Shown: positions 1 through 51,143 of the stretch, in pieces
How the letters are laid out: each line of letters begins with the position of its first letter
Position numbering within the stretch: position 1 is the first letter of the stretch
Origin: a virus
Taxonomy: Duplodnaviria; Caudoviricetes
Reading direction: 5' to 3' (one strand)
Length of the DNA stretch: 51,143 nt
Virus record (IMG/VR): IMGVR_UViG_3300014656_000038
Location: 1-51,143 of that record
Made by a program: the position numbers and the translations under genes
The notes under the pieces: generated by a model
Told to the model about the DNA's origin: nothing
What the model saw: only the letters and a program-made list of their open reading frames with translations
Databases searched by the model: none

Positions 1-38
1 AAAAGATTCATTTTTATTGTTGAATATTTAATTTTTTA

Positions 39-123
39 GCGGTTGTGGTGAAATTGGTAGACACGCTATCTTCAGAGGGTAGTACTTCAATGTGTGTGGG
101 TTCGAGTCCCATCAACCGCACCA
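39..123 (+). tRNA. tRNA-Leu (anticodon CAG)
   Basis: GCGGTTG/CAACCGC acceptor stem, A discriminator + CCA, D-loop TGGTAGAC, anticodon stem CTATC/GGTAG with loop TTCAGAG, long variable arm, GGTTCGAGTCCC T-arm. Confidence 0.93.
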
Positions 124-181
124 AAGTTATCTTTGATTACTCCCCAAAACCAGGGGATAATAGCGATATTTTAATGAAATT

Positions 182-217
182 GACCTTATTTCTAATGAAA
201 TAGGGTCTTTTTCTTTT
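182..217 (+). terminator. Intrinsic terminator after tRNA
   Basis: GACCTTATTTC-TAAT-GAAATAGGGTC hairpin followed by T-run. Confidence 0.7.
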
Positions 218-271
218 ATCGAGTCGTGCCGAGAGCAAATTTGCTTTCTCGAAAGTGACATATTTAATTTG

Positions 272-334
272 GGGGTAATGTGGTTCCGAACTTCAACTCA
301 ATCATAGATACAAGGGGTAATGTGGTTCCGAACT
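272..334. repeat. 21-bp direct repeat GGGGTAATGTGGTTCCGAACT (272-292, 314-334), possible att-arm sites
   Basis: Two exact copies 42 bp apart; second overlaps the recombinase stop codon. Confidence 0.8.
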
Positions 335-1850
335 AACATATATAAAGATTGAACTCCAACTCACTATGCTTGTATTTATAGATAATTGGAATTCGGTATG
401 AGTGTATAAGATATTTATTTTCAGGAATTACCTTGAAGTCATCGTTAGTTAAGGAAATAATTAAATGCACTTTAAAACCAGTAAAAATTACCTTTGTAAA
501 GACTTTTTTGATTAATTCGATGTTTGGCTCAACAGCAAGTTTCTTTGAATGATAAACAGTTTCTGTGACTAGTTTTTCAACCTCATTAATTCGGTGCAAC
601 TTAGATAAATTGTCGGAGATTATTGAATATCTATTAATTTGTTCATTGACAGATCTATCTTCAATTCCCCAATATAACTCATCAAGTTGATTTGCTAAGC
701 GTAAAGATGTTGGTGCAATTTGGTGTTTTATATGTTCCATTATTTTGTCTTTGTTTTTTATAATATGTGATGCAGCTAACGAAATGCCATTCTCAATATC
801 ATTGTTTCGAAAAGCAAATCTTCCTAAATCACACTTACATATTAGTGTTGGAACTTCGTATTTACCTTTGTGACGTTCTACGTAATAAGTGAAGTGTCTA
901 TTAAAGTCTTGAGAATAGTAGAAATAGGCATAAGGATTAAGTTTAAAGATTTTACCTTTACCATCAAACTTAGTTTTTTTCTTTCTCAAATCTAGTACTT
1001 CATTCCAAGTCTCTCTAGTAATAATAGGTTCATGGTGATTACTAACATAGTATTGATTTAGGTTCAACGCTGAAAGAATCTCTGGTCTTACGATTCGATC
1101 GTTCATTTTTTTTCGCAGTAACATATCACCAACATATTTTTCATTCTTAAGTATATCTTCTAGTGTTCTTTGACTCCACTTATCTTTACCAGAAGGAGTT
1201 AATGCTCTCATATCTTGTAGATATTGAATGATGTTTTTATATGAGTGACCCAAGATATACCATGAGTAGATTTTTCTAACAATCACCGCTTCATCTTCAA
1301 TAATCGTGTAGATATCTCCTTTAATAGAATATCCATATAATCCAGAGGTCGTGTTCAGACCTCTTTTCATTTTACTTTCAAATGCCCATATTGTATTCAT
1401 TGAAATTTGCCTAGATTCCTCTTCAGCATGTGCACTTAGAAGTGATAATGTAAAATCCATGGTTGGATTAGAAGTGGAAAGATTTTCTTTCTCGAAGTAG
1501 ATTTCCACACCTTTTAATCTTAGTTCCTGGATGATATTAACAACTTCAATTATGTTGCGACCAAAACGTGCAATTGATTTTGTCAAGATTAAGTCGATCG
1601 CACCAGCGTTAACGAGTTCCAACATTTGTGTAAAGGCAGGTCTATTCATTGAGCGACCACTTTCCTTATCTGCGTAAACACATACAAGATTGTAATCTTT
1701 GTTATCTCTTACAGATTTTGCTAATTCGAGAACTTGCCTTTCATAAGAGGTTTCTTGCTCAACTAGTTCAGTAGATACTCGTGCATAAATGACAACTCTC
1801 TTTTTTATTAAATGTGATACATCAACTGGTATCTCATAAATCTCACTCAT
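333..1850 (-). CDS. Large serine recombinase 2
   Basis: YARVST catalytic motif, SGR...RP, KSIARFGRN, recombinase domain (LKNEKYVG, HEPII). Confidence 0.93.
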   Translation of the reverse strand: MSEIYEIPVDVSHLIKKRVVIYARVSTELVEQETSYERQVLELAKSVRDNKDYNLVCVYADKESGRSMNRPAFTQMLELVNAGAIDLILTKSIARFGRNIIEVVNIIQELRLKGVEIYFEKENLSTSNPTMDFTLSLLSAHAEEESRQISMNTIWAFESKMKRGLNTTSGLYGYSIKGDIYTIIEDEAVIVRKIYSWYILGHSYKNIIQYLQDMRALTPSGKDKWSQRTLEDILKNEKYVGDMLLRKKMNDRIVRPEILSALNLNQYYVSNHHEPIITRETWNEVLDLRKKKTKFDGKGKIFKLNPYAYFYYSQDFNRHFTYYVERHKGKYEVPTLICKCDLGRFAFRNNDIENGISLAASHIIKNKDKIMEHIKHQIAPTSLRLANQLDELYWGIEDRSVNEQINRYSIISDNLSKLHRINEVEKLVTETVYHSKKLAVEPNIELIKKVFTKVIFTGFKVHLIISLTNDDFKVIPENKYLIHSYRIPIIYKYKHSELEFNLYIC

Positions 1851-3465
1851 GTATGATCACCTTGTAACCAAAAGTTTTTTCTTGTTCATAGTCCTTATAG
1901 AAACCTCGAATTATTGGTTCGGTTTTCATCAATTCATCAATACGCAGAATTAACTCATCAGATGTAGACTTCTTTGAAATAACACAAATTATTTTGTCTA
2001 CATCCATGATGATCAGTGAGTAGATATTTTTAATCAAATAGTGTGAATCATTGGATATGATGTCACTAGAATGGTTTCTCAAGATGTCAGCTAATGATAC
2101 ATTCTTGATAGAAGAAGTGATTTGTCTCTTAAGGTTACTAATTTCTTTCTTCAAGAATTTTTCCTGATGAAGAAACGAATCGAGATTCAAGTTTCCATCA
2201 GTATTCCTTTGATGAATCAGTTTTGTCAAATCTTGTTTTTTCTTAAGAAGTAACTCACTTAATTCCTCACTGCATGAAACATCTGCTAACTCATCCATTA
2301 ATGTATTGATGATTTCATCAGATGAAAGCAAACGCTTGATGGATTCCATGATAGTTTCAATAACTAAATTGTTGTCAATCCAAGGTCTGTCACACTTGAT
2401 AGATTTATCTATTCTATTGTGTCGACAATCAAGAGTAACTCTTTCAGATGGTCGGCCATAATTAACTAGATGTCTGTGAAGATTACCATGACACTTAGAA
2501 CAATAAACCATATTTGTTAACGGATACTTAGTGACCAGATTGCGAGATGATCTCGATGACTCTTCAAAAATGGTTTTGGACATTTCAAACGCAGCTTTAC
2601 TCACGATTCCTTCGTGATTATTTCTAACGAAATACTTTGTAGCAAGATTATCATTCTTAACCTGCTTGTGAGTCAAATAATCAGTTGTAACGGTCTTTTG
2701 CAGAATGGCATCACCACAATACTTCTCATTAGTTAAAATGCATTTAACGCCATTGTAGAGCCACTCTTTTTTGTTGAGAGTTGGTATTTTTCTTTCATTT
2801 AAAACCTTTCTAATATCATTGATATTAAACCCTTGAAGAAAGAGAGTGTAGATGAGTCTGACGGTCTTGGCTTCTTCATCGTTGATAACCAGTTCACCTT
2901 GTTCGTTCTTGTCAAATCCATAAATCTTTGGTATGTGTGCCTTTCCAGCTTTAAATCTCTTTTCTACACTCCATTTAACATTTGACGAAATCGACCTGGA
3001 TTCCTCTTGTGCAATCGATGAAAGTATCGCCAATGTGAAATCGATTTGTGGATCACTTGAATAGATGTTTTCTTTTTCGAAATAGATAATGCATCCCAAG
3101 TCTCTAAGTTCTCTTACAAGCGATAGAATGTCAACTGTATTTCGTGCAAACCGTGAAATCGATTTAACTAAAATCAAATCAATCTCTTGGCGTCTTGCTA
3201 GTTCAATCATCTTCATGAACTCAGGACGCTTTTTCGTTTGTGTACCAGATAAGCCTTGGTCTGAAAACATACCTATAAACTCCCAGTCCTTGTTAGCCTG
3301 AATTCGACTGGTGTATTCATCAATCTGAAATTTAAAGGAGTTCATCTGATCGTCTTCATCGGTTGACACACGTGCATATGCAGCGACTCGCTTTTTGCGA
3401 ATGACCTCATTTGTTGCTTCATTGATAAAACGGTTGATTGGTTGAATCACTTCAATTGTCTTCAT
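1843..3465 (-). CDS. Large serine recombinase 1 (with zinc ribbon)
   Basis: YARVST, KSISRFARN, LTNEKYCG, CSKC zinc ribbon, coiled coil. Confidence 0.94.
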   Translation of the reverse strand: MKTIEVIQPINRFINEATNEVIRKKRVAAYARVSTDEDDQMNSFKFQIDEYTSRIQANKDWEFIGMFSDQGLSGTQTKKRPEFMKMIELARRQEIDLILVKSISRFARNTVDILSLVRELRDLGCIIYFEKENIYSSDPQIDFTLAILSSIAQEESRSISSNVKWSVEKRFKAGKAHIPKIYGFDKNEQGELVINDEEAKTVRLIYTLFLQGFNINDIRKVLNERKIPTLNKKEWLYNGVKCILTNEKYCGDAILQKTVTTDYLTHKQVKNDNLATKYFVRNNHEGIVSKAAFEMSKTIFEESSRSSRNLVTKYPLTNMVYCSKCHGNLHRHLVNYGRPSERVTLDCRHNRIDKSIKCDRPWIDNNLVIETIMESIKRLLSSDEIINTLMDELADVSCSEELSELLLKKKQDLTKLIHQRNTDGNLNLDSFLHQEKFLKKEISNLKRQITSSIKNVSLADILRNHSSDIISNDSHYLIKNIYSLIIMDVDKIICVISKKSTSDELILRIDELMKTEPIIRGFYKDYEQEKTFGYKVIIHE

Positions 3466-3496
3466 ACTTTAATTGCTCCCTTCGTGCTTGTTTGTT

Positions 3497-3628
3497 TTAT
3501 ACCTTAAAAAATCGATTATTGGTAATCTTTGTGAAAACTTTCAGATATTCTTCTAAACTTAAAAAACCCTTCAAAAATAGAAGGGTTATTGTTGATAATA
3601 AAATGCGATTTTCTGTTAGTGTCATCAT
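3497..3628 (-). CDS. 43-aa SHOCT-like protein (absent from ORF track), candidate recombination accessory factor
   Basis: Manual translation MMTLTENRILLSTITLLFLKGFLSLEEYLKVFTKITNNRFFKV; GAGGT RBS; LxxKGxLSxEEY pattern. Confidence 0.65.
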   Translation of the reverse strand: MMTLTENRILLSTITLLFLKGFLSLEEYLKVFTKITNNRFFKV

Positions 3629-3688
3629 CTCTACATACCTCAGCTTTGAGTTGTAGAAACGATCTGTAGGCATTCCTGAACCAACGCT

Positions 3689-3737
3689 ATTGTATCAAAG
3701 AAGTTTTGCTTATTTGGTGGTCAAACTGAAGACTCGT
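3689..3737 (-). promoter_or_regulatory. Phage-specific promoter motif copy 1 (SHOCT/recombinase operon)
   Basis: Minus strand GTCTTCAGTTTGACCACCAAATA...GATACAAT, same spacing as three other copies. Confidence 0.75.
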
Positions 3738-4351
3738 TATCTTTTGATGAATTTCCCTGGTTGAACGTCTTTATATTCACCTATCAATCGACCCATAAAG
3801 AATACATCCGTTCGATTGCGTATGATGATGTGCGAACTATCACTGAAGAACAGTAGTGCTTCAAAAGGCTTGTTTTGCACTTGAGTTGGAAGAATGACTT
3901 TTGACATGTATCGCTTTGAATCATATTCATAGAAGTAAACTCCTGAGGTACCAGGAGAATCTTGAATTGCCTCAAAGACATAAGTATGGTTACCATCTTT
4001 AACAAAGTAAATGGATGAGTATTCATCAGAAATGTGAACCTTTGTTTCACGTACAACATCTTTAAATGATGGATCTAATTGATACTCATTAAAGAAAACA
4101 GCATTCGTGAGTTGAGCAAGATGATTATTTGTAAGGAACTCTAGACTTACATTATAAAAATCTGCAAGCCGTTTGAGACCTACAACACTGATTTGACTCT
4201 CGCCTTTTTCATACTTATGGTACTGAACTCGAGTCACACCAAGAACTTCAGATAACCTATCAATTTTCACTTTGTGCTTATCACGTAAAAACTTTAATCG
4301 ATAACCTATGTTATCCAGCAAACCCTTTGAATATCCATCATATATAGCCAT
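3737..4351 (-). CDS. XRE-family HTH repressor (CI-like)
   Basis: RLKFLR...LSEVLGVTRVQYHKYEKGE HTH; divergent from Cro-like gene; GGAGGTG RBS favours ATG at 4351. Confidence 0.85.
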   Translation of the reverse strand: MAIYDGYSKGLLDNIGYRLKFLRDKHKVKIDRLSEVLGVTRVQYHKYEKGESQISVVGLKRLADFYNVSLEFLTNNHLAQLTNAVFFNEYQLDPSFKDVVRETKVHISDEYSSIYFVKDGNHTYVFEAIQDSPGTSGVYFYEYDSKRYMSKVILPTQVQNKPFEALLFFSDSSHIIIRNRTDVFFMGRLIGEYKDVQPGKFIKR

Positions 4352-4538
4352 AAATCTCACCTCCAACATGTTTCATTAGAATTAACACTTTAACTAAAGT
4401 ATATCATGTAATATTTAAAAAACACATAAAAACATAAAAAAATGTTAATCTAGATATTACATAACTAATTGACAATGAAACATAAATAAATGAATGCTGT
4501 TGACCACTTACAATAGACACATCAATAGGAGGTGTCCG

Positions 4539-4871
4539 ATGAAAGTAGATACGCATAATAAGGATCAACCAGAAAAAAGAGTAGCGTTGTCTAGAAGTTA
4601 TTTGATTAATCTCAAGTTAAAAGCTGGATTAACCACCGACATTTTAGCAAAAAGAATATTTATAGACAGAAAAAATTATTACCAATTGGAATCAGGTACC
4701 AGGGGACATAGGATGAGTGCAATTCTCTATTTGAGATTAGCACGAGAGCTTAAGGTAAGCGTTGAAGAATTGGTTCGAAGAGAGGCTGCATACCAAAGAA
4801 AGCGAATAAAAAAAGGATTATCCAAAGAACCTTGGTATTTATTAACAGAGGAACACGAAGATGAATACTAA
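4539..4871 (+). CDS. XRE/Cro-like HTH regulator
   Basis: LAKRIFIDRKNYYQLESGTR HTH; AGGAGGT RBS before ATG 4539. Confidence 0.8.
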   Translation: MKVDTHNKDQPEKRVALSRSYLINLKLKAGLTTDILAKRIFIDRKNYYQLESGTRGHRMSAILYLRLARELKVSVEELVRREAAYQRKRIKKGLSKEPWYLLTEEHEDEY

Positions 4872-5793
4872 GTTAGAAATCGATAATTATATTGCTTATA
4901 CCGATTTGAAGAAGATATCTAAGGATAGTTATCGAAACATTTTGTGGAACTGGGCGACTTACCTTGAAGATAAAGGCATTCTTGAACCAACTAGAAACGA
5001 TCTTATATCATTCAAAGAAGAAATGCTCAAAGTAAACGAAAGTGCCAGTGTACAAAAATACATTGTTGTTATCAGAGGATTCTATAGATACTTAAAGTTT
5101 ATGGGTATTTATGAGGATATTTCCTACCAAGTTAGAGGATGTAAAGTAGAAACAACATTCAAACGAATGCCACTATCAATAAAGGATTCAAGAAAACTCA
5201 TTAAAAAAGCGAAACGCAACGCAACCAATGAAATCGGTAAACGAGATTATGCGTTGGTGGTTCTTTTCTTAACGACTGGTTTAAGAAGTATAGAAGTTAG
5301 TCGTGCAGATGTAGAAGATATCGATATGATCGATGGTGAGTATGTTCTTCACATCCAGGGAAAAGGAAGAGATTCAAAAGCAGATTATGTCAAGTTATCA
5401 ACCAATGCTTTTGATGCAATTACTGATTATATTAATTCAATCAATCAAGATTATGTAATCAAAGATAATGGTAAGACACCATTGTTTCTTGCTCAAGTGC
5501 GAGCTAGTAAGCAAGGTCGTTTAACTACGAAATCGATTCGTAATTGTGTGAAAGAACTATTGGTATCCATTGGATATGACTCAAGAGCATATTCAGTACA
5601 TAGTCTTAGACATACATTTGCAACAACAGCATTAATCCAAGGTGCTTCACTTCTTCAAACACAAGAAGCACTCAGACACAAAAATATCTCAACCACACAG
5701 ATCTATAGCCATATGGTTGAGGGAATGAAATCCAACACAAACAAAATAGTGAGCAACGCACTATTTAACAACAAGGAGAAGCCGAATGAATAG
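4861..5793 (+). CDS. Tyrosine recombinase (XerC/D-like)
   Basis: TGLRSIE, GKG, HSLRH, LRH...TTQIY catalytic residues. Confidence 0.93.
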   Translation: MNTKLEIDNYIAYTDLKKISKDSYRNILWNWATYLEDKGILEPTRNDLISFKEEMLKVNESASVQKYIVVIRGFYRYLKFMGIYEDISYQVRGCKVETTFKRMPLSIKDSRKLIKKAKRNATNEIGKRDYALVVLFLTTGLRSIEVSRADVEDIDMIDGEYVLHIQGKGRDSKADYVKLSTNAFDAITDYINSINQDYVIKDNGKTPLFLAQVRASKQGRLTTKSIRNCVKELLVSIGYDSRAYSVHSLRHTFATTALIQGASLLQTQEALRHKNISTTQIYSHMVEGMKSNTNKIVSNALFNNKEKPNE

Positions 5794-6538
5794 CAAGGAA
5801 GCCTATATTCTCTATCTCAAAGACTTTCCAAACGTCTTCGTTGCATACCATGAAAATGAATTCTTTATTCACCTTCAGGATGCACTGAAAGGATTTGGGC
5901 TAGATAAGAATAGTGAAGATGTAAAAGAAGATACTGTTTCCATTACACGATTTGATGTCAGTTATGTTTCGGCAACTAGAAAGCAAGCTGACTTCATCGA
6001 TTACAAATCATTTGAAAGATTATTCCAAATATCCAAATCCATGAGAGCTTTAGATTTCTTTAATGAAGTGAGTAAACACAAATATGAAAAAGAGAAGAAC
6101 TTTGATGGATTAACCACCAATGACTTTCATCATCCTGAAATCGCTCAAAAATTTATTGAAGAACGTAATGAACTTATGACTAAAGTATTATCCTTTGAAA
6201 CGAAAGAACGAAAACTAGAACCCTATATTAAGATTGTTAAAAACATCTACGGAACCAAGATTGCACCGGTTAATTTTGTTAACATCAGCACTGCACTCAA
6301 ATACTCCAAACCGATTCCATCATCCATCATTGCAGAACACCTTAGACAAGCTGGTATCTTTGATGAACACAATCAACCCAAGAAAACATTCATCGATAAG
6401 AATTACTTCAGAGTGATCACTTTGTCATCATCCAAACTAGATAAGTATATTAGTCAAACAAGTGTCCTGGTATTACAAAGTGGAATCAAACTCATCGAAG
6501 AGATTATCGATAACAGATTAGGTGGTAAGAAACTATGA
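5786..6538 (+). CDS. Phage antirepressor-like protein
   Basis: Early-operon position; C-terminal LRQAGIF..NQPKKTFIDKNYFRV...QSG resembles KilAC/ANT domain. Confidence 0.6.
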   Translation: MNSKEAYILYLKDFPNVFVAYHENEFFIHLQDALKGFGLDKNSEDVKEDTVSITRFDVSYVSATRKQADFIDYKSFERLFQISKSMRALDFFNEVSKHKYEKEKNFDGLTTNDFHHPEIAQKFIEERNELMTKVLSFETKERKLEPYIKIVKNIYGTKIAPVNFVNISTALKYSKPIPSSIIAEHLRQAGIFDEHNQPKKTFIDKNYFRVITLSSSKLDKYISQTSVLVLQSGIKLIEEIIDNRLGGKKL

Positions 6539-6729
6539 ATGAAACATTTACATTAACTGAAGTTGCAGAGTACTTAAAAGTATCACGAAAGACTGTTTTA
6601 AGATACGTCAAAGAACGTAAGATTAAAGCATTTAAATTCGGAAACAACTACCGAATCACCAAAGAAAATCTCGACAAATTTTATGCCGATAATTCTTTAG
6701 AAAACGAAAAAAACAGTATCAAAAAATAA
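6535..6729 (+). CDS. Excisionase-family HTH protein
   Basis: TLTEVAEYLKVSRKTVLRYVKERKIKAFKFGNNYRI. Confidence 0.88.
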   Translation: MNETFTLTEVAEYLKVSRKTVLRYVKERKIKAFKFGNNYRITKENLDKFYADNSLENEKNSIKK

Positions 6730-6744
6730 CGACACATAACAGTA

Positions 6745-6844
6745 GTGAACGGCAACGTAAACATACCTTTCGTAGGACAAGGACTACCATGTATATACCC
6801 TTTGTAGGACAAAACGACTAAGTATGTTTTTGATTGCCGTTCAC
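6745..6844. repeat. res-like site A; ends in 11-bp inverted repeat GTGAACGGCAA/TTGCCGTTCAC
   Basis: Two ATACC(C)TTT..TAGGACAA subsites; 6745-6814 colinear with 14248-14317. Confidence 0.75.
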
Positions 6845-6865
6845 ATTATTTTAGGAGAAAAAATC

Positions 6866-7966
6866 ATGCTAAGAATTATAGAGTTTTTTGCTGGCATTGG
6901 TGCATATCACCAAGCCCTAAAAGAAATAAATATCCCACATGAAGTTGTTGGGATTTCAGAGATAGATGAGAATGCCATTAAAGCGTATCAAATACTTCAT
7001 GGCAGAACGAATGTGCTTGGTGACATAAGAAGAGTTAGAAGAACTCCTGATGCAGAGATGTGGTGCTATTCGTTTCCTTGTACTGACATATCTATTGCAG
7101 GGCAGATGAAAGGAATGGATCGTGAATCTAAGACACAATCAAGTTTATTGTGGGAAATCGAAAGATTGCTTCATGCAGCTGAATACAAACCCAGGTACTT
7201 GATCATGGAAAATGTTCCAACCCTAGTTGGCAAACGGTATTTAGAGCATTTCAAGATATGGCTAAGTATCCTAGAAGAAATGGGATATAAGAATTATTAC
7301 GATGTGTTGAATGCAAAAGATTATGGTGTCGCTCAAAATCGGAAGCGACTTTTTCTCGTTTCAATTATGGGGAATGAGAAGTATGTATTTCCAAAGAAGT
7401 TACCATTAACGAAAAAGTTGAGTGAATACTTAGATGATCAAGTAGATGAGAAATACTTTGTTTCTCCAAAAATGTTTAGATACTATACAGATACGAAAAA
7501 TAGAAATGGATTTGTAAGAGCAACCAGGTTCAGACCTCACGACAAAGACAGCAATTATGCTTGGACAATCACAACTAGAACTGGATCGACTCCAACGGAT
7601 AACTTTGTTATCGTTCCAGAAGCGACAAAAAAGGGCAGTACAACTGCCCAAGTAGGAGATGGCATCTACATCAACAGACCTCATCAAAAGCGTGGTGTAG
7701 TGCAAAAAGAATCGATTCCCACACTGAAGACATCTGTCAGTGATTTAGGAGTTGTTGTTCACAAAGATGAACTCATATCAATCCGTAAAATAACTCCTAA
7801 AGAAAGTTGGAGATTGATGGGATGGAGTGATTATGATTTCATGAGAGTTGATGGCAAAATAAGTGAAACAGCACTATATAGACTAGCTGGAAACTCTGTT
7901 GTTGTTACAGTACTTAAAGAAATGTTTAAAACTTTGTTTGTAGGTGAGATTAATGCCAAAGAATGA
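6866..7966 (+). CDS. Orphan DNA (cytosine-5) methyltransferase
   Basis: FFAGIG, FPCTD, ENV, QNRKR, YRLAGNS motifs; AGGAG RBS before ATG 6866. Confidence 0.93.
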   Translation: MLRIIEFFAGIGAYHQALKEINIPHEVVGISEIDENAIKAYQILHGRTNVLGDIRRVRRTPDAEMWCYSFPCTDISIAGQMKGMDRESKTQSSLLWEIERLLHAAEYKPRYLIMENVPTLVGKRYLEHFKIWLSILEEMGYKNYYDVLNAKDYGVAQNRKRLFLVSIMGNEKYVFPKKLPLTKKLSEYLDDQVDEKYFVSPKMFRYYTDTKNRNGFVRATRFRPHDKDSNYAWTITTRTGSTPTDNFVIVPEATKKGSTTAQVGDGIYINRPHQKRGVVQKESIPTLKTSVSDLGVVVHKDELISIRKITPKESWRLMGWSDYDFMRVDGKISETALYRLAGNSVVVTVLKEMFKTLFVGEINAKE

Positions 7967-8756
7967 GATACCAGCAAATCACTTTATAGTTGAATTCTAT
8001 TGGATGACTACAATGGGATTAAAGGGAAGCGAATTAAGGCTCTATGCCTTAATTTTTTCCTATTCCCAAGATACAAAAGGTGGATTCTTTGGATCCATCG
8101 AATATTTGGCTAATAGACTAGATATATCAAGAAGACAAGTTTTTAGATTGATTGACTTGCTAATTGAAAAAAAACTGATTGAGAAAAGTGAGTATTACAA
8201 AAATCATGTGAAATATGTTTCATTTGAAATAATCCCAAATGAATTCACTAGTGACAAAATGTCACTACCCATGACAAAACGTCACAAGGATGATGACAAA
8301 ATGTCAAAAGAACCAGTGTCAGAATGTCACTTAACCGATGACAAAATGACACCCAATAATAAAGAATATATTAAAGGTTTTGATATCAACACTATAGTAA
8401 AGGATGTATTAGATAAATCAGATATATTAGAGAAATTAGATAAAAGTAGCAAGCTAGAAGATGAAATAGCATTTTCTAAGAATCATGTATTAACCAGGTA
8501 CTTAGTGAATGCAAGATATCTAACGAAAACTGATGAGTTGGAGTTTTTCAGGTATGACAACTTCTTCAATAAGTTCATAGGTAAGAATGGTTTTGAATTT
8601 GATGATTACAAACTCTATGTTCAATACTTTATCTATCGAAATAAAGAACGGATAAAAAATTGGAAATTAAAGAGTGAGCCGATAGAAAATAAGTATGGAT
8701 ACTTTATAACAGCAATGGAGAGTGCAAGAAAAGAATTCAGCAGAAAAAAGCTATAA
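7953..8756 (+). CDS. Phage replication initiator (N-terminal wHTH)
   Basis: LKGSELRLYALI...SIEYLANRLDISRRQV HTH followed by DKMS repeats encoded by iterons. Confidence 0.8.
   Translation: MPKNEIPANHFIVEFYWMTTMGLKGSELRLYALIFSYSQDTKGGFFGSIEYLANRLDISRRQVFRLIDLLIEKKLIEKSEYYKNHVKYVSFEIIPNEFTSDKMSLPMTKRHKDDDKMSKEPVSECHLTDDKMTPNNKEYIKGFDINTIVKDVLDKSDILEKLDKSSKLEDEIAFSKNHVLTRYLVNARYLTKTDELEFFRYDNFFNKFIGKNGFEFDDYKLYVQYFIYRNKERIKNWKLKSEPIENKYGYFITAMESARKEFSRKKL
8251..8352. repeat. Five iterons RTGACAAAATGTCAC-like (putative replication origin)
   Basis: Imperfect palindromes starting at 8251, 8271, 8293, 8316, 8338 (20-23 bp period) inside the initiator gene. Confidence 0.8.
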
Positions 8757-8758
8757 AA

Positions 8759-8816
8759 TGGCGTTTTGGCGTTTTGGCGTTCAAAGATTGACTTAATGCA
8801 TATCCTGTGATAACAT
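8759..8816 (+). promoter_or_regulatory. RM operon promoter with 3x TGGCGTT(T/C) upstream repeats
   Basis: TTGACT(8788)-17 bp-TAACAT(8811) with extended TG; 8-bp tandem repeats 8759-8782. Confidence 0.6.
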
Positions 8817-8849
8817 AGAACTAAAATAACTTACAGATGAGGTGTAGTC

Positions 8850-10160
8850 ATGAAAGACCCTAGAATAAGTGTCAGAATATCACAAGATGAACATGAACAG
8901 TTAAAAGTATTGGTTGCAAAGCGAAGAACCAACATTAATCAATTTTTAACTGATTATATTAGAAACGAAATAAAGAAGGGTGAATTAAACAGGACAAAAT
9001 CAAAAATTGAGGGAGCAAAAGTGCTCTCTTTATTTGCCAACATTGGAGTCGCCGAAGCATTTTTTGAAGATATAGGTATTGATGTTGTTCTTGCTAATGA
9101 AATTGTTGAAAGAAGAGCAAAACTCTATCAAGAAATATATCCAAAAACTGAAATGAAGATTGGAGATATTACGAGTACTGCTATTCAAGAGTACTTAATT
9201 GCGCGTAGTAATGAACTAGGTGTTAATGTCATTATGGCTACTCCTCCATGCCAAGGAATGAGTACTGCTGGACGACAAGAAAAAGATGATGAACGAAATG
9301 ACTTAATTGTTCCAGTAGTTAAACTTATAAAAGAAATTAGTCCTAAATACGCATTTATAGAAAATGTTCCTTTACTATTTCAAACATCAATCAACTACAA
9401 AGATGAAGAAATTAACATTATAGAATTTATTCAAAAAGAATTAGGTAGAAAATATCGAGTTAACACTTATAAAATTGACACTAAGGATTATGGGGTCCCT
9501 CAAACAAGAGAAAGAGCAATCATACTTTTAAGTAGATCTGATGTTCCATATGAATGGGTTGTACCACCTAAAGAGGACAAAATTGTCACGATGCGAGATG
9601 CCATAGGAAATCTTCCTCCTTTAGATCCTCACATAAAGGATATAAGTCATGATGAGTTAATTAAGTTATTTCCAAATTATGAAGAACGAGCAAAAGCAGC
9701 ACATAAGATATCGAAATGGCATTTCCCACCAACTCATGTTAGAAGGCAAGTAGAGGTAATGATGCATACTGCTACAGGAAAAACGGCATTTGATAATAAA
9801 CCTGAATATAAACCACAGAAAGACAACGGAGAGTTTGTAAAAGGTTTTAAGAACACATACAAGAGACAAGAGTGGGATATTCCAGCTTACACCGTAACAA
9901 TGGACAATCGAAAAATCTCATCTCAGAATAACGTACACCCTGGAAGACCTATAGGAACTACACAGAGTGGAGCTATAATTTATAGTGATGCTAGAGCATT
10001 AACAGTTTACGAATTGATGTTAGTCAGTAGTATACCAAACGAATGGCCACTTCCAGAAAATACACCTGCAGCTTTCTTAAGATCTGTAATTGGGGAAGGT
10101 ATTCCACCTTTGTTTACTAGAAGAGTTTTTGAACAATTAAGAGGTGCAATATGGGAGTAA
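8850..10160 (+). CDS. C5 methyltransferase M1 with N-terminal ribbon-helix-helix domain (LlaJI-type RM)
   Basis: RISVRISQDEHEQLK RHH; LFANIG, PPCQG, ENV, PQTRER, IGEGIPP. Confidence 0.9.
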   Translation: MKDPRISVRISQDEHEQLKVLVAKRRTNINQFLTDYIRNEIKKGELNRTKSKIEGAKVLSLFANIGVAEAFFEDIGIDVVLANEIVERRAKLYQEIYPKTEMKIGDITSTAIQEYLIARSNELGVNVIMATPPCQGMSTAGRQEKDDERNDLIVPVVKLIKEISPKYAFIENVPLLFQTSINYKDEEINIIEFIQKELGRKYRVNTYKIDTKDYGVPQTRERAIILLSRSDVPYEWVVPPKEDKIVTMRDAIGNLPPLDPHIKDISHDELIKLFPNYEERAKAAHKISKWHFPPTHVRRQVEVMMHTATGKTAFDNKPEYKPQKDNGEFVKGFKNTYKRQEWDIPAYTVTMDNRKISSQNNVHPGRPIGTTQSGAIIYSDARALTVYELMLVSSIPNEWPLPENTPAAFLRSVIGEGIPPLFTRRVFEQLRGAIWE

Positions 10161-11302
10161 TCAAGGGTTTATCCTTGTTTGCAAATGTAGGTATCGCTGA
10201 AGCATATTTTGAGGAAATCGGTATAGATATATTAGTTGCTAATGAATTGAACCAACAACGAGCTGACTTGTACAGACACTTATATCCTAAAACTGAAATG
10301 ATTTGTGGCGATATAACTAATGATACAACTCGACAATTAATTATAGAAAAAGCATTAAAAAATGGAGTAGACTTTGTCATTGCAACTCCTCCATGCCAGG
10401 GAATGAGTGAAGCTGGAAACAGAGATCCTGATGATGTAAGAAATCAACTAATTTATTATGCAATTGATGTAATTAAAGCAGTAAAACCTGATTACATACT
10501 TCTTGAAAATGTTCCTAAAAACCTAATAACTTATATAAAAGTAAATGGAGAAAAAATTTTAATTCCAGATTATATAAAAAACGAATTACAATTGGAGTAT
10601 AATTTTAATAAAGACTCGTTAATAATGGCAAAGGATCATGGTGTACCACAGTTACGAGAAAGGAATATTTTCTTGCTTGTAAGAAAAACTTTGAATATAA
10701 ATTGGGAATTCCCAAAAAAGGAACCAGAGGTCACACTTGAAGATGTTATTGGAGATCTCCCATCATTAGATCCACTTTTGCGTGAAGGGTTAGAATTAAC
10801 TCTTAAAATATTTCCTGATTTTATTTTAAAGAGAGAACTTGGACTTAAGGTATCTAAATGGCATAAACCTCCAAAGCATTCGTTAAAACAAGTTGAATGG
10901 ATGATGCATACTCCGACTGGTAAGTCAGCCACATTTAACGAATATTACTACCCCAAAAAAGATAATGGAAAAAGAGTTATTGCACATCATAACCATTATC
11001 GCAGAATGAATTGGAATAAACCTTCACGAACAATCACACAAAACAACGGTGTAATATCCTCATTAGCATGCGTTCATCCTGGTAGGCTTTATACCGAAAA
11101 TGAAGTTTCACTATATTCGGATCCAAGAGTATTAACGTTGCATGAAATCTTTATAGTAATGTCTTTGCCTGAAAATTGGAATATTCCCGAAGATTCCAAT
11201 GAAACATTTATCAGAAAAGTTATAGGTGAGGGAATACCACCTTTAATGGTAAAAAAAATTATGTTGGAACTAATAAATAAATTTCCAACCAAGGAGCGAT
11301 AA
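10151..11302 (+). CDS. C5 methyltransferase M2 (LlaJI-type RM)
   Basis: LFANVG, PPCQG, ENV, PQLRER, IGEGIPP; paralog of M1. Confidence 0.92.
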   Translation: MGVIKGLSLFANVGIAEAYFEEIGIDILVANELNQQRADLYRHLYPKTEMICGDITNDTTRQLIIEKALKNGVDFVIATPPCQGMSEAGNRDPDDVRNQLIYYAIDVIKAVKPDYILLENVPKNLITYIKVNGEKILIPDYIKNELQLEYNFNKDSLIMAKDHGVPQLRERNIFLLVRKTLNINWEFPKKEPEVTLEDVIGDLPSLDPLLREGLELTLKIFPDFILKRELGLKVSKWHKPPKHSLKQVEWMMHTPTGKSATFNEYYYPKKDNGKRVIAHHNHYRRMNWNKPSRTITQNNGVISSLACVHPGRLYTENEVSLYSDPRVLTLHEIFIVMSLPENWNIPEDSNETFIRKVIGEGIPPLMVKKIMLELINKFPTKER

Positions 11303-11304
11303 AA

Positions 11305-12990
11305 ATGGGGAAAATAGTAATGCCAAAAAATAGTGCAGTTTTATCAGAAATACATGCAGTCCTTCAAATATATAATGAAACAAATGACTGGATGACAAAT
11401 GATGTGTATGTTACAAAACTAAAAGAACTAATTGGGCCTGATCAATATTCTTCATCTTATACAAAAAAGGCACAAATAACTTCATATTTTGGATTCACTA
11501 TTTGGGAAGATATTAGTAATCCTCAATCAAGAAGAAAAATAACTGAAAGCGGAATAAGATTCTATAATGCCATTAGAAACGATAATTATTTGGAAATTCA
11601 AGAAGAAATAATGAATTCTCTTGAAAAAACAAATTTTGGCAGAAACAATTATGGATCACCACTTAGTAATTCAGATATTGAACCACCATGTTTATTTATA
11701 AGAGCTATTTTTGATTTAGACTACTTAACATATAAGGAGTTTGCTTTTATTTTATGGCAAATTGAAGATGTTGGAGCAAACTATTCTGATGTAATAGAAC
11801 AAGTAAAACAGTTAAGACATTCAGATTCATTTGTTCTAGATCCAGTTGCAACTAAATATACTGACGCAAAACCGATTATGATTCTAATTAGATGGGGATT
11901 TTTAAAAGAAGACAGTTCTTTAGCTGAGCAATCTAAAAAGATAATTATCAACGAAGAAGTACTTTCTAGATTCGAAAATAGACTTCGTAATTTGGTAATA
12001 TATAATATCGACAAAGATATTTCATTAAGACCGAGAGTTAACAATTTAAGTGCTAGACAATTGCACGAAAATGAAGAAACAGAAGAAGCCGTTGCAGAAT
12101 CCATTGTAACAGGGGCAGAAAACGTGATCTATTACGGAAACCCAGGATGTGGCAAAAGCTACAAAGTGAGTACTCTGTTTAGTGAAGTTAATTTTCATGT
12201 TGAAAGAACTACTTTTCATCCGGAGTTTAGCAACAGTGATTTTGTTGGACAGATAATACCAAAATTGGTTGGGGATAGAATTACATATACATTTGTACCT
12301 GGAGTTTTTGCTAGAATATTAAAGTATTCTATAACTAACCCAAGTAAGAAATGTGCTTTAATTATAGAAGAAATTAATCGTGGAAATGCTTCTGCAATAT
12401 TTGGAGATATATTTCAACTGCTTGATAGAGATTTGCTAGGTAAGAGTATATATAAGGTGAAAAACCCTATGCTAGAGCAGTATATAGGCTACAGTAGTAT
12501 TGAGATTCCATCAAACTTGTGGATAATTGCTACAATGAATACTAGTGACCAAAATGTTTTCACACTGGATACAGCTTTTAAAAGAAGATGGCAAATGGTA
12601 AAAATCAAAAATGAGTTTGATTTATCAGATCCATATACTGTCTCACTAGCAAATAGTTATGTTCCAGGGACACAGGTTAAATGGATGACATTTGTTAAAA
12701 AAGTTAATGAGAGTATTGTGTTGAATAACCCTATAGGTATTAATAGCGAAGATAAGCAAATTGGGATTTATTTCATTTCAAAGGAAATACTTACTCTAGC
12801 TGCTAATGAATTGAATGTATTAAAAATCAAACTATTCTCAGAAAAAGTATTAATGTATTTTTGGGATGATATTGCAAAGATCGATTCATCAATTTGGTTT
12901 GATGATAGTATTAGAACTCTAGATGATTTGTTAATGGGATTTGAAGTATATAAATTAGATGTTTTTAAGAACATCGATTTTTCGGTTTGA
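11305..12990 (+). CDS. McrB-like AAA+ NTPase restriction subunit (R1)
   Basis: Walker A GNPGCGKS, Walker B IIEEINR, TMNTSD McrB signature, AFKRRW. Confidence 0.9.
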   Translation: MGKIVMPKNSAVLSEIHAVLQIYNETNDWMTNDVYVTKLKELIGPDQYSSSYTKKAQITSYFGFTIWEDISNPQSRRKITESGIRFYNAIRNDNYLEIQEEIMNSLEKTNFGRNNYGSPLSNSDIEPPCLFIRAIFDLDYLTYKEFAFILWQIEDVGANYSDVIEQVKQLRHSDSFVLDPVATKYTDAKPIMILIRWGFLKEDSSLAEQSKKIIINEEVLSRFENRLRNLVIYNIDKDISLRPRVNNLSARQLHENEETEEAVAESIVTGAENVIYYGNPGCGKSYKVSTLFSEVNFHVERTTFHPEFSNSDFVGQIIPKLVGDRITYTFVPGVFARILKYSITNPSKKCALIIEEINRGNASAIFGDIFQLLDRDLLGKSIYKVKNPMLEQYIGYSSIEIPSNLWIIATMNTSDQNVFTLDTAFKRRWQMVKIKNEFDLSDPYTVSLANSYVPGTQVKWMTFVKKVNESIVLNNPIGINSEDKQIGIYFISKEILTLAANELNVLKIKLFSEKVLMYFWDDIAKIDSSIWFDDSIRTLDDLLMGFEVYKLDVFKNIDFSV

Positions 12991-12991
12991 T

Positions 12992-14197
12992 ATGGAACTG
13001 AAGAGTCTATGTAAAAACGCTGATAAAGGTAATTCTTTTGTAGGTATAAGCTATAGCGATAGTAAACCTTCAATATTTTTTCCTATGTCATACAACATAC
13101 CAGAAACGAATCAAGAGTGTCAAAAATCAATCTTTTCTTTATTTCGGACTATCTACATTTCTAACAAGTACAATTTATCTTCGAATTATCTGTATGATAG
13201 TCAAGATTTGAGAAACCAATTGCCAATTTATTCATATCTATGGATGCTAAATGATTATTTGAACAATGGGCTATACTCTAACAAAGATACAGAGTACAAG
13301 GTGAATGGATCAGGAAAAATAAACTGGAAGAAAACTATAAGGTCAGAACCTTATTTCAATGATAATCAAGCTATATTCTTAAAAACTATTACTCAAAGAC
13401 AAATTGATAAAAACGATATAATCACAAAAATACATATCAAGTGCCTGAATATTGCATATCAAACTATAGGCTTTATCTATGGAAATATCAATATTCCAAT
13501 TGATGATTTTAACTATGCAAATGACTATCTTTTGTCAATTTTGATTAAAGAACAATACAAAACATTCGTAGACAGAAAAAAACATCTAATCTCAGAAATG
13601 ATAAACATTTTAAAAGAATCGTCTTCTGAGATGGGACACAACAAAATTAAAAGTTTTGGAACATATAATTTTGAAGCAGTTTGGGAAGTGATAATTTCTA
13701 AATTGTTTGGAAATGAACCTGAAATTAGTAAGTTCTACCCAAGTTCGTTCTATATATTTGAAGAATCCACTGGTTATCAAAGAATGCAAAATTCAAAACT
13801 GCGCCCAGATACAGTTTTAAATTTTAATGATAAGCACTTTATACTAGATGCTAAGTATTACTCTTTCGAGTTGTATAACAATTTACCAAACAGTAGTGAT
13901 ATTCAAAAACAAATTACTTATTCAGATTTTATGAATACAATATTAAGTGATGGAGTAGATATATATAATGCATTTGTTTTACCTTATAACTCAAAAACAA
14001 GCAAACTGGGACCAAAAGAGATTAGATATATTGGATATGGTGAAACTGAGTGGCGCAATATGACTAATAAAACACATGATAAAGTTTCACTCATTCTACT
14101 CGATGTTCATTTTGCACTTGAAGCATTTTCAAAACATCAAACAAAACTGAAACTCGATTTATTAACTGATGAAATAAAAAAATCTACCAACCATTGA
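12992..14197 (+). CDS. McrC-like LlaJI-family restriction endonuclease (R2)
   Basis: GKINWKKT, FEAVWE, LRPD...LDAKYY, DIQKQITY. Confidence 0.88.
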   Translation: MELKSLCKNADKGNSFVGISYSDSKPSIFFPMSYNIPETNQECQKSIFSLFRTIYISNKYNLSSNYLYDSQDLRNQLPIYSYLWMLNDYLNNGLYSNKDTEYKVNGSGKINWKKTIRSEPYFNDNQAIFLKTITQRQIDKNDIITKIHIKCLNIAYQTIGFIYGNINIPIDDFNYANDYLLSILIKEQYKTFVDRKKHLISEMINILKESSSEMGHNKIKSFGTYNFEAVWEVIISKLFGNEPEISKFYPSSFYIFEESTGYQRMQNSKLRPDTVLNFNDKHFILDAKYYSFELYNNLPNSSDIQKQITYSDFMNTILSDGVDIYNAFVLPYNSKTSKLGPKEIRYIGYGETEWRNMTNKTHDKVSLILLDVHFALEAFSKHQTKLKLDLLTDEIKKSTNH

Positions 14198-14247
14198 CAC
14201 TTAAACTGACTTTCGTGCATTTATTGTTTTTTTGTCTGATAATAGGT

Positions 14248-14361
14248 GTGAACGGCAACACCAACATACCTTTCATAGGACAAAGCATACCTATTATATA
14301 CCCTTTATAGGACAAAATAGGGTATTGCCAATAACATGGCAAAAACCACAGTGAACGGCAA
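14248..14361. repeat. res-like site B
   Basis: GTGAACGGCAAC..ACATACCTTTCATAGGACAA..TATACCCTTTATAGGACAAAA; extra GTGAACGGCAA at 14351. Confidence 0.75.
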
Positions 14362-14388
14362 TAAAAAATACTAGATAATTGGTGTAAG

Positions 14389-14820
14389 ATGAAAGAGAAA
14401 ATAGCGAGATTTGGTGTTGATTATGCATCAAAAAAACTAGGATTATCAGATATAGAGGTCCATTTCAAGCCACAATCATTCTTTAAACATAATGATATCA
14501 ATGCAACATTTCTTCATGAAGGATACTACATTGTATTTAGTAGTGACTGGATAGAAAATGCAGATGAACTTGAAATCCTTAAGTGCAGTTTCCATGAAAC
14601 TAGACATGCATATCAAAGAGCTTGTATCGACTTCCCAAAACTCATCTATCACGATCCAAAGATTGTTGCTATTTGGGCTAAGGAGTTTGATAACTATAAA
14701 AGACCTGAGCATAATGATTATCTAAATCAAGAAATTGAAAAGGATGCAATAGCATTTAGCAATAAGCTGATTAACTATATAATTAATGAGACTAATGGAG
14801 GGTTGGGAAATGCCATTTAA
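14389..14820 (+). CDS. Small HExxH zinc metallopeptidase-like protein
   Basis: FHETRHAYQ and downstream EIEKDA. Confidence 0.7.
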   Translation: MKEKIARFGVDYASKKLGLSDIEVHFKPQSFFKHNDINATFLHEGYYIVFSSDWIENADELEILKCSFHETRHAYQRACIDFPKLIYHDPKIVAIWAKEFDNYKRPEHNDYLNQEIEKDAIAFSNKLINYIINETNGGLGNAI

Positions 14821-15082
14821 GAGTAATTCTATGGCAATAGAGGAACGAGTTGAGCAACTTGAATCCGAATTAGAGCCAAAGATAGTCAAAGAAATCTGTA
14901 AAGAATTAAAACTGAGTTCAGAACATGAGAAAATGACACTTCATGAAATCCATTACGCTTTAGGTAACCATTTAGGCTTCATCCATATTATCGAGAGAAT
15001 GAAAAAACGAATTTTAAGACGTGATTATGGGATTAGATGGAAAAGTCCTTCTGAATTAAATCCGGATTTTTTCTATGACTAA
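14810..15082 (+). CDS. Hypothetical protein
   Basis: GGAGG RBS, overlaps upstream stop. Confidence 0.65.
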   Translation: MPFKSNSMAIEERVEQLESELEPKIVKEICKELKLSSEHEKMTLHEIHYALGNHLGFIHIIERMKKRILRRDYGIRWKSPSELNPDFFYD

Positions 15083-15099
15083 AAGTGGAGATAAAAATA

Positions 15100-15600
15100 G
15101 TGAAAGCAAAAATTAAAGAACCCGGTTTATTTGGCAAAACTAAATATTTGATAAATGGTGATGAGATTAAAGAAGCACGTTCATTTGGTAAAACACTTTT
15201 TGTCATCCATGGAAATGAAGTAAAGGAAGCTAGACCTTTTGGTAAAACACTTTATGTCATTGATGGAAAGACAATTAAAGAGCCTAAAGCATTTGGAAAG
15301 ACACTTTACATTGTTGATGGAAACCGAATTAAAGAACCAGGGATGTTTGGTAAAACTGTATATATACTTGAAATTGAAAAAAATAGAAAAGAATCTGATT
15401 TGAATGAGCCAAATAAAAGCGTAAAAAGTAAAACTGGAACAGGAAAACCTACATTATCAAAAAGTGAAGAAAAAGCAGCTTATGACAAATGGTTAGCTAA
15501 TTCAACTGAAGAAGAAAGAAAAGTTGAAGCAGACAGACTTATTGCTGAAATCAAACAGGGTCTCAGTGACTACGAAAAAAAGATGAAAAAAAGAAAATAA
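15100..15600 (+). CDS. Hypothetical protein with five 18-aa beta-hairpin-like repeats
   Basis: IKExxxFGKTLYxIxG repeated five times; GGAG RBS before GTG 15100. Confidence 0.75.
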   Translation: MKAKIKEPGLFGKTKYLINGDEIKEARSFGKTLFVIHGNEVKEARPFGKTLYVIDGKTIKEPKAFGKTLYIVDGNRIKEPGMFGKTVYILEIEKNRKESDLNEPNKSVKSKTGTGKPTLSKSEEKAAYDKWLANSTEEERKVEADRLIAEIKQGLSDYEKKMKKRK

Positions 15601-15747
15601 AAATATAAAATGGTGGTGCTTGTTATTGCTTAATTGCATGGGTACAGGTTAAATGGAGCTTATATGCTTACAGCCACTCAAACTATTTTTTTATACAACA
15701 ATGACTTACATGGAAAATAAAACAAAACGAAAGTTCAGGTATCCTAA

Positions 15748-17499
15748 ATGGCATTCCAAACTCCTCTTACAATCAAAGAAGTAATTGACAAGATTCACAA
15801 ACATGAGTATTTATTGCCGTCCATTCAAAGAGAATTTGTTTGGAGACCAGATCAAGTAATTAATCTTTTTGACTCACTGCTTAAAGAGTATCCGATTAAT
15901 TCATTTCTTTTTTGGAAAGTCCAAAGAAATAATGTCAAAGAGTATATTTTTTATGAATTCATGCGAACATATAATCAACTAAACAATAACTTAACAAAAA
16001 AAGCTGATGTGAGTGGAGAAAGAGAAATAACTGCAATTCTTGATGGTCAACAAAGACTAACCTCACTTTATATTGCATTAAAAGGTTCTTATGCTACGAG
16101 AAAAAAATACGGCAAAAAAGGTGAACTACAGTCATATCCGGATAAGAAACTCTTTCTTAACTTGTTGAGACCACTTGATGAGGATAATGAAAACTATGAG
16201 TTAAGTTTTCTAGAAGAGAAAGAAGCTAATACAACTAATAAAGGCAATAAATCATTACCTACTGCGAAATTTTGGTTTCCTATATCAAAAATATTAGATT
16301 TATTTGAACATGATGATGTCCAACAATATATAAATGACAACTTGAATTTTATAACTGACAATGATGTTCGAAAGTTTGCTAGTAAAACTCTATTTAGACT
16401 TCATAAAGTGATATTCACATCACCACTAGTGAGTTATTTTTTGGAGGAAGATGCTGAATTGGAGAAAGTACTAAGCATCTTTATTAGGGTTAATAGCGGT
16501 GGAACTCCATTAAACCCCTCAGATTTGCTATTTAGTTTTGCTAACTCACATTGGACAGATATAAATTTCAAAGACTCCGTGAACTCTTTAGTAGGTGAGC
16601 TAAACAGTATAGGAATGCGATTCTATATTGACAAGGCTTTTGTGATGAAGTCAATTCTATATTTGTCAGACTCAAGTGATATTTCAGCGAAAGTAGACAA
16701 TTTCACTGCAACAAATATGCAAAAATTCAAGGATAACTGGGATCAAATTATCGTTGCTCTTAGAAAAACATTTAAATTAGTTTCATCACTGGGATTTAAT
16801 GGAAGCAACTTAAGAGCAAATAACATTTTCCATCCAATTGCATATTATCTTTTTAAGAATCCAAATAAGAACATTGAAACTGGACTTGAACTAGCAAATG
16901 ATAGGAACAACATCAGAAAATGGATTGTGTTAACGTCTTTAAAGCGTTTCTTTAGTTTTGCACCTGATGGAGCACTTAGACCAATTAGAGAACTAATTAG
17001 ACACAATACAACACACACTTTTCCTATTGATAGTATCGTGGATAAGTTTAAAGGTGGAAATAGAAGTCTTAGTTTTTCAAATGATGACATTGATAAGTTG
17101 TTGACTCAAAAGAAAGATGATCCAACAACTTTTGTTGTTCTTTCTATCTTATACCCCAATCTAAATTACAAGGATAGTTTTCACATTGACCATATGTATC
17201 CTAAGGCAAAAATGAAATCAGCAAATCTCTCTGCGAACATGATTGATGTGAACCTACATTTCGATTACCTAGTAAAATCCGACCAACTTCCTAACTTGCA
17301 ACTGCTAGAAGGTTCTATTAATCAAGAAAAAAGCGATATGGATTTTTCTGTGTACTGTACACTGATTAATGACTTTCCTGGCTATTCACAAAAGCACTAT
17401 ATTCCGAAGTTAAATTTATATGGTTATGTTGAGTTCTTAGATTTTTATGAACAAAGAAAAACCTTGTTAAAGGACAAACTATTGCTATTGTTATCATAA
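15748..17499 (+). CDS. GmrSD-like (DUF262 + HNH-like) modification-dependent restriction nuclease
   Basis: LPSIQREFVW, LDGQQRLTS, FIRVNSGGTPL, HIDHMYP, NLQLLEGSINQEK. Confidence 0.88.
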   Translation: MAFQTPLTIKEVIDKIHKHEYLLPSIQREFVWRPDQVINLFDSLLKEYPINSFLFWKVQRNNVKEYIFYEFMRTYNQLNNNLTKKADVSGEREITAILDGQQRLTSLYIALKGSYATRKKYGKKGELQSYPDKKLFLNLLRPLDEDNENYELSFLEEKEANTTNKGNKSLPTAKFWFPISKILDLFEHDDVQQYINDNLNFITDNDVRKFASKTLFRLHKVIFTSPLVSYFLEEDAELEKVLSIFIRVNSGGTPLNPSDLLFSFANSHWTDINFKDSVNSLVGELNSIGMRFYIDKAFVMKSILYLSDSSDISAKVDNFTATNMQKFKDNWDQIIVALRKTFKLVSSLGFNGSNLRANNIFHPIAYYLFKNPNKNIETGLELANDRNNIRKWIVLTSLKRFFSFAPDGALRPIRELIRHNTTHTFPIDSIVDKFKGGNRSLSFSNDDIDKLLTQKKDDPTTFVVLSILYPNLNYKDSFHIDHMYPKAKMKSANLSANMIDVNLHFDYLVKSDQLPNLQLLEGSINQEKSDMDFSVYCTLINDFPGYSQKHYIPKLNLYGYVEFLDFYEQRKTLLKDKLLLLLS

Positions 17500-17504
17500 A
17501 ATAT

Positions 17505-17553
17505 ACAAGTCTTCAGTTTGACCCCCAAAAAAATCAATTATAAAAGATAAAAT
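17505..17553 (+). promoter_or_regulatory. Phage-specific promoter motif copy 2
   Basis: ACAAGTCTTCAGTTTGACCCCCAAAA...GATAAAAT. Confidence 0.75.
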
Positions 17554-17555
17554 AG

Positions 17556-17588
17556 ACCACGAAAGGAAACTGTCGTGGTTTTTTCTTT
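17556..17588 (+). terminator. Intrinsic terminator for GmrSD-like gene, overlapping predicted late transcription start
   Basis: ACCACGA...TCGTGGT stem followed by T-run. Confidence 0.6.
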
Positions 17589-17675
17589 ATGGATACTGGT
17601 AACCATACCTAGGGATTTAATCCTTGCGAGAATTCGTAGTGTTCAACTTCCAATAAGGAGGCTAACACCAGTCAT

Positions 17676-18152
17676 ATGAAAAATATATATCATGAATGGA
17701 AGGACAAAAACGAGTTAAAAAGCAAACTTGATTTGATTAAAAAATTATCAAGTACAGGGGCTAATGAAGATATGATAGCAATTGCACTTGGAATCAGTAA
17801 GCGAACATTTCAATCCCTTAAAAATAAGCATTCAGACATGAAAGATGCTTACGAAGAAGGTAAAGAACGTTTTAAAGGAATGCTGATGGATGCCATTGTA
17901 AAACGTGCAGTTGGATTCAAATCAACAGATGAAGACCAATACATTGAAGAAACAGCACGTGGCACAAAGAAAAGAATTATTAAGCACATTAAAGATGTAC
18001 CTCCAGATATAGGAGCAGCCAAATACTTGCTAACTATTCATTTTGGTAGAGAGTACAGTGACAAGAAGCTTGAGCTGGAATTAGCAGAAAAGAAAATGGA
18101 GAAACTAAGTGAGGAATGGATCAATGGAGATCATCTACAAGAAATTAAGTGA
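17676..18152 (+). CDS. HTH protein, terminase-small-subunit-like or late regulator
   Basis: EDMIAIALGISKRTF HTH; KRAVG...KDVPPDIGAAKYLL motif typical of TerS-like proteins. Confidence 0.65.
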   Translation: MKNIYHEWKDKNELKSKLDLIKKLSSTGANEDMIAIALGISKRTFQSLKNKHSDMKDAYEEGKERFKGMLMDAIVKRAVGFKSTDEDQYIEETARGTKKRIIKHIKDVPPDIGAAKYLLTIHFGREYSDKKLELELAEKKMEKLSEEWINGDHLQEIK

Positions 18153-19464
18153 TTTAAAGGAATATGAAAATAATCCAAGAAACAATGAAGATGCAGTAGA
18201 AGCTGTAGCAAACTCTATAAACGAGTTTGGGTTTAAGGTTCCTATCATCATCGATAGTAATAATATCATCATAGCAGGACATACAAGATATAAAGCAAGT
18301 CATCGGTTAGGACTTTTAGAAGTACCATGTATAATTGCTGATGATCTAACCGAAGAGCAAATCAGAGCTTTTAGATTGGTTGATAACAAAACGAGTGAAC
18401 TCGCAACCTGGGATATCGAAAAACTTAATGAAGAACTCGCTGATTTAAACTTGGATATGTCTCTTTTTGGATTTGAACACTCGATAGAAGAAAAAAACGA
18501 AGAAACACATGAAGATGAATTTGATATAGACAATGAACTAAATGTTGAACCCTTTAGTCAAATTGGTGACTTGTTTCTACTAGGGCAGCATAGACTACTT
18601 TGTGGTGATTCAACTAAAGAAAGTGATTTCAAAACGCTTTTAGGCAATGAGTTGATTGACCTGGTTGTCACAGATCCACCATACAATGTCGATGTTGGTT
18701 CAAAGGGAGATGTCATTGAAGCATTTGACAACAGACGTATTCTAAATGATCATATGGAAAGTAGTGATTTCATTGTGTTCCTGACTTTAGCATTCACCAA
18801 CACGGAGCATTTCTTAAAAAAAGGTGGTGCAGTATATGTTTTTCATTCATCATCTTCGTTAGTAGAATTTGAGGTTGCACTAAGAACTGTCAATTTAAAG
18901 CCAAGACAACAATTGATATGGAACAAGAATACATTTGTTCTTGGAAGACAAGACTATCAATGGAAACATGAAGCCATCTACTATGCTTTTAAAGAAGGTA
19001 ATGCACATTACTTTGTCAATGACAGAACACAAACAACCGTTATAGATGCACCAATGCTTGATTTTAAATCAATGAAGAAAGAAGAATTGATAACTCTTCT
19101 AGAAGATATGTATGCATCTGCAAAGTATAGTGTTATTAATGAAAATAAACCTGCTAGATGTGATTTGCATCCAACCATGAAACCTATTAATTTAGTTGGT
19201 ACTCTCATCAAAAATTCAAGCCGAAAAGGTGAACTGATTATGGATCCATTTGGTGGAAGTGGTTCAACATTGATTGCATCTAATCAATTGGGAAGAAAAT
19301 GCTATCTTATGGAGTTATCAAGAATCTATGTTGATGTTATTGTGAAAAGATATTTATCTGATGGTGGAAACATTGAAGACTGTCATCTTATTAGAGATGG
19401 GAAAAAATATCCACTTAGTGACTTTGAAGTATTTAATGAAACTGGAGAAGAATATGAAAATTAA
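18124..19464 (+). CDS. ParB-like domain fused to N6A/N4C DNA methyltransferase
   Basis: NNPR, IIAGHTR ParB domain; DPPY, HPTMKP, DPFGGSGST. Confidence 0.92.
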   Translation: MEIIYKKLSDLKEYENNPRNNEDAVEAVANSINEFGFKVPIIIDSNNIIIAGHTRYKASHRLGLLEVPCIIADDLTEEQIRAFRLVDNKTSELATWDIEKLNEELADLNLDMSLFGFEHSIEEKNEETHEDEFDIDNELNVEPFSQIGDLFLLGQHRLLCGDSTKESDFKTLLGNELIDLVVTDPPYNVDVGSKGDVIEAFDNRRILNDHMESSDFIVFLTLAFTNTEHFLKKGGAVYVFHSSSSLVEFEVALRTVNLKPRQQLIWNKNTFVLGRQDYQWKHEAIYYAFKEGNAHYFVNDRTQTTVIDAPMLDFKSMKKEELITLLEDMYASAKYSVINENKPARCDLHPTMKPINLVGTLIKNSSRKGELIMDPFGGSGSTLIASNQLGRKCYLMELSRIYVDVIVKRYLSDGGNIEDCHLIRDGKKYPLSDFEVFNETGEEYEN

Positions 19465-20572
19465 AACAAGTGAAGCAGTGTTCCGTGCTCATCCGGATAA
19501 AGTATGTGATCAAGTATCGGATGGGATTCTAGATGCTATTTTATCTAAAGATAAAGATTCAAGGGTGGCAATCGAATGTTTAATCAAAGACAATTTTCTT
19601 GTTGTGGCAGGTGAGGTCACAACTACGAATCAAATTGACTACGAACATGCAGCAAAAGAAGTTTTGAGTCATATTGGTTTAGAGGCTGATGAATTTGAAG
19701 TCTTAGTTAAGGTTTCAGAACAATCTAAAGACATAGGTCAAGGTGTCGACAAACTTGGTGCAGGAGACCAGGGTATCATGTATGGCTACGCAACAAATGA
19801 AACGAAAGAGTTTTTACCATTACCCTATGTGATAGCAAGAAACATTGCTAGAAGTATGGATATAGTAAACCGTGAAAATTCTGAAATATTCGGTCTTGAT
19901 GGAAAATGCCAAGTTAGTATTGTCTATGAAAATGATAAACCAAAACATGTCTCAACTATTGTTGTGAGTGCTCAAACAAAACCAGGAGTAGATAGATTAG
20001 TATATGAACAATATATTCATGATGTTATTGAAGAAGTTGTGCCATCAGATTTAACGGACATCAATACCTTAATCCTAATCAATCCAACGGGAGAGTTTGT
20101 CAAAGGTGGTTCATATGCTGATAGTGGTGTTACCGGTAGAAAACTGCAGATTGACACTTATGGAACAATTATCCCTCATGGTGGTGGGGCGTTCTCTGGA
20201 AAAGATTATACGAAAGTCGATAGAAGTGGTGCTTACTTTTGCAGATATGTTGCAAAGGCAATCGTTAAAGCTGGAATTGCAAATTCTTGTGAAGTCACTG
20301 TTGCATATGCAATTGGAGTACCATTTCCAGTTGCAATAGATGTCAAAGGCATTGAGAGTACATTTAGTGATGATAAATTAAGAACCATCGTAAACCGATT
20401 TTTTGATTTTTCTCCATCAAACATCATCAAGGAACTGAAACTGAAGAAACAAACATATCAGTCACTTGCAGAGTATGGTCACTTTGGCTATTTATATTAT
20501 CCTTGGGAAACCATAAGTGATGATTTAATTAAGGAAATTAAGAAAGAAGCATATGGCAAGAAAATCTATTAA
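19454..20572 (+). CDS. metK: S-adenosylmethionine synthetase
   Basis: HPDKVCDQVSD, GAGDQG, DGKCQV, GGGAFSGKD, KVDRSGAY. Confidence 0.95.
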   Translation: MKIKTSEAVFRAHPDKVCDQVSDGILDAILSKDKDSRVAIECLIKDNFLVVAGEVTTTNQIDYEHAAKEVLSHIGLEADEFEVLVKVSEQSKDIGQGVDKLGAGDQGIMYGYATNETKEFLPLPYVIARNIARSMDIVNRENSEIFGLDGKCQVSIVYENDKPKHVSTIVVSAQTKPGVDRLVYEQYIHDVIEEVVPSDLTDINTLILINPTGEFVKGGSYADSGVTGRKLQIDTYGTIIPHGGGAFSGKDYTKVDRSGAYFCRYVAKAIVKAGIANSCEVTVAYAIGVPFPVAIDVKGIESTFSDDKLRTIVNRFFDFSPSNIIKELKLKKQTYQSLAEYGHFGYLYYPWETISDDLIKEIKKEAYGKKIY

Positions 20573-20837
20573 ACCATTCTATGATTCAAAGGAATGGAAA
20601 AATGTTCGTAATCAAAAAATGTTGTCTGTAAATTACAGATGCGAAAAATGTGATGGTGTAGCAGAAGAGGTTCACCATATTATAGAACTTAATGAGAGTA
20701 ATATTTCGAATCCAATCGTTACTTTAAATACCGATAATTTAGTGGCACTATGCAGAGTGTGTCACAATAAGGAACATGGAAGATTCAAGAAATCAAACAT
20801 AAAATTTGATAAGAAGGGAAATATGATAAAATATTAG
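20553..20837 (+). CDS. HNH endonuclease (cos-phage terminase cofactor type)
   Basis: FYDSKEW, CEKC, VHHI, NLVALCRVCHNKEH. Confidence 0.9.
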   Translation: MARKSIKPFYDSKEWKNVRNQKMLSVNYRCEKCDGVAEEVHHIIELNESNISNPIVTLNTDNLVALCRVCHNKEHGRFKKSNIKFDKKGNMIKY

Positions 20838-20859
20838 GCATTCATACAGTATAATAATT

Positions 20860-21969
20860 ATGAATGGATGTGATATTATGAATCAATTTAAGAATCCTTT
20901 TTCCTTCACACAAATACTTCTTACTTATTTTAAAAGGCATTTTTACAAGATAATTGTGCCTTGGATTATACTGAGTATAATTGTATTTGGCACAAGTTTC
21001 AGTAAATCCGTATCTGACAATACAAGTTTTGAATGGGGCAACTTTGTATTAGGTAGTTTAGTCGTTTTTGGAATATTTTATTTTTTATATATGCTAGTTT
21101 TTGTTGCTTATTACCTTGCGACAATATATCCTCACAAATACCTATTGATTGTAAATTCTCCTTTATTCTTAAAATCTGTATTTGTAGGTATATTGTTATT
21201 AGTCGGTTTGCCTGTAATAATCGGTAATCATAATCTTTCAATTGCTAACTTAGAAAGTATTTTATCATTGAGTTGGTCAATATTCGGTATCTCAGTTACA
21301 TTTGCACTTGTTACTTATTTTCTGGTTATAGAAAAATTATCGAGTGAAAAGTTAGTAGTATCAAAGTTAGGTAAAATCGATCATAACGCCTCAGTAATAT
21401 TAAGCTTATCGACATTTTTCATGCTATCTATTAACGTGTTTTTACTGTCATGGGCATCACTGGACGTATTTCTACTTAATAGAGAAGCTAGTAGATTTAA
21501 TGAAATAATTTCTCAAACTACATTCTGGTTTGCTATTAATGTTGTAGCTTCAACCACTTATGATTTTATTGCTCATCTTAAGAAAAAGAAGAGAGAGATC
21601 GAGTTTGCATCTACTGAAATTGCATTAGAAAAGAATGAAATTGAAGAGAGTTCCAAAGAATTTACAAGAATTAGAAAGCAACTGAAACAATTTGGTTCAA
21701 CTTATAAAATTATGATTAAAAAGCGAACTAGAGTCGAAAAAATTCTTAAGCAATCGTCCAAAATTTCAATATATCTCGAGAAATTTGTTTCGAAACTTAC
21801 TGATAGTCCACAATCCATCGATGTACAACAAGCTAATGTTTTTGTAAAGGAATACAAAAAATATGTTCAATTGCGTAATGAGGCTACTGCAATATTAGCT
21901 GATATAGAAAAATTTCAAACTGAGTTTGATAAGTTTCAAGAATCAATCCCCCCCCAGTCAAATGATTAA
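20860..21969 (+). CDS. Multi-pass membrane protein with C-terminal coiled coil (moron)
   Basis: About six hydrophobic segments then charged helical tail. Confidence 0.75.
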   Translation: MNGCDIMNQFKNPFSFTQILLTYFKRHFYKIIVPWIILSIIVFGTSFSKSVSDNTSFEWGNFVLGSLVVFGIFYFLYMLVFVAYYLATIYPHKYLLIVNSPLFLKSVFVGILLLVGLPVIIGNHNLSIANLESILSLSWSIFGISVTFALVTYFLVIEKLSSEKLVVSKLGKIDHNASVILSLSTFFMLSINVFLLSWASLDVFLLNREASRFNEIISQTTFWFAINVVASTTYDFIAHLKKKKREIEFASTEIALEKNEIEESSKEFTRIRKQLKQFGSTYKIMIKKRTRVEKILKQSSKISIYLEKFVSKLTDSPQSIDVQQANVFVKEYKKYVQLRNEATAILADIEKFQTEFDKFQESIPPQSND

Positions 21970-22020
21970 TTTGATATTATACCGACCGCAAGCCCCACAT
22001 CTAAAATACGTGACCCTAAT
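21945..22020. other. Putative cos-site region
   Basis: C-run plus GC-rich ACCGACCGCAAGCCCCAC between HNH and TerS, the usual cos location; positional inference. Confidence 0.4.
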
Positions 22021-22026
22021 TTATGA

Positions 22027-22057
22027 AAATCTCAGATTTGATTCTGAGATTTTTTTA
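22027..22057 (+). terminator. Intrinsic terminator
   Basis: AAAATCTCAGA-TTTGAT-TCTGAGATTTTTTT. Confidence 0.65.
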
Positions 22058-22110
22058 CGTTTTGAGACCAAACACTTTCACCCCCTACACGCGCGTAGAA
22101 CATTTTTAGA

Positions 22111-22159
22111 ACAAGTCTTCAGTTTGACCCCCAAATATTTAGCGATTACTTGATAGAAT
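22111..22159 (+). promoter_or_regulatory. Phage-specific promoter motif copy 3
   Basis: ACAAGTCTTCAGTTTGACCCCCAAATA...GATAGAAT. Confidence 0.75.
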
Positions 22160-22164
22160 CAAAA

Positions 22165-22342
22165 CAAGATAGAAATATCTAAAGTCGAAACGGAAACGAC
22201 ACTCATTGATTTTGACCCCTTAAACAAGGTGATCCTGATATGAGATTACGTTACTGGTTTCGCTTCTCCTCCATCTTGAAAGACTACAAATCACTTGATG
22301 GAGGTTCGCTTATACCGGTTGAATATTTCTCTATTCACTGGA
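22165..22342 (+). ncRNA. Candidate structured RNA or long leader
   Basis: Consecutive hairpins, some with GAAA tetraloops, starting at the predicted transcription start; no ORF. Confidence 0.4.
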
Positions 22343-22415
22343 TATTTAAATTCTTTGTGGTATTTGTATTGTTAGATACAAAGTATCTATAAAGTGAAAG
22401 TAGGAGAAACGAACT

Positions 22416-22829
22416 ATGAATAGATGTTCAATCTGCAATAAAACATTCACAGGACATGGGAATAACCCATCACCATTTAATGGAGAAAAATGTTGTGATG
22501 AATGCAATCGAAACTATGTTGTACCATTAAGAATTTATCAGATCACTAAAGAACCAAAGAACGCAGTTTTATTCAAAGAAGATGGAACCGTAACAACGAT
22601 TACACCAAAAGATGGATACTTCACACTGGATGAACTTCAAAGCCTTATTGAGGGCTATATTGAACTCTATCCTGCAAGATATTTGAATCACTATATAGTG
22701 TGTGATGAAGAAGGACTTCTTAAGCGAAGAAAAAGAAACGAGTCATTCCGTCAACTAACTGGTATTGGATTATTAGGCAATGTTCTATTATGTCCAGAAA
22801 GAATATTTGAGGTACCAAATTATGAGTAA
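22416..22829 (+). CDS. Zn-finger + DUF3846-like protein
   Basis: CSIC...CCDECN; LDELQSLIEGYIE...CDEEG...GNVL. Confidence 0.7.
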   Translation: MNRCSICNKTFTGHGNNPSPFNGEKCCDECNRNYVVPLRIYQITKEPKNAVLFKEDGTVTTITPKDGYFTLDELQSLIEGYIELYPARYLNHYIVCDEEGLLKRRKRNESFRQLTGIGLLGNVLLCPERIFEVPNYE

Positions 22830-23157
22830 ACTAAATTGTGTCTATGAAGAGTACATAAGGCTTTCAAGCCTTTTTGCTTTGGATAGTCTAGACTCAGGAA
22901 AAAGAACCCTGGTTGAAGAATTGCTTCAACAGGCAGCATTCATGAAAATGGAACTCGAAATATTAAAAGAACAGATACATAAATATGGTGCTGTTCAAGT
23001 ATCAACAAGTGGAAAACAACGCCAAAGCGAACCAGCAAAATACTATACGAAACTGATGTCTTCATTCTCATCTACGTTAAAAACTATTAGTGCAATAATG
23101 GGTAAAAATAGCGGTGAAGAAGATGATGAACTTGATAACTTCCTAAAGGGTTTATGA
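22822..23157 (+). CDS. Terminase small subunit (P27-like)
   Basis: AAFM...L...I...G...Q...PA..Y; DDELDNFL end; overlaps TerL start. Confidence 0.8.
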   Translation: MSKLNCVYEEYIRLSSLFALDSLDSGKRTLVEELLQQAAFMKMELEILKEQIHKYGAVQVSTSGKQRQSEPAKYYTKLMSSFSSTLKTISAIMGKNSGEEDDELDNFLKGL

Positions 23158-24791
23158 ACTATCTCTTAGATTACTATGAAGAGATTAAGAATGGGAGCAT
23201 CCTGGTTGGCCAAGAACTGAGGTCAGTCTTGGACCAACTTGTTTTAGATCTAGATAATCCTAAGTTCATATTCGACTTACACGCAGGAGATATTAGAATC
23301 CGTTTTATTGAGTCATTCTGCAAGCATACGAAATCGCCATTCAATGGACACCCATTTCTTTTAGAACTTTGGGAGAAAGCATTACTACAAACTGCATATG
23401 GCTTTAAGTATGCTGATACTGGATTTAGAAGATTCAATGAAGTCATTTTGTTAATCGCTCGAAAGAATGGAAAAACTACATTTGTTGCTGGAATCGACTT
23501 GGCTGAATTTTTCTTGTCACGAGGTGGTGTTGATATTGTTTGTGCCAGTAATACCTCAGACCAGGCAAGTATCTTATTTGAAGAAATCAATAATATGCGT
23601 GAGGGTTCAAAAGCACTATCAAGCGAAAAGAGAAGCAAGAAGAATATATTCTACATATACTCACCCAAAACAAAAAACAAAATTAAGAAACTATCAGCTC
23701 AATCTAGAAATAAAGATGGATACAACATCGAAGTCGGTTGTATCGATGAAGTCCATGAGATGACAGACTCAAAAGTTTATGATGCTATCAAACAAAGCCA
23801 GTCGACTAAAAAAGAACCACTCATCTTCATTATCACAACTGAAGGTACAGTGACAGAAGGATTCCTTGATAAGAAACTTCAATACTGTAGAAAAATGATT
23901 AAAGGTGAGATAGAGGATGAGAAACTATTAGCTTGGTTATACACCCAAGATTCACAAGATGAGATTTATACAAATAAGAAGACATGGCAAAAATCAAACC
24001 CTTCATTAGGTAGTATCAAACTCAATAGTTATCTTGAAGATATCATGAACAAGTCTAGAAATGACTTATCAACTCGAGTTACAATGCTTTGTAAGGACTT
24101 CAACATAAAGCAAACTGAATCCGGTTCTTGGCTAACCTTCTCAGATTTAAACAATGAAGTCAAGCATACGATATCTTTGAAAAACACATATGCTATTGGT
24201 GCTGTTGACTTGTCAAATACTACAGATTTGACTTGTGCATTGTTACTTATTCAAAAAGATAATACAAAGTATATCCTTCCACATTTCTTTATGCCAAAAG
24301 ATGTTATGCTCAAGAGAATTGAAGAAGACTCAGTTCCATATGACCTTTGGCATCAACAAGGATTCATCACACTTACAGATGGAAATCAAAATGATTTTTC
24401 GCTAGTCACTAAATGGTTTCTTGAGAGAGTCCAAAAGGATGGTATAAGACCATTGTGGGTTGGATATGATCCTTGGAATGCACTCTACTGGGTCAAGGAA
24501 ATGGAAGAAATGGGATTTACCATGGAAAAAGTAAGACAAGGTGTTTATACATTGTCAGAACCCATGAAGCAATTGGAAGCTGATTTAAAGAACAAGATTG
24601 TTAACTATAACAACAATCCAATCTTAAAATGGAATCTAGCAAATACTCAAGCAAAAATTGATATTAATGGAAATATACAACCAAGTAAATTGAGTAGTAA
24701 GTTCCGCAGAATTGATGGTACAGTTGCTTTGATTATTGCTTATGCAGTACTAAATCGATATAGAATCGAATATGAACAGATGGTGAGATAA
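23154..24791 (+). CDS. Terminase large subunit
   Basis: ARKNGKT, IDEVHE, ITTEG, AVDLS, YDPW, RIDG. Confidence 0.95.
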   Translation: MNYLLDYYEEIKNGSILVGQELRSVLDQLVLDLDNPKFIFDLHAGDIRIRFIESFCKHTKSPFNGHPFLLELWEKALLQTAYGFKYADTGFRRFNEVILLIARKNGKTTFVAGIDLAEFFLSRGGVDIVCASNTSDQASILFEEINNMREGSKALSSEKRSKKNIFYIYSPKTKNKIKKLSAQSRNKDGYNIEVGCIDEVHEMTDSKVYDAIKQSQSTKKEPLIFIITTEGTVTEGFLDKKLQYCRKMIKGEIEDEKLLAWLYTQDSQDEIYTNKKTWQKSNPSLGSIKLNSYLEDIMNKSRNDLSTRVTMLCKDFNIKQTESGSWLTFSDLNNEVKHTISLKNTYAIGAVDLSNTTDLTCALLLIQKDNTKYILPHFFMPKDVMLKRIEEDSVPYDLWHQQGFITLTDGNQNDFSLVTKWFLERVQKDGIRPLWVGYDPWNALYWVKEMEEMGFTMEKVRQGVYTLSEPMKQLEADLKNKIVNYNNNPILKWNLANTQAKIDINGNIQPSKLSSKFRRIDGTVALIIAYAVLNRYRIEYEQMVR

Positions 24792-25972
24792 TGGGTGTCT
24801 TCAATCGTAAGAAAACAAAAGATTTATCACAATCAATTTTATCAGTGAATGTCGCTGAGATTTTTAGTGACTTTGGTTCGAATATCCTAAACTCTGACAC
24901 AGTGAAGATATGTATTGATTGCATAGCAAGTCATGCATCAAAATTGAAACCTAGACACATTAAAGAATCAAAGACCCTTGTAGAAGAACAAAAGGGTTCT
25001 TTGTCATACTTGTTAAAACACCAACCAAATGAGTTAATGAGTCCAAGTGATTTTATTTATAAGATTGTGTCTTTGTTATATCTCAACAATAATGTCTTTA
25101 TCTATCCGAAATTTAACGATCGTAACGAAATGGAGGCACTATACCCAATTAAACCAAATACCGTTGAAGTTAAGAAAGATGCGAGCGGAGCAACTTATCT
25201 AGAAATGTATTTTGATGATGGAAAGAGTTATCTCATTTCATACGATTCACTCATTCATTTGAAAAGATACTTTTATAGTAACGAAATATTCGGTGGGAAT
25301 GGAGCGATTGCAGATCATAGAGCTGTACTCAAAACGATTGCAATTAATGATTCAATTCTGCAAGGTATTGATAATGCAATAAAATCGTCATTCCAAATTA
25401 AAGGGTTACTCAAAATGAATGCAATGCTATCTCAAGAGGATAAGAATAAGCAAAAAGAAATCTTTGATAATGCGCTAAGAACAAGCATTAAGGAAAATAA
25501 CTCAGCGATTATCCCTGTAGACTTAAAAGCTGATTACGTTCCTCTTTCTAGTGATCCTAAACTTGTGGATGCAGCAACACTAGATTTCCTCAATAAAAAA
25601 ATTCTTTCTTATTTCCGAGTGTCAGAACCAATTTACAACAACAACTATACCGAAGAACAATTTAACTCTTTTTATGAAGGAACAATTGAACAATTATCCA
25701 TTAAACTATCTGAAGAGTTTTCTAGAATCCTATTATCAAGAAAGCAAAAGGAAGATGGAGAGCAAATTATCTTTTACAGTGAGAGATTACAATATGCATC
25801 CTGGAATACCAAAGTCAATGCAATAGAAAAACTCATGGGACTAGGTCTCATGAGTTTGAATGAATCAAGATCATTACTGGGGCTTGAACCAGTTGAAGAT
25901 GGCAATAAACGACTTCAAAGTTTAAATTATGTTGATTCAACAAAAGCAAATGACTATCAGGTTGGTAAATAA
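24791..25972 (+). CDS. Portal protein (HK97 type)
   Basis: PNELMS..DF, IHLK, MSLNESRSLLGLEP; follows TerL. Confidence 0.92.
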   Translation: MGVFNRKKTKDLSQSILSVNVAEIFSDFGSNILNSDTVKICIDCIASHASKLKPRHIKESKTLVEEQKGSLSYLLKHQPNELMSPSDFIYKIVSLLYLNNNVFIYPKFNDRNEMEALYPIKPNTVEVKKDASGATYLEMYFDDGKSYLISYDSLIHLKRYFYSNEIFGGNGAIADHRAVLKTIAINDSILQGIDNAIKSSFQIKGLLKMNAMLSQEDKNKQKEIFDNALRTSIKENNSAIIPVDLKADYVPLSSDPKLVDAATLDFLNKKILSYFRVSEPIYNNNYTEEQFNSFYEGTIEQLSIKLSEEFSRILLSRKQKEDGEQIIFYSERLQYASWNTKVNAIEKLMGLGLMSLNESRSLLGLEPVEDGNKRLQSLNYVDSTKANDYQVGK

Positions 25973-25984
25973 CCTAACTAATGA

Positions 25985-26227
25985 CTACACTCTTTTTCGT
26001 ATAGTATCAATGTCATCTTGGTTAATCCATTCGAACGTTTCATTTAATTTACCTAAAAGGATGTAACTGTCTGCAGGCTCTTTTATTTTCTTTATAACAT
26101 GAACAATAGTATGTATTCTATCATGATGAGGTAAATTATCTATTGCATCGCGAATATCTGACGAAAATACATCTTTTCCAGATTTGTAATAATGTATGGC
26201 TTTATTAATTATTTCTTCTTGTTTCAT
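25985..26227 (-). CDS. Hypothetical moron protein
   Basis: Own TGATATAAT promoter and AAGGGG RBS. Confidence 0.7.
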   Translation of the reverse strand: MKQEEIINKAIHYYKSGKDVFSSDIRDAIDNLPHHDRIHTIVHVIKKIKEPADSYILLGKLNETFEWINQDDIDTIRKRV

Positions 26228-26313
26228 ATTGAATCAACCCCTTTATTTAATATTATATCAACAAATATCTATTGTAATCCGTTAATGTCTAGACTATATT
26301 GTATATTTGAAGA

Positions 26314-27555
26314 TTAGATTTCTGGAACGAACAAATCAATTGAATCAAATTTTGTACTTGAAATACCATTTAGTATAGAAGATATATTGTTTGTTAAATC
26401 TACTAATTCGTTGATGACTAGTGTAAGTTCACTTTTTGTAAATTCTGTCTCATACATTATTATAGACATACCATTGCTATCTTTTATAGTGATAATATTT
26501 CTCTTATAATTTGTCAAATGAACCATGATCTTATCTCTAGACAACTTAAACCTTTTTATCAGTAAATTATTGTCCTTTTTAAAACTAAAAAATCTATTCT
26601 TTATGAGATTAAGTTTCAGGTTAATTTCTGGATCCAAAGTATCTGATGATTTTTTGAAGAATCCTCCGAATGTGATGTCATCTCCTTCATTTGTTGAACT
26701 GTTCCACAACTCAGAGATGAGTATTAATGAATAATAATGAGCTGCACTAACAAATAGTTTTTTCTGGTTGTTAGTGAAAAAGTCAACATTCTCCCTGTAA
26801 TAATTAATTTTTTCACAAAAAATGTTAACAACCCAACTAACAGAAAACCAAAGTTCATTAAAATACTTAGTTATAGAATCAACTGTTTCTCTTGATGCTA
26901 TTTTAGTTTCATTCCTAAAAATCAACTCTTTGGGGGAACAATTTAACAATTTTGATAACTTAATAATTTGAGAAAAAGTTAGTGCATCATAGTTTTTAAT
27001 GTGCATATTAAAATCATCAACAGTCATTTCAAAAGATTCAGCCAGTATTTCTCTTTTCATGTTTAATCTAGATAACGCAGAAGTAATACTGAATTCGAAA
27101 CTAGTACTTTTGATATTACCTGAATCCATTAAAGCATCTTCTAAGTATTTAACATCCAAATTGTGTTCTGAATATGCATCACGAATCACTTGCTCATACT
27201 CTTTAGACACATACATCTTGTCAGTTTTTAAAGACTTCTTATATTCTGTCATCAAATAAGTCGTTGCTTCAACTCCATCATTCAGCAGGAGAATAATTTT
27301 CTCATAATGCTTAGGGAACCCTTCTGATTTATCCAGAAGGAGTTCATCTTGCTCGTCAATAAGCCACAACACATAAGGTAATTTTGAATGTCTTTGTTCA
27401 ATAATGTTTGCCACTAGACTATTTCTTGTATTTGAATATCCATCAAATACAAGTTTGTAATCTTCCAAGTAACCAGTAGAAAGAAATGTTGGATTATCAC
27501 ATCTTGCATACATTTGATTTACATTCATATTGGAACCATAAGCTAAATAAATCAA
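26314..27555 (-). CDS. Gamma-glutamylcyclotransferase-like + HTH + HEPN(AbiU2-like) fusion
   Basis: YLAYGSNM...LDKSEG..Y GGCT fold; central IIKLSKLLNCSPKELI XRE-like; C-terminal RDKIMVH Rx5H motif. Confidence 0.7.
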   Translation of the reverse strand: MIYLAYGSNMNVNQMYARCDNPTFLSTGYLEDYKLVFDGYSNTRNSLVANIIEQRHSKLPYVLWLIDEQDELLLDKSEGFPKHYEKIILLLNDGVEATTYLMTEYKKSLKTDKMYVSKEYEQVIRDAYSEHNLDVKYLEDALMDSGNIKSTSFEFSITSALSRLNMKREILAESFEMTVDDFNMHIKNYDALTFSQIIKLSKLLNCSPKELIFRNETKIASRETVDSITKYFNELWFSVSWVVNIFCEKINYYRENVDFFTNNQKKLFVSAAHYYSLILISELWNSSTNEGDDITFGGFFKKSSDTLDPEINLKLNLIKNRFFSFKKDNNLLIKRFKLSRDKIMVHLTNYKRNIITIKDSNGMSIIMYETEFTKSELTLVINELVDLTNNISSILNGISSTKFDSIDLFVPEI

Positions 27556-27586
27556 TCATATCAACCCCTTTAGTAAAATTATATCA

Positions 27587-27635
27587 ACAAGTCTTCAGTT
27601 TGACCCCCAAATATTTGAAACTCTTTCGATACAAT
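27587..27635 (+). promoter_or_regulatory. Phage-specific promoter motif copy 4 (head/tail operon)
   Basis: ACAAGTCTTCAGTTTGACCCCCAAATA...GATACAAT. Confidence 0.75.
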
Positions 27636-27659
27636 TGATATATCGAAGGAGTTTTTATT

Positions 27660-28262
27660 ATGAATAAAGAGATTAGATTATCAGAATTAAGACTTAATAA
27701 CGAAAATGAAGAGATGGTTTTAGAAGGTTATGCCATCGTTTTTAACAAGGAAACTGTTATTGGGGATGAGAAACGTGGATTCATAGAACTTATAGATCGA
27801 AATGCTCTATTGTTGACCAATATGAAAGATGTCCCTCTCAAATATAATCACCAAGATAACTTTCTTGTTATTGCGAGAACACGTAATGAATCACTCACAC
27901 TAGAAGTGGATGATGTAGGTCTCAAAGTAAGAGCAAAACTACTGGATACTGCATCGAACCAGGACATTTACAAAATGGTTCAAAATAGGCTTCTAGATAA
28001 GATGTCTTTTGCTTTTAGTGTTAAAGAACAATCCTGGGATAGAAGTGGTGAAATCCCAAAAAGAACTATCAAGTCAATAGAAAGACTGTATGATGTCTCG
28101 ATTGTGGATACCCCAGCTTATGAAGATACATCGATATATGCTCGTAGTCTAGATACCATGGATATGGAATTAGATGCCTTGGATAAGGAAGAGATCAATC
28201 GAAAAACAAATCTTGTAAGAAAAAGACTAAACATAAAATTGAAAGGAACACTAACATTATGA
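27660..28262 (+). CDS. HK97-family prohead protease
   Basis: LEGYAIVFN, YNH, MSFAF, DVSIVDTPAYEDT. Confidence 0.93.
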   Translation: MNKEIRLSELRLNNENEEMVLEGYAIVFNKETVIGDEKRGFIELIDRNALLLTNMKDVPLKYNHQDNFLVIARTRNESLTLEVDDVGLKVRAKLLDTASNQDIYKMVQNRLLDKMSFAFSVKEQSWDRSGEIPKRTIKSIERLYDVSIVDTPAYEDTSIYARSLDTMDMELDALDKEEINRKTNLVRKRLNIKLKGTLTL

Positions 28263-29401
28263 ATGCAAATGTGCGTATGAAAGAAATTGAAGGGCGAATT
28301 GCAGAAATCAGAAAAATCTCGGATGCTGCATCGCTTGAAGAATTAGAAAATCTTGAATTAGAAGTGGATAAGTTAAATGAAGAAAGAAATGTCTTATCCA
28401 AAAAGATTGAAATAGCAAAGAAATTTGACCCAACTCCAGTGATTGAAACTAAGTCAGGTGGATTGCCAAAAGAAGCTCTTGAAAAGCGTGGACTCGATTT
28501 GCGTGAAAAACGCACTATTCAAGTATCACAAGATGAAATCTTATTACCTGAACACATCGATGGAAAACTAGCAGTTTATCCATTCAGTGAAGTATCAACA
28601 TTGGTCGATAACATCAAATTGGTTAACCTAGTTGGTGGAGAAACATATAAAAAGACCTTTGTTAAAGGTTCAGGAACGGCAGGATACACACAAGAAGGTG
28701 CTGATTACAATGAATCAGAGCCATCATTTGGCTATTTGACAATCACCAAGTGTAAGTTAACTGCTTACACTGAGATTACTGAAGAACTCGAAAAGTTGCC
28801 AGCAATCAATTATCAATCTGAAGTCATAAAAAATATCAAAACAAGTCTTAAAAAGAAGTTGTCTCTAGAAATCCTTAAGGGTGCAGGTGGATCTAATCAG
28901 TTCACTGGTATTTTTAGTCAAAATGCAACTGCTCTAGCAGATACTACTGATGTTGAAGTGTCAGAGATTAACGAAGACACACTCGATGACATCATTTACG
29001 CTTATGGTGGACCTGAAGAAGTTGAAGGCAGTGCCATTCTTATCCTAAGTAAAGCAGACCTTCGTGCTTTTGCAAGACTGCGTACTGAAGAAGGACGCAA
29101 GGTTCATACGATTGACTATGTGAATCATACCATTGATGGTATTTTCTATATCATCAACTCGAATTGTGAAGCAATTAGCAATTCAGCTACAACTACTGGA
29201 GCATATTGCATCGCATATGGTTCACTTAAAAACTATGAAACAGCAATCTTTTCACCAATTGAAATCAGCAAATCAACTGATTACAAGTTCAAACAAGGAA
29301 TCATTTGCTATAAGGCCTCTGTCTTTGCTGGTGGGAACGTTGTTGGGTACAAAGGATTTGTTCGTGTTAAAAAAGGTGCAGTAACACCAACTGGTGTATA
29401 G
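28259..29401 (+). CDS. Major capsid protein (HK97 fold)
   Basis: N-terminal coiled-coil delta domain; TQEG, ITEEL, ILKGAG; follows protease. Confidence 0.9.
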   Translation: MNANVRMKEIEGRIAEIRKISDAASLEELENLELEVDKLNEERNVLSKKIEIAKKFDPTPVIETKSGGLPKEALEKRGLDLREKRTIQVSQDEILLPEHIDGKLAVYPFSEVSTLVDNIKLVNLVGGETYKKTFVKGSGTAGYTQEGADYNESEPSFGYLTITKCKLTAYTEITEELEKLPAINYQSEVIKNIKTSLKKKLSLEILKGAGGSNQFTGIFSQNATALADTTDVEVSEINEDTLDDIIYAYGGPEEVEGSAILILSKADLRAFARLRTEEGRKVHTIDYVNHTIDGIFYIINSNCEAISNSATTTGAYCIAYGSLKNYETAIFSPIEISKSTDYKFKQGIICYKASVFAGGNVVGYKGFVRVKKGAVTPTGV

Positions 29402-29405
29402 TCCA

Positions 29406-29690
29406 ATGAGCGTTTCATCAAATTTACTGAACCTGGTAAAATCCTCATTGATGATTAGTGAATCCGAATCATTTGCGGACACTGAATTAAGCGCTCTAAT
29501 TGAAAGTGCACTCACCCTCGTTAAATCAACTGGGGTGAGTGATACTCATCTTTTAGACCACGATGTTCAAAGCCTGGTTCTCATTTATGTGAAGACCTTT
29601 TTCGGATTTAAAGGTGATGGTTCTGTAAAAGAATTACCTCAAGCATTCTATTTCCTTTTAAAACAAGTGTCCATATCTAAAGGTACTTAA
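29406..29690 (+). CDS. Head-tail connector (gp6-like)
   Basis: VKSSLMI...DTELSALIESA; position. Confidence 0.75.
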   Translation: MSVSSNLLNLVKSSLMISESESFADTELSALIESALTLVKSTGVSDTHLLDHDVQSLVLIYVKTFFGFKGDGSVKELPQAFYFLLKQVSISKGT

Positions 29691-29691
29691 T

Positions 29692-30021
29692 ATGCCATTC
29701 CCTAATAGTCCCAACACTAGATTGAACTTGATTTCTGTTCAGCAAGTTAGAGAAAAATACAAAGTATTGGCTAGCAGAGAAGTCATTGGAATTATCAGAT
29801 CACTCACCAGGGAAGAATGGAAAGTCTCAGTTGAAACCAAGATAAAAATAGAAATCAAAGTGCAGCTGAATACATTTTCTTATCAAGAAGAAAAATTAGT
29901 TAAGATGAACGATTCTTATTATCGTATTGAAAGAACCTTTTTTGGTGGTCAATATGTGGAACTCTATTTATCCAAAACTGGACTAAGTGATGGTGACTTC
30001 CTATGGGAACAATCAATTTAA
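29692..30021 (+). CDS. Head closure protein
   Basis: YQEE...YRIERT...VELYL; position. Confidence 0.7.
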   Translation: MPFPNSPNTRLNLISVQQVREKYKVLASREVIGIIRSLTREEWKVSVETKIKIEIKVQLNTFSYQEEKLVKMNDSYYRIERTFFGGQYVELYLSKTGLSDGDFLWEQSI

Positions 30022-30395
30022 CAGAACTTGCTGGAAAAATATCTGAACTTGTCAATGACTATTCCATTGAAACAAAAGAAACTATTCTTGAACGTGTGAA
30101 TCAGTGTGCAGATCAAATCCTATCCTACATTAAAGAAAATGCCCCAAGAAGTAATCAAATGGGTAAGCATCTTGCTGACTCGTTTATAAAAACAGAAGTA
30201 GGACAGGGAACAAACAAGATTATCTATATATCAAGTAAGACAAAATATCAACTCGTTCATTTGATTGAACTTGGGTTTAGACATACATCAGGTAAGCATA
30301 TCCCTGGGAGACCATTTCTACGGCCATCATATGATTACTTCACACCGAAAATGCTAGAAGAAATCAAGAGGATTATAATCAATGGCACTTCATAA
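30003..30395 (+). CDS. HK97 gp10-like tail component
   Basis: HLIELG...GRPFLRP. Confidence 0.82.
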   Translation: MGTINLTELAGKISELVNDYSIETKETILERVNQCADQILSYIKENAPRSNQMGKHLADSFIKTEVGQGTNKIIYISSKTKYQLVHLIELGFRHTSGKHIPGRPFLRPSYDYFTPKMLEEIKRIIINGTS

Positions 30396-30732
30396 CGATA
30401 TCATCTATAACACACTTACTGAAATTACGGATAACGTGTATTACCTATCTAATCGTAATGACAATACCGAAACGAGTAATCAGTTGCCCTATATTGTTTA
30501 TCAAATCATATCCAAAAGACCCATTACAGCTGATAACAAGGTCATTATCTATTCAGTTGAATATCAAGTGACACTAGTTACAAGGTCACGAAATGAAGCG
30601 TTGGTTTACCTTTTTGAAGAAACTTTTAATCAGAAGGAAATCATACCAGTCCTGGTTAGCACATATCAAAACGATGATTATTCGATCAATCGTGTTTATC
30701 AAATCAACATCTTATCCAAAGGAGGATATTAA
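30382..30732 (+). CDS. Tail terminator-like protein
   Basis: LPYIVY motif; precedes major tail protein. Confidence 0.7.
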   Translation: MALHNDIIYNTLTEITDNVYYLSNRNDNTETSNQLPYIVYQIISKRPITADNKVIIYSVEYQVTLVTRSRNEALVYLFEETFNQKEIIPVLVSTYQNDDYSINRVYQINILSKGGY

Positions 30733-30734
30733 AC

Positions 30735-31307
30735 ATGTCACAAAACAAAGTCACATTCGGATTAAAGAATGTTCACTACTCCAAAGCGACACAATCAGAA
30801 GATGGGTCATGGATTTTTGTAACACCGGTCGCCTTACTTGGTGCTCAAGAGTTCTCAAGTGAAATTATTGGTGGAAGTCAATCCATTTATGCAGATGATT
30901 CAGTGATCGCAACTCTAGTTCAAAATGCCGGAAGAAACATTACCCTTAAGTTATCAGAACTATCAGACACATTTAAAGTGGACATTTTAGGTTATAAGAA
31001 GCTTGTTAATGGAAACTTAGTGGAAGTTACAAACAATGGTGTAGAAACATTTGCACTTGGTTTCGAGTTCCAAGGAGATGCCAAAGCAAGACGTGTATGG
31101 TTTTATCTATGCTCGGTAACACCTGTCAATGAAGCTACAAAAACAAAAGGTGAATCTGTGGAAGCAAACTCCATCACACTTAGCATTGTAGCTAGACCAA
31201 TAGAGGTAGGTAACTACTTGGTGACTCATGTGATTGCAAACCTTGGAGATATCAATTATCAGACATTCCTTGAAGCATCACCTGTATTACCTACTTTTGG
31301 TAGTTAG
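30735..31307 (+). CDS. Major tail protein (phi13-like)
   Basis: NKVTFGLKNVHY, YADD, FALGFEFQGD. Confidence 0.88.
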   Translation: MSQNKVTFGLKNVHYSKATQSEDGSWIFVTPVALLGAQEFSSEIIGGSQSIYADDSVIATLVQNAGRNITLKLSELSDTFKVDILGYKKLVNGNLVEVTNNGVETFALGFEFQGDAKARRVWFYLCSVTPVNEATKTKGESVEANSITLSIVARPIEVGNYLVTHVIANLGDINYQTFLEASPVLPTFGS

Positions 31308-31317
31308 GAGTATCTAC

Positions 31318-31662
31318 ATGGAAAAAACACTGCATATTCAAGATATGGATTACAAACTCAAATCAAGTCTTTTTACGATAATTTCATATAAAAGCACCTT
31401 TGGTACGGAATTGTTTTCTGATATCTCTGTATTAGATCAATTGTCTCAACATAATAATTTATCTGCTTTATCCACAGTGATTGATGTCATCTTTAGAATC
31501 ACATACATTCTTCATAAGCCATTTACCAAATCAAGCTATGATGAATTTCTTCAGGGATTTGATTTCGCTGTCTTGAGCAATACAGTAGAACTAGAAACCA
31601 TCGCAAACACTATTGCAGAACTGCTTGGTACTGTCAAAGAAGGTAGCAATACAAAAAAGTAG
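31318..31662 (+). CDS. Tail assembly chaperone (G)
   Basis: AGGAG RBS, between MTP and TMP, ends at slippery A AAA AAG. Confidence 0.8.
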   Translation: MEKTLHIQDMDYKLKSSLFTIISYKSTFGTELFSDISVLDQLSQHNNLSALSTVIDVIFRITYILHKPFTKSSYDEFLQGFDFAVLSNTVELETIANTIAELLGTVKEGSNTKK

Positions 31663-31844
31663 ATAACATTCCCATCACCGCATCCATCATTTATAACTTA
31701 GCAAAACTAGGTATTCAAATCAGTGAGAGTCAGTTCTTTGATATCAATACTTATGGAGAAATCGTTAACATCGAACTAGAGACACATGGTGGGGTGGGAA
31801 GTCGAAATGCAACTCAATCTGATATAGATAAATTTTTGTTATAG
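31659..31844 (+). CDS. -1 frameshift extension of tail chaperone (GT)
   Basis: Open -1 frame VDNIPITASIIYNLAKLGI...ATQSDIDKFLL ending just before TMP. Confidence 0.8.
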   Translation, partial: VDNIPITASIIYNLAKLGIQISESQFFDINTYGEIVNIELETHGGVGSRNATQSDIDKFLL

Positions 31845-31859
31845 AAAGAAGGGAACATC

Positions 31860-34256
31860 GTGGCAGAGACCATTAAAGGTTTAAACATCAAGCTTGGTCT
31901 TGACACGACCGAACTGGATAGAAACTTAAAAGAAATTACTGCAGAACTGAAAGAAGAGCAAAAAGACTTAAAAGCCATCAATAATTCTTTAAAGTTTGAC
32001 AGTTCCAATCTTTCACTTTGGAAAGATAAGCAAGACAAACTAAATCAAACCCTAGAGACTTCAAAGAAAAAATTAGAAGCACAAAATGCGAAACTTGAAG
32101 AAGCAAAGAAAGCAGTTAAGATTGGTGCAATTTCAGAACAAGAATTCAATGCTTTAAAACGTTCAGTTCAATACACTGAAGCAGATATCAACAAACTAAA
32201 CAACGAGCTTGAGATGACTGCTAAAAAGATTAAGTCACTCGGTGCTATCAATGTTGAAAAACTTGCTAAAGTAGGTTCATCCATGACAAAGTATGTGACT
32301 GCACCGATTCTAGGTGCTGTTTCTGCTTTAAGTGCATTGACTGTGAAATCGATGCAGACAGCCGATGCAATTGCTGATAATGCATCAAAAGTTTACTTAT
32401 CTGTAGAAGCCTATCAAAAATGGAGTCATGCCTTTAAAATCCTTGCAGTTGATGAAACAACAATGCAAAAAGCATTCGTCAAACTAAATGGTGTACTAGG
32501 CGATATTGTTACTGGCAACGGATCTAAATATGAAGATTACTTAAGTCAAATAGGGTTAACGACAAACGATTTGATTGGTCTTAATAGTGACCAAGCATTC
32601 GATCTCATTCGTGATAGTTTATCAAATCTAGAAGATGCAACTTTGAGAGTTGCCATAGCAAATCAAATCTTTGGAGATAAAGTAGGAGCTGAACTCGCTC
32701 AAGTTATTGAAGCGACTTCCAATGAAGTTGAAGGCTTAAAAAACGAAGCGGTTGAACTCGGAATAGTTACTGCAAAAGAAGCAGAAACTGCAGGAAGTTT
32801 CAATGATTCATTAGATAAGCTAAAACAATCATTGACAAGTTTAAGCGTTACAATCGGTGTGGCTTTTCTTCCAGTTCTCCAATCAATTGTTGATACCATT
32901 CAAGAAAGAGTAGTTCCAGCACTGAGAAATGTTGCAAATTGGTGGAATAATCTATCTTCATCAACAAAAAAAATAATTGGTATTCTAGTGGTTTTACTCG
33001 CTAGCATTGGACCTATATTAGTCATTGTTGCAAAAGCAATCCCATTGTTTGTACAACTCAAAAGTGTGCTCAGTATCTTTAAAGGTGCAGAACTTTTCAA
33101 AGGATTGGCAATTGGTAAACTTGCTATTATCGGTCTTGTCGCAGCTCTTGTTGTACTACTGCTAAAAAACGAAAAGTTTCAGGAGTTATTGAAAAAGGTA
33201 TTCGATGCGATTCAGAAACTCTTAGTTCCGATTACAGAACTCATAACGAAATTGAGTTCTCATTTAGCCCCAGTGTTTGAAGTTCTTATGGGAATCGTTG
33301 AAGCTTTAATCAATAATTTTGTTGAACTCTTGGAAGGAGTTATGGATCCACTCATTGACATCTTAGATGTTGTAATTATTGTAGTCAGTGAATTAGCAAA
33401 TGCATTCATGGGATTGCTTGAAGAACTATTACCCCCATTGATATCTATTTTGAAAATGTTGTCCAGTGTTATCGTTTCGCTTATCCCTTTCATTCAAATA
33501 GTAGTTGAACTAGTTGGGAATGTTTTATCCACAGTTCTTGTTGTACTATTCCAGTTACTAGAGCCAGTCAAAGCAATCATTGAAGTAATCATTGGTGTCC
33601 TTAGCATCATTATGGTTGCTATTGCGAACCTGGTAACTTCATTTATAGAACCACTCAATCGTGTACTAGAAGTCCTAGGAGCCCTATTTAAAGTGGTTTC
33701 AGATGTAATCTTAATCCTTGTTGATATTCTTGTACAAATCCTAACCCCTATCTTAGATATCTTAATTGCAATCCTAGAACCAATCCTTGAGTTAATCACA
33801 ATCATCATTGAAGCAATAGCAGGAGTAATGGTTCTCTTGATGCCACTGATAGACCTACTCTTAGCTCCACTAATTTCACAACTTGACTTCATAAAGTTTT
33901 TACTTGAAGCATTTAGTCCATTATTGAAATTGATAGGAGATGTCATAGGTGTGTTACTAGCACCAGCCCTTAGACTTCTATTGGCAGTTTTAGAACCTGT
34001 TCTATGGTTGCTCACAAAAATAATTGATGCAGTCAAATGGATTATCGATAACATCGCAAAAGCATTTGATGGAGTTGGAAAGGTTTTTGGTAAAGTAGGA
34101 AATTTCTTTGGAGATTTATTTTCAGGGAAAATCTTTCAGACAAACTCAAATTCATCCAACAGTAGTTACACAACGAACAATTTGACTGTTAATACATCTT
34201 CTTCAAGTATAGACATTGATGCTTTGAATCGAGCACTTGGAGGCGCATATCTATGA
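31860..34256 (+). CDS. Tape measure protein
   Basis: IKGLNIKLGLDTT start, coiled coil, long amphipathic Pro-punctuated repeats. Confidence 0.92.
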   Translation: MAETIKGLNIKLGLDTTELDRNLKEITAELKEEQKDLKAINNSLKFDSSNLSLWKDKQDKLNQTLETSKKKLEAQNAKLEEAKKAVKIGAISEQEFNALKRSVQYTEADINKLNNELEMTAKKIKSLGAINVEKLAKVGSSMTKYVTAPILGAVSALSALTVKSMQTADAIADNASKVYLSVEAYQKWSHAFKILAVDETTMQKAFVKLNGVLGDIVTGNGSKYEDYLSQIGLTTNDLIGLNSDQAFDLIRDSLSNLEDATLRVAIANQIFGDKVGAELAQVIEATSNEVEGLKNEAVELGIVTAKEAETAGSFNDSLDKLKQSLTSLSVTIGVAFLPVLQSIVDTIQERVVPALRNVANWWNNLSSSTKKIIGILVVLLASIGPILVIVAKAIPLFVQLKSVLSIFKGAELFKGLAIGKLAIIGLVAALVVLLLKNEKFQELLKKVFDAIQKLLVPITELITKLSSHLAPVFEVLMGIVEALINNFVELLEGVMDPLIDILDVVIIVVSELANAFMGLLEELLPPLISILKMLSSVIVSLIPFIQIVVELVGNVLSTVLVVLFQLLEPVKAIIEVIIGVLSIIMVAIANLVTSFIEPLNRVLEVLGALFKVVSDVILILVDILVQILTPILDILIAILEPILELITIIIEAIAGVMVLLMPLIDLLLAPLISQLDFIKFLLEAFSPLLKLIGDVIGVLLAPALRLLLAVLEPVLWLLTKIIDAVKWIIDNIAKAFDGVGKVFGKVGNFFGDLFSGKIFQTNSNSSNSSYTTNNLTVNTSSSSIDIDALNRALGGAYL

Positions 34257-35074
34257 GAAAGTTTATCCTAGAGAACAAATATGGTGTCACTTTTCAGTTC
34301 ACGTACTTCAATAAAGTGCTATTTACTAATATTAGTGGTTTGGGGTTTTCAAAGAATTATACCTATCTAAAATATGAAAATCACTTCAGCACGTTAAAAA
34401 ACAACTTTGAACTATCTGAAATCCGAGGAGTTATTACTTTCCTAGATGGATACCAGGGATATAAAAAAATGCTATCTTTCCTTGAAAAAGGACAACATGA
34501 CATGAAGCTTCACTACGAGAGTCATGATACGAAATACTGTTATGTAGATATTGTTTCTCTGACAAAAACAGAACTCAAAGCTGGTGGATTACAATCCGAG
34601 ATTGTACTCAACAAAAAATCATTTTGGATAAAGGAAAGAAGTGTTCTGATCACTTCAAATGTTGATACTGGTGGAAAGATATACCCATATACCTATAGTT
34701 TTATCTATTCAAATGCATCCATGGGATTAAGCAACGTTGAAATTGGAGGACATATTAAAGCCAATGTAGTAGTTGAAATGATTGGATCGATTGATGAACC
34801 TGAACTGCTTGTCAAAAGAAGCGGAGTAGTCACGGATGAATTAAGATTACTGATGAATAGAACCGATGCACACATAGTCATTTCTAGTTTGATTCAAGAC
34901 TTGACGATGTACGAAATTATCAATGAAGAAAAACATGACATCTATCGATATCAAGATTTTGATAAAGAAAATTTACTGTGGATAGAACCTGGTGCGATTG
35001 AGTTTGAGTTTAAGCCAGGAGTTTCAGAACAAACTATCTGTAAAATCAAAATATTCGAGTACTACCTGGGGTAA
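34253..35074 (+). CDS. Distal tail protein (Dit-like)
   Basis: Position after TMP; KIYPYTY motif. Confidence 0.7.
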   Translation: MRKFILENKYGVTFQFTYFNKVLFTNISGLGFSKNYTYLKYENHFSTLKNNFELSEIRGVITFLDGYQGYKKMLSFLEKGQHDMKLHYESHDTKYCYVDIVSLTKTELKAGGLQSEIVLNKKSFWIKERSVLITSNVDTGGKIYPYTYSFIYSNASMGLSNVEIGGHIKANVVVEMIGSIDEPELLVKRSGVVTDELRLLMNRTDAHIVISSLIQDLTMYEIINEEKHDIYRYQDFDKENLLWIEPGAIEFEFKPGVSEQTICKIKIFEYYLG

Positions 35075-35077
35075 ACT

Positions 35078-36199
35078 ATGGAACTCATCATACTCGATAA
35101 AAAAACTTTTCAAATCAAAGATCATGTTAACGTATCAGATGCATTCGAAATCAAACTCGACTTGGTTATATCCCAAAAATCTACATTTAAGTTATCCACC
35201 ATCACAGTTAACGCAGCCATCAAAGATATTGTCTATCTACACACTAGTGAGTTTAACTACATAGGTATTATAGAGAGCATTGATGATGAAGATGATGGAC
35301 TTGTCATCGGCACAGTTGAATTCAAAGAGATGTTAAAGAAAAGTATCAAAGTTAATTCCTATTCAGGTATCCTTGCAGATTACATTGAAACATTGGTCAG
35401 ACAAGAATTTGTAACCAATGATGATAACAAGGAGAACATAACATATCTTAGCATCAGTAAAGAAACATCAAAACTTGGAGAATTAGCATTCGAAGATGAC
35501 AAAATCATGACCATTCATGAAGTCATGGAACTGATATCAAAGAGTTATGGTGTCAACATCAAAGAAGAAATAGTAATCCAAAATGGAGTACTTGTTGGTA
35601 TATTGCTAAGAATAATCAATGTCAGTCAAGGTGTTAAGTTAAAAGGCGACCAATTAGCACTTGCAGACTTGGTCATTAACGATACAACTGAAACTTCAGT
35701 TAACAAAGTCATCTACTATCCTAAAAGTGAAAATGTGATTCACATGGATATTAAGATTTACTACTTGCTTCTTGATGGAACTGTTACTCAAGATTTGACA
35801 CATCCCTTAAGGTTTACTGATGTTCAATCAGTCGCTAAAACTTATGGTGATAATGATTTTGATACATTATTTAGCAAGGCACAAAGTGAGCTGAGTATAA
35901 CAAGAACCAATCATCAAATCACATTTACTGTCAATATAGATCACAAGATTATTAGAGTCTTTGATAACGTGAATTTGGGTGATTTCATAGAGTTTCGATT
36001 TAAAGGAAAACTATATGATTCAATCGTCACAGGAATAAAGTTTCAAAACCAAATGCTTTCATGCCAAATCACACTTGGTGAATACCGAATAAAACTTACA
36101 GAAAAAATCCAAATTTTAAGCAAGAGTGTGAACTCGCAAATTGGACATATATCGATTAACAAAAGTAGTACCACAGATTTAGATGGAGGTGAATACTAA
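35078..36199 (+). CDS. Tail/baseplate hub protein (Tal-like)
   Basis: Position; NLGD...ITLG end motif; terminal DLDGGEY. Confidence 0.65.
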   Translation: MELIILDKKTFQIKDHVNVSDAFEIKLDLVISQKSTFKLSTITVNAAIKDIVYLHTSEFNYIGIIESIDDEDDGLVIGTVEFKEMLKKSIKVNSYSGILADYIETLVRQEFVTNDDNKENITYLSISKETSKLGELAFEDDKIMTIHEVMELISKSYGVNIKEEIVIQNGVLVGILLRIINVSQGVKLKGDQLALADLVINDTTETSVNKVIYYPKSENVIHMDIKIYYLLLDGTVTQDLTHPLRFTDVQSVAKTYGDNDFDTLFSKAQSELSITRTNHQITFTVNIDHKIIRVFDNVNLGDFIEFRFKGKLYDSIVTGIKFQNQMLSCQITLGEYRIKLTEKIQILSKSVNSQIGHISINKSSTTDLDGGEY

Positions 36200-36979
36200 A
36201 TGGGATTACAAAAAATAACCTTTGAAGGCGGAAATGTATCTGCCAAGAAAGATGCTGACTTATATTACTTTCTATTTTCAAATCGAATTGGCATATTAAA
36301 AGGTATCAAAAGTGGAGTAACTTATACACTCTCAAACAATACAATAACCTTTCAAGATGGTTATATCGCGGTGTATGGAAGATTGATTTATGTTGAAAAC
36401 AATACTTCGATACTGGTCAGTCCTGATTCAACAAAGAATGGTTATGTCATCCTTGGAGTTGATACAAACTCAAATGAAGTCAGTATGTATCTTAAAGAAC
36501 AAACAAGTGGTTTTCCAACACTTGCACTTAATCAACTAATCAATGGAGATGGCATTTATGAGTTCCCCCTAGCATCTTATTCGAAAACATCCACATCAGT
36601 AACTTTAACTCCAAACTTTGAACGACCAGTGATTACATCATATGCTGAGATGATTTATAATCTAGAACTGAAAATTCGCTCAGATCTCGAACCTAGAGTC
36701 AAAACGCCATCCACGATATCACCAGGTGTATTTAGAATCACAGATACCTCATCCTATGAACTCTATCGTTCAATCCTATTGATCACTATAGGAAACTCAA
36801 ATATTGTGACAGTGCCTGGTGCAAGTTTGTTTTATCAAATAGGGTCATCAAATAGTATAACTTACAGTATTTATGGTTCAACATTCTCACTTTATCTCAA
36901 GTACGAAAATGGGTACTTAACAATGACTTGTGGTAGCACAACACACATCATTAATAAAGTCATCATTTATAAACTATAA
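36200..36979 (+). CDS. Baseplate/minor tail protein
   Basis: GYIAVYGR, YEFPLASY; position. Confidence 0.6.
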   Translation: MGLQKITFEGGNVSAKKDADLYYFLFSNRIGILKGIKSGVTYTLSNNTITFQDGYIAVYGRLIYVENNTSILVSPDSTKNGYVILGVDTNSNEVSMYLKEQTSGFPTLALNQLINGDGIYEFPLASYSKTSTSVTLTPNFERPVITSYAEMIYNLELKIRSDLEPRVKTPSTISPGVFRITDTSSYELYRSILLITIGNSNIVTVPGASLFYQIGSSNSITYSIYGSTFSLYLKYENGYLTMTCGSTTHIINKVIIYKL

Positions 36980-36996
36980 GAAGGGAAACAAAAAAT

Positions 36997-37683
36997 ATGG
37001 CGATTATACAAATTAAACGGAGAACATCTGCTGGAACTGGACCACTCATTGGATCAGCAGGAACAATTAAAGCTGGTGAACCACTAGTCGATTTAAATGG
37101 TGGCAACCTCTATGTATCAAAACAAGATAAAACAGGTACTGCAGGTAATCCTTTAGCGGTAGCAGATTACATCGAATACTTGAATAAAGCAAATGCAGAA
37201 ACGAGTATGGATTCAAAAATCACAGCACTCGCATTAGGTACTGCATCGAAGAAAAATACAGGTACAACCAATGGAACTGTACCATTGATTGGCTCAGATG
37301 GAAAACTACCATCATCAATCATCCCGGATGTTAGTCCAGTCACCTCGGTAAACGCTAAAACTGGAGCTGTAACGATTACTTTATCCGAATTGGGTGGTGT
37401 ATCGACAACGGCATATAATGCCCACGTATCAAGCAATCTTCACTTAACAGATGACCAAAGAACTCGAATTGCAAATGCCAAGAATGTTTCCGTATCAGCG
37501 AGTACTGCTATGGTATTTACAGATACAAAAACAAACTTCTTAGCGAAAACAATCACTTCAGGGTTAGTACTCTTTAAAGAAATAAATACAACTTACACAC
37601 CAAATAAAGAAATCTTTTTCGTTGGTCTTGATAAGGATGTTGTATTGACACACGCATCAACTATTGATGGTGGAACGTATTAA
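36997..37683 (+). CDS. Tail fibre protein 1
   Basis: IQIKRR...AGEP N-terminal module, VTSVNAKTG repeat, terminal IDGGTY. Confidence 0.65.
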   Translation: MAIIQIKRRTSAGTGPLIGSAGTIKAGEPLVDLNGGNLYVSKQDKTGTAGNPLAVADYIEYLNKANAETSMDSKITALALGTASKKNTGTTNGTVPLIGSDGKLPSSIIPDVSPVTSVNAKTGAVTITLSELGGVSTTAYNAHVSSNLHLTDDQRTRIANAKNVSVSASTAMVFTDTKTNFLAKTITSGLVLFKEINTTYTPNKEIFFVGLDKDVVLTHASTIDGGTY

Positions 37684-38369
37684 TGGCAATTATTCGTGTT
37701 AAAAGAGGTACTGCTAATCCGACAACTTCAAATTTGCTTTATGTAGGCGAAATGGGGTTTAATACTACAACCAATGAACTGTTCATTCGAGGCAATTCAT
37801 CTGTAGTAAAAGTAGGTGGTGGTATTGGAGAACTTGTATATTCCTATCAAGGAACATTGTATTATCAAACTGTCTCACACATTTTCGACAACAACTACAT
37901 CTATGAAATTTACATTCTCGCATCTACAGCTGGAACAGTGAGTGATACTTCATCTTCATATATTAACTATATGTCTTCAGGAGGCTCTTACTTCCTAGGT
38001 AGTTACATGAGCCTAAGATACGATGATGACTACAATACTGGACTAACCAGGATGAGCGGAAGAGCAGCAAGCACGTTCTATATAAACGATCAGTTCTCAG
38101 GTAGCAAAACACCAACATTTGGAATCACGAAAACAATCACCCTAGAGTTAATCCCAACCTTTCAATCCAACACCACAACTACCTACAGTTGGGTTGCAAA
38201 AGGGAAATCTATTACAACGCTATCTGATGACTCAAGCCCAACAGTTGCTATAGCAGAATTTGTCCACGTGATTGATGGAGAAATCGGTAGACTTTATATT
38301 AATCCTGGATTGAACCTTGGTTCTCCAGATACACTTCAAATCTCAATTTATAGAAAGAAGAGGACATAA
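37683..38369 (+). CDS. Tail fibre / receptor-binding protein 2
   Basis: IRVKRGT..P...GEMGF N-terminal module; beta-rich C-terminus. Confidence 0.65.
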   Translation: MAIIRVKRGTANPTTSNLLYVGEMGFNTTTNELFIRGNSSVVKVGGGIGELVYSYQGTLYYQTVSHIFDNNYIYEIYILASTAGTVSDTSSSYINYMSSGGSYFLGSYMSLRYDDDYNTGLTRMSGRAASTFYINDQFSGSKTPTFGITKTITLELIPTFQSNTTTTYSWVAKGKSITTLSDDSSPTVAIAEFVHVIDGEIGRLYINPGLNLGSPDTLQISIYRKKRT

Positions 38370-38371
38370 CA

Positions 38372-38689
38372 ATGGCAATCATCAAAAGTTTAGAATCAAG
38401 AGTTGGAATCAACGTCAACTATCACCGTATTATTGGAGTCACTCTCAATTATAGGGATAAAAAAGTAGTCATTTGTTTAGCATCCTACTTGGATAAAGAC
38501 AAACGTATCAATGGATTTAATCCTTTGGAAGCTGTTGACATCGAAGTACCGGTTAAAGATTTCGATTTATTTAAAGATGAAAATCCCATCGCATTAGCCT
38601 ATTTGTGGCTTAAAGAAAATGTGATTGGGTTTGATGACTCAGCTGATGATTTAGAAAAAGTCGAGGAACATACTTATGAATCAGAATAA
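38372..38689 (+). CDS. Hypothetical tail-associated protein
   Basis: YHRI...SY...AYLWLK, in operon. Confidence 0.6.
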   Translation: MAIIKSLESRVGINVNYHRIIGVTLNYRDKKVVICLASYLDKDKRINGFNPLEAVDIEVPVKDFDLFKDENPIALAYLWLKENVIGFDDSADDLEKVEEHTYESE

Positions 38690-39338
38690 ACCCATCCTTG
38701 ATAAGGAACGTTTGAAAACGATTGTGGTCAATATGTTTCCAGAACATGAAGTGATGTTTATCTATTTTTGTGGATCCATTGCATACCACACAACATCAAG
38801 TAACTCTGATGTCGATATTACAGTGGTGTTGAGCGGATTTAAAGGGTTGATTCATACATCACTTGAAGGTATTGATATTTTTGGTTATGGGTATGAAGAT
38901 TTTTGTAAAAGACAGGAAATGAATTCTAACATCCCCCTTTATAACCGACTTCATGCAGATGATATCATCAATGCAAAAGAACATCTTGTCTATTTAAATC
39001 CTTTATTTGAGAATGAATTCAATGAATTAGTAGAAACTGATTTTACCAGTTATCTCGACAAATACTTAGATACTGTTATTGAATATTACGATCAAATCAT
39101 CAATAAGGATAATATGCTCGTAAAAAGAGCGTACCATATCTTAAGAATCAGAGCGATTCTTGATACCTATCTTGAAACTGGTGACTATACGCTTATACTT
39201 TCAGATGATTGGATGAAGCGTATTGATGAACTAAAAACAAATTGGGATAAATCAGATGATGGAACATATCTATCAACATTAAGACAATTTTTACTAGAAA
39301 TCAAAGAAATAAGAGATGAGGTGCTCCAGCATGAGTGA
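38676..39338 (+). CDS. Pol-beta superfamily nucleotidyltransferase
   Basis: FCGSIAY...SDVDITVV; helical C-domain with KRAYHILR. Confidence 0.8.
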   Translation: MNQNKPILDKERLKTIVVNMFPEHEVMFIYFCGSIAYHTTSSNSDVDITVVLSGFKGLIHTSLEGIDIFGYGYEDFCKRQEMNSNIPLYNRLHADDIINAKEHLVYLNPLFENEFNELVETDFTSYLDKYLDTVIEYYDQIINKDNMLVKRAYHILRIRAILDTYLETGDYTLILSDDWMKRIDELKTNWDKSDDGTYLSTLRQFLLEIKEIRDEVLQHE

Positions 39339-39633
39339 GCTAGAAGTTACTTTAATGATTATTGGTGTTTCCGGTACTTTCTCAAGTATTCTGTTTGCTT
39401 ATCTAGCCTTTCGAAGAGCTGATAGAAGAGAGGATAAGAATGCAGGAAAGAACGAAGGCATTCTGATTTCTGATTTGGGTTATATCAAATCTAGTACAGA
39501 GCGTATTGAGAAAAGAATGGATAAACTCGATAATGGGTTTTCTGATTTAAACACACGAGTCGCAATCCTAGAAAGTGATGTTAAAAACTTATCCAAAAGA
39601 CATAGTCCAGCAAAGGAGACCAGGAACATATGA
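39331..39633 (+). CDS. Holin/XhlA-like membrane protein
   Basis: N-terminal TM plus coiled coil. Confidence 0.6.
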   Translation: MSELEVTLMIIGVSGTFSSILFAYLAFRRADRREDKNAGKNEGILISDLGYIKSSTERIEKRMDKLDNGFSDLNTRVAILESDVKNLSKRHSPAKETRNI

Positions 39634-40007
39634 ATGAAATAGTCACATCCATTATCGGAATTATTGTTACTACAGTGGTCTTGCCCCTGGTTACACTTGG
39701 TGGAACAAAACTAATTCAATACCTCACTAGTAAGATTAAAGATGATCATGCAAGAAGAATATTATCTTCAATAACATCGAGCGTAGAACGTGCTGTTAGA
39801 GTCGTATTTCAGACCTATGTGGAGTCTTTAAAGAAGAGTGGTACATTCGATAGGGAAGCACAGAAAACCGCTCTAGTCCTAGCTAAACAAGAGGTCACTA
39901 GAGAACTTAGTATTGAAGCAAAAGAATTTATAATTAACAACTATGGTGATTTGAATAAATTTATAAGTAATCAAATAGAAGCTACTATAAATATACTGAA
40001 TAACTGA
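39630..40007 (+). CDS. Holin-like protein (LL-H type)
   Basis: N-terminal TM, AV..V.QTYV..LK, IEA end. Confidence 0.65.
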   Translation: MNEIVTSIIGIIVTTVVLPLVTLGGTKLIQYLTSKIKDDHARRILSSITSSVERAVRVVFQTYVESLKKSGTFDREAQKTALVLAKQEVTRELSIEAKEFIINNYGDLNKFISNQIEATINILNN

Positions 40008-40019
40008 AGTTTCATAACT

Positions 40020-40053
40020 AGTGTCAATCGTATCTTTCGGTTGATACTTTTTT
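40020..40053 (+). terminator. Late operon terminator
   Basis: GTGTCAATCG/CGGTTGATAC stem plus T-run. Confidence 0.75.
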
Positions 40054-40110
40054 ATTCATATAGATTCTAAGGTAATTAGAATGGTATAATATTCTAAAGG
40101 AGTTGGTATT

Positions 40111-41922
40111 TTGTCCAATATAGGAAAAATTACACCATCATCATTCTTGGAAGATGATGCTATTTATACAGTTCAAAGTGTATTGCAAAGACATAAGAAT
40201 ATCAAATGCTATTTTTCATCCAATGATAGAACACCCAATATTGATGGATTTTTTACTGTTGTAGGAAATAATGGAGTTCCCATAAAAAACTTTCAAGTTC
40301 AGATTAAACACATAACTAATGTACTTAAAAATGAAAAAACTGGTAAATATCATATTAGTTTTGACACTAAATTTTTCAATTATCTTCGTGAGAAGATAAC
40401 GTTTGATACTGGTTTTTTCTTCTATGTTGATGAAAAGAATACGATATATTTCGCTTATATAGATGACAGTTTCATTGATTCTAATAGAGATATAATAGTG
40501 AATCAAAATGATATGACTATCAAATTGGATACTAATAACATCCTTACTGATTTAAATGATTTTTACATAAAAGTTTACAATGAGTCCATAAGATTAAAAA
40601 GTCAGTTTCCAATTAAAAGTTATAATCAAAAAAGGGAATTTGATATTGCAATTAAAGGACTAAACAAAGTTTTTGACGAAGATTTTTTATATATTAAAAA
40701 GTACTATTTCCCTCCAGATACCATTAATTTAGGCTTAGCACATTCAAATCATGAAGGTTCAGAGCAATTTGGTATTTTCCCTATATTAGCAGGTAGAAGC
40801 GAACCACATTTAAAAGAATTCGATGGCATGGAAAGTTATATGTATTCAAATCATACTATATTTACAGCTAACTTTGAAGTTAACGATATTAAGGATGACT
40901 TATCTCCTACTGGAATTGTCAACAAAGCGATTGATACTGTAGTTGAGCAATTTTTCAAAACAAATATTTTGCCTACTGAGTATCTAAGTATTGAAATCCT
41001 TAGTGACAATATATATTCTTTCATTGATAGCATGGTTAGAAGAGGTTTGCTAAATGGAGATAATAATTCAGCATTTTATAATAAAGAAATAATTTCGCTT
41101 AAGGAAATTGAAGACTTAATACTTCCCTTGTTTTCATATTTTTCATATATCATACGATCAAATTCTCTTGAGGGCAATGAAAAAATAGCTCAGAGATTAT
41201 TTATCAATGGAATAAACGGATATTTTGGAAGAAATTTGATTGTAGATATGATATCGACCTATATACCCAACAGAATGAAGTCGTATGATCATAAGGATAT
41301 AAACGAAAATCAGATGTATCTATTGCATCATGATGATTTGTTGGTTTACTTGAGTTTCAAAGAATTGACAAAGAGAAATGTTATTGATATAAAAAGACAA
41401 TTCAAACTTCCAAGCCCACAAGAATGGCATAAAGAGTTGGAAGAACACCTATTAATCAACATGAAAAGAATTTACGAGTTATCCTTAAAATCATACAAAC
41501 AATTTGTTGATATGGCAATTCCTAATTCAAAAACTTTTTATCTGACAGGTAGCAAAGGAGTATACTGGTACCACAAAGAATTTGAGGATAATAATATGTT
41601 TGGTGTGAGTGTGAAATACTTTACATACTCGAATAAGAACAGAATAGGTTACATATTGAGTGATGAAGAATCTGTTTTTGAGCAAATGGAGAAAGCTGAA
41701 GAAGATAAAATAGTGTCTCGTGGTTGGGGAGTTTGTAATGATTTCTTAATCAATAATCGTTATATTTTGTACAATACAGTTAGAACTCTTTTGAAGCAAA
41801 GGATTCACGACATCTATGGCTTTTTTAATGATAGTAATGCACTACACTTAACTACCAAACATCCAAACAAAGAAAATAGAGAAAATAGTAAAATTCGAGA
41901 AGTACTTAACAAAATTGAATAA
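40111..41922 (+). CDS. DUF4365-like PD-(D/E)xK nuclease with large unknown C-terminus
   Basis: PNIDG...FQVQIK; own TGGTATAAT promoter and AAGGAG RBS, TTG start. Confidence 0.65.
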   Translation: MSNIGKITPSSFLEDDAIYTVQSVLQRHKNIKCYFSSNDRTPNIDGFFTVVGNNGVPIKNFQVQIKHITNVLKNEKTGKYHISFDTKFFNYLREKITFDTGFFFYVDEKNTIYFAYIDDSFIDSNRDIIVNQNDMTIKLDTNNILTDLNDFYIKVYNESIRLKSQFPIKSYNQKREFDIAIKGLNKVFDEDFLYIKKYYFPPDTINLGLAHSNHEGSEQFGIFPILAGRSEPHLKEFDGMESYMYSNHTIFTANFEVNDIKDDLSPTGIVNKAIDTVVEQFFKTNILPTEYLSIEILSDNIYSFIDSMVRRGLLNGDNNSAFYNKEIISLKEIEDLILPLFSYFSYIIRSNSLEGNEKIAQRLFINGINGYFGRNLIVDMISTYIPNRMKSYDHKDINENQMYLLHHDDLLVYLSFKELTKRNVIDIKRQFKLPSPQEWHKELEEHLLINMKRIYELSLKSYKQFVDMAIPNSKTFYLTGSKGVYWYHKEFEDNNMFGVSVKYFTYSNKNRIGYILSDEESVFEQMEKAEEDKIVSRGWGVCNDFLINNRYILYNTVRTLLKQRIHDIYGFFNDSNALHLTTKHPNKENRENSKIREVLNKIE

Positions 41923-41987
41923 TTAAATACAAGAACATTTTTTATAAGTAGAGAAAAATGTGTTTGAATAAATTGACGGTGAAAATA

Positions 41988-43256
41988 ATGTATGAATTTT
42001 TCTATGATGAATCATTTCACGATCGTAAAATTTCAAATAAGCTATCTGGATTAAATATCCATGATGAATCAAAAAGCGACTCGTACATTGGTACGTTTTT
42101 TGGGTATAGCGCACAATCAAAAAATGAAATAGAAAAACTATTAAATGTGTTTGAATTAAAATACAAGAATTTGTTTGGATTATCAAATAACAAAGAACTA
42201 AAAGGAACCACAATAAATACAAGATTTTACAGACATGGCATTGCAAGCTTAAGTGGTTATGCACTTAGTATGTATCAAGATTTGTTTAAATTATTAATTA
42301 TCCAACCAGTTTTTGTCCAAGTTGTTATTCAAAGTAAAACGGAGTATCTAGTAGAGCAATTTCTAGATGGGTGGATTAAAGATAATATTAATGTGTTTTT
42401 TCAGAATGAATTCAGTATCCCAACATTTAAGTATATCTTCATCAAGTATTTATTCCATCACCGATTTCCAGGTATTTTAAATGAATTAGTTAATGAAAAA
42501 GGTTTTGTTAGTACGTCAGTGATAAAAATGAAAATTGAAGAAGTATTTAAAAGCAGTCTTGAGATTACAATGAAGTACGAGAGAACCAAGGAACAAGCTA
42601 TGGCGATACAAAATATGCTTCAAGTATTTGGCAAACTTGTTATGCCCGAAAGAATCATTCGAATTGACTATAAATGGAGTTACTCTCAGGTTTTTAAAGG
42701 ATTTAATAAGTTTATCAATGTCGCTAACATTGAAAAAGAAAATGTTTCATTAACAATAGATGTTGAAGAAAATACATATGCAGCTGCTGAAAAAGAGTGT
42801 TATGGTTTACTAACTCAAGTTAGATCTGATGATGATTTAAGAGTAAGAATTTCCGATATGATAAGTAACTTCTTTGGAAGAATAATCTACAGATTGCATC
42901 TTGAGTTAAAAGAACCAAATGTGACTGATACTAACAGTTTAGGTCTCAATGACTATAGCAAAAGAAGGCATATTTCAAAAGAGTGGTTTCAACTAACTGA
43001 ACAGCAATATGAGTTATATAGGGATATATCAAGATTTTTAAGAAAAACCTCAAATAATTATTGGAGTTTTTATGGTGGAGTTTTCTTCGATTCATCAATG
43101 TCAATTATTGGTTTGATTCTCTACATCGGTGAAGGATATAAAAATTATTCAGAGTACATATCTATATCTATTTTAGAACATAGTGAACGATGTACTAACC
43201 ATATTTTATCTGGTCTATATAATCAGATGGAAAAATTACAACTATCAATTTTTTGA
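41988..43256 (+). CDS. DUF3800-like hypothetical protein
   Basis: FFYDES start, ELKG, VRISDMIS. Confidence 0.55.
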   Translation: MYEFFYDESFHDRKISNKLSGLNIHDESKSDSYIGTFFGYSAQSKNEIEKLLNVFELKYKNLFGLSNNKELKGTTINTRFYRHGIASLSGYALSMYQDLFKLLIIQPVFVQVVIQSKTEYLVEQFLDGWIKDNINVFFQNEFSIPTFKYIFIKYLFHHRFPGILNELVNEKGFVSTSVIKMKIEEVFKSSLEITMKYERTKEQAMAIQNMLQVFGKLVMPERIIRIDYKWSYSQVFKGFNKFINVANIEKENVSLTIDVEENTYAAAEKECYGLLTQVRSDDDLRVRISDMISNFFGRIIYRLHLELKEPNVTDTNSLGLNDYSKRRHISKEWFQLTEQQYELYRDISRFLRKTSNNYWSFYGGVFFDSSMSIIGLILYIGEGYKNYSEYISISILEHSERCTNHILSGLYNQMEKLQLSIF

Positions 43257-43348
43257 TGATCAAATAAGTATAGTTAAATTCAAATGTTTAATAAACAATT
43301 AACAAATGATATAATTATTTCTAAAGATACTATTTAAAGGGGAATAAT

Positions 43349-44368
43349 ATGGCTATCGACATTAAGTTAGGTATGAAAAGAAAGTTTGATTACCCAAAAT
43401 CGATTAAGGAAGTTGACGAACTAAGTGGAGAAGAGTTCGAACGCTTTGTTTTTAGATATCTTAAAGAATATCAAAGTTATGAAGGACAAATAACAGAAAA
43501 AAACGACTATGGAGTAGACATTTTATTGTGGTATCCAGAAAACAAATCTAATAGATATGGTGTTCAATGCAAAAGATACGGTCCAAAAACAGTATTAACT
43601 GAAAACGACTTGATGAAAATGCAAAAAGGTGTAGATCATTATGGATTAAGAGATCCAAAAACAAGCAAACCGAATTTAATACTTTTTACATCTGCAGAGG
43701 AACATCAAGTGTCAACTAGAGGATTAGCATATATTGAAAACGAAGAGATTGAAGCTTATTATCGTGATGATATTATTGATATATTAAAGCATCTCGATGA
43801 GGGACTTGGTAGAAATATAGATCAATCAAATTATAATAATATTGCATTTGACTCAAGTAAGAAGAAGAATGAATCCTTTAAGGAAAATAGTAAATTTGTC
43901 GATATGCTAAAGAGTGAACGAAAAAATATTTCAAAATATAACAAGATTACACCGGTCTATCTTGTGTATAATGACAAAACCATAGAAGATATAATAATCA
44001 AAAAACCAATAACGGTAGAAAGCCTACTAGAAGTGACTGGGATTGACCATAAGAGAGTTGAGTTGTTTGGATTATATCTTGTTAATAAAATCCGGTTATT
44101 CTTGCAATTAGAGCCACTTCAACCAAAAAAAGAGACCTTGATAAATAAAGAAGAATTTGAAAATTTTTTAAAGGAGTTACGTAAAAAGATTGCAGCATAT
44201 AATAAGATAGATAAATTGTATAACGTATTTAACAACGAAACATTATTAGAAATTGTGGAAAAAATACCAAAGAATGAAAAAGAATTGCTTAATATAAAAG
44301 GAATAGGACCAGTAAAAGTAGAATTATGGGGTAAGTACTTTATAGCTGAAATCAACAAGTTTTTATGA
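43349..44368 (+). CDS. Mrr-like nuclease fused to two HRDC domains
   Basis: LSGEEFE..DYGVD..VQCKRY; two RKxIA/Y.V.N..T...I..K.P....LL.I.GIG units. Confidence 0.82.
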   Translation: MAIDIKLGMKRKFDYPKSIKEVDELSGEEFERFVFRYLKEYQSYEGQITEKNDYGVDILLWYPENKSNRYGVQCKRYGPKTVLTENDLMKMQKGVDHYGLRDPKTSKPNLILFTSAEEHQVSTRGLAYIENEEIEAYYRDDIIDILKHLDEGLGRNIDQSNYNNIAFDSSKKKNESFKENSKFVDMLKSERKNISKYNKITPVYLVYNDKTIEDIIIKKPITVESLLEVTGIDHKRVELFGLYLVNKIRLFLQLEPLQPKKETLINKEEFENFLKELRKKIAAYNKIDKLYNVFNNETLLEIVEKIPKNEKELLNIKGIGPVKVELWGKYFIAEINKFL

Positions 44369-45180
44369 ATAAACCACAATTAATTGAATTTGGACTAACT
44401 GATAATAGTCTTGAAATATACGAAAGTCAAATAAAAAAATATAATGAAATTAGTGATTATATTTTTAAAGAAAAACAAAAACATAATAAAAGCGTAGTCA
44501 AAGCTTGTGTCATACCATCTTTGTTTTTTGTTCCTATTACATTTATTTTATGGGGAAGGTTAAATAATTATGGGGAAGGATCATCACTCTTTGTTTTTTT
44601 TATGTTAGTGGCAACGATAGCATATCCAATTATAATAAAGAAACTATTTTTCATAGAGTTGTATGCTTTAACGGATTTTGAAAAACGGAAAAAAAAGCAA
44701 TTTGAGAAAAATCTTAATTGTAAGAATAAAGATGATATCGTAGACAAAAATCTCGAAAAAAAAATACACGAGTTCAATTCAGCTATAGAAACGTATAAAA
44801 ACGCAACAGATAAATCTCGTCCTACATATTGGAAACTATTGACACACCGTCAATTTGAAATAGAAGTTGCAAATTTATACTCGTTGTTAGGTTATTCCAC
44901 TGTAGTAACAAAAGCAACCGGAGATGGTGGAATTGATGTGGTTATCAATAAGGATGGGAAAAAAACAGGTATACAATGTAAACAGCATTCTAATCCAGTT
45001 GGACCCAATGATTTTAGAGCATTGATTGGTGTTATTGCAAGTCAAGATTATGATCATGGTATACTTGTTTCCCTCAATGGATTTACATCTGCAGTATTGG
45101 ATGAAGCAAGAAAATCACGAATAAGAGTTGAATTGATTTCTTGTAGTGATTTGGTATCGTTAGCAAAGAATATTAAATGA
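44365..45180 (+). CDS. Membrane-anchored Mrr-like nuclease
   Basis: Two TM segments; FEIEV..DGGID..IQCKQ. Confidence 0.82.
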   Translation: MNKPQLIEFGLTDNSLEIYESQIKKYNEISDYIFKEKQKHNKSVVKACVIPSLFFVPITFILWGRLNNYGEGSSLFVFFMLVATIAYPIIIKKLFFIELYALTDFEKRKKKQFEKNLNCKNKDDIVDKNLEKKIHEFNSAIETYKNATDKSRPTYWKLLTHRQFEIEVANLYSLLGYSTVVTKATGDGGIDVVINKDGKKTGIQCKQHSNPVGPNDFRALIGVIASQDYDHGILVSLNGFTSAVLDEARKSRIRVELISCSDLVSLAKNIK

Positions 45181-45385
45181 ATCCATTGATTATCAAAGAA
45201 CCTATCTAGCTTATTACTTAAAGAAAGAAATGTCATACTTAGTGTTTCCACTTTTTTACAGAGGTCTATCCCGAACATCTATTAAACTCGTTTAACTCAA
45301 AAGTTTAAACTTTAATTAACATCAATCCCTACATTTGAAGAAATGGTGCGAGTGTTACATATAACATTTTTAAAAGGAGAAAAAT

Positions 45386-45598
45386 ATGAAATGTCCAGAA
45401 TGCGGTGCAGAACTTAAGGAAACTGAAACTTGTTTTGATTGTATCGAATGTGGTTATTTTGAGGTTAAAGAACCATATTTATCACTAGGTAAACAGAATG
45501 AAGAGTTTCTTAAAAGACTTAGAAATGGAGATCCTTTGGATGATGAAAATGATGATGAGGATTTAGATGATTCTGATGATGAAGATAGTGATGACTAG
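45386..45598 (+). CDS. Small zinc-ribbon protein with acidic tail
   Basis: CPEC/CIEC, D/E-rich C-terminus, AAGGAG RBS. Confidence 0.75.
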   Translation: MKCPECGAELKETETCFDCIECGYFEVKEPYLSLGKQNEEFLKRLRNGDPLDDENDDEDLDDSDDEDSDD

Positions 45599-45712
45599 TC
45601 CAAATTTTAAAGTAACTCTTTTTAAGTAATAGAACGCAGCATGACACATGAGACATAATACCTTCATTAATCATTGTTCATTTTAAAAACTAACAATAGT
45701 GTTTTTGGGTCA

Positions 45713-45785
45713 CAGTTTCCCACTGTGTCCTCCAAAGGGTATGTTGGTGGGCAAAAGAACACTTTTAAGTGTTTTCATCAAAAAA
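45713..45785. repeat. res-like site C
   Basis: TGTCCTCCAAAGGGTATGTTGGTGGGCAAAAGAACACTTTTAAGTGTTTTCAT, near-identical to 50934-50992. Confidence 0.75.
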
Positions 45786-45989
45786 TATATTACGAACCAA
45801 ATTGAGGCAAGAATAAATCTTTTCAAAAAGACATAATCAAAAAAAATGGGCTAAACCGCTTTCTGTGGAAGTGTCCATTTTTTTAATTAGCATGAAAAAT
45901 GAATATATTGCATGATATAATAATATTAATAAAAAGTCAATTTTTTTCGGGGGATTTATACTATGGAAAAAATCACAACTAAATACCCC

Positions 45990-46017
45990 TTGACAAGTTA
46001 ATTTAGATGTGTATAAT
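45990..46017 (+). promoter_or_regulatory. Housekeeping-type promoter of sigma gene
   Basis: TTGACA-16 bp-TATAAT. Confidence 0.7.
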
Positions 46018-46061
46018 TCATATATCAACACATAATACAAAAAATAGAATAGGAGAAACAA

Positions 46062-46982
46062 TTGAAATTGGAAAAAGAACCAACCATTTTTGATTTGGAG
46101 ATAATTGAAGAAGAATTATCAAATCCAAAAGATTTTGTTAATTTAAGTGATCCATTAAGTATCTATTTAAAGGATATTGGACAAGTTAAGTTACTGACAA
46201 GAGAAGAAGAAATCGAACTTGCTAAAAGGGTATCAATGGCTCGTGATTCTGCAGATGAAAAGATTAGCAAACTAGGAAAAGAAGCTAGAGACAGATTAAT
46301 TGTGGCTAATCTAAGATTGGTTGTGAGTGTAGCTAAGAAATATACATATTCCAATGTGCCATTCATGGATCTTATTCAAGATGGAACAATGGGGCTTATG
46401 AAAGCTGTAGATAGATATCAAGTTGAGAAAGGGTTTAAGTTCTCGACATATGCAACTTGGTGGATTATACAATCAATTTCACGGTCAATCTCTAACAATT
46501 CAAGAACTATTCGGATTCCAGCACATGTTTATGATATGTTATCTAAAGTTCGAAGAGTTAAAAGAAACTATGTTAATGAGCACGGCATAGAACCAGACAT
46601 TGAAACTGTCTCCAAAATCACTGGAATATCAATAATTACATTAAAAATGATTAATCTATACATAGAGGATACTTTATCATTGGATAATCCAATTGGAGAT
46701 GGAGATTCTACTCTTAAGGATTCTACTGAAGATAAAAACAACCCGGATCCTGAAGAATACAATAAGATAAAAGAACTCGAAGAATATGTTATTGAAATTT
46801 TGCAAGTATTAAATGAACGAGAGCAAACCGTTATTAAAATGAAATTTGGAATAGAATCTGATGAAAAAACACTAGAACAAATTGGCCAATATTTTGGCAT
46901 TTCGAAGCAGCGTGTAGGACAAATTGAGAGTAGAGCAATTGAAAAATTAAAGAAACAAATGAATATCTTGAATAATAAGTAA
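46062..46982 (+). CDS. RpoD-like sigma-70 factor (accessory paralog lacking region 1.1)
   Basis: DPLSIYL, NLRLVVSVAKKY, DLIQDG, GFKFSTYATWWI, RTIRIP, KTLEQIG. Confidence 0.92.
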   Translation: MKLEKEPTIFDLEIIEEELSNPKDFVNLSDPLSIYLKDIGQVKLLTREEEIELAKRVSMARDSADEKISKLGKEARDRLIVANLRLVVSVAKKYTYSNVPFMDLIQDGTMGLMKAVDRYQVEKGFKFSTYATWWIIQSISRSISNNSRTIRIPAHVYDMLSKVRRVKRNYVNEHGIEPDIETVSKITGISIITLKMINLYIEDTLSLDNPIGDGDSTLKDSTEDKNNPDPEEYNKIKELEEYVIEILQVLNEREQTVIKMKFGIESDEKTLEQIGQYFGISKQRVGQIESRAIEKLKKQMNILNNK

Positions 46983-47038
46983 ATCAACAACATGTTTTAC
47001 AAAAAATCAGAAAACTGAAAACATGAGGTATATGGATT

Positions 47039-48550
47039 ATGGAAATTTTATTGCTCATTCTAATAACTGGCTTGTTTTATATGATAGGACCTGTAATATT
47101 TGTTAAACTACGTGGAAAGGTAACTCGTGGCAAAGCTTTTTTATTTGCATTATTAAATTGGATTATAATTTATGCAATATTTATGACTATTTATTATGCG
47201 ATTTTTCCTGGTGATGCAGACACCACTGTTAATTCAGCACCAGCATTATGGTTATTCGTTTCTTGGCGATATATGACTGTTAAAAATGTTACTAAAAATA
47301 CAACATCTCAAAAAAATACACCAAATTCGATTGATGATGTTGAAAGAAAATTTAGCCTAAGTCTCAAGGATTGCAAAAGGAAAACATTTGCGAGAGGAAA
47401 AATTAAATATGCAGTATTTATATTTGGGTCCGATGACAATAATCAACAAATAGATGATATTTCAGCTTTAATAGTAGTTAATTCGTCATCTAATCAATAC
47501 AGGTATTTTTCACTAGAAGAACCATTTGGAACCTCGTATACACTTTACGAACGTATTTTTGATAAAAAAGGTAAAGAAATAAAACTTATTAGTTATGGTG
47601 ATGTGGAATTAAGTAATATAGATTCATTATCATTAGAGAACAATACTGTGGGAACACCTTTAATTGATCATATTAATACCATAATCATAAAGAAGACTAA
47701 ACCAGAAGCATCATGGTCAGGGGATGGATTAATATGGATGAATCAAACAATGCAAGAAAAGCTTGGGGAAATTGAAAAAACAACTAATCAAACCGATGAT
47801 TATATGGGAAATTATTATAAAGAAATTGAAAAGATTGTAAAAGAAAAAACTCAACAAGTTAATGACTTTAATGAAGCAGTATTGTTATTCGAAAACCAAA
47901 ATACTAAACCAGAAGCAATCAAGATTTTCACAAGATTGGCTAATGAAAACAATCATGATCGCTCACAAAATTACTTAGCTAGTTATTTCTTTTATGATAA
48001 AGATGATAAACCGAAAGCCATTGAATGGTGGGAGAAATCTGCTTCACAGGGTAATGAAGAAGCTATTAAAGAGTTGAAAGCTAACAAATCTAAATTATCA
48101 AAAACAAATAGTGCTTCAAAGAATAAAGAACTACTTGATGGACTTCACAAGGAGCTTTTTACAGCATGGAATCAAGAAGCTATTAATAAGGGGAAATCTG
48201 TTAGTCAAGAAACAAAGAGCAAATTATCAAGAATGTTTAGACAATCATTTGATAAGTGTTTCTCTTGCGAGAAAACAACTATGGGCGATATTCCATGTAA
48301 TTATTATTTAATGATGCCAAGTACTGATATGTTTATTGGGAAAATAAGGGTAATGATTGAAACATTGAATACTCCAAAAAGATATTTAGTTGCAGAATAT
48401 TCCAATAATTCATCCATAATGCTGTGTGAGTGGTTTTTTGAAAACGGAATTGAGATAAAACATGTAAATTATGGACCAATAATAAGCAATAGTTATGAGG
48501 AGATAAATTTTACTAGCCATTTTAAACGTAAAATTGAAGAGATTTTATAA
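47039..48550 (+). CDS. Membrane protein with Sel1-like repeat and duplicated unknown domain
   Basis: N-terminal TMs; KAIEWWEKSASQG. Confidence 0.7.
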   Translation: MEILLLILITGLFYMIGPVIFVKLRGKVTRGKAFLFALLNWIIIYAIFMTIYYAIFPGDADTTVNSAPALWLFVSWRYMTVKNVTKNTTSQKNTPNSIDDVERKFSLSLKDCKRKTFARGKIKYAVFIFGSDDNNQQIDDISALIVVNSSSNQYRYFSLEEPFGTSYTLYERIFDKKGKEIKLISYGDVELSNIDSLSLENNTVGTPLIDHINTIIIKKTKPEASWSGDGLIWMNQTMQEKLGEIEKTTNQTDDYMGNYYKEIEKIVKEKTQQVNDFNEAVLLFENQNTKPEAIKIFTRLANENNHDRSQNYLASYFFYDKDDKPKAIEWWEKSASQGNEEAIKELKANKSKLSKTNSASKNKELLDGLHKELFTAWNQEAINKGKSVSQETKSKLSRMFRQSFDKCFSCEKTTMGDIPCNYYLMMPSTDMFIGKIRVMIETLNTPKRYLVAEYSNNSSIMLCEWFFENGIEIKHVNYGPIISNSYEEINFTSHFKRKIEEIL

Positions 48551-48583
48551 GATATAATTTATAATAAACCACGATATAGGACG

Positions 48584-49027
48584 GTGAGAAAAATGTTAAG
48601 TTTCCTTTTTTCTATTAGAAAAATTAAGAAAAATAAACCTGGATATTTATCACCAATGCAGATAGTAAATGGAGTTGTAAACTTGGTAGATGCTAAAAGA
48701 AAATTAAATAACCGTGAGTTCGAGTTGGTACATTTCATTCATCTAGAAATAAGTAAATATAATGAAAAAAAACTATTCAATAGTTATATGGAATATCTTG
48801 AATTTTTATCATATTTGATATGTCAGTTTGACATTATAATTCCATATTACAAAATTTGTGGGAATCCTAATTATGTGAATTCTATAGACATGAATGATGA
48901 AAATGAAAAGCATATCTACAGACTAAAATCAATAGAGCACCTTAAAAACAACATCTATAAATTCGAAGGAGACACTGTTTGGGATCAAATGATAATTAAA
49001 TTTAGAACAGTTTTCTATGGTTTTTAG
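48584..49027 (+). CDS. Hypothetical protein
   Basis: ORF with AGGA RBS, GTG start. Confidence 0.6.
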   Translation: MRKMLSFLFSIRKIKKNKPGYLSPMQIVNGVVNLVDAKRKLNNREFELVHFIHLEISKYNEKKLFNSYMEYLEFLSYLICQFDIIIPYYKICGNPNYVNSIDMNDENEKHIYRLKSIEHLKNNIYKFEGDTVWDQMIIKFRTVFYGF

Positions 49028-49090
49028 GTTAATAATATGATAGTGAGATCAATATGAAAAAGACCTTTTAGAAAAATAAAGCATCCATGA

Positions 49091-49378
49091 TTGTATTGGT
49101 GGATTACTTTGATTATCGTTATAGTCATTAATACTTTTATTGCGGACACTCTTGGAGTAGAGCCACAAAATTTGTACATTGTTAATGAATTAATGTTATT
49201 TTTTATGCCACTACAAGATAAGAAAGTACCTCACAAACAAACAAAAAATGACGATTGGAATAGTAAAACCATTGAAGAAAAGAGAACACAAATTGAAAAA
49301 GCAATGAATCAAAGAATGAACGAAATGAGAAATGATGGTATTGATTTTGATAAGGATCTTAATGAAGTGGCGCAATGA
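49091..49378 (+). CDS. Hypothetical membrane protein, possibly 5'-truncated
   Basis: TTG start directly after an in-frame stop, no clear RBS. Confidence 0.4.
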   Translation: MYWWITLIIVIVINTFIADTLGVEPQNLYIVNELMLFFMPLQDKKVPHKQTKNDDWNSKTIEEKRTQIEKAMNQRMNEMRNDGIDFDKDLNEVAQ

Positions 49379-49448
49379 ATCAATGATTATAACACTGGAC
49401 TGCTATGAAAAAGTGTAAAATAAATGCATTCAAAAGGAGGGAAATATT

Positions 49449-50705
49449 ATGTGGTTTTTATGGGGATTATTGATGTGGTTTGGTTGTCATACAGCATTGA
49501 ATCTATGCTTGTCGTTTTCAAGGAAATACAAAGATAGTAATTATGGAATGGACTTATATGTTGCTATTGGTGCTGGAGTGGCTTGCGTAGGTGCAACAAT
49601 TTTTGCGTTTTCATATCTTGACAAGGAAATTGCTTTGTTTATAGGTGGTGCTATTGGTTTTCTAACTGGTGGATGGCATTTTAATCTCAATAAGAAAGTT
49701 GAAACGTTAAAGTCAACTCTCGCAAAAGATGAATTTTTACAATCAAACAGAACAAAATATGATGAAGTGGATGATGATGAAACATTATCAGGTCTTGCAG
49801 AGGAAATGGAGCGTGCAAAAAATGACCCCGTATTAAAAGAGTTAATGTCGCAGTTCGGTGGAATGTCTGGAAAACAAATTTTCGGTAAGAATTTTATCAT
49901 GGACGAAAAAGAGTTTGAAAAAGTTCAAAAACAACACCCTTGGACGATGCAATCAAGCATAACATTTGCAAACAAACAAAGAAGTGGTAAAGATTGTCAA
50001 CTTGATTTTTGGGAAAGTTTATCAATGATTTCTTGCTTTATCTTTGGTGCTATGGGTTTTGAAAAAGATTTAGACAAGGCAGAGCAAATGCTAAAACATT
50101 TGATACCGCCTCAAGCACCGCACGAACAAATAATGTTTATTACTGCACATACAAACATTTTGCGTGGAACAATTTATGTATACAAAAAAGAATATGTTAA
50201 AGCGTGTTATTATTTAATTTCAGGGTTAAAACTCGGCACAAATCTTTCCACCCCATATTGTGATTTTATTCGCTATATAATTGACAAAATATTAAAACTA
50301 CCAAACCAAAAGGCAAAGTATACAGGTGTTGGGTATAGTGCAAAACAATATATGGGTTCGACGACTGAGGTAAACCAAGGCGAATATGATATATGGGCAA
50401 CAATGCAAATTGTTCCTTGTTTAGAAGGTGATAATGGCGAGGTTGTCTTAGCTCATCAAGGATCAAGTGGTTTATATGGTTATTTAGAAAAACGTGGTGA
50501 AGAAAATGGAATTGACATTTACGAAACTTATATTATTGATATTAACTTTAATTTGAAAACTATTAAGTTCTATTGCAATAATTATTTTTTATCAAAAGAG
50601 CCAAAGCCGATAAATATACCAAATGGCTTTCATATCAACAAAGATTATGCTCCAAATATACAAGGTTCGATTATAGGCAGCAATGGCCAATTCATAGTTA
50701 AGTAA
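49449..50705 (+). CDS. Membrane protein with Sel1/TPR-like helices
   Basis: AGGAGG RBS, three TMs, GFEKDLDKA. Confidence 0.7.
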   Translation: MWFLWGLLMWFGCHTALNLCLSFSRKYKDSNYGMDLYVAIGAGVACVGATIFAFSYLDKEIALFIGGAIGFLTGGWHFNLNKKVETLKSTLAKDEFLQSNRTKYDEVDDDETLSGLAEEMERAKNDPVLKELMSQFGGMSGKQIFGKNFIMDEKEFEKVQKQHPWTMQSSITFANKQRSGKDCQLDFWESLSMISCFIFGAMGFEKDLDKAEQMLKHLIPPQAPHEQIMFITAHTNILRGTIYVYKKEYVKACYYLISGLKLGTNLSTPYCDFIRYIIDKILKLPNQKAKYTGVGYSAKQYMGSTTEVNQGEYDIWATMQIVPCLEGDNGEVVLAHQGSSGLYGYLEKRGEENGIDIYETYIIDINFNLKTIKFYCNNYFLSKEPKPINIPNGFHINKDYAPNIQGSIIGSNGQFIVK

Positions 50706-50841
50706 AGTTTTTCTCGGCTCAAGGGAAACAATTTGGCTTGTGGTTGGTGTGGTGCATTTATGACGTCAAGGCGAGAGGGGAGCAAACAAAGCAAGTCCAC
50801 TCTATTTTATAGTAAGGTTGTCTTTAATATTTTATATGTTG

Positions 50842-50992
50842 CATTGTCCTACACTTTCCTCCGTTGTCCTCTAAAAGGTATGTTGATGGACAAAAGAACA
50901 CTTTTCTTTCATTGTCCTACACTTTCCTCCGTTGTCCTCTAAAAGGTATGTTGATGGACAAAAGAACACTTTAAAGTGTTTTCATAAAAAAA
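50842..50992. repeat. res-like site D, 63-bp tandem duplication (50842-50904, 50910-50972)
   Basis: Two identical copies, each with TGTCCTCTAAAAGGTATGTTGATGGACA. Confidence 0.85.
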
Positions 50993-51143
50993 TGCGAGTT
51001 TATTTGTGCTCCTATGGCACCATTAGCAGAGCATAGGTTTGATACGACAATATCAAGCCTTTTTTTGTTGAAAAATATGTGATTTCCACTGTTTTTTCTT
51101 GAATTTGATATAATTTAAGTTCTTTTTATAGATTTCGTCCAGA

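Follow-up and report, generated by a model that had tools for sequence, protein, structure and literature searches.

Two kinds of conserved boundary module with a common 20-bp motif at cargo hot spots of a virus and its host

The repeat family in the viral DNA analyzed here (the window, all 51,143 nucleotides of IMG/VR record IMGVR_UViG_3300014656_000038) consists of two kinds of boundary module, an A/B type and a C/D type, which have a 20-bp motif in common. The most likely reading, with a joint probability of about 0.5, is that this motif is a core common to two non-coding modules, that A and B form a control region and C and D are accretion remnants, and that the modules belong to a mobile-element family of free-living Acholeplasmataceae, in the genus that includes Peloplasma aerotolerans. 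The host of the virus is an Acholeplasma-like bacterium. Cargo turnover at the boundary modules is observed. Coordinates below refer to the plus strand unless stated otherwise.

The pattern AYATACCYTTNNNAGGACA, with at most one mismatch, matched the window seven times, at 6761, 6793, 14264 and 14296 on the plus strand and at 45726, 50865 and 50933 on the minus strand. Shuffled sequences gave a mean of 0.00 matches, and none of 100 shuffles reached seven. As the preliminary description had stated, all seven copies lie between long open reading frames and long direct repeats are present: 6736-6814 and 14239-14317 are 82% identical over 79 nt, 45700-45765 and 50839-50904 are 74% identical, and 50839-50904 and 50907-50972 are 98% identical. 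The 28-bp palindrome with 11-6-11 geometry held for the C/D copies (7 of 11 arm positions match, as read from the printed sequences) but not for A and B, where the right arm reads ..GTTGCCGTTCAC. The prophage is not the sole carrier of the motif; copies adjoining ordinary genes occur on contigs C13, C58 and C69 of the same genome. Ten of the 38 genomes of the genus are motif-positive, and a reversed control gave no match across all 38. Conserved flanks around the motif were kept in 15 of 25 public stretches, themselves found by the pattern, and the copy spacings of 32 bp and 68 bp are kept across genomes.

Modules A and B and the defence-gene hot spot

The A/B modules are about 100-125 bp long, are oriented in the sense of the genes and carry, flanked by GTGAACGGCAA boxes, two motif copies at a 32-bp spacing. 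Module A (6745-6844) lies between the xis gene and the first C5 methylase gene and contains GTGAACGGCAAC (6745-6756), motif copies at 6761-6780 and 6793-6812 and an inverted TTGCCGTTCAC (6834-6844). Directly upstream is the gene for an excisionase-like HTH_17 protein of 64 aa (6535-6729), and further upstream that for a 310-aa tyrosine recombinase with Phage_integrase and SAM-like N-terminal domains (4861-5793). A DnaD-like replication initiator gene (7944-8756), with iteron-like repeats at 8267-8351, lies downstream. Two related prophages carry site A without a breakpoint there: G134 is collinear with window positions 94-8740 at 82% identity, and contig C268 of G190 with positions 1288-7930 at 92%. 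Because A is no breakpoint in either relative, the A-B segment is not a cassette. In this intergenic stretch both motif copies and the GTGAAC boxes are conserved and the 12-bp spacer is variable. The same position was compared by eye in eight distinct homologous modules of tyrosine recombinase, xis and replication genes (C66, C57, L080, L081, L084, L085, L053 and L054). It holds a conserved ..TAATGCTTGTGAACGG-type box, followed on the 3' side by lineage-specific repeats and then the start of the replication gene. Site A thus appears, from this arrangement, to occupy a regulatory position. A simple scan for sigma-70-type promoters toward the downstream genes found none at A or B; promoter-like sites there were not above those in shuffles.

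Module B (14238-14362) is composed of GATAAT (14238-14243), GTGAACGGCAAC (14248-14259), motif copies at 14264-14283 and 14296-14315 and GTGAACGGCAAT (14351-14362). It closes a variable restriction and defence block that extends from the end of the DnaD-like gene, the last gene common with G134 and G190, to the left edge of B. In the window this cargo (8850-14197) encodes two C5 methylases, an AAA_5 ATPase and a LlaJI-type endonuclease. At this position G190 carries another set of methylase and ATPase genes, and likeness returns at window position 14231, with 97% identity over 14231-14413 and different genes on both sides of B. Five distinct defence blocks, in the window and four other genomes, end at the left edge of B. 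B-type copies stand 3' of a BREX block in G151, of a Schlafen-helicase plus Dcm/HATPase/Z1/DUF4420 block in G003 and of an NA37/RelA/helicase/T5orf172 block in G024; in all three the copy is followed by the gene for a 222-aa protein (88-96% identical). The B-type module is a conserved right-hand anchor of a defence-gene hot spot.

In the preferred reading, a GATAAT-like box, two to three GTGAACGGCAA boxes and the two 20-bp motif copies at the head of gene blocks would most likely act as a promoter/operator-type control region on which a putative DNA-binding protein assembles. Plain regulation leaves unexplained why the 20-bp core occurs in both promoter-side and 3'-side modules.

Modules C and D and the tRNA-Leu arrays

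The C/D modules are oriented opposite to A/B, lie at the 3' end of gene blocks and consist of one or two 68-bp units plus an A/T-rich hairpin. Module C (45697-45776) has one unit, with its motif at 45726-45744 on the minus strand and its hairpin at 45757-45776; it is without a look-alike of a tRNA end, and its likeness to other copies stops at ..CATCAAAAAAT. Module D (50839-51060) has two units (50839-50904 and 50907-50972), a hairpin (50964-50983), a 29-bp tRNA 3'-end look-alike terminating in CACCA (GCGAG..GGCACCA, 50994-51022) and a terminator-like hairpin (51035-51060). Among 20 distinct copies, conservation of C/D-type modules ends at ..CACCA. The D junction is cut by the end of the window, where the assembly also breaks; the last 43 bases of the window are the start of contig C41. 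The block between C and D (46062-50705) encodes a sigma-70 family factor (46062-46982), whose own consensus promoter lies at 45990-46017, and four proteins without a Pfam family.

The prophage of the window stands behind a tRNA-Leu(CAG) gene (39-123), and related prophages in G134 and G190 behind fakA and tRNA-Leu(GAG). Downstream of fakA and tRNA-Leu in relatives, stacked cargo blocks that lack an integrase are joined by C/D-type modules. The order in G005 is fakA, tRNA-Leu(GAG), a unit, a type I restriction-modification block with GIY-YIG, a unit, an LRR protein and two units. G011 has the same order, with an ABC-2 block and a Fic/GNAT block as its cargo. The same kinds of joint occur in L028 and L050; cargo was annotated in G005 and G011. 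In L028 the flank 3' of the module is the flank found 3' of tRNA-Leu in the window, and that of G005 is also found 3' of tRNA-Leu in a contig of run X4. Such stacks fit tandem accretion of tRNA-targeting elements. No integrase or recombinase gene was found beside the arrays in the stretches examined, and the accretion model therefore needs a recombinase acting in trans. Judging from their anatomy, C and D would most likely be what remains of the right end (arm plus core) of elements which integrated at tRNA-Leu and were stacked by tandem accretion, with the prophage lying between the tRNA gene and such a stack.

The order of unit subtypes bears on how C and D arose. Joints elsewhere usually read first-type unit, linker, second-type unit and hairpin. 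The window has a first-type unit and hairpin, then the block, then second-type unit, linker, second-type unit and hairpin, as would be expected if a circle had inserted at such a joint. In our reading, the unit subtypes bound the putative crossover to about 13 bp, which is short for homologous exchange and is a point against the preferred reading.

Recombinases and rival explanations

Two large serine recombinases of 505 and 540 aa, with Resolvase and Recombinase domains, are encoded on the minus strand at 333-3465. Two copies of GGGGTAATGTGGTTCCGAAC (272-333) adjoin the end of this gene region and one more lies on contig C58 behind a flank of tRNA-Leu(GAG) type, suggesting a candidate attachment box of these enzymes. 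We looked for the right end of the prophage and did not locate it.

The preliminary description had taken the repeats for res-like recombination sites bracketing cargo, perhaps served by the tyrosine recombinase at 4861-5793, and as a whole it is partly supported. Gene-content breakpoints in relatives do fall at the left edge of B and at C/D joints, but not at A (0 of 2 relatives). That recombinase is not co-distributed with the motif: close homologs (at least 43% identity) occur in 4 of 10 motif-positive and in 5 motif-negative genomes, and it is absent from the examined contig stretches of G003 and G151 with B-type sites. Inversion through the opposite orientation of A/B and C/D was not seen, relatives being collinear wherever aligned. 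No A-with-B junction was present in contigs of other samples, which cannot show rare forms.

A tentative rival takes the motif units themselves to be recombination sites (core or arm-type). A recombinase in trans would load and unload cargo blocks lacking an integrase there, in the prophage as well as at the tRNA-Leu locus of the chromosome, as in an integron-like or SCC-like cassette platform. The enzyme could be the tyrosine recombinase together with the excisionase-like protein, or else the two large serine recombinases. In the G005 and G011 arrays a direct unit copy bounds every block, and one unit lies about 45 nt behind an intact tRNA-Leu with flanks of its own. A stretch of 22 bases is identical between the D units and the tRNA-proximal C58 copy; this stretch looks like a recombination core and would count against control region plus accretion. 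The subtype order at C and D, the GTGAACG boxes (beside xis, in B-type sites and in tRNA-proximal copies), the Xis-like genes on the G003 and G151 elements with B-type sites and the four paralogous modules of G000 (two serine recombinases, a tyrosine recombinase and xis) point the same way. Against it are the intact A position, the distribution of tyrosine recombinase homologs and the arrays without an adjoining recombinase gene; moreover, conservation at the joints stops at ..CACCA and not at the unit, which favors the tRNA-end look-alike as crossover. Also against it, two of the four differences in cargo between the window and G190, a relative at 92-97% identity, adjoin another repeat, rep2. 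The right edge of a GmrSD-type endonuclease gene (15748-17499), variable cargo absent from G190, touches rep2 and not the motif. Site-specific recombination is plausible for C/D and unproven at all four sites, and the motif as a crossover point for the neighboring tyrosine or serine recombinases is an unproven candidate reading.

The rep2 edges would also suit an improbable alternative, in which the modules are mere conserved linkers of promoter or terminator DNA, the motif has no further function, and cargo is swapped between related elements by ordinary homologous or illegitimate recombination. In G190 a 55-bp duplication of a gene start, not motif copies, flanks the insertion after B, the C/D hairpin lies between an A run and a T run and to us resembles a two-way terminator, and another terminator-like hairpin lies 3' of D. 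This explanation conflicts with conservation far above the surroundings: B keeps 97% identity amid cargo that differs on both sides, C/D modules from MAGs with different family names are about 90% alike, and both copy spacings persist. Still further down in probability, and very doubtful, is a structured non-coding RNA, for example an A/B leader or a C/D 3' element with a tRNA-like end, to which the ..CACCA end and possible pairing of GTGAACGGCAA and TTGCCGTTCAC boxes would lend themselves. Rfam gave no family at gathering score in the window or three loci, only chance-level matches with E up to 10. Folding gave z-scores of -1.44 and -1.26. For 20 copies the covariation term from RNAalifold was -0.06, and 1 of 20 pairs was compensatory; box changes at GTGAAC in L068 and L070 were not compensatory in our reading, and ARAGORN found no tRNA at the module.

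Likeness to known systems

Tandem accretion at tRNA/tmRNA genes, with integrase-less remnants, is established in other taxa according to reports on Streptococcus ICE CIMEs (PMC5704250), Dehalococcoides ssrA islands (PMC3146451) and tycheposon islands (bioRxiv 10.1101/2020.12.28.424599). As in those systems, differing cargo blocks without integrase are stacked directly behind a tRNA gene, each joint being a direct repeat plus a tRNA 3' end look-alike; paired serine recombinases within the locus also recall Dehalococcoides. Unlike in those systems, the joint here is a long composite of 68-bp unit(s), hairpin and 29-bp look-alike, the look-alike has little beyond ..CACCA in common with the real tRNA, the unit also occurs behind the intact tRNA, the 20-bp core recurs within the prophage in a promoter-side module, and no cognate integrase was found.

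The res sites of serine resolvases and the 11-6-11 core sites of tyrosine recombinases (dif, lox, pdif modules), with which the preliminary description compared the repeats, resemble the motif in short TGTCC half-sites in several copies, and 11-6-11 cores in the imperfect palindrome of C and D. The res-like interpretation fails, however: there is neither a small resolvase gene nor an arrangement of inverted pairs in three subsites, A and B lack the palindrome, and recombinase and site are not co-distributed.

Cox of P2 and Apl of 186 are excisionase/repressors that bind direct repeats at the early promoter and attP. Here, too, a small HTH gene lies directly upstream of module A, the same box is repeated at promoter-side modules and att-like joints, its direct repeats lying a whole number of helical turns apart. 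The protein differs in being of HTH_17 type, with putative binding, and no such gene was found within the 28 kb examined around the G024 B-type sites.

Temperate phages such as P2/P4-like phages carry defence hot spots or "morons", with variable anti-phage genes between conserved flanks. The related prophages likewise have different restriction and defence sets at one position with conserved flanks, and more single-gene insertions at operon boundaries; what differs is the distal flank, a discrete and highly conserved non-coding module about 125 bp long with repeated boxes. The other elements with the module are otherwise divergent, their serine recombinases being 42-52% and their DnaD-like proteins 37-40% identical to those of the window. 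Modules A-D are conserved boundary modules at cargo hot spots of virus and host, for defence and other genes.

The prophage and its two kinds of repeat module

The window accounts for nearly the whole of a 51-kb contig (C31) of genome G000, which comprises 89 contigs (2.13 Mb, 32.5% G+C). It starts with a tRNA-Leu(CAG) gene (39-123), followed by two large serine recombinases of 505 and 540 aa (333-3465, minus strand), a cI-like repressor, a second HTH protein, a tyrosine recombinase (4861-5793), a 250-aa protein and an HTH_17 excisionase-like (Xis-like) protein (6535-6729). A C5 methylase and a DnaD-like initiator containing internal iterons come next, and then cargo consisting of two further C5 methylases, an AAA_5 ATPase and a LlaJI-type endonuclease. 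Three small genes, a GmrSD endonuclease, a ParB-methylase and a SAM synthetase lead to the terminase, portal, protease, capsid and tail genes, which are followed by two Mrr-type nucleases, a sigma-70 family factor (46062-46982) and four proteins without a Pfam family. This gene content identifies the window as a tailed prophage. Its host is placed among free-living Acholeplasmataceae on the basis of motif-pattern matches in public records. Genome G011, from the same genus, is the Peloplasma aerotolerans M4Ah record; in the accessible part of the Peloplasma description (PMC11122141) the words 'prophage', 'mobile', 'restriction' and 'integrase' are absent.

Several features of the prophage were recorded alongside. 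Four TGACAAAAyGTCA-like repeats within the DnaD-like gene (8267-8351) are probably the iterons of the phage origin. The promoter of the sigma-70 gene behind site C is a perfect TTGACA-16-TATAAT, and G000 contains a 61% identical paralog (C62:552-1523) and a partial one (C39:4772-5323). For the four proteins of the block between sites C and D, Pfam and PHROGs gave no name, and there was a single PHROG match of unknown function; the 418-aa protein of this block had a single weak match among 171 other genomes of the family. A comparison of 45300-51143 with a public phage collection returned just three weak 3% matches.

The 20-bp core AYATACCYTTNNNAGGACA occurs seven times in the window, against 0.00 copies expected by chance, and always between long ORFs. 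The intergenic repeat family of the preliminary description, including its positions and its long direct repeats, is confirmed. The 28-bp palindrome that was assigned to it holds for sites C (45697..45776) and D (50839..51060) only; by eye, the arms in D agree at 7 of 11 positions, and sites A (6745..6844) and B (14238..14362) lack the inverted right arm. The motif is also found outside the prophage on three contigs of G000 (C13, C58 and C69), where it stands beside ordinary genes (AAA_14 ATPase, Cthe_2159 protein, GNAT/NUDIX genes).

Comparison of all copies with their flanks separated two kinds of module. The A/B type is oriented like the genes and consists of a GATAAT-like box, GTGAACGGCAAC, the motif, about 12 variable bases, a second motif and an inverted GCCGTTCAC; in A and B the two direct 20-bp copies are 32 bp apart, and B-type copies have an additional third GTGAACGGCAAT after the inverted GCCGTTCAC. 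The C/D type is oriented against the genes and occupies the 3' ends of gene blocks, with one or two 68-bp units, an A/T-rich hairpin (GAACACTTnAAGTGTTC) and a 29-bp element, GCGAGTTTATTTGTGCTCCTATGRCACCA. Its conservation ends at CACCA (20 distinct copies, 17 loci). Site C is truncated to unit and hairpin, and site D is complete and has two units. A terminator-like hairpin comes after the 29-bp element of D and then, on contig C41, a -10-like sequence and four 20-bp iterons (the last two by eye). The window ends within junction D, where the assembly breaks; all genomes but one were MAGs or drafts, which break at these repeats. The repeat family is real, and its members are biologically meaningful boundary modules at cargo hot spots.

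One B-type copy (L068, G172:C1) differs from the window in a small detail. When its positions 2640-2680 are aligned with 14322-14362 of the window, the inverted GCCATTCAC and GTGAACGGC boxes enclose a 15-bp spacer that is flipped, perhaps by a small inversion or by template switching at a hairpin.

A probable early control region and a defence hot spot

The view that A and B bracket a cassette fails at site A, which is uninterrupted in two relatives. Genome G134 contains the left 8.7 kb of the prophage at 82% identity, and G190 (contigs C268 and C47), a 92-97% relative of the prophage, is collinear over 1288-7930 of the window, A included. Site A bounds nothing that varies. As in the operator region of a phage regulator, repeated boxes ahead of an operon are conserved like a footprint and the spacers vary, at A between the window and G134 and also among the B-type copies of five other loci. 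Further evidence comes from eight distinct homologous modules of tyrosine recombinase, xis and replication gene, which lie on two contigs of G000 (C66 and C57), at four loci of the same genus (L080, L081, L084 and L085) and at two loci of two other genera (L053 and L054). The stretch from xis to the replication gene opens with a conserved ..TAATGCTTGTGAACGG-type box (by eye), which is followed by lineage-specific repeats; L053 and L054 show a palindrome sharing the word ATATACCCTT. A probably occupies a regulatory position, with the appearance of an early control region. In a consensus scan, however, neither A nor B had a sigma-70 promoter facing the downstream genes; by eye, all A/B copies have a GATAAT-like box ahead of the GTGAAC box.

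Site B presents a different picture. The DnaD-like protein of G190 is just 58% identical to that of the window, and the stretch 8850-14197 is exchanged in G190 for a Dcm-Eco57I-type methylase, an AAA_21 ATPase and three unknown genes. The similarity restarts at 14231, the left edge of B, with 97% identity. A 2.75-kb insertion right after B in G190 encodes an LRR protein of the BspA type and a 235-aa protein, and lies between two copies of 55 bp from the start of the next gene. Further B-type modules are present in four genomes (G151, G003, G024 and G172) and in one MAG (L047). At the three of these five loci with annotated cargo (G151, G003 and G024), the gene sets ahead of the module are BREX; Schlafen-helicase with Dcm/HATPase/Z1/DUF4420; and NA37/RelA/helicase/T5orf172. 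One and the same 222-aa protein follows the module in 3/3 of them with 88-96% identity. The layout in G003 and G151 is two serine recombinases, a rep2 pair, an xis-like gene, a DnaD-like gene, a defence block and the B module, with element proteins that are only 37-52% identical to those of the window. Since differing cargo lies ahead of a conserved module in the relatives, B marks the far, conserved border of a defence hot spot, in which different defence genes occupy one position between conserved flanks in the window, G190, G151, G003 and G024.

G190 is also without GmrSD (15600-17499) and without the minus-strand AIG2-like gene (25973-27568); both differences adjoin copies of rep2, a separate repeat family, and not the motif. 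Rep2 (AGTCTTCAGTTTGACC) occurs four times in the window (0.05 expected), at 3719-3734 on the minus strand and at 17508-17523, 22114-22129 and 27590-27605 on the plus strand. These copies stand ahead of middle and late gene blocks, and 3/4 of them (3719, 22114 and 27590) have a TAcAAT/TAGAAT box 24 nt after the TTGACC of rep2. In G003 and G151 two rep2 copies in inverted orientation separate the serine recombinases from the xis/DnaD genes. Rep2 may be the type of promoter that the phage's sigma factor or a late activator uses.

Joints of cargo stacks behind tRNA-Leu

The C/D modules were found as joints of stacked cargo blocks. In G005 and G011, the two genomes with annotated array cargo, a stack lies behind fakA and tRNA-Leu(GAG). 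The order in G005 is the tRNA, a unit with its own flanks, a type I R-M block with GIY-YIG, a unit-hairpin-CACCA element, an LRR protein and an element of two units, hairpin and CACCA. The joints in G011 are the same as in G005, but they surround an ABC-2 block and a Fic/GNAT block. Loci L028 and L050 contain a tRNA-proximal unit and a double joint like those of G005 and G011. The tRNA-proximal unit is directly behind an annotated tRNA-Leu(GAG) in G005, G011 and L028; at L050 the tRNA scan lists no gene, and the flank of the unit reads as a tRNA end of the same kind.

Each joint carries the CACCA element, in the position expected of a tRNA end. The flank after the element in L028 is exactly the flank after the tRNA-Leu of the window, and the corresponding flank of G005 follows tRNA-Leu in a contig of sequencing run X4. 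By eye, the 29-bp element shares little with a real tRNA except the final 5-7 bases. No integrase was seen next to the C/D joints examined, in arrays that reach contig ends, where full elements could be missed.

As in the tRNA accretion systems (CIME, ssrA-island, tycheposon), a tRNA gene immediately precedes the array, and the content of the blocks varies between related genomes (G005 versus G011). The arrangement has the pattern of tandem accretion with integrase-less remnants, described in three reports (PMC5704250; PMC3146451; bioRxiv 10.1101/2020.12.28.424599). A role of the C/D joints in recombination by way of tRNA-end accretion is plausible. A tRNA-Leu gene also precedes the prophage in the window, G134 and G190, and in the latter two the prophage sits behind fakA-tRNA-Leu(GAG). 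Given this location, the simplest picture is that the phage inserted between tRNA-Leu and an already existing stack. The Mrr genes, the sigma block and contig C41, which contains a zinc-ribbon protein, a Schlafen/AlbA_2 protein and others, would then be members of that stack.

A second joint family behaves alike. It is made of GGGGTGCGTAA iterons ending in ..GCAACACA, which on C58 directly abut the flank of tRNA-Leu(GAG). Two to five direct GGGGTGCGTAA repeats with a 20-bp period, ending in ..AATAGGTCATGCAACACA, are present on seven contigs of G000 (C13, C41, C58, C63, C69, C88 and C89); beyond ..AATAGGTCATGCAACACA the arrays diverge or run into a tRNA-downstream-like flank with a terminator. 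No integrase was seen beside the two annotated arrays. The GGGGTGCGTAA arrays have the appearance of arm and core sequences from a second element family that targets tRNA-Leu.

Possible recombination at the modules and its meaning

G000 contains four paralogous modules (C31, C57, C25 and C66) with a tyrosine recombinase and an adjacent pair of serine recombinases, of which only one is present on the short contig C66; an xis-like and a replication gene accompany 3/4 of them and were not found on C25. Both tRNA-Leu loci are followed by GGGGTRATGTGGTTCCGAAC boxes (window 272-291 and 314-333; G000:C58:2686-2705), which are candidates for the site where the serine recombinases attach. Loci with the prophage (window, G134 and G190) have two boxes, and G005 and C58 have one. 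A search for the right attachment site of the prophage found no repetition of the left-end boxes in 39900-51143.

The motif itself may be the place of crossover, with features for and against. Between differing flanks, 22 bases are identical in the D units and in the tRNA-proximal copy on C58, as a crossover there would predict, and the order of unit subtypes points the same way. The usual joint consists of a first-type unit, a linker, a second-type unit and a hairpin; in the window a first-type unit and hairpin stand at C, followed by the sigma block, a second-type unit, a linker, a second-type unit and a hairpin at D. An inserted circle, with exchange within ~13 shared bases, would produce this arrangement (by eye). 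Against a crossover in the motif are the sharp end of conservation at CACCA, site A with its lack of any breakpoint, and the recombinases. No recombinase gene was found beside the arrays examined, and the tyrosine recombinase at 4861-5793, which the preliminary description had proposed as partner, overlaps poorly with the motif. Homologs with at least 43% identity are present in four of ten motif-positive genomes (G134, G151, G003 and G000) and also in five motif-negative ones (G008, G014, G004, G096 and G019), counts that carry little weight because the genomes are related and not independent. No homolog of this recombinase was found in the B-site-bearing stretches examined on G003:C34 and G151:C55. 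The Xis-like protein, from a generic family, occurs in 19 of 38 genomes of the genus, which are related, and in 8/10 of the motif-positive ones. Logan contigs of runs X4, X5, X6 and X2, compared with 1-20000 of the window, contained no joint of A with B, in data where rare forms are dropped from contigs and hence invisible, so that the result counts neither for nor against recombination. A contig from X4 (13311-14354) spans B unchanged and one from X5 (6540-6984) spans A unchanged; the single weak joint (6717->15091; depth 2.5 vs 109, one side 21 letters) is away from the motif.

The modules were also compared with known types of site. The original reading as res sites does not stand, as there is neither a neighbouring small resolvase nor a three-subsite layout. 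The serine recombinases of the window are both large and at least 3.3 kb from A, unlike those of Tn3/gamma-delta; the ten Resolvase-domain matches in G000, all but one weak partial match, are in open frames of 507-582 aa. In place of three inverted pairs of ~12-bp half-sites, A/B have two direct 20-bp copies and C/D direct 68-bp units. A dif- or lox-like tyrosine-recombinase core (11-6-11) disagrees with arms that are not kept in all copies and with a recombinase that does not co-occur. An integron would need a head of integrase and promoter, and the arrays begin at fakA-tRNA-Leu; none of the seven Phage_integrase matches in G000 is on C13, C58 or C69. Integron cassettes, typically one ORF without a promoter and with a folded attC behind it, also differ from these blocks, which hold 2-6 genes (e.g. 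a complete type I R-M) with no fold or covariation signal and a -10-like sequence behind D (C41, by eye). A structured RNA was rejected because neither a covariance-model match nor covariation was obtained, and a CRISPR-like 68-bp period because two copies are 98% identical throughout. Finally, the motif is unlikely to be the promoter of the phage sigma factor, as the sigma gene has its own consensus promoter and C and D are directed away from the genes.

A further reading is a common cassette platform in free-living Acholeplasmataceae and their prophages. Integrase-less blocks of defence and accessory genes, each closed by a joint of unit, hairpin and tRNA end, would be captured and released by a recombinase acting in trans, which elements with two large serine recombinases and a tyrosine recombinase/Xis pair would supply, and the 20-bp motif would be a common protein-binding word at the chromosomal tRNA-Leu stack and the internal defence hot spot of the prophage. 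We consider this unlikely, at a probability of roughly one in eight.

Should the modules prove to be active sites, they would reveal how restriction, BREX, GmrSD and other defence genes are exchanged in ready-made blocks by wall-less, small-genome bacteria and their phages, and they would add an example from Mycoplasmatota to the tRNA-linked, integrase-less cargo stacks of other phyla. Even on a cautious reading, the modules account for the assembly breaks at these places and are practical markers for defence hot spots and island joints in genomes and MAGs of Acholeplasmataceae.
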